This document shows positions 1 through 64,000 of a stretch of 64,000 nucleotides of DNA, one piece after another (position 1 is the first letter of the stretch; each line of letters opens with the position of its first letter). The notes under the pieces are model-generated. The model searched no databases, was not told the DNA's origin, and saw only the letters and a list, made by a program, of their open reading frames with translations. This DNA comes from an uncultured bacterium. GTDB lineage: Bacteria > Zixibacteria > MSB-5A5 > UBA10806. Location of the stretch: the NCBI GenBank assembly GCA_965541585.1, contig CBEUCH010000001.1, forward strand, positions 32,001 to 96,000, written 5' to 3'. The translations under genes and the position numbers were made by a program.

Positions 1-463
1 GGACCTCGATTGCCAAACCTCCTGCCACGGCCCGCAAGACGAAGCCGGCGGCTATGGTCATAACGTCAATAATGACCACATTTTTTAAAATTGCCGAATA
101 AGTGAGATTCAATACCAGATATGCCGCCAGCGCCAGCAATGTCAGCATATTGATGTAGGCTGCAATGGCGATCGAGAGGACGAACAGCGCAATGGAGACG
201 ATAATCGCAGCCCAAACGGGGAGGAGTCCGGAAGCCAACGGCCTTTTTGATTTGAGAGGATGGCTCCTGTCACTCTCCCGGTCGAAGATATCGTTGACAA
301 GGTAGACCGATGATGTTGCCAGGCAGAAGGCGACGAACGCCAGCATCGCCAGCCAGACCTTACCGGGCATCATGTAGACCTGCGCGAATATCAGAGCGGC
401 GAAGACGATTAAGTTCTTGACCCAGTGAGCGGGCCGCATGCTGATTAGAATACCTCTGAACAT
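1..463 (-). CDS. UbiA-family prenyltransferase (decaprenyl-phosphate phosphoribosyltransferase-like), runs off the window edge
   Basis: Manual minus-strand translation from ATG at 463: MFRGILISMRPAHWVKNLIVFAALIFA...SSVYLVNDIFDRESDRSHPLKSKRPLASG, the UbiA NDxxDxxxD...RP motif. Confidence 0.9.
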   Translation of the reverse strand, partial: MFRGILISMRPAHWVKNLIVFAALIFAQVYMMPGKVWLAMLAFVAFCLATSSVYLVNDIFDRESDRSHPLKSKRPLASGLLPVWAAIIVSIALFVLSIAIAAYINMLTLLALAAYLVLNLTYSAILKNVVIIDVMTIAAGFVLRAVAGGLAIEV

Positions 464-544
464 AACGGATTAGAATATGGATAAAAAATAGAAAAGGTCA
501 AGATGAAAGACCAGGAGACGACCTGATTTATTCCACATAAATTA

Positions 545-600
545 TAGGGGCGTATAGCAATATCCATACGGCCCGTATGGGATCTGTAAGACGCCCCTAC
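545..600. repeat. REP-like nested palindrome
   Basis: Outer arms TAGGGGCGT/ACGCCCCTA (reads GTAG on the minus strand) enclose an inner hairpin CCATACGG/CCGTATGG; intergenic. Confidence 0.6.
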
Positions 601-662
601 TTAATAAGAAATAGACGTCGGATGAAGATATCCGACGGCGTAATCAAGCAATCGTTTGGGTC

Positions 663-728
663 CTATCTCTTCTTCTTAGCTTTCTTTCTTGCTGCTTTTC
701 TTTTTGGTCTCCCCGGACCGTTATACAT
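663..728 (-). CDS. 21-aa highly basic small protein with AT-hook-like GRP core
   Basis: MYNGPGRPKRKAARKKAKKKR*; strong SD AAAGGAG 6 nt before ATG; below the ORF-track cutoff. Confidence 0.65.
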   Translation of the reverse strand: MYNGPGRPKRKAARKKAKKKR

Positions 729-822
729 CGTGATCTCCTTTCAGTTGTTCAAGCGGAAATCGTTTCTCAGGTTGTTCGATGATGAAAATATATGAACATA
801 TTGCAGCGCAAAAGCGATACGG

Positions 823-1290
823 TTATGTGCGCTTATACATCCATGTGAGGAGATGGGAGAAGCCCAGGGATTCCCAGAACCTGATGGTATCGGTGTTTTT
901 TATAGCCACCAAGAGCTCGATCTGCCTGACTTTTCGCTTTGAGAAGAACGCCAGTGTGTCATCGATGAGCATTCGGCCCACTCCCTGCCGGCGATATTCA
1001 GGCTCAACGTAGAGATCCCCGATGAAACCGAATTTCTCAAGCTTGAAGTATTTCGGTTTATGAGAGATATAGGAATAGCAGAATCCCACCAGCTCGCTTT
1101 CGGTCTCAGCCACAATGAGCCGGCATTTGGAATCCTGGATCTTCTCGATCATTTCTTTAGAGAAAATCTCGGGTGCTTTTTTCCTGATTCTAAAAGCACT
1201 ATTGAACTCGGCGTTGTAGGCCATAAACTTCCCCCACAGCCTGCCAACCTTGAGCAGCTCCTCCTCGCGTGCTTCCCTGATTTTAACCAT
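823..1290 (-). CDS. GNAT family N-acetyltransferase
   Basis: Acetyl-CoA motif LYVEPEYRRQGVG and C-terminal NxxxxxFWxxLGF. Confidence 0.9.
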   Translation of the reverse strand: MVKIREAREEELLKVGRLWGKFMAYNAEFNSAFRIRKKAPEIFSKEMIEKIQDSKCRLIVAETESELVGFCYSYISHKPKYFKLEKFGFIGDLYVEPEYRRQGVGRMLIDDTLAFFSKRKVRQIELLVAIKNTDTIRFWESLGFSHLLTWMYKRT

Positions 1291-1377
1291 GCTTATTTGG
1301 ATATTAAACCGGGAAAATCTTCAAGTCAAGCTCGATGGCCGATCCGACAGCTGCGAAAAAAAGAAGGCTCCTTCAGA

Positions 1378-2151
1378 TCAATTGGCCCTGAGCTTGATTT
1401 CGATAAATCCTAAGGCCATTTCAATCTTTGCCTTAAGCGGTATCCTGGAATCGTCATCGGACATATATATTTCAAAACTGTCGCTCAATCCGGGGAATGT
1501 CTCAAACGGTATTCGCCCCTTGATCAGGGTTGCAGGGACAATTTTGCCATCTCGACCTGCGGTTTCGACCGTTGAAATAGATTCGATTAGAACCGAATCC
1601 GGTCTTGAATGGGCGAAAACCGGTATGTAGATCGGAGCCGTAAGGGTATCGTAGCTATCTCTTATTCGAAAGACCAGTGATATGGAATCGAAATAGCGTC
1701 GATCGACGTTTTCTATCTCCTTATGAGCGGTCGAGGTATCTATTCCATTGACGCGGTCCGATTTAATCCGAATTATGTTCTTATCATAGTCAAACCAGTA
1801 TTGCACTAATTTCTTGTTCTGCGCAGACCCCTCATCGCTGCTGAAATACAGTACGGTGTAATCGTCGCTAACGATACTCCGATAAAATCCGCTTACATTC
1901 AGAATTCCCGACGATTCAACGCGGCATTCCAATTCCCTGACCGTGTTCCCCTCTCGTTCATAGGGATTGCTTTCGGTAAAATCGATCTCGGCGAATTTAT
2001 AGCCGGCATAGCTGGCTTCATACGACAGGATCATCGGTGGGGCTATTCCTTCCGACGGTTCATCACCGAAAACGAGATATGAGCTTGACAGAATATAAAA
2101 TAGCGCTGCAAGAGCCAACGTTATCCGTATTATCGACTTTTCAATCACCAT
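1378..2151 (-). CDS. Secreted DUF3108-like protein
   Basis: Signal peptide, then LSYEASYAG...DSISLVFRIR...IYMSDDDSRIPLK...LGFIEIKL. Start placed at ATG 2151 because the upstream TTG lies in a TTGACA -35 box. Confidence 0.7.
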   Translation of the reverse strand: MVIEKSIIRITLALAALFYILSSSYLVFGDEPSEGIAPPMILSYEASYAGYKFAEIDFTESNPYEREGNTVRELECRVESSGILNVSGFYRSIVSDDYTVLYFSSDEGSAQNKKLVQYWFDYDKNIIRIKSDRVNGIDTSTAHKEIENVDRRYFDSISLVFRIRDSYDTLTAPIYIPVFAHSRPDSVLIESISTVETAGRDGKIVPATLIKGRIPFETFPGLSDSFEIYMSDDDSRIPLKAKIEMALGFIEIKLRAN

Positions 2152-2275
2152 AGTCCAGATCCGGTCGTTGGAATATAACACAAAGGATGGTCGTGTCAAA
2201 TTCGCATTATAGCGGCATCACCACGGGATAGATTTGTCTCTTGACTGCCCGAGAGCTTATGGCTACATTTTTGCC

Positions 2276-2497
2276 ATGTCGGAATCATTATTTCAATTTT
2301 TCAGAGAGCAGCCTTTCTGGGCGATCTTCATAGCCGTGTTTATGATCCTTCCTATGATCGGGGCCGTCTTACATATCGTGCTGAAAGCACTGGGAAGAAA
2401 GGGGATTGACAATAGCCCGCCTGCGGCTGTTGTATCCACGCCGCCCGGGAACAACGGTGAATCCGATAACAAAGAACACCGCCGATCTCCTGATTGA
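2276..2497 (+). CDS. Small membrane protein, probably leaderless
   Basis: MSESLFQFFREQPFWAIFIAVFMILPMIGAVLHIVLKALG hydrophobic segment; TTGACT-N17-TACATT ends 6 nt before ATG. Confidence 0.6.
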   Translation: MSESLFQFFREQPFWAIFIAVFMILPMIGAVLHIVLKALGRKGIDNSPPAAVVSTPPGNNGESDNKEHRRSPD

Positions 2498-2697
2498 AAA
2501 CGATTTTCAATAAAATGCGTCATAAATAGAACCGTTTTCTCCGGTTCAAATAAATGTCGGGTTGTATCCACATTTATGGGACATATCCAATGACCCGCCA
2601 TCGGATTTGCCGGAGCCTCCGTCGCGACAATATTCATAAGGTCTTAATGTTCAAATAGTTAAATACCTGTTTCATGTTTCAATGAGATCCCTGCGGC

Positions 2698-2713
2698 TGG
2701 AACGAAAATTGCA
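2698..2713 (+). promoter_or_regulatory. Sigma-54 (-24/-12) promoter candidate
   Basis: TGGAACGAAAATTGCA, GG-N10-GC spacing, preceded by an AT-rich IHF-like tract (TTCAAATAGTTA). Confidence 0.55.
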
Positions 2714-2740
2714 GCCTTGTAGGCCGGTTATTGAATAAAG

Positions 2741-2767
2741 TTAAGGCAGGTGCGTTCTCGCCGATAA
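2741..2767 (+). promoter_or_regulatory. Sigma-28 (FliA/WhiG)-like promoter candidate
   Basis: TTAA-N15-GCCGATAA. Confidence 0.45.
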
Positions 2768-2824
2768 TCGTAGCGGTTCTTTTGAAACGTGAATATTGGC
2801 AGGACGCCCCGAAAAGGAGGGGCT

Positions 2825-2965
2825 ATGGCCAGAAAAAGAAAACCGCAGTTCAAGATGCCGGAAAAGACCTGCTGGCATCTTTACAGCCTGCAGAACCTGA
2901 ACCCTGAAAAGTTCATCAAGGTCGTAGGGAAAATACTCAAAAAAGAATACTTGCTGATAAAGTGA
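2825..2965 (+). CDS. 46-aa basic small protein of unknown function
   Basis: MARKRKPQFKMPEKTCWHLYSLQNLNPEKFIKVVGKILKKEYLLIK*; SD AAAAGGAGG; below the ORF-track cutoff. Confidence 0.6.
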   Translation: MARKRKPQFKMPEKTCWHLYSLQNLNPEKFIKVVGKILKKEYLLIK

Positions 2966-2978
2966 TCAGGAAAAACAC

Positions 2979-3007
2979 TTGACAGTCTGCTTACATCGAG
3001 ATAAATT
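2979..3007 (+). promoter_or_regulatory. Sigma-70 promoter of the M23 peptidase gene
   Basis: TTGACA-N17-TAAATT. Confidence 0.55.
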
Positions 3008-3043
3008 AGCCGGGGCTTTGGACATATGGTGAGGTGGCGCGGT

Positions 3044-3952
3044 ATGTTATCTAAAAAATATTCTGTTGTTATTGTTCCCGATAGCAATGAAAAAGTTATC
3101 AATCGGCAATTGAGCCGGGGATTTATAATATCTGTTCTCGTCGTAGCTTTCTCGCTCCTTGCTGCCAGCTCATATTTTGCCATCGGATTTTTAAATTCAT
3201 CGATAGATGGCCGGCGGATGGCTGAACTGACCACTGAAAACGGAATCCTGGCTTCGAAGATTACAGACTTGGAAAGCACCGTTCATAGCCTGAGGGCGGG
3301 AATGTCGGGTATAATTGAAAAGGATGACAATATCAGGCTAATCTTCGATCTTCCCCCGATAGATCCGGATCTCAGAGAGGTCGGTGTGGGCGGCGAAGCC
3401 GTCAATTATCCTGCGATAAATTCTGAACTCGGGGAGAGAACCTGGCTGGTAGAGGATGATATTGAGAAAATTCAAAGGCAGCTTGAATTTGAAAATGCGT
3501 CATTTGAGCAGCTTCTGTTGAAAGTGACGGAGAGGAAATCGAAACTGGATCATACTCCCACCATAAGGCCCTGTGATGGTATCCTTTCCAGAGGATTCGG
3601 CATGCATAATGATCCGTTCACCGGGTCGTTTCAACCGCACAACGGGATAGACATTGCCGCAGCCAGAGATACTCCCGTTCTCGCCACGGCCAGAGGCGTA
3701 GTAAGATATACGGGATACCAGACAAAGCTGGGAAACACCGTGGTAATCGACCATGGCAACGGGATTCGCACCTATTATGGCCATTTGAATAAGATAAAGG
3801 TCAGGAAGGGACAGAAAATATCCAGGCGCGATCTCGTGGGTCTTGTCGGATCTTCGGGTTACTCGACCGGTCCGCATCTTCATTACGAGGTTCGGATTGC
3901 GGGAAGGGCGGTCAATCCCTATAAATACATTATCAGATCGATTATTTCCTGA
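3044..3952 (+). CDS. M23 family metallopeptidase with N-terminal TM and coiled coil
   Basis: HNGID and GYSTGPHLHYEV zinc motifs; SD GAGGTG before ATG 3044. Confidence 0.92.
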   Translation: MLSKKYSVVIVPDSNEKVINRQLSRGFIISVLVVAFSLLAASSYFAIGFLNSSIDGRRMAELTTENGILASKITDLESTVHSLRAGMSGIIEKDDNIRLIFDLPPIDPDLREVGVGGEAVNYPAINSELGERTWLVEDDIEKIQRQLEFENASFEQLLLKVTERKSKLDHTPTIRPCDGILSRGFGMHNDPFTGSFQPHNGIDIAAARDTPVLATARGVVRYTGYQTKLGNTVVIDHGNGIRTYYGHLNKIKVRKGQKISRRDLVGLVGSSGYSTGPHLHYEVRIAGRAVNPYKYIIRSIIS

Positions 3953-3974
3953 GATAATGATCAGTGGAGATCCC

Positions 3975-3999
3975 AGCCCCTTTAAATGGGGCTTTTTTG
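3975..3999 (+). terminator. Rho-independent terminator
   Basis: AGCCCC-tttaaat-GGGGCT followed by a T tract. Confidence 0.7.
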
Positions 4000-4035
4000 T
4001 TGCCGTCGAATTCCGATTCCCTATATTTCAAGATT

Positions 4036-4470
4036 ATGCAAAAGGCTGTGATGGTGTCCAGATGTTTATCGGGGGAAAGATGCCGATGGGATGGCAACAT
4101 ATTGAAGGATGGTATATTGGAGAAGCTCAAGAACTGCAGGGCGGCTCTCATCTGCCCGGAGATGGATGGTGGTTTGCCATGTCCCAGACCGGCTTCGGAG
4201 ATCAACGGCGGCGATGGATTCGACGTTCTCGATGGAAAATCTACAGTGCTCGATACTGAAGGGCATGATGTTACCGATAACTATCTTAAGGGAGCTCAAG
4301 TGGCATTGAATAAGGCACTTAACGAGGCGATAAAGCTGGCTTATCTGAAAGAGAGAAGCCCCTCCTGTGGGGTAAGGGCCATTTATAACAGTGGTAAGCT
4401 GGTATCAGGTATAGGGGTGACAGCGGCGCTTTTGGAAAGGCACGGCATAAAGCTGGTATCCATGGGATGA
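4036..4470 (+). CDS. DUF523 family (2-thiouracil desulfurase-like) Fe-S protein
   Basis: SRCLSGERCRWDG, CPE..GGL..PRP, LKERSPSCG, GxGV motifs. Confidence 0.88.
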   Translation: MQKAVMVSRCLSGERCRWDGNILKDGILEKLKNCRAALICPEMDGGLPCPRPASEINGGDGFDVLDGKSTVLDTEGHDVTDNYLKGAQVALNKALNEAIKLAYLKERSPSCGVRAIYNSGKLVSGIGVTAALLERHGIKLVSMG

Positions 4471-5393
4471 ATCACGAAGAGCACCAACATCATTCAGTCG
4501 CTGCCGTCAAGCCGGGTTCCGGTCTGGAGAAACGGCTTGTATGGGCGCTTCTGATAACATTCGGCATTTTCATATTGGAGATAATCGGTGGTTTCTTATC
4601 GAACTCCCTGGCGCTGAAGTCCGACGCCGGTCATCTTTTTGGCGACGTAATGGCATTGGGTCTTTCGCTTTTTGCCGTCAGGATTTCCCGTTGGCCACCG
4701 ACAATGAGGAGAACTTTCGGCTACCAGAGGGCCGAGGTTCTGGCTGCCATGACAAACGGCCTGACGCTATTAATTCTGGCCGCATATATTCTCTTTGAAG
4801 CGTATCACCGGCTGATGGCGCCGGAACCAATCCAATCGGTTCTTATGCTGGTGGTGGCCGTTATCGGGCTGCTGGCAAACATCATCGTAATATTCCGGCT
4901 GCGGGGCCATGCCGGAGAGAATCTCAACGTCCGGGCAGCGTTCCTCCATGTTGTTGGTGATATGCTTGGATCGGTTGGGGTGGTTATAGGTGGTTTGATT
5001 ATGTATTTTACCGGTAGCTATCTGGCCGACCCGATCATCTCGTTTTTTATCGGGACCATCATTTTGTTCGGCGCCGTGGGAGTTCTCAAAGAGGGACTCA
5101 ATATTCTTTTCGAAGGTGCCCCGGGCACCATTAAATACGAAGACCTGAAGGCAGATATGGAGGCAATCGAGGGCGTTATTTCGGTGCACGACCTTCACAT
5201 CTGGACTATTTCATCATCCAATGTAGTGCTCTCGGCGCATGTCAAAGTACCCGATCAGCCTACCCATGCCGCTCAACGGATCCTGAACTCTGTGACCGGG
5301 CTTCTGAAGAAGAAGTATAAAATCCATCACTCTACTTTGCAGATAGAATGCGAGTGTTGTGCCGAAGCGGATTGCGGGTGCGTGTCCTTTTAG
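4467..5393 (+). CDS. Cation diffusion facilitator (CzcD/ZitB-like) metal efflux transporter
   Basis: His-rich N-terminus, SDAGHLFGD, NLNVRAAFLHVVGD, HDLHIW, HSTLQIE; Cys-rich tail. Confidence 0.93.
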   Translation: MNHEEHQHHSVAAVKPGSGLEKRLVWALLITFGIFILEIIGGFLSNSLALKSDAGHLFGDVMALGLSLFAVRISRWPPTMRRTFGYQRAEVLAAMTNGLTLLILAAYILFEAYHRLMAPEPIQSVLMLVVAVIGLLANIIVIFRLRGHAGENLNVRAAFLHVVGDMLGSVGVVIGGLIMYFTGSYLADPIISFFIGTIILFGAVGVLKEGLNILFEGAPGTIKYEDLKADMEAIEGVISVHDLHIWTISSSNVVLSAHVKVPDQPTHAAQRILNSVTGLLKKKYKIHHSTLQIECECCAEADCGCVSF

Positions 5394-5523
5394 CCGCCGC
5401 CCCCGTTTTTTTCCCCGGTGCCGGTGATCGGATTCAAGTTGAAATGATTCTAATCAGAAACATTGAGTTTGTATTCCGGTATAAGAAAATGTAGCTTTAA
5501 GAGTTGAATTAGAAAGGGTATTA

Positions 5524-7062
5524 ATGCAAAGGTTCGGCTCGGTCATTCTTACCATAATCGTCGGCGGCATACTTGGTGGGCTTTTCATGGTTGCGGTGCT
5601 GGGATATTTTGATAAGGCCCCGCAGGAACTCGTGGATCCGCAGGCTGACCAGAGTATCGCCCGGGACGTCGAGACCGATACGCCGGATTCAGGCCTACTT
5701 GACCGGAAGGGAATCGAGATCGATGCTGCCTCGAACGATATCGATCTGTCTCGCCGTAACGCTATTGTCCGGGCGGCGGAAGAGGTTGGAGCGGCCGTCG
5801 TATCTCTCTCTGTTATCCAGGTGGTCCATACCAGGAACACCTCGCCTTTCGGCTCTGATCTCTGGGATTTTCTTTTCCTGCCCCCGCCCAGAAGAGAAAG
5901 AGCGGTGCTATCACTGGGTTCCGGTGTCATCATCAACCCGGAGGGGTATGTCCTGACCAACGATCATGTAGTGGGTGGCGCCAAGGAGATCAGGGTTACA
6001 TTGACCAGCGGCAATGAATACCCGGGCCACTTGATCGGGACCGATCCGGTTACGGACCTGGCGGTTGTTAAGATCGTGGCGGATTCTACAGTCCTGTTCT
6101 CCAACGCAGCCCTGGGAGACTCCGATGATTTAATTATCGGTGAATGGGCAATCGCAATCGGGAATCCTTTCGGATATCTACTCGACGATCCCAAGCCGAC
6201 GGTTACAGTGGGCGTTATCTCGGCCACCAATCGCGACATAAAGCCAGAGAGAGGACAGAAGGCGACCTATCGCAAGATGATTCAGACCGATGCCGCCATC
6301 AATCCGGGTAACTCTGGGGGCCCGTTGGTGAATGCACTGGGGGAGGTAATAGGGATAAATACCTTTATTTTCACCTCCAGCCGCGGATCGGAGGGCGTGG
6401 GTTTCGCCGTACCGATTAACCGCGCTAAATTGGTTATCAACGATATATTGAAATACGGCGAGGTGGTCAAAGCATGGATCGGGCTTCAGGTGCAAACTAT
6501 CACGCCGGCGATAGCCCAAAGTCTGGAACTCAAGCGGCAGAAGGGATTGATCATCTCCTCCGTAAGCGATAGATCTCCAGCTTCTAAAGCCGGACTTAAG
6601 GCCAGCGATGTTCTTATCTCGGTTGGTCAACAGGACGTGAGCCGCCGGGCCGATTGGGAGGAGATAGAGAGCTATGCGCGAGCCGGGCGTGCCCTGGGAG
6701 TAACCGTTCATAGAGGCGAAAAGGAACTTTCCGTGGTGGTTGTGCCGGAGGAGATTCCGACCCGCCGGGCTCCCACAAAAATGGATAAATTCGGGCTGAA
6801 GGTGGCTAAGATTACGCCGTCGGTAGCGAGCTATATAGGAGTCAGAAATACCGAGGGAGTAATGGTCATGGGGGCTGAGGAATCAAGCTGGGCTGCCAGA
6901 TGGCTGCTGCAATCAGGGGATATCATCCGGCAGGTAGGAAAACGGAAGATTAGAGACCTCGATGATTACGTCGAGACGATGTCGAAAATAAAGCACGGGT
7001 TCAGGATCGTTTTTATGATCGAGCGTAGCGGTGACATATTCTTCGTCCAGGGAGTAACCTGA
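5524..7062 (+). CDS. HtrA/DegP-family serine protease with two PDZ domains
   Basis: GSGVII, TNDHV, DLAVVK, IQTDAAINPGNSGGPL. Confidence 0.93.
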   Translation: MQRFGSVILTIIVGGILGGLFMVAVLGYFDKAPQELVDPQADQSIARDVETDTPDSGLLDRKGIEIDAASNDIDLSRRNAIVRAAEEVGAAVVSLSVIQVVHTRNTSPFGSDLWDFLFLPPPRRERAVLSLGSGVIINPEGYVLTNDHVVGGAKEIRVTLTSGNEYPGHLIGTDPVTDLAVVKIVADSTVLFSNAALGDSDDLIIGEWAIAIGNPFGYLLDDPKPTVTVGVISATNRDIKPERGQKATYRKMIQTDAAINPGNSGGPLVNALGEVIGINTFIFTSSRGSEGVGFAVPINRAKLVINDILKYGEVVKAWIGLQVQTITPAIAQSLELKRQKGLIISSVSDRSPASKAGLKASDVLISVGQQDVSRRADWEEIESYARAGRALGVTVHRGEKELSVVVVPEEIPTRRAPTKMDKFGLKVAKITPSVASYIGVRNTEGVMVMGAEESSWAARWLLQSGDIIRQVGKRKIRDLDDYVETMSKIKHGFRIVFMIERSGDIFFVQGVT

Positions 7063-7223
7063 GGATTTTGAAGGATGCCCTGATTGGCTTGTGGCCCTCG
7101 CCATCGTCCTCCCGCCCTGGATTGACAATTATTGGATCGAAGATCAATCTGAAGTTAACCAGCGTATATCGATGCCCGGGATTGATACCCGTGACCGAAT
7201 TGATTTAAACCGGAGAATTCATC

Positions 7224-8603
7224 TTGAATGAGTATATGAAACCGAGAAAAGGTGAGACATTAGAGCTCGAGGTCGAGGGTCTGGCGTTCGGGGGCAAGGG
7301 CGTGGCCAAACTCGACGGTTTAGTCGTGTTCGTGGAGGGTGGCCTTCCGGGAGACAGGGCGCTGGTGCGAATTTTCAAGGTCCGGAGCAATTACTTAGAA
7401 ACTAAAATCGAAGACTTGCTGGTGCCGTCAACGCACCGTGTCGCACCGGCATGCGAGCATTTTGGAGTCTGCGGTGGCTGCAAATGGCAGAATCTCGAAT
7501 ACTCCATCCAGAAAAAATATAAGGAGGATCAACTACGAGAGTCACTCATCCATGTCGGGGGTATCGCCGATCCCCCGGTGGAACCGATCATCGGCGCGCA
7601 CAAAATATATTATTATCGCAATAAGATGGAGTTTTCGTTTCACGCCGGGGATAACGGCGAGACTTTGCTGGGACTGCATGTCGCCGGACGTTTTCAAGAC
7701 GTCTTTCAACTGAAAACCTGCCATCTGCAATCCGAACTATCGAATAATATAGTAGAATTCGTACGCCGAAGGTCAACCGAACTGGAATTGCCCCCCTATC
7801 ATATTGTCAAACATGAGGGGTGTTTACGTTTCCTGGTTATCAGGGAAGGTAAGTTCACGGGTGAGACGCTTATTAATATCGTAACCGGCGCGGGAGAATA
7901 TCCGCAACTGGAGATCCTGGCGGAGGAATTAGGCAGGGAATTCGAACCTGTCGTCTCGGTTTCTCATACCGTCAATCCGGCAAGAGCCAACATAGCCAGG
8001 GGGGAAAAGGAAAAAATCCTCTATGGCGCTGATCATATCTACGAAAAGCTGGGGGAGAAAAGATACCGGATCTCCGCCAGTTCGTTTTTTCAAACCAACA
8101 GCTATCAGGTTCAGCGGCTCTATGATCTGGCAATCGAACTTGCCGAGCCGGAGAGATCCGAGAGCATGATAGATCTCTACAGCGGGACCGGCAGCATTGC
8201 GATTTATTTTTCAAATCTGGTTAAGGAAGTCATCGGCGTGGAGACGCTTGCCGAAGCGGTTGCGGACGCCAGAGTCAATGCCCGGGTCAACAGCGCTATG
8301 AATTGTAAATTTGTTGTCTCCGATGCTGAGGACTATCTGAAGCAGTTTGTTCGGGAAGGCGGGAAATGTGACCTCATGATCTTAGATCCGCCCCGGGCCG
8401 GGTGTCATCCTAAAGTAGTCAAATCCATATCTGCCATAAAACCGGCAAAGCTGGTTTATATATCGTGCAATCCTGCGACTCTTGCCCGGGATCTGAAGAT
8501 CCTTACAGATAACGGCTATGTCCTTGAAAAGGCCGTGCCGATAGATCTGTTCCCGCATACATACCATATTGAGGCCGCCTGCCGCCTGACCCTGCGGGCA
8601 TAA
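7224..8603 (+). CDS. rlmD: 23S rRNA (uracil1939-C5)-methyltransferase
   Basis: TRAM domain, CxHFGVCGGC Fe-S motif, SFFQTN, DLYSGTG, DPPRAG, YISCNPATLARD, DLFPHTYHIE. Confidence 0.92.
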   Translation: MNEYMKPRKGETLELEVEGLAFGGKGVAKLDGLVVFVEGGLPGDRALVRIFKVRSNYLETKIEDLLVPSTHRVAPACEHFGVCGGCKWQNLEYSIQKKYKEDQLRESLIHVGGIADPPVEPIIGAHKIYYYRNKMEFSFHAGDNGETLLGLHVAGRFQDVFQLKTCHLQSELSNNIVEFVRRRSTELELPPYHIVKHEGCLRFLVIREGKFTGETLINIVTGAGEYPQLEILAEELGREFEPVVSVSHTVNPARANIARGEKEKILYGADHIYEKLGEKRYRISASSFFQTNSYQVQRLYDLAIELAEPERSESMIDLYSGTGSIAIYFSNLVKEVIGVETLAEAVADARVNARVNSAMNCKFVVSDAEDYLKQFVREGGKCDLMILDPPRAGCHPKVVKSISAIKPAKLVYISCNPATLARDLKILTDNGYVLEKAVPIDLFPHTYHIEAACRLTLRA

Positions 8604-8734
8604 TGCGGGCATTTATTAGCGGGCAATAAACTCCTGCTTCTTTACTCTATAACAATTTACAGCAATGGTTCGGAAAGTGGCCTCCGGAGTCGCCGCAACT
8701 CTAAATCTTTCCCTCGTAGCATATCGCCTGTCTG

Positions 8735-8761
8735 TTAATCCCCTGTCATAAGTGCCGATAA
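8735..8761 (+). promoter_or_regulatory. Sigma-28 (FliA/WhiG)-like promoter candidate
   Basis: TTAA-N15-GCCGATAA just upstream of ATG 8775. Confidence 0.45.
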
Positions 8762-8774
8762 TATTACCGAAGTT

Positions 8775-9890
8775 ATGAAGATAATTCATACATCAGCGGT
8801 CCACTTTGGGAGACCGTTCACAGATCCCGGAATGCCCGGCGATAAACTGAGGGCCGGGATAAAGTCTATTTTCTCAAAAATCATCGACATAGCTAATGAG
8901 GAATCGGCTGAACTGCTGATATTGGCCGGAGATACATTCGATAATTTGAATGTCTCCCAAAATCTGCTGGATTTCTTTATCAGCGAGGTTAAACGGTTGA
9001 ATAAGACTCGTGTGGCAGTTCTACCCGGATCTCAGGACCGATACGAAAAGGGAAGCTTCTGGGAGCAATGGAGGATACTCCAGCCGGCGGAGAATCTCTA
9101 TATTCTGGGCGATCCTGAGAAGCTGTACGTTGAGATTCCCGAGATTTCTGTTACCGTTTACGGTTATTCGCCAGCGAGCGATGATAAGGCCGATGATATT
9201 CCGGGACAGCTGAAAATCATCGATGGATCTGATTTTCATATAGCGGTTTTATATGGTCATCTGAACTCAGATCCAGATCAGAATCAAAGCGAATTCCCAT
9301 TGAGCTATGATAAGCTGGCATCTATCCCATTTGACTATATTGCATTTGGCGGCCAACCGGAGTTTCGGAGTTTCGTGGACGTCGGCTTGCGGGCCGCTTA
9401 TGCCGGTTCACCTGTGGTGCTATCGCCGGAATGGAAAGATGCCGGTAATATTCTATCAATAGATCTGCAAAAGGACTCGCTGAATGTGGAGCCAAGGAAG
9501 GTGGATGGATTCGTCTGGAAAAAGACCGAGATTTCGATGGAAGCAATAGCCAATCTGGAAGACTTGAAGAACAGGATTATCGAGATGGCCGGACCGAACA
9601 CCTCTTTGAAGGTTACTCTCTCGGGCCTGGCGCTTCTGGAGGCCGGATTGAATCTGGATCATCTTCGAGACGAACTGGAAGATCAATTTCTTCATCTCGA
9701 GTTTATCGACCGGACCAGGGTTTTGCCGGATAACATATCCGAGGTTAAGGTTCACGAGAAAACGATATTGGGCCAATACCTGAAAGTGATGGTCGATAAA
9801 TTGAACAAGGCCTCGGGGTCTGAAAAAGAGGATCTGGAAAAATCTATGAAGATCGGATATTCGCTTTTATCGGGCAGGGAGATCTGGTAA
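8775..9890 (+). CDS. SbcD/Mre11/YhaO-like metallophosphoesterase with degenerate metal-binding motifs
   Basis: HTSAVHFG, LAGDTFD, LPGSQD, DYIAFGGQP, YAGSP and YhaO-like C-terminus; adjacent to a Rad50-like ATPase. Confidence 0.85.
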   Translation: MKIIHTSAVHFGRPFTDPGMPGDKLRAGIKSIFSKIIDIANEESAELLILAGDTFDNLNVSQNLLDFFISEVKRLNKTRVAVLPGSQDRYEKGSFWEQWRILQPAENLYILGDPEKLYVEIPEISVTVYGYSPASDDKADDIPGQLKIIDGSDFHIAVLYGHLNSDPDQNQSEFPLSYDKLASIPFDYIAFGGQPEFRSFVDVGLRAAYAGSPVVLSPEWKDAGNILSIDLQKDSLNVEPRKVDGFVWKKTEISMEAIANLEDLKNRIIEMAGPNTSLKVTLSGLALLEAGLNLDHLRDELEDQFLHLEFIDRTRVLPDNISEVKVHEKTILGQYLKVMVDKLNKASGSEKEDLEKSMKIGYSLLSGREIW

Positions 9891-9891
9891 A

Positions 9892-12009
9892 ATGCAGATC
9901 TCTCATATCATATTAAAGGATTTCGGCCGGTTTGGAGACTTCTCGTGTGATTTCTCACCCGGTTTGAATCTCATCAAAGGCCCCAACGAAGCCGGCAAAT
10001 CAACCCTGGCCGAGGCCATAACGGCGGTACTCTTCGTGGACCCGGCGTCGAGGGGTGAAAAAATCCCGAGGGCCGTCAACTGGGGGGGCAGCCACGGCCC
10101 GGTAATAGAAGCGGTTTTAGATGTCGATGGCAGTTCATTCAAGCTGACCAAAGATTTCGGGCAGGGTATCGTGGAGATGTCAAAAGAGAACGAAGCGGTA
10201 TCATCGGGCGAAACCGGGACCATTAATACCTGGGTATCTGATAAACTCGGAATACCTTCCCCGGAAATCTTCAAGGCCACGGCCTGCATTGGCCAGGGAG
10301 AGATAAGCCATATTGATGATTCCATTGAAGCGATTAAGGATAAACTGGAATCGCTGGTTACCGGAGGCAGGGAAGAAATGGCCGCCTCTATTACGGTCAA
10401 GAAAATTCGCGAGAGAATGAATCAGATTGCCGGGGAAGATGGCCAATCCGGGGGAGAAATCGGAGGAATCAAGGCGCTCGTTGATGAACTCGGCTATAAT
10501 GTCGATAGGCTTCAACGCGATATTGCGAGCCTGGGAGAGAAAAGAGCCGATCTGATACAGATGGAGACTACTTTCAGAAACGTAGCCGAGGACCTGTCAT
10601 CAAGTAAAGAAAAACACAAGCTTGGTTCAGAAGCCTGTGAATATGAAAAGAGAGTCTCAGCACAGGCTTCGGAGTTTGACCAACTCGATAAGAGAATAAA
10701 GCGGGCCGGAGAGGCGAAGGAGAAAATCGAGTCATTGAAATCCGAACGATCACAATTTATGAAGATAACCCGGGATGAGATAGTCGATATCGAGCAGATT
10801 GAAAGCAGCCTGAATCACCTGTCAGCCAAATATGCCGAGCTGGAGGAAGAAGCTTTAGAGACAGAAGGAGATTTAACCGGGTATAAGACTGGCGGGATCC
10901 ATGACGTACCGTCCCTGGTAGGGTTATTGTCCAGCGGTCTTTTTGCTATTTCACATTCTCAGGGTTTTTTCCCCGAATTCTATCCTCATTTGTGGTATGC
11001 GCTTGGCGGATCTCTTGCGCTTTTAATGCTCGGCCTTTCGATTATGATCTCAAGAAGGCAACATCGCACCTTTCTATCGAAGAGGTACGATAAGCTTGCC
11101 GGTAAGCTTGATAGTCTGAAAGGAGATATTGAGAGCCGGAAGAACAGGCTGTCCGAAAAGCTTCAGCAGTTTTCAGTATCTACTGTGGAAGAGTTGAAAA
11201 GGAGCCTCTGGGGGTTAGAAGAGAATGAAAAGCGAATCGAAAAGGAGACATCGTATTATAATGAGATACTCAGCGGCCAAACCCTCGCCGATTTGCAGAA
11301 GCAGCATAGCGATCTGAGTCAGCAGTTGGAAGCTGCATCCAAGGAGAAAGAGAGATTATCGCAATATATGACTGACTCTGCAGATCTCGAGAGGCAAAAG
11401 CTGGTGATCAATGAATTCGAGGAGAGGGTTAAGGATCTGGAGCGCGAGCGAGTTATTCTCCTTCAGCAGATCGAGACCGCGGAGGGGGGATCGGAGCTTT
11501 TGGCAAGCTACCTCGAGCGTAGCGAAAGGACGAAAAACAGAATGGAGGTCCTGAAGCGCGAGCTGGCCATTCTTGAACTGACCGCCCAGTGTATTGAGGA
11601 AGCCCGCTATAATGTTCTGGTCTCGAAGCTGGATGTTTTAAATAAGCAGACATCAAAAATCCTCGACGACCTGACATCGGGCCGTTATTCGAGAGTGCGT
11701 TTCGATAGATCGAATCTGAAATTTGAAGTCTGGTCAGATGATAAGGGCGAGTGGCTTTATCCGGAGAAATGGCTCTCGGCCGGCACAATGGACCAGATAT
11801 ATCTGGCTGCCCGTCTGGCCCTTGCCGATATAGTCTCGGAGGAAAAGAACTCAATATTGATACTGGATGATCCCTTCGCCAGCTACGATGAAAAGCGGTT
11901 GGAGAACGCTATGAAGGTCATAAAGGAACTTTCGGCAAACCATCAGATTTTGCTCCTCACCAGCCAGGACCATTACGATAAATGGGCTGACTCAACCATC
12001 AATTTGTAA
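9892..12009 (+). CDS. SbcC/Rad50/YhaN-like coiled-coil ATPase with two central TM segments
   Basis: Walker A GPNEAGKST, signature LSAGT, Walker B ILILDDPF, long coiled coils. Confidence 0.88.
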   Translation: MQISHIILKDFGRFGDFSCDFSPGLNLIKGPNEAGKSTLAEAITAVLFVDPASRGEKIPRAVNWGGSHGPVIEAVLDVDGSSFKLTKDFGQGIVEMSKENEAVSSGETGTINTWVSDKLGIPSPEIFKATACIGQGEISHIDDSIEAIKDKLESLVTGGREEMAASITVKKIRERMNQIAGEDGQSGGEIGGIKALVDELGYNVDRLQRDIASLGEKRADLIQMETTFRNVAEDLSSSKEKHKLGSEACEYEKRVSAQASEFDQLDKRIKRAGEAKEKIESLKSERSQFMKITRDEIVDIEQIESSLNHLSAKYAELEEEALETEGDLTGYKTGGIHDVPSLVGLLSSGLFAISHSQGFFPEFYPHLWYALGGSLALLMLGLSIMISRRQHRTFLSKRYDKLAGKLDSLKGDIESRKNRLSEKLQQFSVSTVEELKRSLWGLEENEKRIEKETSYYNEILSGQTLADLQKQHSDLSQQLEAASKEKERLSQYMTDSADLERQKLVINEFEERVKDLERERVILLQQIETAEGGSELLASYLERSERTKNRMEVLKRELAILELTAQCIEEARYNVLVSKLDVLNKQTSKILDDLTSGRYSRVRFDRSNLKFEVWSDDKGEWLYPEKWLSAGTMDQIYLAARLALADIVSEEKNSILILDDPFASYDEKRLENAMKVIKELSANHQILLLTSQDHYDKWADSTINL

Positions 12010-12105
12010 ATCCCATCGATTTAGTATAATTTTTGCCTCGAACCGGCTGTCGGTTTAGAATTCTCTTGATTTGTCGGTCCGGATTTCTTTTTTTCATTAT
12101 GCCAT

Positions 12106-12600
12106 ATGGATAATTTATGGGCAGCTTGGCGACGAGACTTCATATTAGGCCCTAAGAAGAAGGGTTGTGTTTTTTGCACCCGGATCAGACAAAGAGCAGA
12201 TCGTCGGAATTTGATTGTTTATAGAGGCAAGCGGAATATTATCATTATGAATAAATATCCCTACAATGCCGGGCACCTGATGGTTGTGCCGAAAGCCCAT
12301 AAGGGAAAGCTCGGTAACCTGACCTCTTCCGAATCGAATGAAATGTTTGAATTGACCAGAAGATCGGTGGAGGTTCTCGAAAAGGCAATGCCTGCAGACG
12401 GCTTCAATATCGGGCTGAACATAGGTTCCGATGCCGGGGCCGGCATAAACGACCATGTTCATGTTCATATTGTTCCCCGGTTCAAGGGAGATACCAACTT
12501 CATGACCGTGGTCGGTGAAGTCAAGGTTCAGTCTTTCTCCATGGTCGATATATACGATATGATAAAGCCCGGCTTCGATCAATTGAGGACCAGATCTTGA
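12106..12600 (+). CDS. HIT domain protein (Ap4A phosphorylase-like)
   Basis: LWAxWR, CVFC, NKYPYNAGHLMVVP, HVHVHIVPR.GDTNF. Confidence 0.92.
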   Translation: MDNLWAAWRRDFILGPKKKGCVFCTRIRQRADRRNLIVYRGKRNIIIMNKYPYNAGHLMVVPKAHKGKLGNLTSSESNEMFELTRRSVEVLEKAMPADGFNIGLNIGSDAGAGINDHVHVHIVPRFKGDTNFMTVVGEVKVQSFSMVDIYDMIKPGFDQLRTRS

Positions 12601-14195
12601 GGATTCCGAAGAAAAAAGAGCTTTTAGAGCTTCAAAAAAAATATCGCACCGATAAGAAGATCGGCGAGGTCTATGGTGTCCCGGCACGTCTTGTGGCATA
12701 CTGGCGCAGCAAAAAGAAGATAGGCCCATATTCATTTCCGAAATATGGCGAGGAGAAGATCTTAGAGCTCTGGGAAAGGTACGGGGATGATGCCAGGGCG
12801 GGCGCGGAGCTCGACATCTCGGCGGCCGGTTTCAGGCAATGGAGGCGGAAATACGGAATTAGCAGAAAGCCGTTGCAATTGAGACTGGAACAGCTCGAAT
12901 TGGGTCTCATAGATCCGGGCCGGAAGAGGAATTCCCGAAGGGAGACTGCTGTGCAGAAGATACTGGCCAGAAAGTCGGGCCTCAAGAGAGTGGAGGTCGG
13001 GCAGATAGTCAACGTGGAGCCGGACCTCGCCATGTCGCATGATAATTCTGATCTGGTAATTGATTATTTCAAGCAGATCGGAGCGCCCAGGATCTGGGAT
13101 CCGAATAAAATCATAATAGTGCTGGATCGTAGAATGCCTGCCGAATCACATGAGGCCGCCGAGGCTCAGAGGACGATCAGGGAATTTGTAAAAAAACAAA
13201 AGATCAAGAATTTCTATGACATAGGCGAGGGCGTCTGTCATCAGGTAGTGGTCGAAAAGGGTTTTATGCTGCCGGGGCAGCTTGCCACAGGGACCGACTG
13301 GCATGCCACGTCGTATGGGTGCCTGGGTGCGGTATCGACCTATGTGAGCACCTCCGAAATGGCCGCGATATGGGCCGTTGGAAAGATATGGCTGCGAATC
13401 CCACCCTCATTAAAGATTATTGTCAACGGAAGCCTGGGGCGAGGAGTCTATGCCAAAGATATTATGCTGAAATTGATTCGCGATATGTCTCCCGATGCCA
13501 CAAACTACAGAGCGCTCGAGTTTCATGGTTCGACTATTGCTGGGATGTCGGTTTCGGAACGGTTCACAATGACGATTGTCGCTATGGAGATGGGGGCCAA
13601 ATCGGCGATGGTTCCATTTGATGACATCACCGGGCGATATTTGAAAAAAATCACCAAATCCCGGCTGACGCCGATCAAATCGGACCCCGATGCAATATAT
13701 GATGATGAAGTAGAGATTGACATCAGCTATCTGACCCCGCAGGTGGGCTGTCCCGAGGGCTCCAGAGGCGTGGTGCCGGTGGAGGAAACCAGCGGCAGGA
13801 GGATCGACCATGTCGTTGTCGGATCCTGCGTAAACGGCCGAATCGACGATCTGGAGATCACCGCCAGGATTCTTCGGGGGAGAAGAATTCATCGCGATCT
13901 AAGGATGATCATAGTGCCCGGCTCGCGGAAGGTGCTGACGGAGGCTCTTGACAGGGGATATATAAAGACATTCATCGAGTCCGGCTGTCTGGTTGTAAAT
14001 CCGGGTTGCTGGCCATGTCCAGGTGCTCACTCGGGAAACATCGCGAGGGGGGAGAGAGTCCTGACCGCCGCCGGCGCCGGTTATTATCGCAGTGACGAAT
14101 CTAACAATTCCGAGGTATATCTGGCTTCTCCTGCAACTGCGGCCGCCTCCGCGCTGGAGGGGGCCATCGCCGACCCCAGAAAGTATGTCAAATGA
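12597..14195 (+). CDS. Tandem-HTH fused to LeuC/HacA-like aconitase-family large subunit, degenerate active site
   Basis: About 100-aa basic N-terminus with two HTH-like repeats, then KILA..SG, GVCHQV, GSCVNGR, NPGCWPCPG, YLASPATAAASA. Confidence 0.85.
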   Translation: MRIPKKKELLELQKKYRTDKKIGEVYGVPARLVAYWRSKKKIGPYSFPKYGEEKILELWERYGDDARAGAELDISAAGFRQWRRKYGISRKPLQLRLEQLELGLIDPGRKRNSRRETAVQKILARKSGLKRVEVGQIVNVEPDLAMSHDNSDLVIDYFKQIGAPRIWDPNKIIIVLDRRMPAESHEAAEAQRTIREFVKKQKIKNFYDIGEGVCHQVVVEKGFMLPGQLATGTDWHATSYGCLGAVSTYVSTSEMAAIWAVGKIWLRIPPSLKIIVNGSLGRGVYAKDIMLKLIRDMSPDATNYRALEFHGSTIAGMSVSERFTMTIVAMEMGAKSAMVPFDDITGRYLKKITKSRLTPIKSDPDAIYDDEVEIDISYLTPQVGCPEGSRGVVPVEETSGRRIDHVVVGSCVNGRIDDLEITARILRGRRIHRDLRMIIVPGSRKVLTEALDRGYIKTFIESGCLVVNPGCWPCPGAHSGNIARGERVLTAAGAGYYRSDESNNSEVYLASPATAAASALEGAIADPRKYVK

Positions 14196-14695
14196 AGAAA
14201 ATGATCAGGGGCCGCGTCCACCGGCTGGGGCATTATATCAGTATCCGTGACATATTTCCCGACTCGCACCTTTCGTTGACCGATCCGAGTGAGATGGCGG
14301 TACATGCGCTTGAAGGCTGCGATCCCGAGCTATCGTCGAAGATCAAAAAGGGAGATATAATTGTCGCCGGCAAGAATTTCGGGAACGGACCGCAAAGGGA
14401 ACAGGCAATCCTGGCATTGAAAGAGGCCGGTGTCGCATGTGTGGCGGCAACTTCATTCGGCCGTGTTTTTTACAGGGAGACGATAAATTCCGGGATGCCG
14501 CTGGTGGAGCAGCCTGAAGCTTATGAAAAAATCAAAAACGGCGAGACCATCGAAATTGACTTGGACGCGGGAGAAATCCACTGTAAGAAAGGGCCGCTGA
14601 AATTCGATCCCCTGCCGGATTTTATGATGAGGATGCTCGATGCCGGCGGCTTGATTCGGTATACGAAGGAAACTATAAAGAATCGACATTTATAA
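14192..14695 (+). CDS. LeuD/HacB-like small subunit, degenerate
   Basis: GDIIVAGKNFGNGPQREQA, SFGRVFYRETINSG, LDAGGL; ATGA-coupled to the large subunit. Confidence 0.85.
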   Translation: MKKMIRGRVHRLGHYISIRDIFPDSHLSLTDPSEMAVHALEGCDPELSSKIKKGDIIVAGKNFGNGPQREQAILALKEAGVACVAATSFGRVFYRETINSGMPLVEQPEAYEKIKNGETIEIDLDAGEIHCKKGPLKFDPLPDFMMRMLDAGGLIRYTKETIKNRHL

Positions 14696-15057
14696 TCTTC
14701 ACTGTCTTGTCCTGGCTTCATCCGAATGTTTTCATCATCATAATCGCAACCTTAGCACAGGCCTTAAGGAATTCGGCCGAATTCTCAGTATTGGATGATG
14801 TATGGCACAATTTCCGCGATCCCCGATGTGACAGGGCAGCCCTGGGCCGAAACCTTAGATTATCCGCTCATCAGGGCGATCTTACACGCCGGTAGTTTTT
14901 TCCAGGAAGGGCGACTATTTTTCCGGATTTTGTATTGCAGATATTCCTTCCGATTCTAAGTTGATTCCATAACCTGTATAAAACTGGAGACTTACAGAGC
15001 CTCGCGATCAGCCGCATGGTATGGCATGGGCTTTGAATAATCCCTATTGGGAGATAT

Positions 15058-17409
15058 ATGGAAATGGCGAAAGAAACGGGGAGCGCGATGGCCTTAAAAA
15101 GATTTGTGGTGCTGGCTCTGATATCGTTTTCGATAGCCACGGTAGCATCGGCGCAGATGACGCCGGAGCAGAAGAGATTATACGAAGAGTATCTAAGGGA
15201 AAGGGCCGGTGGCTCGACATCGGCCGGTATTAGCGATTTTGACCACTATATCACGCCGCCTGTTTTTTCGAACCGAGGTTTAGATCTTATAGATGAACGG
15301 GCTCCGAAGGACACGGTCGTGGTATCGCTGCCGTCATCGGCCGGTGAAATCAAGATGTTCGGTTATAACATGTTCGAGGGTTCCCCGGAGAGTTTTTCAC
15401 CCATAATGGAGGCCACGCCCCCGCCGGATTACAAGCTTGGACCGGGCGATAACGTCCTGGTTAACATCTGGGGCCGGGTCGATATGCAGCTGGAGTTGAC
15501 TATTGACCGGGAAGGCAAAGTCTTCATCCCGAAAGTAGGCGAGATTATCGCCTGGGGTCTGACCATGGAGGGTTTCAAGAAGCGTCTCCAGACTTCACTC
15601 TCCAAATACTATACCGATTATGAGCTATCAGTATCGCTGGGGAAGATCAGGCGGATTAAGATCTTCGTATACGGGGAGGTTAAGAAACCCGGAGGTTATA
15701 CGATATCGTCTCTATCCACTCTCTTCAGCGCTCTGCACATGGCGGGAGGGGCAAATGGAAACGGTAGCCTTCGCAACATCAAGCATATCAGACATAACAA
15801 AGTCGAAAATGAGATTGACCTCTACCGGTTCCTCTTGACCGGTGACAATACGCAGGATGCGGAATTGCATTCCGGCGACGTGATTTTCATACCAGTAGTG
15901 GGGCCCAAGGTGAGCATTACCGGCCAGGTGAAGAGGCCGGCGATATACGAGCTTTTTGGCGCTGAAAGACTATCCGATCTTATTGAACTGGCGGGCGGTT
16001 CTACGGCTGAGGCTCATCTGGAGATGGTCGATGTTGATCGGATCGCCGAGGACGACAACCGGATCCTGCTGACAGTAGATCTATCCGATGAACAATACGA
16101 TGATGACAATAATCTGGTTCTCTTCGATGGTGATAGAATCCGTGTTCCCTCTATGTTCGGGCTGCAGAAAAATACTGTGACCCTGGCTGGTCATGTCAAG
16201 CATCCCGGCTCTTATGAGTTAACCGATTCGATGAGGGTATCCGACCTGATCGATGGCGGAGAGCAGCTGATAAGAGATTCCTTCACCAAAAGGGCGAATC
16301 TATTCAGGACCTGGCCTGATCTGACTCGTGAAGTCTATGCCGTTGACATCGATAGGATAATTCGCGGGACAGATTCTGATAATTACCTGCTGATGGATAA
16401 AGACAGTCTTGTGGTTTATTCGCAGAGCGATATCAGGCGGCGGATGACGGTTTCAATCTCGGGCACCGTTAAGGATCCGGGAACATATGAGTACTTTCAG
16501 GGCATGAGGCTGTCGGATTTGATATTTCTGGCGGGAAACGTCCTGAAGCAAGCTTATCTCCTTCGGGCGGAGATCGCCCGCGTCGATCCCGGCAGGCCTG
16601 CGGATATGATCTTTGCAAATCTCGAAGAAGCAATCGAGGAAAAGATCGGGCCCAAAGATATCCTGCTCGAAGAGGACGATATTGTCTACATCAGATCCAT
16701 TCCCCGCTACCGAATTGGGCAGAGTGTTATAATCGAGGGGGAGGTAGAGTTTCCGGGGAGTTATGCATTAATCCAGGAAAATGAGCGGTTGCTCGATTTA
16801 TTTGAACGCTGCGGTGGATTGACACCCGATGCTTTCCTCGAGGGGATGGTCTTCAAGCGAGAATCTATAATAATGGATTTAGAAAAACATCAGGTCATAG
16901 CCATTCTCGCCTCCACCGAGGCTACGGTGCTGGACAGTCTGAATCGTCCAATACCCAAATTGACGGGGGAACTCAACATGAGCCGGGTCAACAGGATCAT
17001 CATAGATACCAACAGGCTATCCCGGAATCCTGATTCGCCCGACAACGTTGCGCTGCGCAACGGAGATTATATCTATATACCGCAGAAACCATCGGGTGTT
17101 CAGGTTCTGGGCGCGGTAGCATCATCAGGAACCATATCGTTTGAATATGATAGGAAGCCCGGATATTTCATAAACGAGGCCGGGGGATATACAGTCAATG
17201 CAAATAAGGGCCAGGTTAGGCTGGTCAAGGCGAACGGTAGGATTTTTGCCGGGAGGAGGGCCTTTAAAAGGGAGGTCGACTCCGGAGATGTCATTGTCGT
17301 GCCCTACAAGTTGAAAAAAGAGAGGGAATGGCTCCGTTCGACTGGATCGATGTTGGGAATCGTAGCATCTATCGCCACGACCGTATTCGTGATCGATAGG
17401 CTGCGTTAG
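15058..17409 (+). CDS. Polysaccharide export protein with multiple SLBB domains (Wza/KpsD-like)
   Basis: DYKLGPGD Poly_export motif and repeated VxGxVxxPGxY SLBB units; true start may be 15064 or 15088. Confidence 0.9.
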   Translation: MEMAKETGSAMALKRFVVLALISFSIATVASAQMTPEQKRLYEEYLRERAGGSTSAGISDFDHYITPPVFSNRGLDLIDERAPKDTVVVSLPSSAGEIKMFGYNMFEGSPESFSPIMEATPPPDYKLGPGDNVLVNIWGRVDMQLELTIDREGKVFIPKVGEIIAWGLTMEGFKKRLQTSLSKYYTDYELSVSLGKIRRIKIFVYGEVKKPGGYTISSLSTLFSALHMAGGANGNGSLRNIKHIRHNKVENEIDLYRFLLTGDNTQDAELHSGDVIFIPVVGPKVSITGQVKRPAIYELFGAERLSDLIELAGGSTAEAHLEMVDVDRIAEDDNRILLTVDLSDEQYDDDNNLVLFDGDRIRVPSMFGLQKNTVTLAGHVKHPGSYELTDSMRVSDLIDGGEQLIRDSFTKRANLFRTWPDLTREVYAVDIDRIIRGTDSDNYLLMDKDSLVVYSQSDIRRRMTVSISGTVKDPGTYEYFQGMRLSDLIFLAGNVLKQAYLLRAEIARVDPGRPADMIFANLEEAIEEKIGPKDILLEEDDIVYIRSIPRYRIGQSVIIEGEVEFPGSYALIQENERLLDLFERCGGLTPDAFLEGMVFKRESIIMDLEKHQVIAILASTEATVLDSLNRPIPKLTGELNMSRVNRIIIDTNRLSRNPDSPDNVALRNGDYIYIPQKPSGVQVLGAVASSGTISFEYDRKPGYFINEAGGYTVNANKGQVRLVKANGRIFAGRRAFKREVDSGDVIVVPYKLKKEREWLRSTGSMLGIVASIATTVFVIDRLR

Positions 17410-17517
17410 GGAGCGGGTGAAGCGATTGATGGATATCACAGGCAAGGAATCGTTAAGCCGAAGAAGTTAGAAGCCGGGTAGAAAATTTCGAGGGATCAAT
17501 AAAAGCAGAGGTGTGAT

Positions 17518-18693
17518 ATGCAAAGGAGACTGGTTAGAATCGCAAATGCGGTATTGGATCTTGAGCCTTATAACGCTGCGGAGGGACGATATCCGCGCCT
17601 GAACGATTTGCGCTCTGGGATTCTGAAATTGGATCGGAACGAAACGACGGTTGGGCCATCGCCGGCGACAATCGAGGCGATCAAGGATTTTATAGTCAAC
17701 CGTCCGTTGAATTGGTATCCCGATCCTGACGCTGAAGAGCTAAAAATAAAAATCTCCAAATATGTATCGCACCCGCTGGATCACATAAGCTGTTATGGCG
17801 GAACCGATATAGCCCTTGAACATATCGCCAGGACGTATCTTGAGCAAGGCACAGAGATGGTGATCAGTGCGCCAGTGTTTTCAAATGTGTGCGTTGCTGC
17901 GAAAAGTACCGGCGCCAGGGTAATCGAGGCATTTCACCCGGATCCGTTCAATCCAGGTATCGAAACCCTCGTGGACCATATCGGCCCTCGGACCAGGATG
18001 ATATACATCTCAAATCCAAACGATCCAACGGGGGCGCTCTTTAGCGAGGCCGAACTCGTATTCCTGCTGGCTTATGCTGAGAATGTGATGATCGTCGTGG
18101 ATGAGGCGTATTTCGAATACTGCGGCAGGTCGGCCATCGACCTGGTAAAGAGGTTTCCCAATCTCACGATTGTCAGATCGTTTTCACATGGTTTTGGTCT
18201 GGCGTCGCTGGGAGTCGGGTATATAGTCTCTGCTCCGGAGAATCTCGAGTTTATCCAGAGAATCAAAACGGGATACAGCATAAACAGCGTTGCTCAGATA
18301 GCTTCATTTGCGGCCTTAGAAAGCCATGATTACTCAAAAGAATATATGGTCGCAGTCGACCAATCCAGGAAAGTACTTTCTAGCAGTCTTCCTGAGATTG
18401 GATATGAGTTCCGGATGACGCCGGCGAATTTCTTCCTCCTTAAGGTTTCGGAGCCCGAAGAAACCGCTGAATCTTTAGAGCAGAATGGGATTCTGGTTCG
18501 AAATCTGACGGACACAAAACAAATGGATGGCTATTTGAGGGTAACTATCGGGACGCTCGAGCAGACGGACAGGTTGCTTCTGGTACTGAGCAGGCTTGCC
18601 GAGAAATTCGCCACCGGTTTCAATCGAAATCGCATAGTAGAAGGAGCGGCTGAATCCGTTGACAGGCTAAAGAAACCGGTCCCGGTAAAATGA
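17518..18693 (+). CDS. HisC-like class I/II aminotransferase-fold protein lacking the PLP lysine
   Basis: KLDRNE, YPDP, NPNDPTG, VVDEAY, RSFSHGFGLASLGVGY, LRVTIG. Confidence 0.85.
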   Translation: MQRRLVRIANAVLDLEPYNAAEGRYPRLNDLRSGILKLDRNETTVGPSPATIEAIKDFIVNRPLNWYPDPDAEELKIKISKYVSHPLDHISCYGGTDIALEHIARTYLEQGTEMVISAPVFSNVCVAAKSTGARVIEAFHPDPFNPGIETLVDHIGPRTRMIYISNPNDPTGALFSEAELVFLLAYAENVMIVVDEAYFEYCGRSAIDLVKRFPNLTIVRSFSHGFGLASLGVGYIVSAPENLEFIQRIKTGYSINSVAQIASFAALESHDYSKEYMVAVDQSRKVLSSSLPEIGYEFRMTPANFFLLKVSEPEETAESLEQNGILVRNLTDTKQMDGYLRVTIGTLEQTDRLLLVLSRLAEKFATGFNRNRIVEGAAESVDRLKKPVPVK

Positions 18694-20102
18694 TGCGAGC
18701 ATCCTTGCATAATTTTTACAGGCGGACGGGATTCGCAGCCGTCGAGGCTGCCCGAGGTGCCGCGGCATTATTGCCGTTCGGACTCAATAAACGGAGGAGT
18801 TTCTGGCGGCATCTTAAGTTTTTGAGGGAATCACAGTGGAAGCCTCCGGAGTGGCACGTTGAATATCAGGAAAAACGGCTGAGATTATTGATGGATTTTG
18901 TATCCAGGGACGTTCCGTTTTATATCGATATTCTCAGAAAGGAGAATATTGCTCCCGATTCGATCCGAAACCTCCACGATCTTGCAAAGCTGCCGGTAAT
19001 CTCGAGATCGACCCTGAAGAATAATCTGCATAGATTTCTGCCCGGGGACGCCAAGCTTGGCCCGGCGTCCCACGGGTCCGGTGCTGTTTCGAAAACTGCA
19101 TCCGGCTTTCCGGTTGAGAAAGAAGCGGCGATAATGGAGGAGGCCCTCATCGCACGACATTGGGAGAATTGCGGGTATGAGTTAGGTCAGCCGGTAATTT
19201 ATCTAACGAACAGTTCGTCCGGTAAAGAGCGTGATCCCTATGTTTACGATGGAAATCATAACCGGCATTGTTTTGACGTAAGCCTGCTGACGGCAAAAAA
19301 TCTCTCGGAGTACTGCCGAAAATTAAAGGCGACTGATGCGGATTTCATATTCGGCTATCCCAGCGCTCTCGAAATCCTGGCGGATTCTATGATTCACTGG
19401 GGAATAGAGTTCGATTTTCTCGGCGTGATGAGCGCCCGGGAACTTTTGACCGATACGGCCCGGGCGAAAATAGAAGAGGGCTTCGGCGCCAAAGTTTACG
19501 ATTGGTACGGCCTGTCGTTCCCGGCCGCAAGTATGGGGCAATGTCATTATTGTGAAGGCTATCATCTGTTTTCCGAAGGCGGAATTCTCGAGCTGGTCGA
19601 TTTCGACGGGAATCCGGTAACGAGGAAAGGGACAGTCGGGCGGATGGTCGTAACAAACCTCACGAATCATGCCATGCCCTTAATTCGATACGATACGGGA
19701 GATCTGGGGGTCTACTGCGGCGAACCATGCCGTTGCGGGAGGGGCTTGCCGAGGATCGTGGAGAAGATTCCGGGCCGAACGCAGGATCTTCTGATAAGCG
19801 ATGATGGCCGGTATATAGAGCCGGGTAGTATTTATGCCCTGTTCTCAGAGTTCGGCATACCGGCGGCGAAATTCCAGATTATCCAGAACGACAGAGGGAG
19901 TTTTTCCATCAAATTGGTTCAGGATCTCGAATGTCGTGAGGAGATAATAAGTCGTCTGAAAAAGGCGCTGGCCGAACGTATCGGCGGAGAGCCGGAGATC
20001 GCGGTGGAGGTTGTTGATAAAATCGAGGCTGAAGGCGGCGAAATCATATCAGTTACCAGAAAGTTCGGTCTTGCTAATAAAGATGCCCTGCAGCCGGCAT
20101 GA
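18690..20102 (+). CDS. Phenylacetate-CoA ligase/CapK-like adenylate-forming fold protein, degenerate
   Basis: GYPS, DWYG, VVTNLTNHAMPLIRYDTGD, CRCGRGLP, GRxxD; no TSGSTG loop. Confidence 0.82.
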   Translation: MMRASLHNFYRRTGFAAVEAARGAAALLPFGLNKRRSFWRHLKFLRESQWKPPEWHVEYQEKRLRLLMDFVSRDVPFYIDILRKENIAPDSIRNLHDLAKLPVISRSTLKNNLHRFLPGDAKLGPASHGSGAVSKTASGFPVEKEAAIMEEALIARHWENCGYELGQPVIYLTNSSSGKERDPYVYDGNHNRHCFDVSLLTAKNLSEYCRKLKATDADFIFGYPSALEILADSMIHWGIEFDFLGVMSARELLTDTARAKIEEGFGAKVYDWYGLSFPAASMGQCHYCEGYHLFSEGGILELVDFDGNPVTRKGTVGRMVVTNLTNHAMPLIRYDTGDLGVYCGEPCRCGRGLPRIVEKIPGRTQDLLISDDGRYIEPGSIYALFSEFGIPAAKFQIIQNDRGSFSIKLVQDLECREEIISRLKKALAERIGGEPEIAVEVVDKIEAEGGEIISVTRKFGLANKDALQPA

Positions 20103-20156
20103 AGAATAAGAGGATGACCGTCGGTCCAGATAAACATTGAGATTTTAGAGATTCAG

Positions 20157-22232
20157 GTGATGAAAATGATAGAAGCGAGATTGAGGCCCTTTGTTGCCCG
20201 GGCCCGATTGGGAGGAAGAAAATGGCTAAAAAGAATGAAGCGGCGCCTGAGAGTAAAACCGATAGATGATTTTTTTGAAAGTCACTGGAAAGGGGCAGAG
20301 CCGTTATCCAATCGTTTTAGTCGCCGGGATTTGTCCTGTTTCTTTTTCACTTCCACCGATTATCGGAAATATGCGGAAGCTCTCAAATCACATTTTCCCG
20401 ATTCCTGTGATCAGGTCATCAGGAAAGCCTCTGATGTTGTAGACAACTGGTTCAATTTCCTGGGGACCGGTGATCTTCCTCTCGGAGAGGATATAGATTG
20501 GCATATCGACCATAAATCCGGGAAGCGCTGGCCGGACGGGCATTATTCAGGAGTGCAAATTGCCGATCTCAATGAAAATAAGGATGTGAAAATTCCGTGG
20601 GAGCTTTCGCGACTGCAGTTTTTCACCGACCTCGGGCGGGCATACTGGCTGACCGGAGATAACATTTATGTGGAAAAATTCAAGAATCTATTAAGCGACT
20701 GGGAGAGGAAAAATCCCGTGGATATGGGGCCCAACTGGACTTGCAGCATGGAGGTCGCGATCAGGGCCATCAATATTATCTGGGGGATCTATTTTTTCTC
20801 CGGCGCCGAGGCTATCGACGATGAATTTGTAAAGAATGTCATAAGGCTGCTTTATTATCATGGTTTGCACATAGAGAATAATCTCGAAGATATTTATGAC
20901 GGCGCCAATACGAACCATCTCGTGGCCGATTATCTGGGCCTTTTCTATCTTGGAGTTCTATTTCCGGAATTTGATCGATCCGAGGAATGGCGATCGAAAG
21001 CGATCAATGGCATGCAGAAGGAAATAGAAATACAGGTATATCCCGACGGCACCGATTACGAATGCTCGACGTCATATCATAGATTGAAGCTGGAGATGTT
21101 TCTCTCGGCGTTCATACTGGGCCGAATGAATTCTATCGAGTTTAATTCCGTATACAAAGAGCGTCTTCATCGTATGATACATTTCTCTGCGGCTATTACG
21201 GCGCCTTCCGGTAAGTCGCCTTTGATAGGCGATAACGACGACGGGTTCATAGTAAGGTTAGCGAACAATGATCCGGCCGATCATCGGCATCTGATCGATA
21301 CAGGCTCATTGATCTTCGGCGAAAAGGTGCCGGGGGATAATCCCATCTCCGAGGAAAGATTGTGGTATCTGGGGATAGACTCGCTGGTCCCCTATAGCGC
21401 CGGCGCGGAGCCGAGATCGCAATGGTTCAAGGATAGCGGATTCGTGATTATCCGGAATAGAAATCTGCACATGGTATTCAGTGCCATAAAAGCTTCAAAA
21501 CTTGCGATGAGCGGGCATAAGCACAACGATCTGTTGTCCTTCACGCTCGAAATCGACAGGATACCTTTTCTTATCGATCCCGGCACCTTCTGCTATACTG
21601 CGGATTACCAGATGCGAAATCTCTCCAGATCCACCAGACTGCACAATACTGTTACGATAGATGATACCGAGCAAACCCGATATTTCAAGAAGAGATTATT
21701 CTATATGCCGCCGGATGCTGATCCCAGAGTGAACCTGTGGGTGAAAGTCGGCAATTGCGCTGTGGTCTCTGCCACACATGACGGTTATTCAATGCTCGAC
21801 GATAACATCCTGCATAAGAGAAGCGTCTGGACGTCCATGGCAAATTATACCTTTCTGATTGTCGATGAATTTTCGGGAAGATCCAGGCACAGTCACACAT
21901 TTGACTTGAGGTTTATAACGCCGCTGGACAGGGTCGTACGGACTGACAATTCGGCCGTCTCGATTCAAAGCCGCCGAGCCGGGTCCCTGACGATAGGACC
22001 ATTGGATAGCGGGGCGGAGACGCTCAACATAGAGAAGGCCTTCTACTTCCCGCGTTACGGCGTAAGGCGGCCTGCGAATATCATAAAATATTCCTACAAA
22101 AGCAAGACGCCGTTTAAAGTCGCTACATTGATCTCCTACAGTGCGAAACTCAGCGGCAGTTCAAGTGAGCTCCGGATTGCAGCCCGGAATCTTGAAGAGA
22201 GATTTCAAGAGGTTGGAGTGGGGATTTCATAA
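20157..22232 (+). CDS. Heparinase II/III family protein
   Basis: DVKIPWELSRLQ, NWTCSMEVAIR, NHLVAD, ECSTSYH, GHKHNDLLSF, DPGT, RST..HNT. Confidence 0.88.
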   Translation: MMKMIEARLRPFVARARLGGRKWLKRMKRRLRVKPIDDFFESHWKGAEPLSNRFSRRDLSCFFFTSTDYRKYAEALKSHFPDSCDQVIRKASDVVDNWFNFLGTGDLPLGEDIDWHIDHKSGKRWPDGHYSGVQIADLNENKDVKIPWELSRLQFFTDLGRAYWLTGDNIYVEKFKNLLSDWERKNPVDMGPNWTCSMEVAIRAINIIWGIYFFSGAEAIDDEFVKNVIRLLYYHGLHIENNLEDIYDGANTNHLVADYLGLFYLGVLFPEFDRSEEWRSKAINGMQKEIEIQVYPDGTDYECSTSYHRLKLEMFLSAFILGRMNSIEFNSVYKERLHRMIHFSAAITAPSGKSPLIGDNDDGFIVRLANNDPADHRHLIDTGSLIFGEKVPGDNPISEERLWYLGIDSLVPYSAGAEPRSQWFKDSGFVIIRNRNLHMVFSAIKASKLAMSGHKHNDLLSFTLEIDRIPFLIDPGTFCYTADYQMRNLSRSTRLHNTVTIDDTEQTRYFKKRLFYMPPDADPRVNLWVKVGNCAVVSATHDGYSMLDDNILHKRSVWTSMANYTFLIVDEFSGRSRHSHTFDLRFITPLDRVVRTDNSAVSIQSRRAGSLTIGPLDSGAETLNIEKAFYFPRYGVRRPANIIKYSYKSKTPFKVATLISYSAKLSGSSSELRIAARNLEERFQEVGVGIS

Positions 22233-23497
22233 TGAGTCTGTGGCATCAACTCAAGCGTTTTATTAAGCTGCTCGATATGGAGGTTCCGCAGGTGTCAAAA
22301 GCGGCGGCCCTGGAATTGGGGGAACATCGTGGCTTCACCGGTGAAAACATAGTCACGCTGTCTACCCAGGATTGGGCGGATCTCTGGACAGGTAAGCAAC
22401 GTTTCATGCTCCAGTTTGCAAGGCAGGGAAACCGTGTCCTGTACGTGGAGACCCAATTTCACTGGGTGACATACCTGAGGCTATTTGGAAGGCACTGGAG
22501 ACGAGCATTTCTATTTCTCCGGGGAGCAAGAGAGGTCGAGCGAAATCTATACATTTATACGCCACCCATATTATTGCCGGGATTTCAGATATTTCCGTGG
22601 ATAAACGTCATTAATAATTTCGTTCTCGGTATTTTCCTCAAATTAGTTCTTAAGAGGCTGTCTTTTAATGATCCGCTATTATGGCTTTATACGCATTTCA
22701 ATCGATCCCTTGTAAAGAGGTTGAGTTGCAAAAAGGCGTTATATTTTTGTGTTGACGAGCTTTCCGCCGCCAGGGGTCTGATCAGTAAAGAGGTTGTCGT
22801 CAGGCAGGAGGTCGATACGCTCGAATCCGTCGATGCCGCAATCGCCACTACGGATGTGCTCAAAGATACCAGGAATCGGTTTAACGATAATATTCATGTA
22901 GTTCCGAATGCGACAAACGTTTCTCATTTCAATAAGGCCGTGTCGGGCAATTGTCCGGAGCCGCAAGACTTGAGGAAAATACCAAGACCGAGGTTGGTAT
23001 TTGTCGGGGCCATAGGATACTGGCTTGACCTGGGGCTGCTCCGGAACATAGCGATATCGAGACCCCATTGGCAAATTGTCTTGATCGGACCCAAAATGAC
23101 AGACACCGGACTATTGAAGAATTTGGAAAACGTGCATTTTCTGAGGCGGAAAGATTATGATAGCCTTCCCGACTATCTGGCCTGGTGCGACGTAGCTCTG
23201 AATCCCTATAAAGACGATGATCTTGCCAGAGGATGTTCTCCATTAAAACTGTATGAATATATAGCGGCGGGGCTGCCGGTCGTTTCAACCGTAATGCCGG
23301 AAGCCCGACGTTTCAACGGTCTCGTGAGAATCGCAGAGAACCATGATGATTTCATAGGTGGGATAGAGGAGATTCTCTCACTCGAGGAAACGGCCAGATC
23401 CTCGAATAGACGTAAAGCCTATGAAGAATCGCAGAACCATACCTGGGAGAAAAGATTTCTCGAAGTAGAGAAAATTGTCAAGGAGATACTCGTATGA
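22232..23497 (+). CDS. Glycosyltransferase (GT4-like, TuaH type)
   Basis: GNRVLYVE, VPNA, SPLKLYEYIAAGLPVV, HTWEKR. Confidence 0.88.
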   Translation: MSLWHQLKRFIKLLDMEVPQVSKAAALELGEHRGFTGENIVTLSTQDWADLWTGKQRFMLQFARQGNRVLYVETQFHWVTYLRLFGRHWRRAFLFLRGAREVERNLYIYTPPILLPGFQIFPWINVINNFVLGIFLKLVLKRLSFNDPLLWLYTHFNRSLVKRLSCKKALYFCVDELSAARGLISKEVVVRQEVDTLESVDAAIATTDVLKDTRNRFNDNIHVVPNATNVSHFNKAVSGNCPEPQDLRKIPRPRLVFVGAIGYWLDLGLLRNIAISRPHWQIVLIGPKMTDTGLLKNLENVHFLRRKDYDSLPDYLAWCDVALNPYKDDDLARGCSPLKLYEYIAAGLPVVSTVMPEARRFNGLVRIAENHDDFIGGIEEILSLEETARSSNRRKAYEESQNHTWEKRFLEVEKIVKEILV

Positions 23498-24675
23498 AGG
23501 TAGCAATCAAGGCAACTCATATTACGCATGGGGGCGGGCTTGTTCATCTTAACAAGCTGATTGAATGGTTTTCCAGAATATCACCGGAGAAGGAATTCGT
23601 AGTTCTCGGAAAATCGGGACAGGAGAAATTATTTGTTAAGGCTCCGGAGAATTTCGAATACAGGTTTTATAAAGCGCCGTCCTTGAACCTCTTTGCCCAG
23701 GTGTTCTGGGAGCGGTATAAGCTTGCGAGTGTAGTCAAAGAAATTGGATGCGATTTGCTGTTCGAGCCGGGTAATTATGGCGCCAGAAGCGTTCATTGCC
23801 CGAAGGTGACGCTGATACATAATATAGCGCCATTCGATAATCAATATATCAAGAAGGAAAATCCATACCAGAAGATAAGGCTAAAGCTTCTTAAGAGAGC
23901 GACCATCAGCAGTATGAGATCTTCCCAGGGCATAATTTATCTGTCCGAGTATTGCCGTGATTTCTTTTCCAGATACGTAGATAATTCCAGGCAGAAGACG
24001 GCGGCTATTTTTCACGGCAGGCCGGAATTCGTGGAGCCTGTGGATGAAACTGATGTGCTGTGTAGATATGGCATCGATGGCGACTATATCCTCTCGGTGT
24101 CGCATATATATCGTTACAAGAAAACCAAAGAGATGGTCCGGAGCTATCTACATGCGCTGGGGGATAATCCCGATCTGCCGCCGCTCTATATCGCCGGCGG
24201 CAATTACGATTCGGAATATGTCGAACAGATCAAACGCATGATCAGAAAGCAGTCAGGCAGCGGCCGCGTTCATTTTCTGGGAGCAGTTCCCGAGGCCGAC
24301 CTTCAGGCGCTCTACAGAAATTGCAGGGCATTCTTATTTTCCTCGGTACTGGAGACATGTTCGATAATTCTTATTGAGGCCATGACTCACGGCTGTGCTA
24401 TGGCTTGTTCAAATAAGGGTGTTATCCCTGAGGTCACGGGGGGAGCCGCGCTGTATTTCGACCCGGATGATATGGAGGATTTTGCGTTTAAGATAAGATC
24501 GATATGTGAAGATAACGAATTGAACTGGTTTTTAAGGGGGAAAGCTAGGGAGAGAGCCCGGTTTTTCTCTTGGGAAAAGGCTGCAAAAGAGACTCTTAAC
24601 TTTCTCCATGAAGTCATGGATTCGGACAGTATCCGCTCGAGGGAACGGGAAGGCCTGGAGGGGAAGCTTGCGTAA
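23494..24675 (+). CDS. Glycosyltransferase family 4
   Basis: GGG N-terminal motif, SSVLETCSIILIEAM (E-X7-E), FSWEKAA. Confidence 0.88.
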   Translation: MKVAIKATHITHGGGLVHLNKLIEWFSRISPEKEFVVLGKSGQEKLFVKAPENFEYRFYKAPSLNLFAQVFWERYKLASVVKEIGCDLLFEPGNYGARSVHCPKVTLIHNIAPFDNQYIKKENPYQKIRLKLLKRATISSMRSSQGIIYLSEYCRDFFSRYVDNSRQKTAAIFHGRPEFVEPVDETDVLCRYGIDGDYILSVSHIYRYKKTKEMVRSYLHALGDNPDLPPLYIAGGNYDSEYVEQIKRMIRKQSGSGRVHFLGAVPEADLQALYRNCRAFLFSSVLETCSIILIEAMTHGCAMACSNKGVIPEVTGGAALYFDPDDMEDFAFKIRSICEDNELNWFLRGKARERARFFSWEKAAKETLNFLHEVMDSDSIRSREREGLEGKLA

Positions 24676-24715
24676 GATGGGATTTGAAAGAAAAACCTAA
24701 AAGCGGAGATTTAGG

Positions 24716-25927
24716 ATGGACTATTTGAAGCAGCCTCTTGGATTCAAGATAAAAAAGGTTCTCAGATACCTGAAGATGTATGGGGGCGGTAGAACCTACA
24801 TTAAGGTTTTGGGGCAATTGCATATGCGCAAGGAATACGAGTCGCTGGCGCCGTATATCGGCCGGATAGGAAAAAAGCAGACTGTGGGTTTGATTGGTTG
24901 CGGTAATTATGCTTTCTCGAATATAGCCTATTTCCTTAATAAGACGTTCGGAAAAGTACTTGCAGGCTGTATGGATATCAATGAAAACCGTGCGGCCTCG
25001 CTTGCGTCTCACTACGGAATACCTATCCACACGGGAGATTCCAACGAAATTATTCAGAACAAAAATATTTGTCTTATATATATAGCTTCGAACCACGCGT
25101 CTCATGCTGAATATGCTATTAAGGCTTTGAATCACGGAAAACATGTATATATAGAAAAACCCCATGTAGTATCTCTTGATCAGCTATTTAGATTATACAA
25201 TGCTATGAAATCATCCAAAGGCAAGATCTTTTTAGGGTTTAACCGGCCAAGGAGCCGTTTTGGCTCGTTGATTAGAAGATATCTTGGCGAGCAGAGCGGC
25301 CAAGGGATGTATAACTGGTTTATCGCCGGTCACGCAATCGACCCGGATCACTGGTATTTCAGTGAGGGTGAGGGTGGACGCGTTCTGGGCAATCTATGCC
25401 ACTGGATCGATTTTGTTTTCAGGATGGTCGCCGAAAATACCTATCCCCTTACAATCAACCCAACGCGTCACGTCAAGAGCGATTGCGATATCGTCGTCAC
25501 ATATGTCTTCGGAGAAGGCACGATTGCAAATATATCATTCTCTGCTAAGGGACACACATTCGAAGGCGTAAAAGAAAGTTTCAGGGCTCAAAAGGGAAAC
25601 GTGCTGATTACCATGGATGATTTCAAGCGGATGACGGTCGAGATCGCCGACGCAAAGAAACGCTACCACAATTTTTATCGCGATCACGGCCATAGGCATA
25701 ATATAGTATCCGCTTATAAGAACGTCCATTTCAACGAACAGTATTGCCGCGAAACGGAATATTCTCAAATCTTGAATTCGGCTTGGCTTTTTTTGAAGAC
25801 AAAAGAGGCTTTAGAAAAAAATGAACGTATAACTCTAAATTCCTTTGAGGAGTCGCTTGCCAATATGCCGGGAAACCGGGGTGAGAATATGATGGATAAT
25901 CAGAATTCCATTTTGCAGGAAATATGA
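24716..25927 (+). CDS. Gfo/Idh/MocA family oxidoreductase
   Basis: IGCGNYA, HVYIEKP, GFNR, GGRVLGNLCHWID. Confidence 0.88.
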   Translation: MDYLKQPLGFKIKKVLRYLKMYGGGRTYIKVLGQLHMRKEYESLAPYIGRIGKKQTVGLIGCGNYAFSNIAYFLNKTFGKVLAGCMDINENRAASLASHYGIPIHTGDSNEIIQNKNICLIYIASNHASHAEYAIKALNHGKHVYIEKPHVVSLDQLFRLYNAMKSSKGKIFLGFNRPRSRFGSLIRRYLGEQSGQGMYNWFIAGHAIDPDHWYFSEGEGGRVLGNLCHWIDFVFRMVAENTYPLTINPTRHVKSDCDIVVTYVFGEGTIANISFSAKGHTFEGVKESFRAQKGNVLITMDDFKRMTVEIADAKKRYHNFYRDHGHRHNIVSAYKNVHFNEQYCRETEYSQILNSAWLFLKTKEALEKNERITLNSFEESLANMPGNRGENMMDNQNSILQEI

Positions 25928-26053
25928 AATTGAGATTGACCAGGATATCAAAACGTCTTCACGGAATATTTCGAGGAAAAGAAAGGCAAGTTAGAGCAAT
26001 CTAGCTGGAGGAAAATAGCCGATAATAGCGCATAACGGGATGTAGAGGGGAAA

Positions 26054-28222
26054 ATGAAGCAGGTGTTACAATACAACCGCCAGCGGGCTCCCAGAGTCGA
26101 GGATATACCCTCGCCCGCTATGAAAGGCCCGGGTCTGATCGTTAGCAATAGATGTTCGCTGATATCCGTCGGAACGGAAAGACAGATAATTAAATTATCG
26201 CAGTTGTCGCTGGCGGGGAAGGCTCGCCAACGGCCTGATATGGTCAGGCAGGTTCTGGCAAAAGTGCGGACGGAGGGATTTGTCTCAACCTATTACAAAG
26301 TCAGGGGACGTCTGAAGACGCCGGTTCCACTGGGCTACAGCTCGGCGGGTACTATAGAAAAGGTGCACTCGTCGTTGGATAGATGGACTCCGGGGGAAAG
26401 GGTCGCCTGCGCGGGCTATGGTTATGCCTGTCACGCCGAGACGATATATGTGCCTACCAATCTGGCCGTAAAGATCCCGGACAATGTGACCTTTGAAGAG
26501 GCAAGTTTCGTCACCCTGGGGGCAATTGCCATGCAGGGTGTTCGGATAGCGGACGTTAGTTTAGGCGAAACCGTGGCTGTGATCGGATTGGGTCTCCTGG
26601 GGCAATTGACGTGCAGACTGTTGTCGGCCTCCGGATGCCGGGTCATCGGATTGGACATTGACGAAAATAAACTGGCCATTGCACAAAAAGAAGGAATCGA
26701 ATGGGCTCTGCCGGCCGACGATGCCTCCGTCGCAACGGTTTTAGATTTGACCTCCGGAAAAGGTGTTGACTCGGCCATTATCACCGCCGCCTCGGATTCC
26801 TCCGGTCCGGTGGAAACAGCCGGGCGAATTTGCCGGGATAAAGGAACAGTAGTAGCTGTCGGCTCGGTCGGGTTGAACGTGCCGCGGAAAATATTCTATG
26901 AGAAAGAGCTGGAACTTAAGCTTTCTCGTTCGTATGGGCCCGGGCGTTACGACTACAATTACGAGGAAGCCGGCAGGGATTATCCTTACGGCTATGTTCG
27001 CTGGACCGAAAACCGAAACATGGAATCGTTTCTCCAGCTGGTATCAACCGGCAGGGTAGATATCAAAAACCTGATTACCCATCGGTTTGATATAAGCCAG
27101 GCAGACAAGGCCTATAGCCTGATTTCGGGCCGGGATTCGGAAAGCTACTTAGGCGTGGTGTTGAATTATCCCGCGGAAAATCCCGAACGCCGAAACAGAT
27201 TGACCCTGCCAAAGAATAGCGCCATGAAATTGAGCCGATCATCGACGATCCCGATCGGTTTCGCGGGGGCGGGAGAGTTTGCCTCGGGTGTGCTGCTGCC
27301 TAATATCAAACGGATAGCGGCATACGATAACAAATTAATTATGTCCGGAGGCGGGGTTTCAGCCGCCACTGCCGCAAAGAGGTTCGGTTTTAAAGCGACG
27401 GTATCGAGCTTCGACGAGATTATAGGAAATCCGGAAATAGGGGCCGTCTTCATTGCAAACAGGCATCATCAGCATGCGGAAGCAGTGATAAAATCACTTC
27501 TTGCCGGCAAGCCCACGTATGTGGAAAAACCACTATGCTTGAATCGAGAGGAACTGGAGCAGATCAGGTCCGCTTACATGGCGACGGGGGCTCCATTGAT
27601 GGTCGGTTACAACCGCAGATTCGCACCTCTGATTAGAAAGATCAAGGAAAAGCTCAGGGGAACAGGCTACCCGGTTTCAATGCACTACAGGATCAACGCC
27701 GGATTCATTCCAACCGACAACTGGGTCCAGGATCCCGAATGCGGAGGCGGACGGATAATCGGCGAGATATGCCATTTCATCGATCTGCTCTCATATCTCT
27801 CAGGCGCCAGACCCGTGAAGGTTCATGCCGAGGCTCTATCCATGCCGAACGATCGATTTCGCTCCGACGATAACCTCCAGGTGATGATACGTTTTTCGGA
27901 TGGCTCGGTGGGCACCATAAATTATGTAGCGTCCGGGAATAAAAACGTTCCGAAAGAGTATCTGGAAATAATCGGCGGAAGCCTGGTTATCCAGTTAAAT
28001 GATTTCAAGATGCTGACGATCGCCGGTGATAAAGGATTACAGATGGATAAGAAACGGGGCCAGGATAAAGGTCATCGGAAAATGCTCGAACTCTGGAGCC
28101 ACTACCTGGCAGCCGACCTCGGATCTCCGATTCCTTTTGACAGCCTGATTGATACGTCCATAACAACATTCGAGATACTGGAATCATTATCGAGCGGGAA
28201 GCCAGTTTGGATAAACGGTTGA
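26054..28222 (+). CDS. Bi-domain oxidoreductase (Zn-ADH-like plus Gfo/Idh/MocA)
   Basis: SLISVGTE, PLGYS, GLGLLG, SRSYGPGRYD, RWTENRN, VEKP, GYNRRF, GEICHFID, DKGH. Confidence 0.92.
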   Translation: MKQVLQYNRQRAPRVEDIPSPAMKGPGLIVSNRCSLISVGTERQIIKLSQLSLAGKARQRPDMVRQVLAKVRTEGFVSTYYKVRGRLKTPVPLGYSSAGTIEKVHSSLDRWTPGERVACAGYGYACHAETIYVPTNLAVKIPDNVTFEEASFVTLGAIAMQGVRIADVSLGETVAVIGLGLLGQLTCRLLSASGCRVIGLDIDENKLAIAQKEGIEWALPADDASVATVLDLTSGKGVDSAIITAASDSSGPVETAGRICRDKGTVVAVGSVGLNVPRKIFYEKELELKLSRSYGPGRYDYNYEEAGRDYPYGYVRWTENRNMESFLQLVSTGRVDIKNLITHRFDISQADKAYSLISGRDSESYLGVVLNYPAENPERRNRLTLPKNSAMKLSRSSTIPIGFAGAGEFASGVLLPNIKRIAAYDNKLIMSGGGVSAATAAKRFGFKATVSSFDEIIGNPEIGAVFIANRHHQHAEAVIKSLLAGKPTYVEKPLCLNREELEQIRSAYMATGAPLMVGYNRRFAPLIRKIKEKLRGTGYPVSMHYRINAGFIPTDNWVQDPECGGGRIIGEICHFIDLLSYLSGARPVKVHAEALSMPNDRFRSDDNLQVMIRFSDGSVGTINYVASGNKNVPKEYLEIIGGSLVIQLNDFKMLTIAGDKGLQMDKKRGQDKGHRKMLELWSHYLAADLGSPIPFDSLIDTSITTFEILESLSSGKPVWING

Positions 28223-29547
28223 AAGTTCTCTATATATCTCACTATTTCCCCCCCGAGGTCAACGCACCCGCGGTTCGTGTCTCCGAGACGGCGGAACGCT
28301 GGGCGCAAAGGGGAGCGGATGTCACGGTTCTCACCTGTTTCCCCAACCATCCAAGCGGCATCATCCCGGAAGAATACCGGGGGTATAAACATCTCTTAGA
28401 GGTACGAAACAACGTACGGATTGTGAGAACCTATGTTTATGCGGCTCCAAACGCTGGTATTATCAGACGAATAATAAACTATTTTTCATTTATGTTATCA
28501 TCGATAATTCTCGGATTCCGGCAGGTGGGCGAACCCGATGTCATCATAGCAACATCGCCGCAGTTTTTCGTTGCCATTGCCGGTTATATTTTGAGCCGTC
28601 TTAAGCGATGCAAATTCATCTTTGAGGTCAGGGATATCTGGCCGGAGGAGATCGTTGCGGTGGGCGCCATGACGAACAGGATCGCCATAAGGACCTTAGA
28701 GGCGATCGAAGTCTTCCTGTATAAAAAAGCCGATCTCATAGTAGCCGTTGCACAGGGTACGATAGACCTGTTGGCAAAAAAAGGAATTTCCCAATCGAAA
28801 ATTGCTCTGGTGCCAAACGGCGTAAATATGAACCTCTTTCAGAGTGGTTCCGACGGGCTGTCGATCCGCAGAAAATTAAGAAAGCCGCATGATTTTCTTG
28901 TCGGGTATATCGGTACTCACGGGATGGCCCACAGGCTTGATATTGTCCTGGAAGCTGCGGAAATTCTACGGAATAACCGCGGCATCACTTTTCTTTTCGT
29001 TGGAGACGGCGCCGAGAAGAGCGAATTGATGCTGAGGGCTGAGAATCTGCAATTACCGAACGTAATATTCCATGATCAGGTCGAGAGGGCCGAAGTGCCG
29101 GATTATTACCGGGCCTGCGACGTTTGTCTTGTTCCCCTGCGGAAGGCGGATCTGTTCACAAAGAATATCCCCAGCAAGATCTATGAGATTATGGCCGCCG
29201 GCAAACCGATTATTATTTCTACCGAAGGGGAGTCAAGACGTTTAATCGAAAACGCCGGCGCCGGCCTGGCGGTCAGGCCGGAGGATGCCGGGGACCTGGC
29301 GGAAAAGATCATGATACTATTCAATGATCGGGAACTCTGCCGAAACTCAGGAAGAAACGGCTATTCATTTGCCCTGGCCAACTGTTCACGAAACAGACTG
29401 GCCGATCAATATCTCGAGATACTCCAGAAAGTTGTCAGCGGCAAGAGAGAGTTTTCACCGGCTAAACAGAAAAGCGTATCTACCGAAAATATAGATATAC
29501 CATATGAATACGCAGCGGAATCGGCGGAAACAGAAGCGGACGGGTAA
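28207..29547 (+). CDS. Glycosyltransferase family 4 (WbuB-like)
   Basis: HYFPPEVNA, FPNHPSG, ATSPQFF, EVRDIWP, PSKIYEIMA. Confidence 0.9.
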   Translation: MDKRLKVLYISHYFPPEVNAPAVRVSETAERWAQRGADVTVLTCFPNHPSGIIPEEYRGYKHLLEVRNNVRIVRTYVYAAPNAGIIRRIINYFSFMLSSIILGFRQVGEPDVIIATSPQFFVAIAGYILSRLKRCKFIFEVRDIWPEEIVAVGAMTNRIAIRTLEAIEVFLYKKADLIVAVAQGTIDLLAKKGISQSKIALVPNGVNMNLFQSGSDGLSIRRKLRKPHDFLVGYIGTHGMAHRLDIVLEAAEILRNNRGITFLFVGDGAEKSELMLRAENLQLPNVIFHDQVERAEVPDYYRACDVCLVPLRKADLFTKNIPSKIYEIMAAGKPIIISTEGESRRLIENAGAGLAVRPEDAGDLAEKIMILFNDRELCRNSGRNGYSFALANCSRNRLADQYLEILQKVVSGKREFSPAKQKSVSTENIDIPYEYAAESAETEADG

Positions 29548-29580
29548 ATAGCCCGTGATAGATCCGGTGAAGGGGAACAC

Positions 29581-30987
29581 ATGCTAAGGGAACGTATGCA
29601 CGTCTTGAAAAAACTCGTATTCGTTGCGGATTTATGTCTGGTTGCCCTCGGTTTCCAGCTCTCCGTAATAATAGACCATTTGCGAACCGGCACGAGCGTT
29701 AATATTTTTTCAAGCGATAACCTTATGTTACCGGCTATAATCATCTGGGGAGCCGTATTCTGGTTTTCACGTGATTGCTATAGCGTCCGGCTTAGAAAAA
29801 TCAAGGATATCCTGATAGCATCGTCAAGGGCGGCGCTGATTTCATCCGGCCTGTTTCTGGCGTTCATATTTGCGGCAGGTCATCTGGAGGAAAGCAGGTT
29901 CCGGATTATTCTGTTTGTCGCCCTGAGCGCCGCTTTCATCTGTGTATTTAGAATATTGATAACATTGCTACTCGAGTATTATCGCTCTCGAGGATACAAT
30001 TATCAGACGGTCCTGATGGTCGGCACTGGCGTTACTGCCAGAGGTTTTGTTGATAAGGTATTAGACAATTCTCAATTCGGCCTGAAGGTTTCAGGTTTTC
30101 TCGACTGGGAAAGGCGACCGCACCTCTGGCGCTACAGGGATATACCCTGCATCGGAGATCTACAGAGCCTGCCCGAGCTTCTGAAGAACAGGCAGATTGA
30201 CTGGGCGGTCTTCGCCGTGGGGAGGAAGTATCTGAGCAAGATTGAAAAATCAGTCGAGATCTGCGAACGGATGGGTGTGCAGATTGCCGTTCTGGCGGAT
30301 TTCTTCCCCATGAGGTTAGCCAAAAAAAGGGTCGATTCATTTTTCGATTCCCCGCTCGTATGCTATGACACGGCTCCGGAACAGGGCCTCCCCATCGTAG
30401 CCAAGAGCTTTCTGGATAGATTCCTGGCAGCGCTTGGATTGGTAATGGGAGCCCCGATATTGCTGGCCACGGCTGCTCTGGTAAAAATTACATCCAAAGG
30501 CCCGATCATTTTTGCTCAGGAAAGGTGTGGTTTAAACGGCCGGAAATTCAGGTTATATAAATTCCGGACTATGGTTCACAACGCCGATAACCTCAAGAGA
30601 GACCTGACGCAATTTAACGACGTGGATGGGGCGGCATTCAAGATGAAGAAGGACCCCCGGATCACACCGGTGGGAAGGTTATTACGAAGGGCATCAATCG
30701 ATGAGATACCGCAGCTATTCAATATCCTCAGGGGAGACATGTCACTTGTGGGGCCACGTCCACCACTGGCAGAGGAGGTCGCCAGGTACGATCTCTGGCA
30801 AAGAAGGAAACTCTCGATGAAACCAGGGTTGACCTGCCTCTGGCAGATTAACGGGCGTTCCGATATCTCTTTTGAAGAATGGATGAAGCTCGATCTGGAA
30901 TATATAGATAACTGGTCTTTATGGGAGGATGCAAAAATCCTGGCGCGGACCGTCCCGGTGGTTTTCAGGGGAACCGGCGCAAGGTAG
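29581..30987 (+). CDS. Priming polyprenyl-phosphate sugar-1-phosphate transferase (WcaJ/WbaP-like)
   Basis: N-terminal TMs, KFRTM, DPRIT, DEIPQLFNIL.GDMSLVGPRP, KPGLT..WQ, DLEYI. Confidence 0.93.
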   Translation: MLRERMHVLKKLVFVADLCLVALGFQLSVIIDHLRTGTSVNIFSSDNLMLPAIIIWGAVFWFSRDCYSVRLRKIKDILIASSRAALISSGLFLAFIFAAGHLEESRFRIILFVALSAAFICVFRILITLLLEYYRSRGYNYQTVLMVGTGVTARGFVDKVLDNSQFGLKVSGFLDWERRPHLWRYRDIPCIGDLQSLPELLKNRQIDWAVFAVGRKYLSKIEKSVEICERMGVQIAVLADFFPMRLAKKRVDSFFDSPLVCYDTAPEQGLPIVAKSFLDRFLAALGLVMGAPILLATAALVKITSKGPIIFAQERCGLNGRKFRLYKFRTMVHNADNLKRDLTQFNDVDGAAFKMKKDPRITPVGRLLRRASIDEIPQLFNILRGDMSLVGPRPPLAEEVARYDLWQRRKLSMKPGLTCLWQINGRSDISFEEWMKLDLEYIDNWSLWEDAKILARTVPVVFRGTGAR

Positions 30988-31000
30988 AGAGGATCTGGAG

Positions 31001-32182
31001 ATGGCCAATATTCTGGTAGTGGAAGACGATTTTGCTGTTCAGAGCTGCATGGTTAGAGTTCTTGAGGCAGAGGGACATCGGATCTCCGCAGTCTCTGACG
31101 GGCTTGAAGCTTTAGGCAAGATCTATTCTCAGAGTTATGATCTTGCCATTCTGAGTGTCGTTCTTCCGCACGTTAGCGGCGCAGGACTTCTCGATGCGAT
31201 CAGAAAAAGAAGCCCTCGAACCATGGTAGTTATGGTATCCGGACAAGCGGATCGTGAATCCACAATCGAATCGCTGAGCAACGGGGCTTATGATTATATT
31301 AAGAAACCGTTGAAAGAAGGCGACCTTGAGAAAATCGTCCGCAATGCTCTCGAAGAGGGCCGCCTTATGAGGAATTCCGCTTATATCTACAAGGATAGCC
31401 GCAGGCAGGATAAATCCTCGATAAAGAGTGGAATCCGGTATGCGATATTCGATTCGTTACTGGCAGGATTTTCAATCTATCTGGCTTTCCTCGGCCAGAT
31501 CCAACTTTTCAGAGCGCTAGATCAGCCCTTACTCATGGGCCATAGCGAGTTTATACAAATGGCATTGGGCCTGACCTTTTGCTACGCGTTTTGGTTCGTA
31601 TTCCATCGTAATTACAGGGTAGATCTTCCTGGTTCCGGCCGGGAACTCGCGAGCCGGATCTGGAAAAATATAACAGGCGCCTATCTCTTGTTTGCTGCTC
31701 TGCTATTTCTCACAAGAAATATAAATTTCGCCGGCAGCAAGATAGCTGTCGGACTGGGATATATCCTGGGATTTCTGCTGATTCTGACCATCCGATTGAT
31801 CATAATTCCCGGTGCGATCACGAGATTTCAACGCGAGGGAAGGAAAGATATCATATTCGTTAGCTCCGGCAAACCAGCGGCTGGAGTAACTGAACAAGCC
31901 TTGCACCAGGACATGCCTGGAATTAGACACGGGCATATCGGGCGAGATCACACTGTAGGGAAAGGCATACCACCGAACGCCATAGTGATAACCAGCCGCG
32001 AAGACGCTGACCGGCTCGTCCTCACCGATGATATAGAAGAACTATATATTGCGGGGGATGCATTATCGGCAGTGGAGGTCATGAATCTTCTGGATAGATT
32101 CAGAGGTCGTAAACTAAAAGTGGTCCTTATGAGCAGGACTGATGACGTTTTGCAGCGAGCCAGAATTCCTGCAAGAATTTAG
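31001..32182 (+). CDS. Pseudo-receiver domain fused to WcaJ-like N-terminal membrane domain
   Basis: MANILVVEDD...YDLAILSVVLP...GAYDYIKKP, then four TMs and a degenerate cytoplasmic domain. Start placed at ATG 31001 after GAGG/GGAG. Confidence 0.78.
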   Translation: MANILVVEDDFAVQSCMVRVLEAEGHRISAVSDGLEALGKIYSQSYDLAILSVVLPHVSGAGLLDAIRKRSPRTMVVMVSGQADRESTIESLSNGAYDYIKKPLKEGDLEKIVRNALEEGRLMRNSAYIYKDSRRQDKSSIKSGIRYAIFDSLLAGFSIYLAFLGQIQLFRALDQPLLMGHSEFIQMALGLTFCYAFWFVFHRNYRVDLPGSGRELASRIWKNITGAYLLFAALLFLTRNINFAGSKIAVGLGYILGFLLILTIRLIIIPGAITRFQREGRKDIIFVSSGKPAAGVTEQALHQDMPGIRHGHIGRDHTVGKGIPPNAIVITSREDADRLVLTDDIEELYIAGDALSAVEVMNLLDRFRGRKLKVVLMSRTDDVLQRARIPARI

Positions 32183-32184
32183 TA

Positions 32185-33690
32185 GTGCTCATGCTTGTTT
32201 TAAGGATTACAGGTTTAATACTCTTATTCTGTCTTCCCATCGTCGCAGGCGAGATCCCCATAGGCACCCCCTCATCACAGAACCTGTTTATTATAGCCAG
32301 AGAACTCTACGGTCGAGGGCTTCTCGAGAATATCGAATACTACAATCCTCCGGCCGCAACAGAAGCGGGAATGAGCAATAATGAAAAAGATCTAATCGGG
32401 CTCTACCATAATCTGGTTGGAGATCATCTCGACCGGAAAGAAAAATCCTGGATAGCAGGCGGCCTGGAGCTCGTTGAAGTTAACCGGCAAGAGCATTCTA
32501 ACACCAATTACTTAAAACTATTTCCTCAGGTTAAGATCGACATCAATCGCAACCTGTCCTCTACAGTCATTTATCGGATCGATAGAGAGCTATCCGAAGA
32601 TCCCCGGTATGAAGGCAAATACTGGAGAGGATTGGCCGGTTTTGCCGAAAACGCCACTCTGGACCTGAGGCTCGACCGTATGAAGTTCCGGTTCGGAGTT
32701 GAAAGGATCTCTTGGGGATTCGGGAGGTACGGGAATCTTCTGTTTTCCAGTCAGGCAATGCCGATGACCGTCCTGGGGTTCAGTTTCAGGGGAGAGAATT
32801 TCGATTTTGAATCGATCGTAGGATTCTTAAGCCTCGTGGGAGAAGAACTTGATCAAATGGAACTTGATCCTCAATATCTTACAGATCAGCAGAGATATAT
32901 CAGCGCCCATTCGTTGAGCTTCACTCCTTTTAAGGGCTTATCGATTTCCCTTAGAGAGGCCGTCGTCTATGGAGGTCCCGGACGGCGGTTCGAGCCCGCA
33001 TACTCAGTTCCTTTACTCTGGTATCACGGCCACCAACTCAATTCGGGGATCGACGATAATACATTGGTGAGCCTGGGATTAGATTACAGGCATGGCGGGA
33101 AGTTCTGGGCCTACAGCGAACTATTGGTGGATGATTTTCAGGTCGACAAGAAAAGCCGGGGCGATTATGAGCCGGACCAGATAGGATTATTAATCGGCGC
33201 AGAAGCGTATGATCTAGGCCTGACCGGATCGATAATAAGCCTCGAATACGCCAGGATTAACAACTGGACCTACAACCAGGCCAGACCGCATAATCGTTAC
33301 ATCAATCGCAACTATCCGATCGGTTTTCCCGATGGTCCCGATAACGATATTCTCAACTGGGGATACTCCTGGTGGGTCTCGGCGGCTCTCAGGCTATCCT
33401 ATTTCGGCTCCGCTCGAAGGTCCGGTGAGGGCTTTATAGACGCCGGCTGGTCGACGCCGTGGCTTTATACCGACCAGTATTCCGAGCCGTTTCCAACTGG
33501 AACAGTCCTGAGGGAGACAGTTAATGGCTTCGGACTTCGGACGTTTCACAATAATCAACTCTGGGGTAAGCTGGAGGTTCGGTTGGCCGATATAACTAAC
33601 GTTGGGAACGTTCCCGGGACGGATAAGACGCACTGGGAATTTTCCGTTGAGTTAGGATATAGATTGCCACCATTTGGCTGGGGGTTTTAG
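32185..33690 (+). CDS. Capsule assembly Wzi-family outer membrane protein
   Basis: Signal peptide, ISAH, EAVVYGG, DDN, YSELLVDD, EYARINNWTY, IG...GPD pattern; locus context. Confidence 0.75.
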   Translation: MLMLVLRITGLILLFCLPIVAGEIPIGTPSSQNLFIIARELYGRGLLENIEYYNPPAATEAGMSNNEKDLIGLYHNLVGDHLDRKEKSWIAGGLELVEVNRQEHSNTNYLKLFPQVKIDINRNLSSTVIYRIDRELSEDPRYEGKYWRGLAGFAENATLDLRLDRMKFRFGVERISWGFGRYGNLLFSSQAMPMTVLGFSFRGENFDFESIVGFLSLVGEELDQMELDPQYLTDQQRYISAHSLSFTPFKGLSISLREAVVYGGPGRRFEPAYSVPLLWYHGHQLNSGIDDNTLVSLGLDYRHGGKFWAYSELLVDDFQVDKKSRGDYEPDQIGLLIGAEAYDLGLTGSIISLEYARINNWTYNQARPHNRYINRNYPIGFPDGPDNDILNWGYSWWVSAALRLSYFGSARRSGEGFIDAGWSTPWLYTDQYSEPFPTGTVLRETVNGFGLRTFHNNQLWGKLEVRLADITNVGNVPGTDKTHWEFSVELGYRLPPFGWGF

Positions 33691-33692
33691 CT

Positions 33693-35147
33693 ATGCGGAG
33701 ATTGATATTAACTCTGGTTTTCGTTCAGGTGCTATGTTTCTCTGTTTTAGCGGCAGATTTCTTAACCGGGGCCAGGGGCGGCGGAATGGGATTTTCGTAT
33801 TTTGTATTAGCCGACGATCCCTCGGGGGCCCTCTATAATCCCTCCGGACCCGGTTTTGCAAGAGGCTTGCAATCTCAGCTTATGTATAACAACCGAAATA
33901 ATTATGACTATCCCGGCTGGCCGGAGAATCCTTACGGCGGCCAGTTCGCAGTCGTTTATTACCGTCCTGAATTCGGCGCGCTTGCTCTCAACACAATTCA
34001 GAGCGGCTCGATGTCTGAGGTAACCGGTATCCCGACTATAAACCACGCCGTCCTTACTTATGGTAGAGAGCTTGCTCCGGGCATGTCGGCCGGTGTCTCG
34101 GCAAAATACCTGAGTGAATCCATGTTTGGCGAGCGCTCGGCATTCGATTTTGATCTGGGAGTCTCCTTCAGAACCCGCGTCGGCATAATAGCAGCTGCCG
34201 TAGCCGAGAATGTTATCCGATCCAAATTGTCGCCGGAATATTCAGGCACCGCCGAATATCTGCCTCGTCGTGAACGACTCGGGCTGGGGTATTCTCACAA
34301 CGCAAGGGAGTGGCAAGCCGTTTTTGTGTTAGCGGGCCAACTGGAGGAATCCGGTATTTCGCAGAAATATATAACGGCACTTTTAAACCTCGGCACGGAA
34401 TGCTGGTTCATACCGAACAGACAGATCTCTTTAGGGGCTCGTGCGGGATATACTTTCGGCAAGGGTGTAAGATATGACATAGAGAGCGACTATTCCAGTT
34501 TGTCAACCGGGATTTCAGTCAACTTCAAGATTGGCGTCAGCGATTTAAGGCTGGATTATTCACTGGTAACTTATCCGTATGAGACTGCAGACGGCTCGAC
34601 CCCTCTGGATCATTTTCTGGGGTTAACCTACGGCTGGGGCGGCGTGCCAAAGTATGATATTCATGGCGATGGATATTCCGCGCGGGGCCAAACTGAGCCG
34701 TATGTGAGGCATCAATCTACAGAACCACCGGAGATTTTCAATCCTCCGCCGGATTCCAAGATAAAACCCCCGGTTATTGATAAAGATACTAATTTCAGGC
34801 GTCGCCGTTACCTGCATTTTGATGTGGATATGGATGTGGCTGATATTTCTTCAAAGGACTTCAAGAGGATCGTTTTCTATTTCAGGCCTCAACGAATAAT
34901 TAAGACGAATAGCTGGAAGCTATATGTATTCAAAGCCAAGATCAAAAACTGGTCCGACGGTGAAATCCTCCGCTGGGCCTTGAAAGTTATCAAAGGAAAC
35001 GGGCTCCCTCCCATAAACGTGGTCTGGGATGGAAAATCAGGCGATGGGACACTCCTGCCGGCAGGAAAATATTATTATATAATGACCGCCGAGGATCCGC
35101 AGGGACAGCGTTTCGTCACAAAATGGCATAAGTTCAAATTGGAATAG
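33693..35147 (+). CDS. PorV/UPF0164-like outer membrane barrel with C-terminal FlgD-Ig-like domain
   Basis: GARGGGMG...ADDPSGALYNPSG N-terminal motif; C-terminal VVWDGK..DG.LLP.G.YYY. Confidence 0.7.
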   Translation: MRRLILTLVFVQVLCFSVLAADFLTGARGGGMGFSYFVLADDPSGALYNPSGPGFARGLQSQLMYNNRNNYDYPGWPENPYGGQFAVVYYRPEFGALALNTIQSGSMSEVTGIPTINHAVLTYGRELAPGMSAGVSAKYLSESMFGERSAFDFDLGVSFRTRVGIIAAAVAENVIRSKLSPEYSGTAEYLPRRERLGLGYSHNAREWQAVFVLAGQLEESGISQKYITALLNLGTECWFIPNRQISLGARAGYTFGKGVRYDIESDYSSLSTGISVNFKIGVSDLRLDYSLVTYPYETADGSTPLDHFLGLTYGWGGVPKYDIHGDGYSARGQTEPYVRHQSTEPPEIFNPPPDSKIKPPVIDKDTNFRRRRYLHFDVDMDVADISSKDFKRIVFYFRPQRIIKTNSWKLYVFKAKIKNWSDGEILRWALKVIKGNGLPPINVVWDGKSGDGTLLPAGKYYYIMTAEDPQGQRFVTKWHKFKLE

Positions 35148-35167
35148 AAGGCGCAGCCTAGAGGGGG

Positions 35168-35203
35168 GAAGCGCCGTCCGGTTTCGGGCGGCGCTTCGCT
35201 TTT
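35168..35203 (+). terminator. Rho-independent terminator ending the polysaccharide operon
   Basis: GAAGCGCCGTCC/GGGCGGCGCTTC stem followed by GCTTTT, between convergent genes. Confidence 0.65.
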
Positions 35204-35273
35204 GTGAGCTGAATGTCACTATATTAAGACCCCTGCCCGTTCTGGACAGTGGTCCGGGAAACCTCGTTTTCTT

Positions 35274-38200
35274 CTATTTTATTATGATCATTTTGCGGCT
35301 CCGCTCGAAATTGCCTGCTTTCAGACTGTAGAAGTAGACTCCGGAGGACATAGCCCGCCCCCTGTCATCGGTGCCATCCCAGGTTATGGCATGATATCCG
35401 GCTGGCAGCTTTTCAGCCAGCAGTCCTCTAACCTGGCGTCCGAGAAGATCGTAGATCATCAACCTGACATCTGATTGAACAGGTAACGCAAAACTAATCT
35501 TAGTGGCGGGATTAAAGGGATTGGGGTAATTCTGTTGGAGTGCGAATTCCTCTGGAACAAGATTGGATAGATCCTCGATTCCAGTTTCTCCGGAGACCGT
35601 CAATGTGCACTCCACGGCGATACTGCCCTCGTCGGGATCGTTGGAGATGATATCCAGGTATCCGACATATTCCCCTTCATCAAGTTGAGTGGCATCGAAT
35701 GTGACATTGATATCCGAAGAACTGCCGGGCATAACGAAACCTGAAAGCGGATCGGGAGAGAGCCAGAATGTCGGATAAACAATTTTCACGGCCAGATTCT
35801 CGGAGATATAATTTTGATTGTAGGCCATCTGCAAACCGACCGAACCGTCCTCGTTTTCAATACCTATAGTGCAGGAGTTAAGAATACCATCCAGGCCATT
35901 GTACTGGTAGATTATGGTACCATCGGCGATCAGAATGACCTCGAATGTAAAAGAGCCGCTATTGGGATAGCGGGGTACGTCCTGCCATTGAACGATGGCG
36001 GAATCGGTATCGTTGGTATAGAAAAAGATGGTTCCACCGTTAACAGGGTTTAGATTATCCCAGAAAGGAGCCACCAGGTTGTTAGGCTCCAAAGAGTTAG
36101 GAATCGATCGGTTGATGTAATCCGTGGCGGTAGCGGTGAATGATATCCAGCCATTGGAACAGATTCGGATGGAGCTAAAATAGTTGCCATAAAATGGGAT
36201 TTCGAAACCGAGATCAAATGGCCCCTGGTTTTGATTGGTATTAAACTGCAACGGTTGGCCGTCTCCCGATATATCGATCCACTCATAGGCGGGGCCGCCC
36301 GGCTCGTCGGAATCGATCCAGGTATATCCGAACTCGTCGGGTCCTCCCGAATCCAGGACCATCGGAGGATTGAGATCCGGATCCTGTCCTTTTTCCTCGA
36401 GGCCGGTAGCATCCGGGCGCGTGAAATCATCGCGAATCCCAAGCCGTCGATTTTCAACCATGGGCCTTATTTCGAATGTCAGGACTCCCCCGGTGGGATT
36501 GGTCAATGTGAGCGTCCGATCTACGGACTGTCCGGGCTGCAATTCGACTGCGAAGAAAGCAGGATCGATCTCGATATCTGGCAAGGGTAAGAAGGTCCCA
36601 CCTGAGATGTCCACGGAATCAATATACCATCCTGCTCTGGTATTCGAACTATCGGTGCCAATCCGAAAACCCAATTGTATAATCGAGCCTGCGAAGTCCC
36701 CCAGGTCGAATTCTGCCTGTTCCCAATCGCCGGAAAAGCCAGAGTAGCCGGGTTCATTATCCAGTGCCCGGACCTCATCGTGTGGATAACCTCCTGCCGG
36801 TGTGATCAGCTCCCAATCCTGGCCCAGGGTTCTGGCCGAGACATTTCCGCCGTCGTAGGCGGCCATCAGGTCACGATCGAAACGATACCAGTGGTAGAAT
36901 CTTAGAATCGCCTGGTCCTCATCGACGGCGATGAAATTCGAGATCAGAAGGTCATCAGCATAATTTTCATAGTTGTCGTCAAGAACTGTCGCCCAGACAT
37001 TAAAGCCATCGAATGCCGAACCCGGGCCTGATGTCGGTTCTCCCCATTCCCAGATGCCTTTTCCGACCCAGTAACCGTCATCATATTCAAATGACTCGAA
37101 CGGACCCAGCGTAAAATTCAATTCAACCTCTCCTCCTCCCTGAACGTGTATAGAATCCTCTCCCATGCCGAACCCAGATGCCCTGACCCGAATCGTATAT
37201 GTTAAATCGCCAGGCAATGCCTCGAATTCATAATATCCATTTTCGTCTGATTGGATTGGTTCAACGGGCGTACCGACCACCTTAATATTGGCGTCTGCTA
37301 TAGGGGATGCATCTTCGGTGTTCACCACCGTTCCATGCAGATTGCCCGCTACGGCCTCTTGAAGGACGAAATCGACTATGGTTGTCTCCTGGACAGCAAG
37401 ATCAACCTCTACCTGCTCCGGGAGATAACCGAAGTAGGAAGCCTCGAGAGTATAGGTTATGTCGCCCGGCAACATGATGTCATAGTAACCGTCCTCATCG
37501 GCGTAGGTAAACCTCTCTGAATCGATAATCTGAATCAGGGTTCCACCGATGCCATCGTCGTAGATATCTGTGATCCGGCCTTCAATGAACCCGTAGCCGG
37601 CCTGTGCAAGAAGACAAGCCTCATATAAATCGATAATACCGTGACCGAAGGTGTTTTCTTCGCCATCGGGGTCGTCAAATGGTAAATCATGGGCGGTGGA
37701 AATCAGGATTTCCTTTATAGTATCTACATCGAGATCGGGGTTTGCCTGTCTCATTACGGCAACAGAACCGGTCACATGGGGTGACGCCATGGAAGTCCCG
37801 CTCATGGTGGCATAGCCGTCGCCGGGAACCGACGAGCGAACACTCACACCGGGAGCCACAACCTCAGGCTTGATTGCCAAATCGCCCTCAGCGCATTCTG
37901 TCGGACCACGGGCGGAAAAGCCGGCTATCGGCAGGTCAGGATTGTTGCCGTCCACAGCGCCGACCGAGAATACATTAATATAAGTATCCGCCCTGTCTGC
38001 CGGAGAACGAAGACCGTTGAATGCTTCATTACCGGCGGAGAATATCACTACCGATCCAGCGGCTTCGACGTTATCGATGACTTGCCAGAAGGTTTCATCG
38101 CAATCAGGCCATCCGATATCATCCGGAATTCCCCAGGAATTTCCTATGGCATCGGGATTATCCTGGGTATGGCGATCGCCGTCAGGGTCAACCGCCCATT

Positions 38201-39047
38201 CGAATGAGATGAGAATATCCTGTATGGTGCGATTGATCCCGCCCCTGTCGACCGCCGCCGAAGCTATCCATAGCGCATCGATTGCAACGCCGATGGTGTC
38301 GCCACGGTCGGAGCGGCCACAGATCGTGCCCATGGTGTGGGTGCCGTGGGAGCCGCCGTCCTGAGGGAAATCCCATTCGGTGTCATATGGATCGAGCCAG
38401 CTTTCGTCGTAATCGCCGTCGCCATCTACATCACCGCGGAACCTCTCGCTCAGGGCTGGATGGGTACCGTCCACACCGGTATCAATATTCATGACAACCC
38501 TGCCCTCGCCGGTCCAGCCGTGTTCCCATGCCGCAAGGGCGTTTATCCTCTCGAGGCCTATCTCATGTATCAGGAGCAGGCTTTCGTCTGATTCGTATTC
38601 TACCGGTTCGATTAATTCAATCGGGATATTGGCATAGAGAATATCCAGATCCGGGTGAGCGACAAGAGCTTCTATCCCGTCTCGCGTAGCTCTGAGGTGA
38701 AACATATTGGCGATCCAGAACATTCGATAGTCTTTGACAATATCGCGGGCCTTCAGCTCATCCAGATAAGCAATCATCACCGGCTGAGTATCGGTTGCCG
38801 CTTCCTGCAATTCGATAATTACCCGTCGGTTTCTTTCTGCGAGGGTTGCACGTATCTGCTTTAGCTGCTGGTTAAGGGAGGCTATATCAGCCTGATGGTT
38901 AAAGAAGGCGATTGCCTCAACGGTTTCACCGGCATTCAGCCGGTCGAGTTCAGCCTGAAGCGATTCATGAATCACCGCCGCATTTACGGACACACTCGCC
39001 AGAAATAGAATAATCAGAACCGGCCATAAGACCTTGCCGTTACTCAT
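35274..39047 (-). CDS. Secreted S8 family serine peptidase, multidomain, with FlgD/T9SS type-A-like C-terminal sorting domain
   Basis: IDTG, HGTHTMG, GTSMASP triad; carboxypeptidase-regulatory-like repeats; QNYPNPFNP...WDGTD..G..MSSGVYFY...KMIIIK. Confidence 0.93.
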   Translation of the reverse strand: MSNGKVLWPVLIILFLASVSVNAAVIHESLQAELDRLNAGETVEAIAFFNHQADIASLNQQLKQIRATLAERNRRVIIELQEAATDTQPVMIAYLDELKARDIVKDYRMFWIANMFHLRATRDGIEALVAHPDLDILYANIPIELIEPVEYESDESLLLIHEIGLERINALAAWEHGWTGEGRVVMNIDTGVDGTHPALSERFRGDVDGDGDYDESWLDPYDTEWDFPQDGGSHGTHTMGTICGRSDRGDTIGVAIDALWIASAAVDRGGINRTIQDILISFEWAVDPDGDRHTQDNPDAIGNSWGIPDDIGWPDCDETFWQVIDNVEAAGSVVIFSAGNEAFNGLRSPADRADTYINVFSVGAVDGNNPDLPIAGFSARGPTECAEGDLAIKPEVVAPGVSVRSSVPGDGYATMSGTSMASPHVTGSVAVMRQANPDLDVDTIKEILISTAHDLPFDDPDGEENTFGHGIIDLYEACLLAQAGYGFIEGRITDIYDDGIGGTLIQIIDSERFTYADEDGYYDIMLPGDITYTLEASYFGYLPEQVEVDLAVQETTIVDFVLQEAVAGNLHGTVVNTEDASPIADANIKVVGTPVEPIQSDENGYYEFEALPGDLTYTIRVRASGFGMGEDSIHVQGGGEVELNFTLGPFESFEYDDGYWVGKGIWEWGEPTSGPGSAFDGFNVWATVLDDNYENYADDLLISNFIAVDEDQAILRFYHWYRFDRDLMAAYDGGNVSARTLGQDWELITPAGGYPHDEVRALDNEPGYSGFSGDWEQAEFDLGDFAGSIIQLGFRIGTDSSNTRAGWYIDSVDISGGTFLPLPDIEIDPAFFAVELQPGQSVDRTLTLTNPTGGVLTFEIRPMVENRRLGIRDDFTRPDATGLEEKGQDPDLNPPMVLDSGGPDEFGYTWIDSDEPGGPAYEWIDISGDGQPLQFNTNQNQGPFDLGFEIPFYGNYFSSIRICSNGWISFTATATDYINRSIPNSLEPNNLVAPFWDNLNPVNGGTIFFYTNDTDSAIVQWQDVPRYPNSGSFTFEVILIADGTIIYQYNGLDGILNSCTIGIENEDGSVGLQMAYNQNYISENLAVKIVYPTFWLSPDPLSGFVMPGSSSDINVTFDATQLDEGEYVGYLDIISNDPDEGSIAVECTLTVSGETGIEDLSNLVPEEFALQQNYPNPFNPATKISFALPVQSDVRLMIYDLLGRQVRGLLAEKLPAGYHAITWDGTDDRGRAMSSGVYFYSLKAGNFERSRKMIIIK

Positions 39048-39399
39048 TACTGCTCCTTGGATTAAGGTTCATCCGAGAGGTATTTCGCATAACACAATTG
39101 CCCATCAAATCTTAACGGTCAAGAAAATGCCGTCTGCGGGGTCTCCCTGGCCTGCATTATCCTGCTTGTTATCCAGGCCATAGGGCGATTGTCGGCCTGG
39201 AGTGCCCCGACATCCGGTATTTCAAAGATAGCTGAAACGTCTTAAATGTCAACAGCTTTTGAGAGTTCCATTTCGACTCAACCCGTAATGTAACAGCGGG
39301 AAATGTTGCTGCGGTTCCGCCAATCTTGCCGGGGTTATTGGTGAGAATCGGTCATATGGTTTGCACCTGGGCATGAATTACCCCGGGGGCCATTAGAGG

Positions 39400-39427
39400 T
39401 TGACATATGCCTCATGGACGTTATTTT
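39400..39427 (+). promoter_or_regulatory. Sigma-70 promoter of the ferritin-like gene
   Basis: TTGACA-N16-TATTTT, followed by SD AAAGGAG. Confidence 0.5.
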
Positions 39428-39451
39428 GACGGCTGATCGAAAGGAGACGAT

Positions 39452-39982
39452 ATGAGCGAGATGAATCTGCCGGAAAAGGAAGCGCTGTCTGCGGCCATAG
39501 AGATGGAGAGAAAAGGGTATGACTTTTTTACCAGATTCGCTACCGATGCGAAAGACTCGCTGGCCGGGGAGGTGTTCGAGTTCCTGGCGGCTGAGGAGCT
39601 GAACCATATAAAAGCTATTGAAAGATTCAAGGAGGAGTATCTCTTAAGAAAATCTGCCGATGCCGATGCAGTGATCGAGAGCCTGAAGGCCGGCAGGCCG
39701 AAAGCCATCATTGAGAAGCTTTTCAAGGGGCTTTCGAAGGCCACACCGGTTGAGGGAACGGATCTCGATGTTTACAGGTTCGCCATGGATTTCGAGCGCA
39801 AGGGACAGGAGTTCTACAGAAATGCCGAGGCCTCGGCAAGCGATCCCAATGCCAGAAAGCTGTACGGCTTTCTGGTCGGCGAGGAGCGGAAGCATTTCAA
39901 AATAGTCGAATCCTGCCTTCTGTATTTCGATAACCCGGAGGAGTTCTTCCACCAGCGCGAGGGCTGGCACCTGGAAGGGTAA
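39452..39982 (+). CDS. Rubrerythrin/ferritin-like di-iron protein
   Basis: Duplicated ExxG..FY...EExxH motifs (EELNH, EERKH). Confidence 0.88.
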   Translation: MSEMNLPEKEALSAAIEMERKGYDFFTRFATDAKDSLAGEVFEFLAAEELNHIKAIERFKEEYLLRKSADADAVIESLKAGRPKAIIEKLFKGLSKATPVEGTDLDVYRFAMDFERKGQEFYRNAEASASDPNARKLYGFLVGEERKHFKIVESCLLYFDNPEEFFHQREGWHLEG

Positions 39983-40066
39983 GAGAACGCAGGTGTTATT
40001 CTCTCCGCTTTATAATGTCATATGAGTAATGTGCAGGGCTTAGAGCACTACGGCCCTGCCGGTCAA

Positions 40067-42574
40067 TTAGCCGGCCTTGCTAATCGCCGCTTTGCGTCTC
40101 CTCACAACCGCAATAGTCCCGATGGACAACAACAACAACGCCAGAACCATCATACCCCATTCGGAGAGGGTGGGGATCTCCAGTGTCGAGTTTGGCTCCA
40201 TCTCAATATTTAGTGAAACGCCTTCGCCATCAGCGACGGTTACTCTGGATTCCGTAGCGCCTATATAATCGGGATGGGAGAAGGAAATATCATATGTGCT
40301 CGAAGGCAGGAACATCGAATAGGCGCCATCCTTATCGGTAATATCGGCATCTGTATTCCCCGCGCCGTCATCGGCGGCTACCCGAACGCCGGGGATTGGC
40401 CCGTTTATACCTGCTATAATCCCATCAATTTTGCCGCCGAGCCTTGAGCGAGTAACAGTAAATTGAACCGGAATAGTGATACTGGAATCAACTGGGGCAT
40501 CGGAGATTATTTTGACTGTACCGTTGTAGGTTCCAACAGTTAAACCGGTGGCATCCATGGTGACCTCGATAATAATGGGATCCCCTGCCATCTTAATTTT
40601 GCCGCTATCCGGATCGACAGATAGCCATTGCGGGGTCCCTTCAACGATTGCGGAAACTGTAAACTCAAGGTCTCCCGCACCCAGGTTTGAGACTCTCAAG
40701 GTATCGATATCGGATTGGCCTGTGGGAGCGCTACCGGCTATATTCAAGGGTTTAACAGCTATTACGGGGGCATCCATGTTGTGCGCCCCAAAACCGCCTA
40801 TGATTTCTTGGTAGTGGGGCGTACCATTGCTGAGATTCTCATCGTCGTCGTCCAACGTCAGGTAATCGACTGTAATTTCAGGCGTAATGAGCTCTCCTGT
40901 GTGCAAAAACATGGCGTTAATTGCTATGTTGGAGATAATATCTCTATATGTGCTAGGATTAGTACTCTGCAACGAATCTCTGGTATCCCATACAGACGCT
41001 GAGAGAACCGTACCACAAGTATCGATGCTACCGGAACATGGATAATTGCGAGTATTTTGGGCAGTACGCCACCAAGCATTGCAGTCGTAATGAATTCCTC
41101 TTGCCATCTCGGGAGTGTCAGTGATGAGAACGGCCATAACATCGGCCATGCCCTGATGATACTGGCCGTAGGGCCAAAACGAGATACCGGCCATATATTC
41201 AAGATGATGGCCGTATTCATGGTGAATGATAGTTGAAAAGGCCGTATTGGGGCACGTATCAGCACTGACGATGCCAGCTCTGCCCAACATTATGCCGGGA
41301 CCCGCACGCCCGTAGCTGGTATCATCAGGAAATATATACAGTCCGTTGCATATTTTTTCATCAGTATTTGCGTAAACAGCAAATTCGGACGAGTCCAACA
41401 AACCAGGGAATGAGTCGTTATATGCCAAAACGTAATCTCGAGCGATATTGATCTGAAAATAGGCATTTGCCTCTCCCCGCGTAAAATCCGTTTCCGTTTG
41501 CATCGGGTTATGCATGAAATAGACATATTGTGACGGATCTACAGTCCATGATATCATGGCATCGGATGAATCCGGGTGATTGAATACTCTAAACCATGAT
41601 CCGCGGAGGTGTGATACTACGGTAACGTCCTCCTCGCCCTCATTGGAGATAGTAAATTCGCCGTATTCGTCGGTATACACTGTATCCCCGCCGTCGATAT
41701 ACACTCGCGCATAGGGCAAGGGCGTGCCATTTTCAGTTCCACAAGTATCCGCGCCGCTGCCTTGCGTGGTCCTGCCTCTAACCACGCCACTTACGTCACT
41801 GTAGACTATACGACTCTGTGACAACAGAATCTCGCCGGTTTGAGCGTCTATCAGAAAAAGCCACTTCTCGTAATCGAGAGACGCTTCAAAGTTGTTTTCG
41901 GCAACAATTTCCATTGCCAGGGCAGGTTCTACATCCATGTCGTCGGACCCCGCCCAGACGACCAGCCGCGGCTCGGTGAAATTGATAAAGGTAGGATTGA
42001 AGGATCTGGCGGCATTTTGGGCCATAGCGGGATTCAGACCAACGCCGGCCGGGACAGTAAAATCACCCAGATCCCGCAAGGCGGAGGCGGCCATAACAAG
42101 CGGGTAACCCGGCTTGTTGCGAACCAGAAGCCGCAGGTCGGCGCCATATACGGGAATGCCGTCCTTGAACTGAGAATAATAGACCAGTCGGAACTTATAT
42201 TTCCCTGTCTGGCGATTATACATGACCGGCTGGGTGCGCCGTTTGTCATAGAGCATGCTTTCCGGATACAGATCGTCGGGATCAACGCCGAAAACTGTTG
42301 AGTATTTTATCTTGAACTGTTCGGCGACATCAAGAGCGCTGGAGCCGGCGCCCAACGGCGTGCCGTAGATACGGGTAATGCGGTCTCCCTGCTTGTACAA
42401 CATTAAGTCAGGAAAATCGGCTTTCAGCATCGCAAGCGTCGCTTCCGATTCCGCACCGCCGGCCGCATCGGCGGCTGATGGAATAATCCATAAGACGGAC
42501 ATACAGAACAGCGCCGTCAGAAGATACCTGCTCGTGATTTTTCCCCGATTCTTTACACTGTTCGAAGCCTTCAT
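40067..42574 (-). CDS. Secreted M4/M36-like metalloprotease with IPTL-CTERM sorting signal
   Basis: FTP/PepSY-like prodomain (YSQFKDGIPVYG, IDAQTGEIL), HEYGH, C-terminal IPTLSEWG-TM-RRRK. Confidence 0.8.
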   Translation of the reverse strand: MKASNSVKNRGKITSRYLLTALFCMSVLWIIPSAADAAGGAESEATLAMLKADFPDLMLYKQGDRITRIYGTPLGAGSSALDVAEQFKIKYSTVFGVDPDDLYPESMLYDKRRTQPVMYNRQTGKYKFRLVYYSQFKDGIPVYGADLRLLVRNKPGYPLVMAASALRDLGDFTVPAGVGLNPAMAQNAARSFNPTFINFTEPRLVVWAGSDDMDVEPALAMEIVAENNFEASLDYEKWLFLIDAQTGEILLSQSRIVYSDVSGVVRGRTTQGSGADTCGTENGTPLPYARVYIDGGDTVYTDEYGEFTISNEGEEDVTVVSHLRGSWFRVFNHPDSSDAMISWTVDPSQYVYFMHNPMQTETDFTRGEANAYFQINIARDYVLAYNDSFPGLLDSSEFAVYANTDEKICNGLYIFPDDTSYGRAGPGIMLGRAGIVSADTCPNTAFSTIIHHEYGHHLEYMAGISFWPYGQYHQGMADVMAVLITDTPEMARGIHYDCNAWWRTAQNTRNYPCSGSIDTCGTVLSASVWDTRDSLQSTNPSTYRDIISNIAINAMFLHTGELITPEITVDYLTLDDDDENLSNGTPHYQEIIGGFGAHNMDAPVIAVKPLNIAGSAPTGQSDIDTLRVSNLGAGDLEFTVSAIVEGTPQWLSVDPDSGKIKMAGDPIIIEVTMDATGLTVGTYNGTVKIISDAPVDSSITIPVQFTVTRSRLGGKIDGIIAGINGPIPGVRVAADDGAGNTDADITDKDGAYSMFLPSSTYDISFSHPDYIGATESRVTVADGEGVSLNIEMEPNSTLEIPTLSEWGMMVLALLLLSIGTIAVVRRRKAAISKAG

Positions 42575-42711
42575 TTCAATCCTCCCTGTTGATTTTATTT
42601 CTCGAAAGGCTCTCCCGAATGATTTTTCCCAAAAATCTCCTCCTTCTGCGGTTGCTGATCAATTTACATCCAAGCCAGTATCATCAATGCGATAAGCCAC
42701 ATGCAGCCAAT

Positions 42712-42780
42712 CGCAGTTACCTGCTATCCTCGGATCGTAAGCCACAACCTCGTCGCCTTTCGGCACGGGGTGCCCCGGCG
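42712..42780 (-). ncRNA. Possible divergent cyclic-di-GMP-I-like riboswitch
   Basis: Minus strand GGGGCAC-CCCGT-GCC-GAAA-GGC-GACG...GC...GATAGCAGGTAAC in the long 5' leader of the protease; the canonical GCAAA junction is missing. Confidence 0.3.
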
Positions 42781-43081
42781 CTACAAATACAAATAAAACA
42801 ACAACAAAAAAATCCGATACGCATCAGAAGCTCTAATTTCACGTATCAATTTTGCGGGTGTCTGTCAGAGTTGCAAGTGTCCGTCAGATAATTTAGAAAT
42901 GGCCTGTCCGTTGTCAATAAGAAAATGGATATCTGGGTTTTCTTAATGCCGAAAAGAGGGGATCGATTTAGTCAACTAATGTTAACAGGGTTATTCGGAT
43001 TCTCTGCGGAGGCGCAATACCCGATAATTTCCTTTGTTCATATTGGAGTAGTATGCTAAATTCTGGCGGCCTGGACGGTTT

Positions 43082-44419
43082 ATGCAGATTACGATAATAG
43101 GAATGGGGGAGGTCGGCAGGCACCTGGCCTCTATGCTGGCAGCAGAGGATCATGACGTCACCATTGTCGATTCCAATGCGGAGAGCCTGGAGGCCGCGGG
43201 AGATAAGATCGACGTTCGCGCTGTCAAGGGTAACGGCGCCTCGTTCCGGACATTGCGCAAGGCGGAGGTTCAGAAGTCCGATATCGTGGCGGCGGTCACT
43301 AACGACGATGCAGTAAATATCGTAGCCTCCCTGCAAGCCAAAGAGCTCGGTGCACAGACGGTGATCGCCCGGGTAGACTCCCACGACTATCTCCCCGGCC
43401 GGGAGGGAGCGTTCCACGGGCTGTTGGGGATCGACCTGGTTATCTCCACCAGTATATTGGCGGCAGTCCAGGTTCACAAGCTGATACGATCATTCGGTGC
43501 CATGAGAGTCGAACATTTCGCCGATAACCGGGTACAGATGGTTCAGCTTCGCGTGGAAGACCCCGCCAATTGCGAGACCCCCTTAAAAGACCTCAAGATA
43601 CCCTCGGATACGCTTATAGCAGCGGTTTTAAGGGGGGATGAACTGATAATTCCATCCGGCGATGATCACTTGGTGCTGGATGACGAGGCTTTCGTTATCG
43701 GTAAGACGGAGCATATTCAAAACTCCGAACCCTTTTTCGGTGAAGCGGAGCGCCGGGGTGCGAAATCGATTGTAATTCTTGGAGGCGGTGAAATCGGTTT
43801 CGCCGTGGCGCGCTCTTTAGAAAAGCAGGGAATGAGCGTCAAGATAATCGAATGGAATCCCAAGGTCTGCGAGTATTTATCCGAGACGCTGTCCGAGGCG
43901 ATCATTATCAACGGCGACGGCACGGATCTGGACCTTCTGAAGGAGGAGAAGTTGGGGGAGGCCGATGTATTCGTGGCAGCCTCCAGGCGGGACGAGGTCA
44001 ATCTAATGTCGGGATTGGTGGCCCGGGATCTCGGCGTCAAGGAAATCATAGCTCTGGTGCACAGGCCTACCTATATGACCGTTTATGAACACCTCGGAAT
44101 CGACGCCACCATCTCGCCGCGACGGCTGGCCGCCAACCAGATTCTGAAATATGTGAGGCCGGGGCGGGTGGTTTCAGTTTCCGAGATTGCGGGCGGCAAA
44201 GGGGAAATCCTGGAATTCGTGGTGCCGAAAAAAAGTAAGATCATTCAGAACAAGTTGAAAAACGTCGGGTTCCCCAAAGGGGCGGTAATCGGGGCTATGG
44301 TCGGGAAGCGGGGTATCTCGGTTCCCACGGGCGACGATAAAATCATGCCCGGCGATTCGGTTATCGTCTTTACAACGCCCAAGGTTCGCTCGAAGGTAGA
44401 ACAGTTTTTCAAGCAGTAG
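43082..44419 (+). CDS. trkA: Trk potassium uptake NAD-binding subunit
   Basis: Two RCK units (IIGMGEVG, ILGGGEIG), GNGAS, GDGTD. Confidence 0.95.
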   Translation: MQITIIGMGEVGRHLASMLAAEDHDVTIVDSNAESLEAAGDKIDVRAVKGNGASFRTLRKAEVQKSDIVAAVTNDDAVNIVASLQAKELGAQTVIARVDSHDYLPGREGAFHGLLGIDLVISTSILAAVQVHKLIRSFGAMRVEHFADNRVQMVQLRVEDPANCETPLKDLKIPSDTLIAAVLRGDELIIPSGDDHLVLDDEAFVIGKTEHIQNSEPFFGEAERRGAKSIVILGGGEIGFAVARSLEKQGMSVKIIEWNPKVCEYLSETLSEAIIINGDGTDLDLLKEEKLGEADVFVAASRRDEVNLMSGLVARDLGVKEIIALVHRPTYMTVYEHLGIDATISPRRLAANQILKYVRPGRVVSVSEIAGGKGEILEFVVPKKSKIIQNKLKNVGFPKGAVIGAMVGKRGISVPTGDDKIMPGDSVIVFTTPKVRSKVEQFFKQ

Positions 44420-44423
44420 CTAT

Positions 44424-45866
44424 ATGAACTGGCGAACCATCGCGAGACTCTCCGGAATATTACTGGTTATAATCGGGGTGGCCATGGCGACTTCCCTCAT
44501 CTGGGCCGCACTCGATTCGGATTCGAACAGTCTTAAAGGTTTTGCGTTTTCGGTGGCGATAACCCTGGCGGCCGGCTTCGGTTTGTTTTTTTCGGGCCGC
44601 AAGAGCGATGTCATCGCCATCAGGGAGGCGGTTTTCCTGGTGGCCTCCGGTTGGTTTCTGGCGGGGATCTTCGGCGCCCTGCCCTATTTTTTTACCGGCA
44701 CATTCAATGGCTTCATAGACTGTTTCTTCGAGACGGTCTCGGGGTTTACCACCACCGGCTCCACCGTGATGACCGATATCGAGGGTTCATCGAGGGCAAT
44801 CCTGTTCTGGCGGGCATTGACACAGTGGCTGGGCGGTATGGGGATCATCGTCTTGTTTATCGCCGTGCTGCCGCGGCTGGGTGTAGGGGCGAAAAAGCTT
44901 TTTGAAGCGGAGGTGCCCGGCCCGATCTCATCATCGTTCAAGCCGAAACTCAAAGCGACGTCCTCGATTCTATGGAGAATATATTTCGCGCTCACCGCCG
45001 TTGAGATTATCGTCTTGATGATATGCAATATGAGTATCTTCGATGCCGTCTGCCATTCGTTCACAACCATGTCCACGGGGGGATTTTCGACCCGGACGGC
45101 ATCGCTGGGATACTACAACTCCGCGGCCGTCGATATAGTGGTAACGATTTTTATGTTCGCGGCCGGTGTTAACTTCTACCTGTATTACCTGTCAGTCAGG
45201 GGAAACTTAAAGACCATATATAAAGACGTTGAATTCAGATTCTATGCCGGTCTTATGGTGCTGGCTACGTTTTTGATTACATTTGATATATTAATTATCC
45301 ATCCCGACTTCTGGCATGCCCTGAGGATAGGGGCCTTCCAGACGGTGGCAATCGGTACCACCACCGGTTTCGGCACCGATAATTTCAATCTGTATCCTTC
45401 GTTCTCAAGGGTGCTTCTGGTCATCCTGATGTTTATCGGGGGCTCAGCGGGCTCCACCGCCGGCGGAATGAAAATCTCCAGGTTTATAGTTGTTTTGAAA
45501 AGCATCAAGGACGAGCTTATTAAGGCCTCGCGGCCTCACGTAGTACGGGCGGTAAAGATCGGCGGGCATACAATACCGAAAGAGATCCGGCACAGCATTA
45601 TGGTCTTCTTCGCCGCGTTGATCGCAGTTTTCACAATCGGCACCTTGTTCATGACGGCGCTGGAACTCGATATCATAACTGCAGCCACGTCGGTGGCGGC
45701 CACACTCTGCAATATCGGGCCGGGGCTGGAGAGGGTCGGCTCTATCGAGAATTACGCCTTCATACCGCCCATCGGGAAACTCTTCTTAACCTTCTGCATG
45801 ATACTGGGCCGCCTGGAGCTGGTAACTGTGCTTGCCATACTGCTGCCGAATTTCTGGCGGCGGTGA
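44424..45866 (+). CDS. trkH: Trk potassium uptake membrane subunit
   Basis: FETVSGFTTTG, QWLGGMGI, STGGFS, GSTAGGMK, NIGPG, GRLE. Confidence 0.95.
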   Translation: MNWRTIARLSGILLVIIGVAMATSLIWAALDSDSNSLKGFAFSVAITLAAGFGLFFSGRKSDVIAIREAVFLVASGWFLAGIFGALPYFFTGTFNGFIDCFFETVSGFTTTGSTVMTDIEGSSRAILFWRALTQWLGGMGIIVLFIAVLPRLGVGAKKLFEAEVPGPISSSFKPKLKATSSILWRIYFALTAVEIIVLMICNMSIFDAVCHSFTTMSTGGFSTRTASLGYYNSAAVDIVVTIFMFAAGVNFYLYYLSVRGNLKTIYKDVEFRFYAGLMVLATFLITFDILIIHPDFWHALRIGAFQTVAIGTTTGFGTDNFNLYPSFSRVLLVILMFIGGSAGSTAGGMKISRFIVVLKSIKDELIKASRPHVVRAVKIGGHTIPKEIRHSIMVFFAALIAVFTIGTLFMTALELDIITAATSVAATLCNIGPGLERVGSIENYAFIPPIGKLFLTFCMILGRLELVTVLAILLPNFWRR

Positions 45867-45883
45867 AGCTGAAGCACAAGAAT

Positions 45884-46151
45884 GCCGGGTTTCTCTCCCG
45901 CTTTGCGGGATCTGAACCCGACCAACAATTATTAATAGACATTGTCATTCCCAACTCGAGTGAGAATCCAAAAGGAAGGCCTACCCCTGGATTCCCGTCC
46001 TACAGATCCGTAGGATTTACACGGGAATGACAATTTCGGTGCTGTCTAATCGGCCAGCCTGACAACACGTAAGGGTAGATTGCTTCGGCCTTCGGCCTCG
46101 CAATGACATAGTGGCGGATCTTATTTGTAGGTCGGGGATTCATTCCCCGAC
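45884..46151. repeat. Cluster of REP-like palindromes between convergent genes
   Basis: GCCGGGTTTC..GAACCCGAC; TTGTCATTCCC..GGGAATGACAA; GATTGCTTCG..CCTCGCAATGAC half element; GTAG-GTCGGGGA-TTCAT-TCCCCGAC. Confidence 0.7.
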
Positions 46152-46192
46152 AGGAAGGCTAGTTCGATTCTCGGATCGATCTGAGATCGACG

Positions 46193-46987
46193 CTACAGCT
46201 TTGTCCCCAAGTATCTTTTAACCAGTGTATAAATGCAGACGAAATAGAAAAAACCGGCCCATCCGGCCAGACCAAATGTGCTGAAGATGGGGTAGCTCAG
46301 AAGCCTCCGGTCTATCCGGAGGATGCTATAGCCATCGTAGAGCCAGACGGCCAGACAGGCGAGGACAAGAGCCACAATACCGCCGACGATCCAGAAGATC
46401 AGTTTTTGTCCGGATTTTCGTCTGAGTGGATTTGAAGAGGGTTCCGGAATGAGGTTCGATTTCAAGGCATAAATAAATATGGTCAGCGCTCCCAGGGTTG
46501 TGCTGAGATGCTGAACGATTCTATAGTTGGGAACGGTAATGCCGAAAATAGCCGATTCTTTAATCAAAAATGGAATCCTGCGGACGATTTCGCCGTATTG
46601 GTGAGTCATTGAATCCCAGAAAAAATGGCTCAAGGCGCCGATAAGAACCGAATACGCCAATATTATTAATCCCCGCCAGCCGACCAGGCGGAATTTACTC
46701 TCTGCAAGTCCCCAGAGGAACCGGTTCAGGGGCCGCGGAAGATTCAATATGAAATGATATTTGAACAACTTGTGAAAGACAAAAGAGAAAACAATTCCAG
46801 CCGGCAGGCAGAACATGAAAAGCCCAGTCCATGAGTGGCTGACTCCCCTGTGGGTCGTGGTCAGCATCAAGAAATAGATCAAATCCGGAGTCATGGCGCC
46901 CGCCATCAGCCCCGTCAAAGAAAACCAGCGCGGCCGGATCTGTTTTAAGGGCAGGACGATTGCGGGGTGGGAGATCGTGAACGGCAT
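46193..46987 (-). CDS. DUF4184 family membrane protein
   Basis: MPFTISHPA, GAMTPD, SHS, SHFFWDSMTH, QHLST. Confidence 0.88.
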   Translation of the reverse strand: MPFTISHPAIVLPLKQIRPRWFSLTGLMAGAMTPDLIYFLMLTTTHRGVSHSWTGLFMFCLPAGIVFSFVFHKLFKYHFILNLPRPLNRFLWGLAESKFRLVGWRGLIILAYSVLIGALSHFFWDSMTHQYGEIVRRIPFLIKESAIFGITVPNYRIVQHLSTTLGALTIFIYALKSNLIPEPSSNPLRRKSGQKLIFWIVGGIVALVLACLAVWLYDGYSILRIDRRLLSYPIFSTFGLAGWAGFFYFVCIYTLVKRYLGTKL

Positions 46988-47166
46988 GGCCTATTATAAA
47001 CCATGAAACCGGTTTTGTTCGCAACCTCAAAAAAAAGTGGCCGGATCTTTGTGGGATATTGTCCCGGCGGCTTTTTCGACCTGACATGCAGGATAAAGAC
47101 CAATTATTTAATTTGGATTCTGTTAGAGATAAATTATATTCCAGCAAGTAAAAAGAGAGGTGAAAG

Positions 47167-47532
47167 ATGCACAAGATTCTAACTACACTAACCGTTTTTT
47201 GCATGCTGATTGCAGGGGTGACACAAATCTCCTGTTCCACAAGCGATAAGGGCGCTGAGAAGAAGGCGGAGGCGAAGACGGAGACGAAGACGAAGATGGA
47301 GGTGGAGATCAGCAATACGCAACCTCCGGCCGAGCTTTACCAGACGACAGACGCCCTTTCAGGCAAAACGATTAATCGGAATATCTATGAGGATTATGAG
47401 GGGAAACGGGTTTATTTCTGTTGCCGGAACAGCAAGAAGACATTTCTCGACGATCCTTCAATATATTTAGATAAATTCAAAGAACTGGGGGTAACCCTCC
47501 AGGATGCTCCTGCGCCGGATGCCAACGAATAG
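47167..47532 (+). CDS. YHS domain lipoprotein
   Basis: Signal peptide ending ISC; YEGKRVYFCC...F..DP..Y. Confidence 0.8.
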   Translation: MHKILTTLTVFCMLIAGVTQISCSTSDKGAEKKAEAKTETKTKMEVEISNTQPPAELYQTTDALSGKTINRNIYEDYEGKRVYFCCRNSKKTFLDDPSIYLDKFKELGVTLQDAPAPDANE

Positions 47533-47679
47533 CCGGCAGGTCGATGCTGGCTCATTTACAGATACTGACCTTTTACAGAAGATTAAAGAGAAGCGATTTT
47601 AGCCGATGTCAGGTTCTGCTGATCAGCGGGGCTGTCAATTTGTATGCATCCTGACACGTCGACATTATGCGAGTTTTCA

Positions 47680-47871
47680 TTACCCTGCAGGCCTTTCGGG
47701 GACAATGATCCAGGCGATGATATAGGCCAGCACTCCGGAGCCGACCGCGAATAACATCGCCAGCCAGATCAACCGGATTATAGTCGGATCGATATCGAAA
47801 TATTCACCCAGGCCGCCGCAGACCCCGGCAATCTTCTTCTCCTCTGCAGATCTGTACAGTTTTTTCGCCAT
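47680..47871 (-). CDS. PspC domain protein
   Basis: KKLYRS...[22 protein letters not shown]...YIIAWIIVP. Confidence 0.93.
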
Positions 47872-47914
47872 GCCGCTATCCTCTCATCGAGATATTATAT
47901 CTTCCGGATATGAA

Positions 47915-47941
47915 TACGTATTCTGTATTACCTATGTTTCA
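47915..47941 (-). promoter_or_regulatory. ECF (SigW-like) promoter of the PspC gene
   Basis: TGAAAC-N17-CGTA on the minus strand. Confidence 0.55.
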
Positions 47942-48023
47942 AGTGCGGGCCGTGATAGTCTCTGCCCATAACAGACAACCACAGGTATGGTGCTCCGACC
48001 ATACCCGCAAAAGTCTCAGGGAT

Positions 48024-49418
48024 TTACTCTTCCGGATCCCCCTCGTCGTTAAATTCTTCGTCCGTATCGTCAATCTTCTTTCGCTCAGCCTGTACGCTGG
48101 ATCTATCGAGCAGTGCGAATTTATTGTTCTTGCCGCGGATTACCTTAAACAGGATGAAATTGTCATCTTCGTCTAAACCGTCCATTGTGTCGGTGAACGT
48201 TTCGAAGTCGGGAGTCTTTTTATGATTGACTGTTATGATAACGTCGCCCTCGAATAAATCCCCCTTGGCGGCGACGCTGCCGATCTCCACAAAGGATACA
48301 TAGACACCTTCTCTGCTTTCCAGAAGGTATGTGCTGTACATGTTTTCCGTAATCTCTTTGACGGTATAGCCGAGTTCAGACTCGTACTTCTCGGCCTTCA
48401 CCTTGGGCTGCTGCCCGATCGTGATTTCGATATTCTTGACTTTTCCATTCCGCAGCAGCCTGATGGTTTTGGTAGCGTTCACAGGAGTCTGAGAAACGGT
48501 CAGGGTAAACCGGTTCAAATCGTCCCTTTTTTCCGCCTGGAGAGTCTGATCGCCGAATTCCAGAAGAACATCACCCGGTTTCATACCAGCCTCCTCTGCC
48601 GGTGAACCCTCTAAGATATCGGCGACGAGTATGCCTTCGAGTTCGGGATCATCGAGGTACCTGGCGAAACTGCGGCTGACCGGCTGGATAACGATCCCGA
48701 GCCATCCGCGTTCAATCTTGCCCGATAAAAGAAGGTTGTTTTTAACCTCTACGGCGATGTTAATGGGGATCGTGAATCCCTGAGTACGCCCCAAGCCGCG
48801 AGAGTTTATGCCGATCACCTCTCCCCGGAGGTTTACCAGCGGTCCTCCGGATGATCCCGGTGCGATTGCAGCATCGGTCTGAATAAAGTCGTTTAAGAGG
48901 GGTGTCAGCAAGGGTACATTCAGCACCCTCCCCTTGCCGGAGACTATGCCGAAAGATACGCTTCGGTCAAAACCGTAAGGGTTGCCAACAGCCATGACCC
49001 ATTCGCCCACCTGCACCGAGTCGGAATTGCCCAGTGCGGCCGCCTTCAACACCAGATCCTCAGGAACCTCTATCTTAAGAAGCGCCAGGTCGGTCAGTTT
49101 GTCGGTACCGACAACCTCCGCCCTGAATTCCCGGTACGATTCCAGAGTGACCATCACTTCGATATGATCAACTATTACGTGCTCGTTGGTGAGAATATGG
49201 CCTTCGGTGTCGATTATGAGTCCCGAACCCAACGATTCATACCGCTGGTTGTTCCTTTTTTTTACGACCTCAATATGCACAACGGACGGTTTAATGGAAT
49301 CGGAGACCGAGATTATCAGGGATTTGAGCCTGTCGAAAATCTCAAGGCCGCCGTCGTCGGATCTCGCTGTCCCGAATGTGACGAGGAGCAAAAGTGCTGT
49401 CATTAGAGTTTTTTTCAT
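48024..49418 (-). CDS. HtrA/DegP-family serine protease with two PDZ domains
   Basis: GSGLII, TNEHV, DLALLK, IQTDAAIAPGSSGGPL. Confidence 0.9.
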   Translation of the reverse strand: MKKTLMTALLLLVTFGTARSDDGGLEIFDRLKSLIISVSDSIKPSVVHIEVVKKRNNQRYESLGSGLIIDTEGHILTNEHVIVDHIEVMVTLESYREFRAEVVGTDKLTDLALLKIEVPEDLVLKAAALGNSDSVQVGEWVMAVGNPYGFDRSVSFGIVSGKGRVLNVPLLTPLLNDFIQTDAAIAPGSSGGPLVNLRGEVIGINSRGLGRTQGFTIPINIAVEVKNNLLLSGKIERGWLGIVIQPVSRSFARYLDDPELEGILVADILEGSPAEEAGMKPGDVLLEFGDQTLQAEKRDDLNRFTLTVSQTPVNATKTIRLLRNGKVKNIEITIGQQPKVKAEKYESELGYTVKEITENMYSTYLLESREGVYVSFVEIGSVAAKGDLFEGDVIITVNHKKTPDFETFTDTMDGLDEDDNFILFKVIRGKNNKFALLDRSSVQAERKKIDDTDEEFNDEGDPEE

Positions 49419-49814
49419 CGGACGTTATCCTTCCGTTACGAATGCGTAAGAGATGCCGTCGGCGCCGATCGATCATAGGTCTTTCATACGTATCTTAATT
49501 TAGGGTATTCGGCCACAATTCGCCACACATTTAGGCAGCTCCTCGATTCAGTTTGAGTTTACGCACCCGTGCAGGATAACGATATGCGGGGTGCTTGCCG
49601 GTTTTATGCATCATTCGGAACCTATTCGTGGCATGAGGTTGTTCATAACCTATGACAGGTAATGAAGGAGGAGATTTTAGAATTCGTCAGGCGTTATCAG
49701 CCACAGCCACCATCGGACTTAACCAATTAATATATAAGGGATTAAGCGAGACAGCGAACCGTTTCGGAAGCTATGGAACAATTAGTCGAATTTGAAGGTA
49801 TAGCAACAAAGGTG

Positions 49815-49843
49815 TTGACATAATATCCAGGGAAGTTTATCTT
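49815..49843 (+). promoter_or_regulatory. Sigma-70 promoter of the DegP/DegQ gene
   Basis: TTGACA-N17-TATCTT. Confidence 0.55.
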
Positions 49844-49874
49844 GAAAGTTTGCGGAAATTCGGGAGGGTAGATC

Positions 49875-51419
49875 ATGAAGTTTGTTGCTCAGCTTAGAAG
49901 TGTACTCTGGGTCCTTGCCCTGGGGGCTATTTTCATGCTGGCGGGCATGATAATTGGCTCCAACTTCACAATTCCAGAAAAATTGAAAGCTGAGAGCCAT
50001 TCGGATCCTCAGAAGCAATCTCCTGGCGCTGAGTTCGAACAGATAGCACCTGTGAAGGGTCATTCTCCCTTCGTCTATGTAGCCGAGATGGTGAAACCGG
50101 CGGTGGTCAATATATCGGCGGAATCAGTGACCGAGGATAGATTTCACTCGTTCATGGATGATGATTTTTTCAGGCGGTTCTTCGGATTGCCTGATGATGA
50201 GAGAAATCGTCAGCCGCGTCTGAGGCGTTCGGAATCGCTTGGATCGGGTTTCATCATTTCCCCGGATGGATTCATTTTGACCAATAACCATGTGGTTAAG
50301 GATGCGGAGAAAGTGACGGTGACGTTATCCGATCAGCATCACTATAGAGCCGAGATCGTCGGCACTGATTCGGAGACCGATCTGGCATTGCTGAAAATAG
50401 ATACGGATTATGATCTTCCCATTATAACCGTTGGCGATTCCGATTCCATCCTTGTCGGTGATTGGGTGATGGCTATAGGTAATCCGTTTCCGTATCTGGG
50501 ATTGGATCGTACTGTGACAGTAGGCGTGGTATCGGCAAAGGGGAGGAAAGGCCTGATATTCGGCGGCGATATGCCGTCATATCAAAATTATATCCAGACT
50601 GATGCCTCCATCAATCCGGGGAACTCAGGGGGTCCGCTGGTCAACCTTCAGGGAGAGGCGATTGGAGTAAATTCTGCTATTGCCTCCCCATCAGGTGGCA
50701 ACGTGGGGATCGGTTTTGCGATACCGATCAATCTGGCCAAGCAGGTGGCCGATCAACTCAGGGAGTCGGGGATAGTCTCCCGCGGTTATCTCGGTATCTA
50801 TCCTCAGGACATAACATTCGAGTTGAAGGAAGCGAATGGCCTGCCGTCAACCGACGGAATCCTCGTGGCGCAGGTTGACAAGGGCACACCGGCGGATGGA
50901 TCAACGCTGAAAGTCGGTGATGTCATAGTCAAATTCAACGGTGTTAAGATCACCGATGCTCAGCAATTTCGTTTTCTGGTGGCTGATGCCGGGCCGGACA
51001 ATGAGGCGCGGTTGGAGATCTGGCGTAATGGTGGTTTTAAAAATATTAAGGTCGAGCTGGGTGATAGAATGGATTACGTTGACGCCCGACTTCCATCGAC
51101 CGAGAAGGAGCAGGAGGATGGCGAGTGGCTCGGCCTGGAGGTCGAGACCCCGACCGCGGACAACGCCGAGCAATTTGGAGTAGATGTTGAGCCCGGCGCT
51201 CTTATCACATCGGTCGTGCCGGGAAGCCCGGCCGACTACGCCGGATTGATGGCCGGAGATATAATTCTTAAAATTGGCGGCATAGATATTGAAAATGCCG
51301 GCGATTTCTTTAATGTTGCAGATGATTTGAGAGGCAGCTCTAAGCCGATATCTTTTTATATTAGCAGAGGGATTTCCAGAATCTTCGTGGCTGTGATCCC
51401 CGAAAGTAAGCGGCAATAA
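49875..51419 (+). CDS. Do/DegQ family serine protease
   Basis: FFRRFFG loop, GSGFII, TNNHV, IQTDASINPGNSGGPL, two PDZ domains. Confidence 0.94.
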   Translation: MKFVAQLRSVLWVLALGAIFMLAGMIIGSNFTIPEKLKAESHSDPQKQSPGAEFEQIAPVKGHSPFVYVAEMVKPAVVNISAESVTEDRFHSFMDDDFFRRFFGLPDDERNRQPRLRRSESLGSGFIISPDGFILTNNHVVKDAEKVTVTLSDQHHYRAEIVGTDSETDLALLKIDTDYDLPIITVGDSDSILVGDWVMAIGNPFPYLGLDRTVTVGVVSAKGRKGLIFGGDMPSYQNYIQTDASINPGNSGGPLVNLQGEAIGVNSAIASPSGGNVGIGFAIPINLAKQVADQLRESGIVSRGYLGIYPQDITFELKEANGLPSTDGILVAQVDKGTPADGSTLKVGDVIVKFNGVKITDAQQFRFLVADAGPDNEARLEIWRNGGFKNIKVELGDRMDYVDARLPSTEKEQEDGEWLGLEVETPTADNAEQFGVDVEPGALITSVVPGSPADYAGLMAGDIILKIGGIDIENAGDFFNVADDLRGSSKPISFYISRGISRIFVAVIPESKRQ

Positions 51420-51506
51420 TGGAACTCCCGATCAGTCATTTCAGGTTGTATGATTGCTGTAGAGTCAAAGTGATTTTGGGGCGTTGCCCGAAAGGAGCAT
51501 AATTGA

Positions 51507-52361
51507 TTGTCTAAGGCAATAAGAAAATATCGTGACGAGGATAAATCATTAGATCTGTATTTGCGAGAAATCGGCGAAACACCGCTTATAAATGCTGCCG
51601 AAGAAGTGGCACTCGCCAAGCGGATCAAGCTGGGTGAGCAGAGGGCCCTGGAGAAATTGACCAAGGCCAATCTACGTTTCGTCGTTTCGGTAGCCAAGCA
51701 GTACCAGAACCAGGGATTGTCTCTGGCGGATTTGATCAACGAGGGCAATATCGGCCTGATCAAAGCTGCCAAGCGGTTTGATGAGACGAGAGGGTTTAAA
51801 TTCATATCGTATGCCGTCTGGTGGATACGGCAAGCGATCCTGCAATCCCTGGCGGAGCAATCGCGAATCGTCCGGCTGCCTCTGAACAGGGTGGGAACAT
51901 TGCATAAGATCGGCAAGGTTTCCTCGTCGTTGCAGCAGACGTTTGGCAGAGAGCCGTCGGCCATCGAGATCGCCAAGGAGCTTTCGTTGACGGAGGGCGA
52001 GGTTTCCGACACTCTTAAGATATCCAACTCGCATCTATCGCTTGATGCACCGTTTTCCGTTTCGGAGGATAATAGCCTGATCGATATCTTGGAGGACGAG
52101 GAGCAAGAGTCGCCTGACGAGTCGCTCCTGAGCGATTCGTTGAGGGTTGAGATCGAGAAAGCGCTGGATACCCTCTCGCCCAGGGAGGCCGAGGTCATCA
52201 ACCTCTATTTCGGCCTCAACCACAAAAAGCCGTTGACGCTTGAAGAGATAGGGGCGCGCTTCTCGCTTACCCGAGAGAGGGTTCGCCAGATCAAAGAGAA
52301 GGCTATCCGCCGGCTCAGGCATGCCTCGAGATCGAAAGCTTTAAGAGCGTATCTGAACTAA
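51507..52361 (+). CDS. RNA polymerase sigma-70 factor, RpoD/SigA family (short form lacking region 1.1)
   Basis: [56 protein letters not shown] start with SD AAAGGAG. Confidence 0.95.
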
Positions 52362-52378
52362 AGAAACGGGTCTTTCGG

Positions 52379-52411
52379 AAACGGGCGGGCTTTTTGCCCG
52401 CCTGTTTTTTT
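52379..52411 (+). terminator. Rho-independent terminator
   Basis: AAACGGGCGGGC-ttttt-GCCCGCCTGTTT followed by a T tract. Confidence 0.8.
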
Positions 52412-52472
52412 ATAGGGATATTAAACCTATCTTATTTATTGTAAGCAACTTAGGTTCTTGCTAAAATTCCGC

Positions 52473-52514
52473 TTGACAGAGCGATATAAATGATATATTC
52501 TATAGATAGAATAT
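52473..52514 (+). promoter_or_regulatory. Sigma-70 promoter with overlapping palindromic operator
   Basis: TTGACA-N17-TATTCT; ATATTCTAT-ag-ATAGAATAT inverted repeat covers the -10 box. Confidence 0.7.
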
Positions 52515-52529
52515 TATATTTATGGACTA

Positions 52530-53066
52530 ATGAAGCTCTCCAATCAAGAAATAGTAATCCTCGCAATCCTCTCGGAAACAGAGAGATACGGCTACGAGAT
52601 AGATAAGATACTTACCGAAAAGCAGATCCGGCCCTGGGATAACATAGCGCAATCATCCATATATGCTGTTTTAATCCGACTGCACCGCATGGGCCTTGCT
52701 GACAGAAGAGAAGTGAGTCAAAGCGGCCGCCCGCCCAGAAGGCTTTATTCGATATCTGAATCCGGCAGGGCGGAGCTGGAGGAGGCTATATTCGAATCGA
52801 TTCTGGATGACCGGCGAGTGATTGGACGGTTTGAAATAATTCTCTTTGTGTGGGCTATGCTCTCTTCGGATAAAAGAAATAAGCTGCTTTCTTCCTACAT
52901 GGCTCTTCTGAGGGGCCGTGAGGAATATTATCGAACAGAAGCGGGGCAGAGAATCAATCCCATTGAAGCTGCGTTATTCGAACGTCCTCTCAGGACGGTG
53001 AAAGCGGAGATAGGCTGGTTGAAGGAATTTGCTCAGAATAATGGAGTTTCGATATCCGATGATTAG
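52530..53066 (+). CDS. PadR family transcriptional regulator
   Basis: ILAIL....YGYEI, SSIYAVL.RL...GL, GRPPRRLYSISESG. Confidence 0.92.
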   Translation: MKLSNQEIVILAILSETERYGYEIDKILTEKQIRPWDNIAQSSIYAVLIRLHRMGLADRREVSQSGRPPRRLYSISESGRAELEEAIFESILDDRRVIGRFEIILFVWAMLSSDKRNKLLSSYMALLRGREEYYRTEAGQRINPIEAALFERPLRTVKAEIGWLKEFAQNNGVSISDD

Positions 53067-53182
53067 GGAATTGATTAATGCGGGCCCTGATTAAATCAGA
53101 TTATCGGTAACATTAAGGATATCTCAGGAAAGCCGGCGAAAAGAGACGGCCGGGGGATTTCAAATATGGGAATTGGCTCTGT

Positions 53183-54358
53183 TTAAGCGGGAGGCTGTCT
53201 GGAGATCGATGAATCTGAATTACCGGCAGGAACGGATGGTACAGTGGTGTTGGCGGGTCTGGTTCCAAACCTGGTGGTCAGGACAGCCCCCAGGCCGACA
53301 GGAATAACAATAAATAGAAAGAAGCCTATTAATATCCAGCTGAAAATCATGAGCACCATCGATCCGGTAATCATCTGCATTAGGAAAAACAGGGCCGGGA
53401 TTGCGCCTAATGCCACGGTTCCATAGAGGAAAGTCTTGAAGGAAAAACGGTCGGCATGGAGAATTTTTTCGCCGAGCATATTGCTTAAGGCTGTTGAAGC
53501 CAGGATCATCCCCGCAATGAGCGCAATTGGCACGCCAAGTATGGCCAGCGGAATACCCAGTACGGTGATCAACAAGACGATAAAGGCCGTGAACGCAAGA
53601 AGATAGACAAGATAGCCCTTAAGGAAAGATACGACGAAGTTTGTTTTGATATGGTTGGCGATCATTGCAACATTAGCCTGAAAGATGGAGGTGCAGGTCG
53701 CCGAGAGAACCATCCAGACTAAGAAGACCAGGACGAAGATAAACCCCATAACTCTGAATGGCGTTCTATCAGTCAACCGGGCAACCGATCTTGGAGTGCC
53801 TGTTTTCCAGGTCCCTGTGCCGACTCGAGCCCCCGGATCCTTTTTTACCGTTCCCGATATAGCCACTGCGCTTTCTTTGACATTTCCCGTGGATGTTATA
53901 TAAATATCCCCTGAAAAGGCCAGGACTCCACCCTCGACCGTCCCCCTTACGATAATATCGCCAAAGGCGGAAACGACGTCGCCGTGAACAACGTCGTCTT
54001 CCTCGACGATTATTTTGTTTCCGACCCGAACAATATCCTCTCCCATCCGGTGGTGCTCCAAATGTCTGTCGATGTCGGAGAGAACCAAAATACTGTCATT
54101 GGAAAGGCCTATGATAATGCTGTCGCCGCCGATGGATATCTCAATGATCTCCAGTCCCTCCTCGATACCCAAAAGTATCTCCTCCAGCCCTATTATGCTT
54201 ACAGATTCATCAAGCGCCTCCAGCGATTCCAGATCCAGAAGGAGTTCCATTGCCTCCATCGGTTCTGGAGGTTCCGGCGGTTCCGGTGGCTCAGGGGGGC
54301 CGGCATAAGCCAGCCCCACGATCAAAACCGAGTATATTATCGAGGTCAGTAATTTCAT
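53183..54358 (-). CDS. Membrane protein with PEP repeats, bactofilin-like beta-helix and C-terminal TM bundle
   Basis: Signal peptide, (PEP)n, VxGDVV.FGDIIV.G.V.G repeats, 4-5 TMs ending GLGAVLTTRFG. Confidence 0.7.
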   Translation of the reverse strand: MKLLTSIIYSVLIVGLAYAGPPEPPEPPEPPEPMEAMELLLDLESLEALDESVSIIGLEEILLGIEEGLEIIEISIGGDSIIIGLSNDSILVLSDIDRHLEHHRMGEDIVRVGNKIIVEEDDVVHGDVVSAFGDIIVRGTVEGGVLAFSGDIYITSTGNVKESAVAISGTVKKDPGARVGTGTWKTGTPRSVARLTDRTPFRVMGFIFVLVFLVWMVLSATCTSIFQANVAMIANHIKTNFVVSFLKGYLVYLLAFTAFIVLLITVLGIPLAILGVPIALIAGMILASTALSNMLGEKILHADRFSFKTFLYGTVALGAIPALFFLMQMITGSMVLMIFSWILIGFFLFIVIPVGLGAVLTTRFGTRPANTTVPSVPAGNSDSSISRQPPA

Positions 54359-54361
54359 TTT

Positions 54362-55429
54362 CTAGTACCTTGTAATCCTTATATCGCCCGACGACGTGGA
54401 GATGTTTAGCCTGCCCTTGCCCTCACCCATGCTGGCGATCAGCCGGGAATCGGATAAGGTCTCGATATCGGCGGAAATACGGGATTTGATATCCCCCGAT
54501 GATGTCCGCAGCGAAAGCCGCCCCTCGAACTGCGGGCTGATCTCCACCATAACATCGCCGGATATCGCTTCGATATCGAAATCGCCTTCCGTGGCTGTCA
54601 GGGTTTTGAGCATGATATCGCCGGATGAGGTTTTGGCCCGGACCGAACCGCCGGCTGTATTCACATAGATGTCGCCGGATGATGTTCTGAGATCCAGATC
54701 GCCGCCGACATCGTTGACCCGCCAATCGCCCGATGAGGAATAGATCATCATGGAACCGGTGATATCGGAAAGCCGCCCGTCGCCGGAGGAGGTCCGGAGA
54801 TCAACGTCGCCCTTCAGCCCGTCGATCCTGATGTCGGATGATCTTCCCTCGATCGAGAGGTTTCCGGTATGGTCGAAGACGTCGACATCGCCGCTGGAAA
54901 GATCGCACTTGATATTGCCGTCGGTGGCCCGCAATTCGATATCGGATGACGAACCCCGAACGTCCAGATCGAGCTTCAATTGCGATACTTCGAGGTCGGC
55001 GGATGACGAAATCACATCGACCGTTTTACCGTCGGGGATACTGACACTCAAATAAAAATTGAGATTATCGTTCCAGTCGCCGGATATGAGCCTTTTGAGA
55101 ATACTTTTCCCGGACTTTCGATGCCGGGGCAGATCAACGGTTATCAGCACCTCGCCGTCCGAAGCCTCCGCCTTGTAGACGCATTCGTCGTTTAGCCTTT
55201 CGGCATCCTCTTTGTCCCTGGCGTAGATCTCGTTCTTAAACGAGACCTCGATTTCGCTGGTTTGCGATCTGGAGAGTTTGATATCGCCCGATGGCATATC
55301 GATTCTTATGATATCGATCCGGCTGCCGTCGAAGGTTTCCTTCTTGTCGAACGAGAACTCCTTGTCGGCTTGAACCGGGCTGGCAATCAATAAGACGGCG
55401 ATTGCGACACATAGTGATAAGGTTTTCAT
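54362..55429 (-). CDS. DUF4097 family beta-strand repeat protein
   Basis: Signal peptide and many xTSSGDI repeats. Confidence 0.88.
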   Translation of the reverse strand: MKTLSLCVAIAVLLIASPVQADKEFSFDKKETFDGSRIDIIRIDMPSGDIKLSRSQTSEIEVSFKNEIYARDKEDAERLNDECVYKAEASDGEVLITVDLPRHRKSGKSILKRLISGDWNDNLNFYLSVSIPDGKTVDVISSSADLEVSQLKLDLDVRGSSSDIELRATDGNIKCDLSSGDVDVFDHTGNLSIEGRSSDIRIDGLKGDVDLRTSSGDGRLSDITGSMMIYSSSGDWRVNDVGGDLDLRTSSGDIYVNTAGGSVRAKTSSGDIMLKTLTATEGDFDIEAISGDVMVEISPQFEGRLSLRTSSGDIKSRISADIETLSDSRLIASMGEGKGRLNISTSSGDIRITRY

Positions 55430-55438
55430 GGCGGCCTC

Positions 55439-56011
55439 CTACCTTAGGCTTTTTAGTTTTTTCTTCAACAACTCCCGGGCGCGAAATATCCTGGCTTTCA
55501 CCGTCCCTACCGGCACCCTGAGGTGCGAGGCGATCTCCTCGTAGGCTTTGTCCTCCTTGTGGCGCAGGATGATGACCTCCCTGTACTTGTCCGGCAGCGA
55601 TTCGATGGCCTCCTCGATGCTGAAACGCTGCTGCTTGGCGGCCAGGTCGTGCTCGGGGTGGTAGGAGTAGTCGGGTACTTCCATCTGGACGTCGCCGTTT
55701 TTGGTCATGATCGGCCTGTCCAGCGACATGGCGTCGATCTTGCGTCTGCGGATGGAATCGATAGAGCAGTTGGCGGCGATCTTGTAGAGCCAGGTGGAGA
55801 ACCGGTAAGTCGAGTTGTATGTTTTCAAAGATCCGAAAGCCTTGATGAACGTCTCCTGGACCAGATCCTTGGCTTCCTCGGCGTTGCGCACGATCTTGAC
55901 GGCGATATGGAATATCGCCTGCCGATGTTGCTCGAAAAGCGCCTTGTAGGCCTTTTGATCGCCGGCAAGCGCCGATTTCACCAGCGCCTGCTCGCTGTCC
56001 GGAGAGGGCAT
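55439..56011 (-). CDS. ECF sigma factor (SigW/RpoE-like)
   Basis: DLVQETFIKAF, FSTWLYKIA.N, YEEIA..L.VP.GTVKARIFRAR; start ATG 56011 with SD AAGGGAG. Confidence 0.93.
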   Translation of the reverse strand: MPSPDSEQALVKSALAGDQKAYKALFEQHRQAIFHIAVKIVRNAEEAKDLVQETFIKAFGSLKTYNSTYRFSTWLYKIAANCSIDSIRRRKIDAMSLDRPIMTKNGDVQMEVPDYSYHPEHDLAAKQQRFSIEEAIESLPDKYREVIILRHKEDKAYEEIASHLRVPVGTVKARIFRARELLKKKLKSLR

Positions 56012-56028
56012 TTTGCTCCCTTTTTTAC

Positions 56029-56054
56029 TACGAAAAGCCGCTATTATAGTTGCG
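56029..56054 (-). promoter_or_regulatory. Putative autoregulatory ECF promoter
   Basis: CGCAAC-N16-CGTA upstream of the ECF gene. Confidence 0.5.
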
Positions 56055-56334
56055 CAGGTCAAGATAGGGGATAACGCGAGCCGATTCAAGGGAGAATTGG
56101 GGGAAGGGGCATCACGGGGATGATCGAGGATGGCGGATGATTATCCTGGCGTTGCGGCTGCTGGCCGGTGGGATGGTGGTGGTGGTGAGGACGCGAGAAT
56201 TGGCGGTGGGGTAGACTGGGTACTCAATATCATAATCATACTTGCTGAGCGTCGTCGGGACTCCTTTCCCGGCGTTTTATGCTGGCAGGAAAGGATACCT
56301 GCCAGGGCGGGGAGATACTCACGCCAAAAACCCC

Positions 56335-56363
56335 TTGCACCATGGAACCGGCTCTCTTATAAT
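56335..56363 (+). promoter_or_regulatory. Sigma-70 promoter of the thiamine uptake operon
   Basis: TTGCAC-N17-TATAAT directly before the TPP riboswitch. Confidence 0.7.
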
Positions 56364-56382
56364 CCTGTTGGAGTAAGTGAAA

Positions 56383-56462
56383 GATAAAGGGGTGGTCCCC
56401 GTATGGGACCTGAGAGTAAACCCTTAGAACCTGATCCGGGTAATGCCGGCGTAGGGAGCAAG
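56383..56462 (+). ncRNA. TPP riboswitch (THI element)
   Basis: AGGGGTG..CTGAGA..ACCC..GAACCTGATCCGGGTAATGCCGGCGTAGGGA consensus. Confidence 0.95.
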
Positions 56463-56464
56463 AT

Positions 56465-56494
56465 AAAGCCCACCGGCCGCCGATGGGCTTTTTT
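56465..56494 (+). terminator. Riboswitch expression-platform terminator
   Basis: AAAGCCCA..TGGGCTTT hairpin followed by a T tract, between aptamer and SD. Confidence 0.85.
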
Positions 56495-56519
56495 GTTTCC
56501 CGGGAAAAGGAGGAACAAC

Positions 56520-59060
56520 ATGTTCACCAGAACCATCATCGCCCGCCAATGGGCGGGTCTCATAGCGATCATCGCCATCATCGCTTTATTTGCGAGCACG
56601 GCTGTCGCGGCCGAGCTAACAGGCACGGTCTGGAACGATGAGACCGGCGAGCCTATCGCCGGGGTGGCCGTGAAGATCAAAGGCACTAGCATCGTCACTG
56701 TAACCGATAGCGAGGGACGTTATCGCCTGTCGGATGCGCCATCCGCGGAGGTAACCCTGCTGGCCAGTGTTATAGGTTATAGTGTGGCCTATCGCACTGT
56801 CGATGCGGAGCAAACCGGCACGGCGGATTTTTACCTGACACCGAAACTGCTCAAGGGACAGGATGTAATCGTCACCGCCACGCGAGCAAAACAGGGAGAA
56901 ACACCGGTGGCGTTCACCAATGTCACCAGCGCGGAGATCGAGGATAAGTATTTTGCACAGGATATCCCCATGCTCTTAGCCGACACGCCGAACCTGTTCG
57001 CTTACTCCGATGCCGGTAACGGCATAGGGTATTCTTATATGCGAATCCGGGGTTTCGACCAGAAGCGGATCGCGGTCATGTTAAACGGCGTCCCCCTCAA
57101 CGATGCCGAGTCGGGTGAGGTCTTCTGGATCGATCTGCCCGATTTCGCCGAAAGCGTGGAGGATATCCAGATCCAGCGCGGGGTCGGCAATTCTCTCTAT
57201 GGCGCGGCGGCTCTGGGGGGCTCTGTCAATCTGATAACATCTGATTTTTCAGCTCAGCCGGAATTGAAATTTAAATCCGGCTACGGCAGTTACAACACCA
57301 GGAAACTTCTTCTTTCGGGTAATTCGGGTTTGATAAAAGATTCCTATGTTTTCTACGGCCGCTTCTCCAAAATCGATACCGACGGTTACCGTGACAAGTC
57401 CTGGTCGAGAATGTGGGGTTATTTTATCGGCCTGGCGCGCTACGACGAGCGATCGACATTGAAAGTAAACTTCTACGGCGGGCCGGAGGAATCGCACCTG
57501 GCATACAAAGGAATCACCGCATTGCAGCTTCAATGGGGCGACCGCCGTTACAACGAGCTTCAGTACAAAGACGAAATCGATCATTTCCAGCAGCCGCACT
57601 ACGAATTGATACATGATTTCAGAATCAACGGAAAGACGTCGCTTTCCAATACGCTTTACTATTTCAAAGGCGACGGCTACTACGACCAGTTTCGCAGCCG
57701 CCGTTACATAGAGGAATATAACTTAGGAGCGATCTGGGCCGGCACGGCCGATGAGTTCCCGTCGAACTATTATGCCGACGTCGATGCCGGCGGCAATCCT
57801 ATTCCTGATCCGGCAACGGGCTTATACGAGCTCGAGAGGACTGATGTTGTTCGTCGCCGGGTCGTCAGCGAATACGATTGGGGATGGATACCTCGTGTAA
57901 CCCATGATTTTGGTAGAGGGAAAGTCGTAGCCGGAGGGGAGATGAGAATCCATGAAGGCCATCATTTCGGCGAGGTGCTCTGGGCGGCGGCCTATCCGAA
58001 AAATCTCGATCCGAATGTGCGGTACTATGACTACTACGGCGCCCGGCAATCCTACACCGTTTTCGGACATCTGGCCTACGATATCACCGAGAGACTCTCG
58101 GGCATGGCTGATCTGCAGTATCAATATTACGGTTACGACCTGAGTAATGAGAAGCGGTTCGATGTCAGCTTTGACCGCAGTTACAATTTTGTTACTCCTC
58201 GCTTCGGGATGAATTTCGCGGTCAGTGATGAAATCACGGTGTTCGGCAACGTTTCTACTGCGGCGCGGCAACCGGCGTTCAAGGATATATACGACCCTAC
58301 GGATTACTGGTCGAATCCGGTTTACAAGCCCGGTAATTTCAGGACGGTAAGCCCCGGTTATGATTTCACGGGGAAAGAGCTGGACCCGGAAAAGCTTTTC
58401 GATGTCGAGATCGGGGGAAGCTACAGGACCGATCTGGCGGGGAATAAACTGAATTTAGCATTGAACCTCTACCGCATGCAGTTATCCGATGAGATAATTC
58501 CGTATGCCGGTCAGGTGGATGATGACGGTTATCCCATCTCGGGCAATGCTGATAAAACTTTGCACCAGGGAATCGAAATCTCAGCGAAACTTGTCACAAC
58601 TGCAAATCTGAAGTTTTCCGGTAACATTTCTGTCAATGACGATCATTTTGAGGATTACACGGAATATGGTTTCGACTGGGATGCCTGGGAGGCCATAGAG
58701 CTGGATCGATCCGGCAATCGCATAGGTGGCTTTCCGGCTATGCTGGCCAATTACAACGTTACATACAGGTACTATCCGGCATCGTTCGGACTTTACGGAC
58801 ATTTTGTTGGAGAACAGTTCCTCGATAACTCCGAGAGTGACGAGAGAAAACTGAGGAGCTTTCACGTAGTCGATCTGGTCGGCTCCATCGATATAGGAGA
58901 TGAATTCGGGGTTGGTTCGATGGTGCTGTCTGTGAGAGTCAACAACTTATTTGATACAAAATACGCCGCCGCCGGATATATCGAGGAGGACGATGGACAG
59001 CCTCGCTACATGGTTGGTGCGGAGAGAAACTTTTTTGTATCGCTCGGCCTGGAGCTTTAG
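56520..59060 (+). CDS. TonB-dependent receptor, probable thiamine uptake
   Basis: Carboxypeptidase-like N-domain, VIVTATR, SDAGNGIGYSYMRIRG plug, VNNLFD; SD AGGAGG; TPP-controlled. Confidence 0.92.
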   Translation: MFTRTIIARQWAGLIAIIAIIALFASTAVAAELTGTVWNDETGEPIAGVAVKIKGTSIVTVTDSEGRYRLSDAPSAEVTLLASVIGYSVAYRTVDAEQTGTADFYLTPKLLKGQDVIVTATRAKQGETPVAFTNVTSAEIEDKYFAQDIPMLLADTPNLFAYSDAGNGIGYSYMRIRGFDQKRIAVMLNGVPLNDAESGEVFWIDLPDFAESVEDIQIQRGVGNSLYGAAALGGSVNLITSDFSAQPELKFKSGYGSYNTRKLLLSGNSGLIKDSYVFYGRFSKIDTDGYRDKSWSRMWGYFIGLARYDERSTLKVNFYGGPEESHLAYKGITALQLQWGDRRYNELQYKDEIDHFQQPHYELIHDFRINGKTSLSNTLYYFKGDGYYDQFRSRRYIEEYNLGAIWAGTADEFPSNYYADVDAGGNPIPDPATGLYELERTDVVRRRVVSEYDWGWIPRVTHDFGRGKVVAGGEMRIHEGHHFGEVLWAAAYPKNLDPNVRYYDYYGARQSYTVFGHLAYDITERLSGMADLQYQYYGYDLSNEKRFDVSFDRSYNFVTPRFGMNFAVSDEITVFGNVSTAARQPAFKDIYDPTDYWSNPVYKPGNFRTVSPGYDFTGKELDPEKLFDVEIGGSYRTDLAGNKLNLALNLYRMQLSDEIIPYAGQVDDDGYPISGNADKTLHQGIEISAKLVTTANLKFSGNISVNDDHFEDYTEYGFDWDAWEAIELDRSGNRIGGFPAMLANYNVTYRYYPASFGLYGHFVGEQFLDNSESDERKLRSFHVVDLVGSIDIGDEFGVGSMVLSVRVNNLFDTKYAAAGYIEEDDGQPRYMVGAERNFFVSLGLEL

Positions 59061-59063
59061 ATA

Positions 59064-60428
59064 TTGAGCGGTACTTTAGATATAACTCTTCTGGGGCTGT
59101 ATCTCGTCTTTCTTCTGGTCATCGGTTTTCGCCAACTGGCGGGCGGCAAGAAAGGTGTTGACGAATACCTGGTCATGGGGCGACGGCTGGCCCTGCCGGG
59201 ATTCGTAGCCAGCCTCGTCTCATCATGGTACGGCGGGATATTAGGGGTCGGCGAATATTCATACAAGCACGGGCTCTCCAACTGGGTTGTCTTCGGGCTT
59301 CCATATTATATAGGGGCATTTCTTTTCGCCATGTTTCTGGCAAAAAGGGCACGCAAGACGAAGCTTCTCACCATACCCGATCAACTTGAAAAGGCCTATG
59401 ACCGGAAAACATCGCTGGCCGGGGCGTTGCTGGTTTTCATAACCACGCTCCCGGCAGCCTATGTTCTGCAGTTGGGATTTCTGACGGAGACCGTCCTGGG
59501 TGTACCACTGGTCTACGGGGTGATCGGCGGCACTTTGTTTTCGGTATTCTATATATTCGCGGGAGGTCTGCGCGGCGATGTTATAACGGATCGAGCACAG
59601 TTCATCCTGATGTTTTCCGGTTTTGCGATAATGCTGGTATACCTGTTCGTTAATTTTGGAGGTATGTCATTTATATCGGATAACGTTCCTGCGAGTCACC
59701 TGACATTAACGGGCGGGAGGCCGAAAGCGTATATCCTGGTCTGGTATTTTATCGCCCTGGGAACTCTGGTTGATCCGGCGTTTTATCAACGATGTTTCGC
59801 GGCCAAATCGGAAGCGGTGGCGCGACGAGGCATATTCATAGCCATTGCCTTCTGGGCCTTCTTCGATTTCATGACGACATCGACCGGGCTGTATGCGCGG
59901 GCTCTTATGCCGGACTTAGTCGATCCGGCAAAATCGTATCCGATGCTGGCATCGCAGGTCCTCCCGGACGCATTACGGGCCATATTCATGCTGGGGCTGT
60001 TTGCCACCGTCATGTCCACCATAGATTCGTTCACCCTAATTGCCGGACAGACGCTTGGTAAAGACTTCCTGCATAAGATATGGGGTGGCGATGTAAAAAA
60101 GCTGACGAGATGGGGCCTGGTGGTGGCTGGAGGGATTGCGATTCTTATTGCCATATACAAACGCTCCGTGGTCGATATATGGTATGACCTGGGGAGTATC
60201 TCTACGGGATCGCTGCTTATCCCGCTGGCAACGTCATTCAGTCAACGATGGAGAATGCGGCAGAATTTCGCCTTTTTGGCGGTTGTAGCGGGAGGGATGG
60301 CGGTCATTATATGGATGGCCTTGGGTTATTTGACCGGTCAGGAACGCTTTTTGGGCTTTGATACGATATATCCGGGATTGGCGTGCTCGGTGATTGTGTT
60401 TGTGATTGACAGGATGGGGAGGAAGTAA
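59064..60428 (+). CDS. Sodium:solute symporter family protein, probable thiamine or precursor transporter
   Basis: YLVMGRRL, GGLRGDVITD..Q, YQRCFAAKS, ATVMSTIDS; about 13 TMs; co-operonic with the TPP-controlled receptor. Confidence 0.9.
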   Translation: MSGTLDITLLGLYLVFLLVIGFRQLAGGKKGVDEYLVMGRRLALPGFVASLVSSWYGGILGVGEYSYKHGLSNWVVFGLPYYIGAFLFAMFLAKRARKTKLLTIPDQLEKAYDRKTSLAGALLVFITTLPAAYVLQLGFLTETVLGVPLVYGVIGGTLFSVFYIFAGGLRGDVITDRAQFILMFSGFAIMLVYLFVNFGGMSFISDNVPASHLTLTGGRPKAYILVWYFIALGTLVDPAFYQRCFAAKSEAVARRGIFIAIAFWAFFDFMTTSTGLYARALMPDLVDPAKSYPMLASQVLPDALRAIFMLGLFATVMSTIDSFTLIAGQTLGKDFLHKIWGGDVKKLTRWGLVVAGGIAILIAIYKRSVVDIWYDLGSISTGSLLIPLATSFSQRWRMRQNFAFLAVVAGGMAVIIWMALGYLTGQERFLGFDTIYPGLACSVIVFVIDRMGRK

Positions 60429-60435
60429 ATTTCAT

Positions 60436-60478
60436 TGTCGGGTTTCTTATCCCTTCGGGACCGCGGAACCCGACATAC
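60436..60478. repeat. REP-like hairpin
   Basis: TGTCGGGTTTC..TCCC..GGGA..GAACCCGACA-TAC, similar to the element at 45884-45926. Confidence 0.55.
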
Positions 60479-60485
60479 AAGACTT

Positions 60486-61262
60486 TTAATCACTCGATAG
60501 TTTCTTTTCAATTAATGAAAGTACCTCATTTACATCATCCGCGTCCAAGAGGATATTGTGAGCAAGCCGCTCTATCTCCTTTTTGGTCCCTGAGTCCACT
60601 TTACCTAAATATACCAGTTTATCAATGAGTGCATCACGACTCCTGAATAGATAACTCTGTCTAAAAAACTCTCTTCTTGTTTCATTGCCCTCCGTGATTT
60701 CTCTCATAATTTCTTTATAGACAGGATCATCTTTAGAGCCTCCCCAATCAATTAGCCGCGCTGGAGGGAGGGCGGACATATCAGGCAGCGTATCAGGGAG
60801 ATTGTAAGACATAATCTGTTTTAATCCATTCATGCAGATTTCGGCAATCTCGATTCTCAAGTTTGTATTGGCGACAACATATGAATCTTCACCATAATAT
60901 TTTCCGATAGCACTAGCCCAAGTGGAATACATTCGAATGGTCATCCTATCCGCGAGGGGATAACGCAATGCCAACTCACAATAAGAAGCTGTTTTTTTCG
61001 GGTGCGTAAGCCCATTCTGTCCAAGAATCCAGGCGATTTCCGCATAAACCAGGCCGCTGTCCTCGGCGCTACTGACATTACTCAACAGGTCAAGACACTC
61101 TTGTTCAAGTCCTTGCGTATCGGTTTGCGGATCGGCGCGTTTTTGAAATATTTGAGCCAATTTGTGCGAAAGATCCGTTGTCGTGTCGGCCCGGAGTGAA
61201 CCTGTCGCTATCATAAGATAGAAGGCGGAAAACACTCCTATTATCAAACGATATTTCATCAT
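60486..61262 (-). CDS. Secreted hypothetical protein, helical
   Basis: 258-aa ORF with signal peptide and SD AAAGGAG; no family recognised. Confidence 0.7.
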   Translation of the reverse strand: MMKYRLIIGVFSAFYLMIATGSLRADTTTDLSHKLAQIFQKRADPQTDTQGLEQECLDLLSNVSSAEDSGLVYAEIAWILGQNGLTHPKKTASYCELALRYPLADRMTIRMYSTWASAIGKYYGEDSYVVANTNLRIEIAEICMNGLKQIMSYNLPDTLPDMSALPPARLIDWGGSKDDPVYKEIMREITEGNETRREFFRQSYLFRSRDALIDKLVYLGKVDSGTKKEIERLAHNILLDADDVNEVLSLIEKKLSSD

Positions 61263-61375
61263 GATCTCCTTTCATGAGATAAAATGAATTCGGTAATATC
61301 AAGCCATATCATCCCCATGGTCCTTGCCATTCCCCTAAACTAGTGTTTGAAGCATCTAACCTCATGCGTACAGCG

Positions 61376-62029
61376 ACTGGGTGGCATGCTTTAACCGAAC
61401 GTTTAAGCATGCTATGTTAGAAGATCCAATGCATCGTCATCCATTTTCAAAGGATAATTGTCCGAACCGGAGTAATATCCGAGGCTGGACCAATGCCATT
61501 CATCAGGTATATTCACAAGCCCTCTCCTGACAGGATTGGCATGTATATACTGGATAGCATTCATTACGGCTGATCTGGAAACCAGATTTCTATCGTATCC
61601 TCCTCCTCTTTGCCAGAATCTATAAATAGTAATGCCTGATGAGCTCTTGCGGGACATTCGCGCCAATATTCTATGATTTTTTTTCTTGACGAAGTTTATG
61701 AACCTCCTACTAACTGGTAGTTTTATTCCGGCCAGAATTTTGCTGATGCTGTATTGCTCCTTCTCCGGAAAGATCAACGTATGTACATGGTCTGGCATGA
61801 TTACATAGGCCAATATCTTAAAACAATGTTTTAACCTGGCTTTTTCAAGCCCGTCAGTCAAAAATGTGCAGGCCACCTCGGATTCAAAAAAGTCCTGATT
61901 TCTGAAGCAGGAGAATGTCAGTTCATGGACATGGCCCGGTTCGTCGAAATGAATGATTTTCTTGAACTTCATAGTGAGCAATATCCATGCTTACCCCGAC
62001 ATGAGGTCGGGGTAAGCATGCCACCCAGT
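61376..62029. mobile_element. RAYT/IS200-like element bounded by inverted REP-like hairpins
   Basis: 16-bp inverted termini ACTGGGTGGCATGCTT/AAGCATGCCACCCAGT; each end also forms its own hairpin. Confidence 0.75.
61412..61972 (-). CDS. REP-associated tyrosine (HUH, Y1) transposase
   Basis: PGHVHELTFSC, YVIMPDHVH (HUH), FWQRGGGYDRN, YIHANPVRRGLV...W.WSS; alternative TTG start at 61981. Confidence 0.92.
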   Translation of the reverse strand: MKFKKIIHFDEPGHVHELTFSCFRNQDFFESEVACTFLTDGLEKARLKHCFKILAYVIMPDHVHTLIFPEKEQYSISKILAGIKLPVSRRFINFVKKKNHRILARMSRKSSSGITIYRFWQRGGGYDRNLVSRSAVMNAIQYIHANPVRRGLVNIPDEWHWSSLGYYSGSDNYPLKMDDDALDLLT

Positions 62030-62063
62030 AAAAGCATATGAATGCCGCATAATCACCTAATCT

Positions 62064-63371
62064 TTATTTCCCCCGCCCCTCTTTCATCCTCTCAATCCAC
62101 CACTCAAGCTTCTCTTTTAATTTGGCTTCCAGGCCGCGGTCGGTGGGGAAATAGAAGCGTGAGCCGATAAGCTCCTCCGGCAGGCATTCCATGTAAGCGA
62201 AAGCGTCCTCGGATTGGTGGGCGTACCTGTAACCCTCGCCGTAGCCCCAAGCCTTCATATGCGACGTGGGAGCGTTTCTTATCTGCATGGGAACCTGGTA
62301 AGCCGGTTTGTCTTTCACCGTTTCCTGTGTTTTGCCCAGCGCCATGTAGGCGGCGTTGGATTTCGGAGCCAGGGATAGATATATCACAGCCTGTGCGATG
62401 GCCAACTCACCTTCGGGAGAGCCAAGGAAATGATAGGCGTCCTTAGCCGCCAGCGAGATCTGCAACGCTCTGGGATCGGCCAGGCCGATATCCTCCACTG
62501 CGCAGCGCACCAGCCGCCGAACTATATAAAGCGGGTCCTCGCCGGAATCGAGCATTCGGGTCAGCCAGTACAAAGCGGCATCGACATCGGAGGCCCGAAG
62601 CGATTTGTGCAGAGCGGAGATGAGATTGAAATGCTCCTCTCCGGCTTTATCGTAGAGAATTGCCTTCTTCTGGGCGGCCTCGGTAACGAGATCGAGCGTG
62701 ATTTTTTTGCCACCCGATTTCTGCACGGTTTCGGCGCAGAATTCCAGCAGGTTCAGGACACGGCGGGCATCGCCGCCGGATAATTGAATAATCTGATCTA
62801 TGGCATCATCCGAAACCGAAAGGTCTATTTCGCCGAGACCTCGATCCTTGTTTTGCATGGCTCGTACGATAATAGACTTCAAATTATCGATTGAAAGCGG
62901 CTCCAGCATGTAGACGCGGCATCGGGAAAGCAAAGGGCCGATCACCTCGAAGGACGGGTTTTCCGTGGTGGCGCCGATGAGCCTGATAGTACCGTGCTCC
63001 ACGTGGGGCAGGAAGGCGTCCTGCTGGGCTTTATTGAAGCGGTGGATTTCATCGATGAATAATATCATTCCTTTCTGGCCGTAACCTATGGCCTCGGCGA
63101 TTATCCGCTTTATCTGCTTTATGCCCGATGTTACCGCGGAGAACGGCACGTACCGCGCTTCCGATTTATTGGCAATGATCTGAGCAATCGTGGTCTTGCC
63201 GCTGCCCGGCGGACCCCAGAGAATTATAGAGCCAACACGATCCTCATCGATGGCCCGGCGCAACGGGCTGTCGGCACCGAGGATCTTCTCCTGGCCAACG
63301 AACTCATCTAACGATGCGGGACGCATCCTATCAGCCAATGGAGGAGTCGTTTCATTCTGGAATAACTCCAT
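62064..63371 (-). CDS. rarA: Replication-associated recombination protein A
   Basis: [58 protein letters not shown]. Confidence 0.96.
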
Positions 63372-63515
63372 GTATGCAAAATAGCGGCACCGGTTTCACC
63401 TGTCAACAAAGATCCGTTGCCTACTGAAACTGTCTTTCAATTCTGCATAGAGCAGTTTGCGTGAATAGGATCTGAAGCCGATAGCCAGCAGGTAAGTTAA
63501 AACGAGAGCCGCTTT

Positions 63516-64000
63516 ATGTTAACATGGGGGGGATATTTGTCGGCCGCTCGTAAGCTGACTCTGGCATCGGTCATATCAGTACTCGTGAGTCTGCCCTTCG
63601 ATATCGTTCTGGCTGTGGGGCCCACGAATTCAGTGATGACAGCAGGCTCATACAATGATGTCGTCGGTTATGAGGATGGTTTCATTGCTGCAAATCGCTG
63701 GGGACTGGAGCTGTTTGAGATAGATTCCGGGGGAGGTCTGATCTCGACATCGAGGATTTTCACGTCGGGACGGGCTGAATTTGTCGATAGTGAAGATGAT
63801 CTGGTTGTCGCTAGTAACCTGGACGGTTCCGTCGAGATCTTTCGAATGAATGGCAGAAGGTTCGAGCGCATAGTACACCTGGATCTGACATTCCACCCCG
63901 TGGGAGTGAAGATCGTCGGCGATTATCTTTATATAGGGGGACTGGAAACGGCGATAACAGTATACGACATCTCGAATCCGTATATGCCCGAATTGGTCTC
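63516..64000 (+). CDS. Secreted LVIVD-repeat beta-propeller protein, runs off the window edge
   Basis: Manual translation: open frame to the window end, hydrophobic leader, VKIVGDYLYIG...ITVYDISNPYMP. Confidence 0.7.
   Translation, partial: MLTWGGYLSAARKLTLASVISVLVSLPFDIVLAVGPTNSVMTAGSYNDVVGYEDGFIAANRWGLELFEIDSGGGLISTSRIFTSGRAEFVDSEDDLVVASNLDGSVEIFRMNGRRFERIVHLDLTFHPVGVKIVGDYLYIGGLETAITVYDISNPYMPELV

Follow-up and report, generated by a model that had tools for sequence, protein, structure and literature searches.

Repeated loss of catalytic residues in enzyme-like proteins of two Zixibacteria gene blocks

Why should six enzyme-like proteins from unrelated folds, encoded close together in an uncultured member of the Zixibacteria, lack the residues by which such proteins are expected to work? 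The original prediction for this window, a stretch of 64,000 nucleotides, was that the SbcD-, LeuC-, LeuD-, HisC- and PaaK-like proteins and a receiver-domain protein form one coordinated set of sensors or scaffolds. All six open reading frames are present at the coordinates given there, in the same (+) orientation and free of stops as had been claimed, and all six match named families, the PaaK-like protein in NCBIfam only. Motif losses were checked against intact paralogues and orthologues. The absence of active residues stands for the SbcD-, LeuD-, HisC- and PaaK-like proteins, applies only in part to the LeuC-like protein, and does not hold as a lasting property of the receiver. We use 'dead' for a motif call made by eye, on the residues regarded as catalytic in each family. 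Catalytic residues that have migrated within a fold are documented (PMC10211241).

In this stretch two gene blocks, each conserved in Zixibacteria, meet at a species-level junction: block A (SbcD-SbcC-HIT-HTH:LeuC-LeuD) and block B (Wza-HisC-PaaK-capsule genes). The junction (14696..15021, unstranded) is real, since an independent contig from a close strain crosses it in a record spanning 14618-17556, but it was not seen in same-genus and same-family relatives. No relative examined, the same genus included, has the two blocks linked; in the complete same-family genome G084 they lie 2.75 Mb apart (block A at 132-136 kb, block B at 2,890 kb), and a different gene precedes block B in G129, G084, G079 and G105. 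Tight translational coupling, claimed for the whole set, is found only inside the pairs HIT/LeuC, LeuC/LeuD and HisC/PaaK, and gaps of 96, 362 and 108 nt divide the stretch.

Members of the surveyed families are degenerate in 6/7 cases inside the interval, which was picked for its degenerate density and whose glycosyltransferases and oxidoreductases lie outside the survey, vs 13/235 outside the window. The much lower genome-wide density agrees with what had been predicted, and the local density amounts to two blocks sitting together here. We consider it very improbable that the six proteins are one coordinated sensor or scaffold system for envelope polymer synthesis or differentiation. The local density, the shared orientation across a real junction and the alternative-sigma-type sites on both blocks would fit such a system, but the blocks are not linked elsewhere, the deaths fall in different lineages for each gene, families f8 and f18 combine an intact SbcD with a dead LeuC, and in G072 and G115 the HisC-like enzyme is intact though the sampled LeuC proteins of their families are dead. 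Synteny and co-occurrence of the dead variants, by which the prediction itself was to be judged, thus go against it. The prediction also founders on the receiver, intact in relatives, and on the PaaK-like protein, dead in a single family.

The first of the six (8775..9890) is an SbcD/SbcF-like protein by family and fold matches, with a calcineurin-like Mre11 fold that includes a capping domain and partner-binding helices at the C-terminus (Foldseek E 5e-15 to Mre11:Rad50 structures). The di-metal ligands of the SbcD/Mre11 type (DxH, GD, GxH(D), H, GHxH) are not found: the Asp of motif I is Ala, GxHD reads GSQD and GHxH reads GGQP. Metal ligands are gone in 19/30 orthologues examined, and the metal-ligand positions vary freely. 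On the tree there are four independent losses, three of the four changes being forced by strong branches; a single dead clade is rejected (p-AU 4e-8). The C-terminal motif at 312-371, predicted to be the SbcC-binding part, is nearly invariant across 11 dead forms, and dN/dS (w) is 0.126-0.184 for dead vs 0.104 for intact SbcD. With this query, no SbcD-like gene was found in 88/151 genomes.

Immediately downstream (9892..12009, +) lies the partner of the dead nuclease, an SbcC/SbcE-like SMC ATPase in which the Walker A, signature and Walker B motifs are intact, the central segment is hydrophobic and there is no CxxC hook. Upstream, at 8735..8761 (+), is a FliA/sigma28-type promoter-like site (TTAAT, 14 nt, GCCGATAA). 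Scored with a matrix built without this site, a FliA-type site of at least 13 bits occurs at 21/30 orthologous SbcD loci (13/19 dead, 8/11 intact) and at 0/30 in antisense; the five dead SbcD genes of family f5 have none. The comparison system for the pair is SbcE/SbcF (YhaN/YhaO) of Bacillus subtilis (PMC2811018). Judged by features only, both pair an SbcD-like gene of Mre11/SbcD fold with a downstream SMC-like ATPase whose central domain is hydrophobic and which has no CxxC hook, whereas here the nuclease partner mostly lacks its metal ligands and stands behind a FliA-type site. We suggest that the dead SbcD would hold the intact, likely membrane-anchored ATPase, and that the pair would act as an ATP-driven DNA clamp or tether without cutting, predicted to be expressed in a motile stage from the FliA-type promoter.

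An intact HIT protein follows (12106..12600, +; ATP adenylyltransferase-like by family matches), which adjoins the HTH-LeuC fusion in 52/52 loci examined. In this fusion (12597..14195, +) a putative tandem HTH head (residues 1-102, then QLELGL) precedes a LeuC/HacA body. The head was found in 148/151 genomes; it is modelled as two three-helix units (pLDDT 69), and fold searches gave weak HTH matches (E at least 0.4) and Atlas scores of 0.76-0.78, all ten in HTH-type families. The body exceeds the NCBIfam cut-offs for NF001614, TIGR01343, TIGR02086 and TIGR02087. DH has become DR, DSH has become DWH and the NRNF/R motif is gone; LeuC is nevertheless only partly disarmed here, since it retains all three Fe-S cysteines and 9/14 scored residues. 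The body is intact in 11/52 orthologues and degenerate in 41/52, for which two changes on the tree are needed. Dead forms sit on long branches, indicating faster evolution than in intact forms, and their cysteine loss is graded, with all three kept in 7/41 and cysteines lost in 34/41. Among dead forms the head is 62% identical vs 29% for the body, and length is mostly 480-590 aa across the 52 loci, so full length is retained over family-level distances.

Family matches of the body are shared with archaeal-type LeuC/LeuD (HacA/HacB), from which the fusion differs by its head, a QLxLx(F/L) tail and lost substrate-binding residues. The moonlighting aconitases of comparison include IRP1 and CitB of B. 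subtilis; unlike the IRP1 switch, most dead HTH-LeuC forms have lost the cluster ligands. A FliA-type site was found at 0/30 HIT-HTH:LeuC loci. The fusion, whose conserved part is the head, would be a DNA-binding regulator, in which the aconitase body may serve as scaffold or ligand pocket and would not be a phylum-wide Fe-S sensor. The disarmed LeuD-like small subunit (14192..14695, +), identified by family matches and motif comparison, is without the TD and GSSRE motifs. LeuD is absent or only a remnant next to many dead fusions, and would be a fading passenger.

A motif scan of block heads places a sigma54-type promoter-like site before the capsule block (15022..15037, +); 7/9 block-B heads have one, with 0/9 in antisense. 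The first gene of the block encodes a Wza/SLBB polysaccharide export protein (15058..17409, +; family match), and where Wza is lost the site stands directly before the dead HisC gene. The HisC-like protein itself (17518..18693, +; family matches) has His for the PLP lysine and Gly for the Arg that follows. The lysine is missing in 54/114 homologues, through about 10 changes on the tree, and its position then holds His, Asn, Arg, Gly or Glu with no conserved replacement. The clade has specific invariant motifs at 177-191 and 361-371, which its lysine-keeping members appear to share. This protein is a recurrent polysaccharide-locus member in several families, 19/20 orthologous loci adjoining polysaccharide or PaaK/PHP genes. 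The Wza-WcaJ-Wzi block keeps it even when synthesis genes are lost; it survives the loss of Wza, priming transferase and Wzi in G084 and G079, and stands alone in G032. Intact PaaK-PHP-aminotransferase trios occur in G072 and G115. The dead HisC would descend from such a trio, which probably made a capsule substituent, and would now be a binding accessory of a sigma54-type capsule export operon.

It could be argued that such proteins are changed and not dead, carrying out other reactions or binding cofactors through shifted residues, for example PLP held non-covalently by HisC or, in this LeuC, an Fe-S cluster that serves a new substrate. Pseudokinases provide described cases of this sort (PMC10211241), the lysine-less HisC forms keep the PLP-binding Asp in 45/54 and a C-terminal Arg/Lys in 54/54, and this LeuC keeps its three cysteines. 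We nonetheless regard a changed activity as quite unlikely, given the free variation at the HisC lysine and SbcD metal-ligand positions and the cysteine losses in the majority of dead LeuC bodies.

The next gene (18690..20102, +) encodes a PaaK/CapK-like ligase without its phosphate loop; both TSGSTG and the Glu of YGxxE are missing. The loop is absent in 5/5 family-f1 orthologues and present in 24/25 other best matches, which limits the dead form to one family, and it would be a younger case. Both proteins share fold and family with the HisC/CobD-type aminotransferases and CapK/PaaK-type ligases of capsule loci, from which they differ in loss of PLP lysine and phosphate loop, respectively. 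The capsule synthesis genes at 20157..30987 (+), identified by family matches, include a heparinase II/III-like protein, three GT4 glycosyltransferases, two oxidoreductases and a priming transferase; as had been noted of the neighbours, they are ordinary in appearance, and their content varies among relatives. At 30929..32182 (+) a receiver domain is joined to a partial copy of a priming glycosyltransferase that has the membrane/regulatory half but no catalytic domain (TIGR03025 positions 2-226 only). Its phospho-acceptor Asp is Ser (codon 31154-31156, AGT vs GAT). This change is private to this genome: the Asp is kept in 6/6 relatives that have the domain, three others having lost it. The conserved loss among orthologues that marks an atypical (pseudo-)receiver was thus not found, and the change would be a recent mutation. 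At the end of the block (32185..35147, +) come a Wzi-like capsule assembly protein and an ORF of 484 residues, conserved but with no Pfam match.

Are the dead genes simply decaying? For the four dead proteins with a same-genus partner, NG86 w (G000 vs G129) is 0.080 for LeuC, 0.119 for HisC, 0.126 for SbcD and 0.20 for PaaK, similar to the intact neighbours (0.083-0.186); for a second dead pair, G079/G084, the range is 0.083-0.22. With dN/dS far below 1, active sites selectively changed and interfaces kept, random decay is not the cause, in agreement with the original prediction. Intact relatives exist for each of the SbcD, HTH-LeuC, HisC-like and PaaK-like proteins, the losses are repeated in different lineages for each gene and with different substitutions, and dead forms keep conserved surfaces at a distance from the active site, predicted to bind partners or DNA. 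We think it somewhat probable that the enzyme-shaped proteins of the two blocks lost catalysis repeatedly while purifying selection continued, the likely reason being that each was by then doing a second, non-catalytic binding job. The order that we propose is co-option first, then repeated catalytic loss.

A slower decay with no new job, in which dispensable enzymes drift and persist until deletion only since a misfolded or truncated product would do harm, as would polar effects for neighbouring genes, seems to us rather unlikely. It would account for the differing substitutions at catalytic sites, the faster evolution of dead bodies with graded cysteine loss, and the sporadic loss of LeuD, the dead PaaK, the receiver domain and SbcCD; the search for active paralogues also turned up intact LeuC/D, aminotransferase and PaaK copies in the genome. 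It does not sit well with full-length retention over family-level distances, polar motifs that are invariant within dead clades and confined to them, promoter-like sites conserved before dead genes, or a HisC that outlasts its own export genes.

These proteins likely belong to a wider tendency across the phylum, in which enzymes are reused for non-catalytic binding, in some cases behind predicted flagellar-type promoters. An S26 signal-peptidase paralogue outside the window replicates the dead-but-kept pattern: its catalytic Lys is lost in 9/9 genomes of this order, Ser and Lys are kept in 21/21 genomes outside it, a FliA-type site is present in 8/9 and 12/21, respectively, and w is 0.088. A Lys-less aminotransferase elsewhere is dead in 22/22 matches, with no site within 300 nt. 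Outside the window, FliA-type sites (14-bit cut) are modestly enriched before degenerate members to a degree that depends on the operon rule, from 3/13 vs 13/222 (p 0.049) to 5/13 vs 18/222 (p 0.004); with sigma54 sites added under the strict rule, enrichment there is not significant (p 0.06-0.12).

The FliA gene is present in 149/151 genomes, and the motif TTAAG-N15/16-CCGATA is enriched before genes (24 sites when the spacing is 15, 3-16 when it differs). Here the FliA-type motif precedes rpoN, motA-, pilM- and pilT-like genes (the last three labels being read from sequence), sensors, and the dead SbcD and S26 genes. In Bdellovibrio bacteriovorus the same motif stands before many non-flagellar genes of the FliA attack-phase regulon (PMC3627812); ours is a predicted regulon, and the part of that report available to us mentions no set of dead enzymes. 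From promoter motifs, a tie to a lifestyle programme is plausible. More tentatively, and with some doubt, we raise the possibility of a two-stage Zixibacteria life cycle run by a FliA/sigma54 cascade, with hardware consisting partly of disarmed enzymes, each recruited while active and then repeatedly disarmed. That hardware might comprise a non-cutting membrane-anchored SbcCD-type DNA clamp, several dead enzymes or signalling proteins (a signal peptidase, a capsule-export aminotransferase, kinases, receivers) and a DNA-binding protein that has an aconitase body and a sliding-clamp-type motif. If true, the whole phylum would display enzyme-to-pseudoenzyme transitions as a natural series.

Work on pseudoenzymes usually concerns single paralogues whose active ancestor is long gone. 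Here several unrelated orthologue families persist both intact and dead in sister lineages, with independent losses repeated and the promoter already in place in intact forms, so that the question whether a second job precedes catalytic loss becomes testable. Pseudoenzymes are known to lose catalytic motifs while keeping their fold and an interaction surface, and to have scaffold or allosteric roles (PMC10211241); what differs here is the parallel recurrence in many unrelated folds of one phylum, with orthologues intact in sister families. We found no literature on these Zixibacteria proteins in a search mostly outside subscription journals and chiefly at title level. In the locus we see a candidate for a nuclease-free DNA machine of the SbcCD type, and also a way to approach the life cycle of this uncultured phylum. 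Genes of this kind are annotated as active enzymes and may mislead metabolic reconstructions. Many homologues of the lysine-less HisC carry the name 'histidinol-phosphate aminotransferase'.

All six open reading frames of the original prediction, which had placed a concentration of inactive enzymes at 8775..32182 of the window, are present, open and matched to the families named for them. Taking as catalytic the motifs regarded as such in the SbcD, LeuC, LeuD, HisC, PaaK and receiver families, comparison with intact paralogues or orthologues bears out their loss (giving forms here called dead or degenerate) from the SbcD-, LeuD-, HisC- and PaaK-like proteins and the receiver, but the LeuC-like protein is disarmed only in part: of 14 residues scored it retains 9, and its three Fe-S cysteines are all in place. 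It also carries an additional head of 110 residues. The window corresponds to C1:32001-96000 of the genome under study, G000. The degenerate PaaK has been seen only in the family of this genome, in four of five relatives. The Asp-to-Ser replacement in the receiver is a two-base change restricted, in comparison with relatives, to G000; since the Asp is retained in all six relatives with the domain (three have lost it), five of the six cases hold up as conserved or shared pseudoenzymes.

The genes fall into two blocks, ordered RlmD, dead SbcD, SbcC, HIT, HTH-LeuC (a helix-turn-helix head fused to the degenerate LeuC-like body) and dead LeuD in block A, and Wza, dead HisC, dead PaaK, synthesis genes, priming transferase, receiver/TM protein, Wzi and a 484 aa ORF in block B. 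Misassembly at the block junction is ruled out, as an independent contig covers 14618-17556. In the complete genome G084, of the same family, block A lies at 132-136 kb and block B at 2,890 kb, and in G084, G079, G105 and the congeneric G129 block B comes after a homologue of G000 C10:5607-6932. With the blocks apart in these four genomes, a single coordinated locus is not tenable, nor do the dead states of SbcD, HTH-LeuC and the HisC- and PaaK-like proteins co-vary among relatives, as the expected co-occurrence of dead variants would require. That all six proteins form one system, an idea suggested by their proximity here, is thus extremely improbable and, as originally put forward, appears refuted; what is left over is a real, testable pattern. 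In G084, G079 and G105 the receiver/TM protein consists of its membrane half only (L091:13790-14458, L095:7232-7900, L119), and this remnant persists in G084 and G079 despite the absence of the priming transferase gene from the locus.

Decay to pseudogenes does not describe the dead proteins: NG86 dN/dS between G000 and G129, with rows in shadow frames ignored, is 0.080 for LeuC, 0.119 for HisC, 0.126 for SbcD and 0.20 for PaaK, all far below 1, and 0.22 for the receiver/TM protein; intact genes in the same comparison give 0.083-0.186. Comparisons with G084 are saturated, and the dead LeuD, which lacks a same-genus partner, has no value. For the LeuC body alone, three dead pairs yield 0.08, 0.096 and 0.127, whereas intact proteins taken at full length yield 0.036 and 0.07; constraint on the dead forms is therefore retained yet somewhat relaxed. 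That the dead proteins are decaying slowly, held back by folding or polarity, we consider unlikely, if a serious contender.

Dead and intact forms are both found among the relatives. HTH-LeuC is intact in 11/52 loci (families f12, f13, f16, f17) and degenerate in 41/52, and SbcD is intact in 11/30 (f8, f12, f18, one f14). Of 20 loci with the polysaccharide-linked HisC-like protein, two (G072, G115) have Lys and Arg both in place, and 15 are without the Lys. Loss in SbcD corresponds to four changes, a single dead clade being rejected (p-AU 4e-8, quick tree), and the HisC lysine, missing from 54 of 114 homologues, was lost about 10 times on their FastTree tree, in which branch support was not weighed. 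For HTH-LeuC there are two changes, though the strong branches are also compatible with one origin.

Promoter-like motifs accompany both blocks. A FliA-type site precedes SbcD in 21/30 loci, both intact and dead (0/30 antisense controls), and HIT in 0/30 loci, while a sigma54-type site stands at 7/9 block B heads (0/9 antisense controls); the relatives are kin rather than independent, so these counts are to be read as conservation, not statistics. The sigma54-type site is kept immediately before the dead HisC where Wza is absent. In G000 the FliA-type motif peaks at the right spacing and scores at least 15 bits at 42 genes, against 14 antisense, and FliA passes its curated cut-off in 149/151 genomes. 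The motif equals the Bdellovibrio attack-phase consensus within one base of spacing (PMC3627812). A generic scan of window 8500-18000 returned sigma70 promoters and terminators at chance level (12 vs 10.6 and 10 vs 9.3) and picked out no promoter for HIT-LeuC-LeuD. A weaker FliA-type site (14.7 bits, window 25996-26026) lies within the capsule block, before a 722-residue oxidoreductase. The rpoN gene (G000:C14:42300-43736) is itself behind a strong FliA-type site, and sigma54-type sites occur at an flgB-like gene and at pilin-like ones; FliA and RpoN may be linked in a feed-forward loop. A second sigma70-group sigma factor gene (window 51507-52358) is RpoD/RpoS-like by sequence reading and falls below the FliA cut-off.

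Among homologues of the dead HisC, motifs outside the active site, at residues 177-191 and 361-371, are invariant, and the dead form is retained in G084 and G079 after loss of Wza, priming transferase and Wzi, and stands alone in G032; intact HisC-like relatives occur in a PaaK-PHP-aminotransferase trio. Because promoter-like sites are already in place in intact relatives, and the HisC motifs, specific to their clade, are apparently common to its Lys-keeping members too, recruitment first and loss of catalysis second is the best supported order of events, and one we regard as reasonably probable. The enzymes would have been recruited to a second job while still catalytic, with the promoter-like sites in place, and catalysis, backed up by paralogues, would then have been lost in several lineages via different substitutions. 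The jobs may be those of a non-cutting DNA clamp, an aconitase-bodied regulator and a capsule accessory. Pseudoenzymes and broadened FliA regulons are known kinds, and a literature search, supplements aside, found no paper on these Zixibacteria proteins; the novelty would lie in unrelated orthologues having been disarmed repeatedly and in parallel, with sister forms still intact and predicted promoters in place beforehand.

The dead SbcD has the Mre11/SbcD fold, and its C-terminal segment 312-371, almost invariant among 11 dead forms of this order, is presumably the region by which characterized proteins of the Mre11/SbcD type bind the partner ATPase. In the adjacent ATPase, Walker A is conserved at nearly all loci, and the signature and Walker B motifs are kept in G000. 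This SbcC-like protein resembles B. subtilis SbcE in having a hydrophobic centre and lacking a CxxC hook (PMC2811018). The HTH head is found in 148/151 genomes and shows 62% identity among dead forms, against 29% for the LeuC body. It ends in Q-[LM]-x-[LFI]-x-[FLI] in 52/52 orthologues (here QLELGL, window 12891-12908), by resemblance a candidate sliding-clamp-binding motif. Nine short matches (71-170 aa), one of them marked as partial and most from short contigs, do not establish the HTH head as a free-standing family. HIT adjoins HTH-LeuC in 52/52 loci; a complex prediction for the pair scored 0.00 and carries no weight for or against. All three cysteines are retained in just 7/41 dead LeuC bodies, so Fe-S sensing as a conserved role is rejected for the phylum; it is possible in the genus of G000. 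Altered chemistry instead of dead enzymes might be read from the residues kept in the LeuC-like protein of G000, but given how few dead bodies keep the cysteines we think it rather improbable. LeuD is frequently absent beside dead HTH-LeuC. In family f8 (L167, L168) the LeuD after a completely degenerate HTH-LeuC is intact and may work in trans with a different large subunit.

By motif reading, 19 of 247 proteins in surveyed families of G000 are degenerate, and the predicted local density holds within this genome (6/7 inside the interval vs 13/235 outside the window); the counts are for G000 only and do not measure an excess over other bacteria. This survey replaced an unsupervised paralogue-outlier scan, too noisy and with ranks dominated by three-member families. 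From the survey, 11 fragment or off-target rows were dropped before counting, as were the GT4 and DegT families, for which motif calls are unreliable. Outside the window, FliA-type sites precede degenerate proteins more often than the other surveyed ones (p 0.0007-0.049 by cut-off and operon rule), and the combined sigma28/sigma54 class shows no significant enrichment there under the strict operon rule. Three proteins found via their promoters did not enter the Fisher tests, which they would have made circular: a GAF-HisKA remnant (C5:115934-118012) and, both directly behind sigma54-type sites, a degenerate GGDEF-like protein (C17:46784-47254) and a PD-(D/E)xK (GxxExxY)-like protein that has lost its motifs (C1:194674-195066) and looks dead in 4/4 matches, with the site in 3/4. 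The remnant and four other signalling proteins (C2:45678-48107, C1:144053-145120, C3:47953-50576, C17:83700-84470) have, by motif reading, lost phospho-acceptor or ATP motifs, and most of the five are behind or within FliA-type units. HemC (PF01379) or RNase HI (PF13456) pseudoenzymes were not found in G000 with those profiles.

An S26 signal peptidase paralogue just beyond the window (G000:C1:97909-98589; L133:1909-2589), dead in this order and behind a FliA-type site, is a prediction test that worked. It has matches in 146/151 genomes and a dN/dS of 0.088; among the top matches the catalytic Lys is absent from 9/9 of this order, and Ser and Lys are kept in 21/21 others. The site precedes it in 8/9 of this order, 12/21 others and 2/30 antisense, as counted with a matrix that contained its own G000 site. 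A counter-example is a class I aminotransferase without the PLP lysine (G000:C4:135227-136417; L255; Lys absent in 22/22 matches, 61 genomes, nine families), which has no FliA- or sigma54-type site within 300 nt. The promoter link therefore amounts to a tendency, and pseudoenzymes are retained beyond the FliA regulon as well. Downstream of this aminotransferase are genes that read as deoxynucleoside kinase-, folB-, panB- and panC-like.

Follow-up and report, generated by a model that had tools for sequence, protein, structure and literature searches.

A tandem helix-turn-helix head fused to an often decayed aconitase-family body is conserved across Zixibacteria

Zixibacteria code for a protein in which two helix-turn-helix (HTH) units are fused to an aconitase-family body of the LeuC/HacA type, and we consider it probable that this family is a core DNA-binding head on a pseudoenzyme scaffold, for which an iron-sulfur cluster is not required. 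The head is present in 265 of 285 Zixibacteria genomes (194 of the 198 of good quality), with a single match per genome in all but three. It is at least as conserved as DnaN: DnaN proteins of other orders are 45 to 55% identical to that of the source genome, and the heads are about 47 to 63% identical. Identity between families is 61% for the head and 26% for the body at the 65 loci with a degenerate enzyme, and 68% and 74%, respectively, at the nine canonical loci. None of the genomes read has lost the body; 74 of 76 open reading frames (ORFs) are 453 to 589 aa long, and the remaining two look broken. We note that among the 80 of 215 loci listed, some records carry other phyla in their submitter labels.

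Locus layout and the LeuC/HacA-type enzyme

The window analyzed is a 64,000-nucleotide stretch of a Zixibacteria contig (CBEUCH010000001.1), and the features of the locus within it are as follows.

8775..12009, + strand: SbcD/SbcC (Mre11/Rad50)-like pair upstream (Pfam Metallophos and AAA_23/SMC_N)
12066..12093, + strand: candidate sigma-70-like promoter just before the HIT start (TTGATT, 16 nt, degenerate T-rich -10; read by eye)
12106..12600, + strand: HIT-family protein, nearest to mycobacterial Ap4A phosphorylase, the constant upstream partner (Pfam HIT)
12597..14195, + strand: fusion gene, 532 aa, start TTG; tandem HTH head, clamp-motif-like tag, and LeuC/HacA-type body
12612..12713, + strand: HTH unit 1, residues 6-39 (AlphaFold2 pLDDT ~90)
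12750..12854, + strand: HTH unit 2, residues 52-86 (AlphaFold2 pLDDT ~91)
12891..12908, + strand: QLELGL, residues 99-104, candidate hexameric beta-clamp-binding motif
12945..14195, + strand: aconitase domains 1-3 (LeuC/HacA type), pseudoenzyme
13827-13829, 14007-14009, and 14016-14018, + strand: cluster cysteines of the body, C411, C471, and C474
14192..14695, + strand: LeuD/HacB-type small subunit, 167 aa, without the DTD and GSSRE motifs

The fusion ORF overlaps both the small-subunit ORF and the upstream HIT ORF by 4 nt. The HIT protein matches 3ano at E 1e-31 and falls below the NCBIfam ATP adenylyltransferase cut-off (135 versus 290 bits); its gene lies at most 1.5 kb upstream of the fusion at 76 of 76 loci, often overlapping it. 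In upstream regions aligned and read by eye, most families show a TTG(A/C)...TA(T)AAT/TATATT/TATTTT pattern that ends ~5 to 15 nt short of the HIT start, and the HIT-fusion transcript is probably leaderless or has a short leader; a promoter scan program gave another site (12033-12061), not 12066-12093. An SbcC-like cluster occurs at 26 of 76 loci, and the SbcD/SbcC pair is a neighbor in five families and is not universal. No leu/lys pathway genes are present among the 44 window ORFs in a Pfam scan, as the earlier note had observed, and the same contig carries an intact leuC-x-leuD-leuB cluster beyond the window, at a distance of ~77 kb. That note also proposed regulation of the adjacent polysaccharide operon, which we reject because the operon is not a conserved neighbor across loci, whereas the HIT gene is.

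Residues 117 to 528 exceed the NCBIfam cut-offs for PRK00402, hacA_fam, and IPMI_arch, and the small ORF exceeds that for LEUD_arch. Compared with isopropylmalate/citramalate isomerase chains 4nqy (large) and 3vba (small), the residue changes first read from the DNA alone hold: the three cluster cysteines are kept, while DH is changed to DR, DSHT to DWHA (ADSHT in the template), NM to IV, STSNRNFRGR to TAAGAGYYRS, and, in the small subunit, DTDA to SIRD and GCGSSRE to GNGPQRE. The catalytic serine of GSSRE in domain 4, which we take to correspond to Ser642, is absent. Ser642 is the general-base serine (PMC8184944). H148-D149, D177, H215, D234, and H236 are also retained in the window's body, and decay is therefore partial, with 11 of 20 scored canonical sites remaining. 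Values of dN/dS of 0.08 to 0.13 in four close pairs of the window's family indicate that the body is still under purifying selection and rule out a pseudogene; a sequencing artifact is ruled out by identical changes in four close homologs.

Surveying homologs for canonical residues gave a divided answer to the expectation that the fusion goes with a dead enzyme, since 55 of the 120 closest homologs retain all 20 scored canonical sites, and a canonical enzyme and LeuD are present by sequence at nine of 74 loci, in four families (f4, f15, f16, and f17), but the other 65 loci are degenerate. The residues nonetheless support the earlier view that the window's copy is a catalytically crippled LeuC/HacA body with a crippled LeuD, likely in a non-metabolic role. 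The proposed two-subunit architecture is not supported, as within the window's family five of the 11 loci that are informative on this point lack an adjacent LeuD. No crippled LeuD was found elsewhere in those five genomes either, all 14 LeuD-like matches in them carrying a canonical GSSRE; the small subunit can be lost.

The tandem HTH head and its tag

Both HTH repeats quoted in the earlier note are present in the N terminus, and a tandem HTH head on a LeuC/HacA body is borne out. An AlphaFold2 model of the head, made with an alignment of 71 heads (mean pLDDT 84), has helices at 6-16, 19-26, and 30-39 in unit 1 and at 52-62, 65-71, and 76-86 in unit 2, a three-helix HTH in each. L32, Y35, W36, and K39 of unit 1 and W59, G63, D65, W82, R83, and Y86 of unit 2 are invariant in 71 of 71 heads, and both third helices carry invariant basic and aromatic residues. 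The best VIA-align matches of unit 1 are a phage immunity repressor (7tz1, Z 6.0) and the GcrA DNA-binding domain (5yiu, Z 5.2), which is a generic level of similarity, and nearly all of the head's top fold matches are DNA-binding domains. The distant relatives of the head are multi-repeat HTH_23-type proteins, and homologs P0091 and P0148 have weak HTH_23/HTH_50 matches; it is the AlphaFold2 model together with these HTH_23-type relatives that takes the HTH identity beyond chance. The fold matches are weak: the Foldseek check suggested for the head found nothing at E 0.001 in the PDB or the viral library, and the weak rows include, at rank 23, the large chain of carbamoyl-phosphate synthetase, which does not bind DNA. 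For the window's head no Pfam or NCBIfam family reaches its cut-off, and the head profile has just four weak, unrelated-looking matches among the sequences of solved structures. Of the 38 short head matches, most sit on short contigs or are flagged as partial, and P0148 (106 aa, on a 58 kb contig, ending in the motif-like EQLEMPLE) may be a stand-alone head.

The limited regions inspected gave no DNA site for the head. Upstream of the HIT gene, inspection by eye at 76 loci gave only promoter-like elements, none shared beyond -35/-10; upstream of dnaN or between dnaA and dnaN in 29 genomes there are only DnaA-box-like and AT-rich repeats; and in an intergenic word scan no word was shared by more than 7 families, compared with up to 6 in shuffles. 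These searches covered little DNA, and a site elsewhere is compatible with them.

The new point here is a candidate clamp-binding motif in the head, QLELGL, recognized by its fit to consensus. Q99 is invariant in the 71 aligned heads, and the strict published consensus fits 53 of 71, rising to 70 of 71 with M2, F4, or I6 allowed and position 5 free. That consensus is Q-aliphatic-x-L-x-L or Q-aliphatic-x-[L/M]-x-[F/L], and the measured clamp binders include Pol IV QLVLGL, Pol III QVELEF, and Hda QLSLPL, according to two reports (10.64898/2026.05.27.728225; 10.1101/2025.08.20.671105); QLELGL and the Pol IV motif are one position apart. The hydrophobic period of the tag is strand-like (moment 2.73 at 170 degrees versus 0.59 at 100), a variable linker of 9 to 24 residues follows it, and AlphaFold2 draws residues 93 to 104 as a low-confidence helix, not extended. 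DnaN residues H174, M366, P367, L368, and R369, presumably the motif-binding pocket, are invariant in 29 of 29 proteins. We note that the strict hexamer occurs in 108 of the 2817 ORFs of the source genome and is thus common by chance, and that one of 19 control families has a conserved match; this is DnaN itself, where 23 of 29 proteins have it inside the chain, and the pattern can thus arise from a structural strand. Conservation also reaches upstream of the motif (P92, L95, and L97), which a bare clamp motif leaves unexplained. The likeliest partner of the tag would be the beta sliding clamp DnaN, to which we give slightly less than even confidence; other candidate partners are RNA polymerase or sigma, another subunit, or the body itself.

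In our preferred reading, the N-terminal 105 residues would be the working part, with the two HTH units gripping DNA and the tag docking on a conserved partner, while the body would be retained as a folding or oligomer scaffold. With DnaN as the docking site, the head would stay close to DNA that has just been replicated or repaired, and the protein would be a chromosome-cycle factor. A full-length model without alignment (mean pLDDT 35) gave no reliable packing of head, tag, and body. A fuller version, which we consider less likely than not, makes the protein a phylum-specific essential clamp partner, in which QLxLxL/F would anchor the tandem-HTH head to DnaN and an Fe-S hydro-lyase would be its carrier. 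The ancestor would have had, and the four canonical families would still have, a metabolic Fe-S enzyme physically joined to the replication clamp, with an Ap4A-degrading HIT enzyme expressed alongside and no evident Hda in the phylum; elsewhere the enzyme would have decayed stepwise to a scaffold, and in the window's family the cluster may still tune the protein. No Hda-like paralog is evident, with one DnaA-family match in the source genome and weak extras in five of 30 others.

The scaffold view is shared by a second reading, which we regard as unlikely: a GcrA/CarD-like global transcription factor, with the HTH pair on promoter DNA and the conserved KPxxLxLEQLEL binding RNA polymerase or sigma instead of the clamp. 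The core single-copy spread, the strong conservation, its extension beyond six residues, and the GcrA match are all consistent with such a factor. However, the GcrA match is at generic HTH level, the invariant Q, free position 5, and variable linker suit a clamp motif, and no common promoter element is seen past -35/-10.

The cluster cysteines and loss of the enzyme

The protein was originally interpreted as a dedicated two-subunit regulator sensing a [4Fe-4S] cluster, whose state switches DNA binding. We find this improbable, and at most a lineage-specific layer in the window's family. All three cysteines are present at 22 of 74 full-length loci, and Fe-S sensing therefore cannot be the core role of the family; the cluster ligands are not conserved wherever the head is. 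In 11 families no locus has the three cysteines and the head is hardly altered, and even in the window's family, where 10 of 12 loci keep them, two have lost the set. The missing small subunit in five genomes of that family and the unconserved target operon also count against a sensor. Its merits are the purifying selection on the body, the precedent of cluster-switched RNA binding by aconitase/IRP1 (PMC7435893), and the pattern among the 65 nearest degenerate homologs, where the three cysteines survive in 58, 55, and 61 cases, compared with 5 to 19 for H178, S235, H236, R494, and R499. As the cysteines outlast the substrate residues, the window's lineage probably still binds a cluster.

The source genome codes for three further large subunits of the aconitase family, all with canonical motifs, and aconitase-family matches besides the fusion occur in 25 of 25 genomes tested. 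In trees made with FastTree and a quick IQ-TREE run, the five canonical genomes do not group as a single clade by DnaN (p-AU 0.002), and the enzyme probably decayed more than once; in the body's own tree one branch sets the degenerate copies apart from the others, as a single loss would predict, although long branches meet there. We infer that the ancestor was one bifunctional protein, a DNA-binding head with an active LeuC/HacA hydro-lyase partnered by LeuD, and that catalysis may have been lost repeatedly because intact LeuC/D paralogs rendered it redundant. Loss would have proceeded from substrate residues to the small subunit to the cluster cysteines, with the window's copy at an early stage, probably still with a [4Fe-4S] cluster that is structural or vestigial.

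It is quite improbable that the body has been re-purposed, such that a small ligand (e.g., Ap4A or a product of the coupled HIT enzyme) or a new reaction controls the head. The constant HIT partner and the selected, retained body would suit this idea, and AcnX is an aconitase fold re-tooled with other residues (PMC8184944), but the former active-site positions have no new consensus and vary even inside one family, and the positions retained in degenerate bodies are mostly structural-type Gly, Pro, Asp, and Ala. Very improbable is a head that binds protein or RNA as an oligomerization module on a decaying enzyme with a tag, to which the operator searches and the carbamoyl-phosphate synthetase match lend some weight, but which the basic and aromatic third helices, the HTH_23-type repeat relatives, and the DNA-binding fold matches oppose.

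Relation to known systems and significance

The nearest enzymes are archaeal-type isopropylmalate/citramalate isomerases and homoaconitases (4nqy, 4kp1, 4kp2, 3vba, and 2pkp; PRK00402, TIGR01343, TIGR02086, and TIGR02087), which have in common with the fusion domains 1 to 3, a separate domain-4 subunit, and the three cysteines. Relative to these LeuC/HacA-LeuD/HacB pairs, the window's copy adds a 116-residue head, has altered DH, DSHT, NM, and NRNFxGR motifs, has a small subunit without DTD and the general-base serine, and lies outside a leu/lys operon. PutA and NadR are enzyme-regulator fusions. BirA likewise joins a DNA-binding domain and an enzyme in one chain (PMC7435893), as do the canonical loci of f4, f15, f16, and f17; by sequence, nine of 74 loci combine a DNA-binding domain with an active enzyme in this way, and the window's copy does not. 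Unlike BirA, PutA, and NadR, the fusion was not seen to be tied to an operon of a cognate pathway, and its head persists even though the enzyme is dead at 65 of 74 loci. Moonlighting aconitases (IRP1 and bacterial) also tie the aconitase fold to nucleic-acid binding (PMC7435893). They bind RNA through the cleft of the active enzyme after cluster loss, whereas here there is a separate fused HTH pair, and most Zixibacteria fusions no longer carry the cluster ligands.

The clamp partners Hda, Pol IV, Pol III alpha, and RecB have a Q-L-x-L-x-L/F in a flexible stretch, and the fusion has such a motif in what may be a flexible stretch as well; the sources cited describe none of these partners as a tandem-HTH or aconitase protein, and in the fusion the motif is a candidate. 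Tandem HTH_23-type repeat proteins, GcrA, and 7tz1 have similar three-helix HTH units, with just generic similarity (Z up to 6.0). We found no published account of an HTH-aconitase fusion in titles and abstract openings; supplements such as Zixibacteria genome tables could list the gene.

Databases name the fusion protein as a leucine enzyme, and leucine/lysine pathway calls for Zixibacteria that rest on this gene are therefore unsafe. The family offers a natural series from an apparently intact enzyme to a cofactor-less scaffold. Its clamp-like conservation and single copy across the phylum point to undiscovered core chromosome or transcription machinery, and the clamp motif, if real, would make the fusion a beta-clamp partner of a new type that directly connects DNA replication with a metabolic Fe-S enzyme.

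The fusion and its small subunit

The fusion, a tandem helix-turn-helix (HTH) head joined through a short tag to a LeuC/HacA-type body, is encoded in a run of three overlapping open reading frames.

12106-12600, forward strand: HIT protein; overlaps the fusion ORF
12597-14195, forward strand: fusion, 532 aa; overlaps the HIT and small-subunit ORFs
14192-14695, forward strand: small subunit, 167 aa; overlaps the fusion ORF

Over residues 117-528, the fusion scores above the NCBIfam cut-offs for the LeuC/HacA subfamily; the 167-aa small ORF does so for LEUD_arch. Alignment to solved isopropylmalate/citramalate isomerase chains bears out all of the substitutions listed in the earlier note (DH to DR, DSHT to DWHA, NM to IV, and STxNRNFxGR to TAAGAGYYRS in the fusion; DTD to SIRD and GCGSSRE to GNGPQRE in the small subunit), as well as retention of the three cluster cysteines; the fusion thus belongs to LeuC/HacA by fold and fails the catalytic-residue tests. 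The cluster of mitochondrial aconitase is held by three cysteines and its general base is Ser642 (PMC8184944, in the portion available). Because both GSSRE serines are substituted in the window's small subunit, the large and small subunit pair is very probably enzymatically inactive. We take the serine equivalent to Ser642 to sit in this small-subunit motif.

Canonical motifs are present in three further aconitase-family large subunits of the genome, and a leuC-x-leuD-leuB cluster ∼77 kb from the fusion contains one of these. Contig C1 ends with a canonical LeuC/HacA (end of locus L002, G000:C1:455995-457239), and contig C11 begins with a LeuD/HacB alongside isocitrate dehydrogenase (L003 623-1129, G000:C11); these contigs may be joined and the pair may act as an aconitase. 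A single-chain homoaconitase passing TIGR00139 is located near a PrpD-like gene (L004 7996-9966 and 11344-12777).

Distribution and gene neighborhood

The head is present in 265 of 285 genomes of the phylum (194 of the 198 of good quality), with a single copy per genome in all but three, and the source names of its homologs assign the family to Zixibacteria. The 76 loci read are a non-random sample composed of the window, 15 other loci, and 60 picked for long contigs and family spread, with 19 coded families plus two unplaced records represented. All 76 have a HIT gene within 1.5 kb upstream of the fusion, and in five families an SbcD/SbcC-like pair is upstream of the HIT gene. By eye, a -10-like element ends 5 to 15 nt before the HIT start in most families (L050-L109; window 12066-12108), with no evident ribosome-binding site in the aligned upstream regions, and the HIT transcript appears to be leaderless in these families; in f15 to f18 the leader is longer and in most cases contains an AGGA(G)-like element.

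The genes downstream of the fusion differ, and the polysaccharide operon previously suggested as a regulatory target is not a shared neighbor across the loci read. In the window, a large polysaccharide/capsule cluster (15058-35144) codes for Poly_export/SLBB, heparinase II/III, glycosyltransferases, a sugar transferase, and Wzi, and its ORFs at 18690-20102 and 33693-35147 have no Pfam match. Three DegP/HtrA-type proteases are also encoded (5524-7062, 48027-49418, and 49875-51419), the last two divergent, with a sigma-70-family gene and PadR after them.

Decay of the aconitase body and fate of the cluster

The fusion ORF is split or shortened in L047, L065, and L099 (90, 453+72, and 317+199 aa, respectively), which could reflect assembly errors; once the broken loci of 90 and 317 aa are set aside, 74 remain for scoring. 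In nine of these (families f4, f15, f16, and f17) all scored motifs are intact and a canonical LeuD is close downstream; the same canonical state is seen in 55 of the 120 closest database homologs. The other 65 bodies are degenerate, and the old active site has no common new consensus. Across families, identity among degenerate loci is 26% for bodies and 61% for heads. The body is nonetheless retained (ORFs of 453 to 589 aa), and dN/dS is 0.08 to 0.13 in the window's family, reaching about 0.4 in f7 and f20. Of the 13 loci of the window's family, LeuD is degenerate in six and absent in five, and two loci stop at a contig edge; all 14 LeuD-like matches in the five genomes lacking it have GSSRE. 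In L102 (G202, f12), a canonical-looking LeuD (NTD, GSSRE) is directly 3' of a large subunit that is fully degenerate and lacks the cysteines.

In a 29-genome DnaN tree, the five canonical genomes are not monophyletic (p-AU 0.002). This pattern suggests that the ancestor had an intact enzyme and that it was lost repeatedly, provided that DnaN follows species history. Canonical copies cluster together on the body's own tree, which would fit a single loss, but long branches meet there. Decay would have proceeded from the substrate residues to the small subunit and then to the cluster cysteines.

All three cysteines are present in 22 of the 74 loci: the nine canonical loci, 10 of 12 in the window's family, one of five in f2, two of five in f10, and none in the remaining 11 families and two unplaced records. 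A sensor is expected to hold its cluster ligands wherever the head persists, so the earlier proposal of an Fe-S-sensing regulator does not extend to the family. Among the 65 nearest degenerate homologs the cysteines are retained in 58, 55, and 61, relative to a median of 41 for canonical-invariant positions and 5 to 19 for H178, S235, H236, R494, and R499 in the same set; this preferential retention indicates that the window's protein probably still carries a cluster, although a structural role accounts for the data as well as sensing does.

The head, its tag, and a proposed role

AlphaFold2, given an alignment of 71 heads, predicts two three-helix units (residues 6-39 and 52-86) in a model with a pLDDT of 84 whose confidence is low from about residue 93 onward. 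In fold searches, DNA-binding HTH domains matched with no more than generic similarity (best Z 6.0), and multi-repeat HTH_23-type proteins are distant relatives. The third helices of both units bear invariant basic and aromatic residues, from which, together with the fold, we infer that the head binds DNA; inspection of the regions upstream of the HIT gene and of dnaN, and an intergenic word scan, gave no DNA site. Four proteins (P0149, P0155, P0160, and P0124) are built from several copies of the HTH unit, and such repeat proteins are a possible source of the head. P0148 (106 aa, on a 58 kb contig) is possibly a stand-alone head and ends in a clamp-motif-like EQLEMPLE.

The tag, QLELGL at residues 99-104, has an invariant Q99, hydrophobic residues at 100, 102, and 104, a free position 103, and a strand-like period, and is followed by a linker of 9 to 24 residues. 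Two preprints define the hexameric clamp motif by the consensus Q-aliphatic-x-L-x-L or Q-aliphatic-x-[L/M]-x-[F/L] and name QLVLGL (Pol IV), QVELEF (Pol III), and QLSLPL (Hda) as binders (10.64898/2026.05.27.728225 and 10.1101/2025.08.20.671105, in the portions available). The tag has the sequence pattern of a beta-clamp partner, fitting the consensus strictly in 53 of 71 heads, and in 70 if M2, F4, or I6 is permitted. A single match has little meaning, as 108 of 2,817 ORFs in the window's genome contain the strict hexamer; a conserved match is found in none of 18 neighbor clusters (best 4/8; one cluster is an antisense frame). DnaN itself has a conserved internal match (23/29), and a structural strand can thus mimic the pattern. 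Binding of the tag to DnaN is tentative, at a little under an even chance. As context rather than evidence, no Hda-like paralog is evident among DnaA-family matches in the window's genome and 30 others. By eye, a CACA/CAACA-like element and then a conserved run of ATT repeats lie upstream of dnaN (L110-L138), an arrangement that resembles an origin unwinding element, often with few perfect DnaA boxes.

We found no publication on an HTH-head and LeuC/HacA fusion among titles, abstract openings, and the available portion of PMC7435893; enzyme-regulator fusions are comparable only to the nine canonical loci. The fusion is most likely a core DNA-binding protein with a partner-docking tag and a scaffold body. 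The head would use the tag to dock on a conserved partner, with DnaN ranked first and RNA polymerase/sigma second. The ancestral aconitase-fold body would have worked as an active hydro-lyase, and the body of the window's copy would serve as a scaffold.
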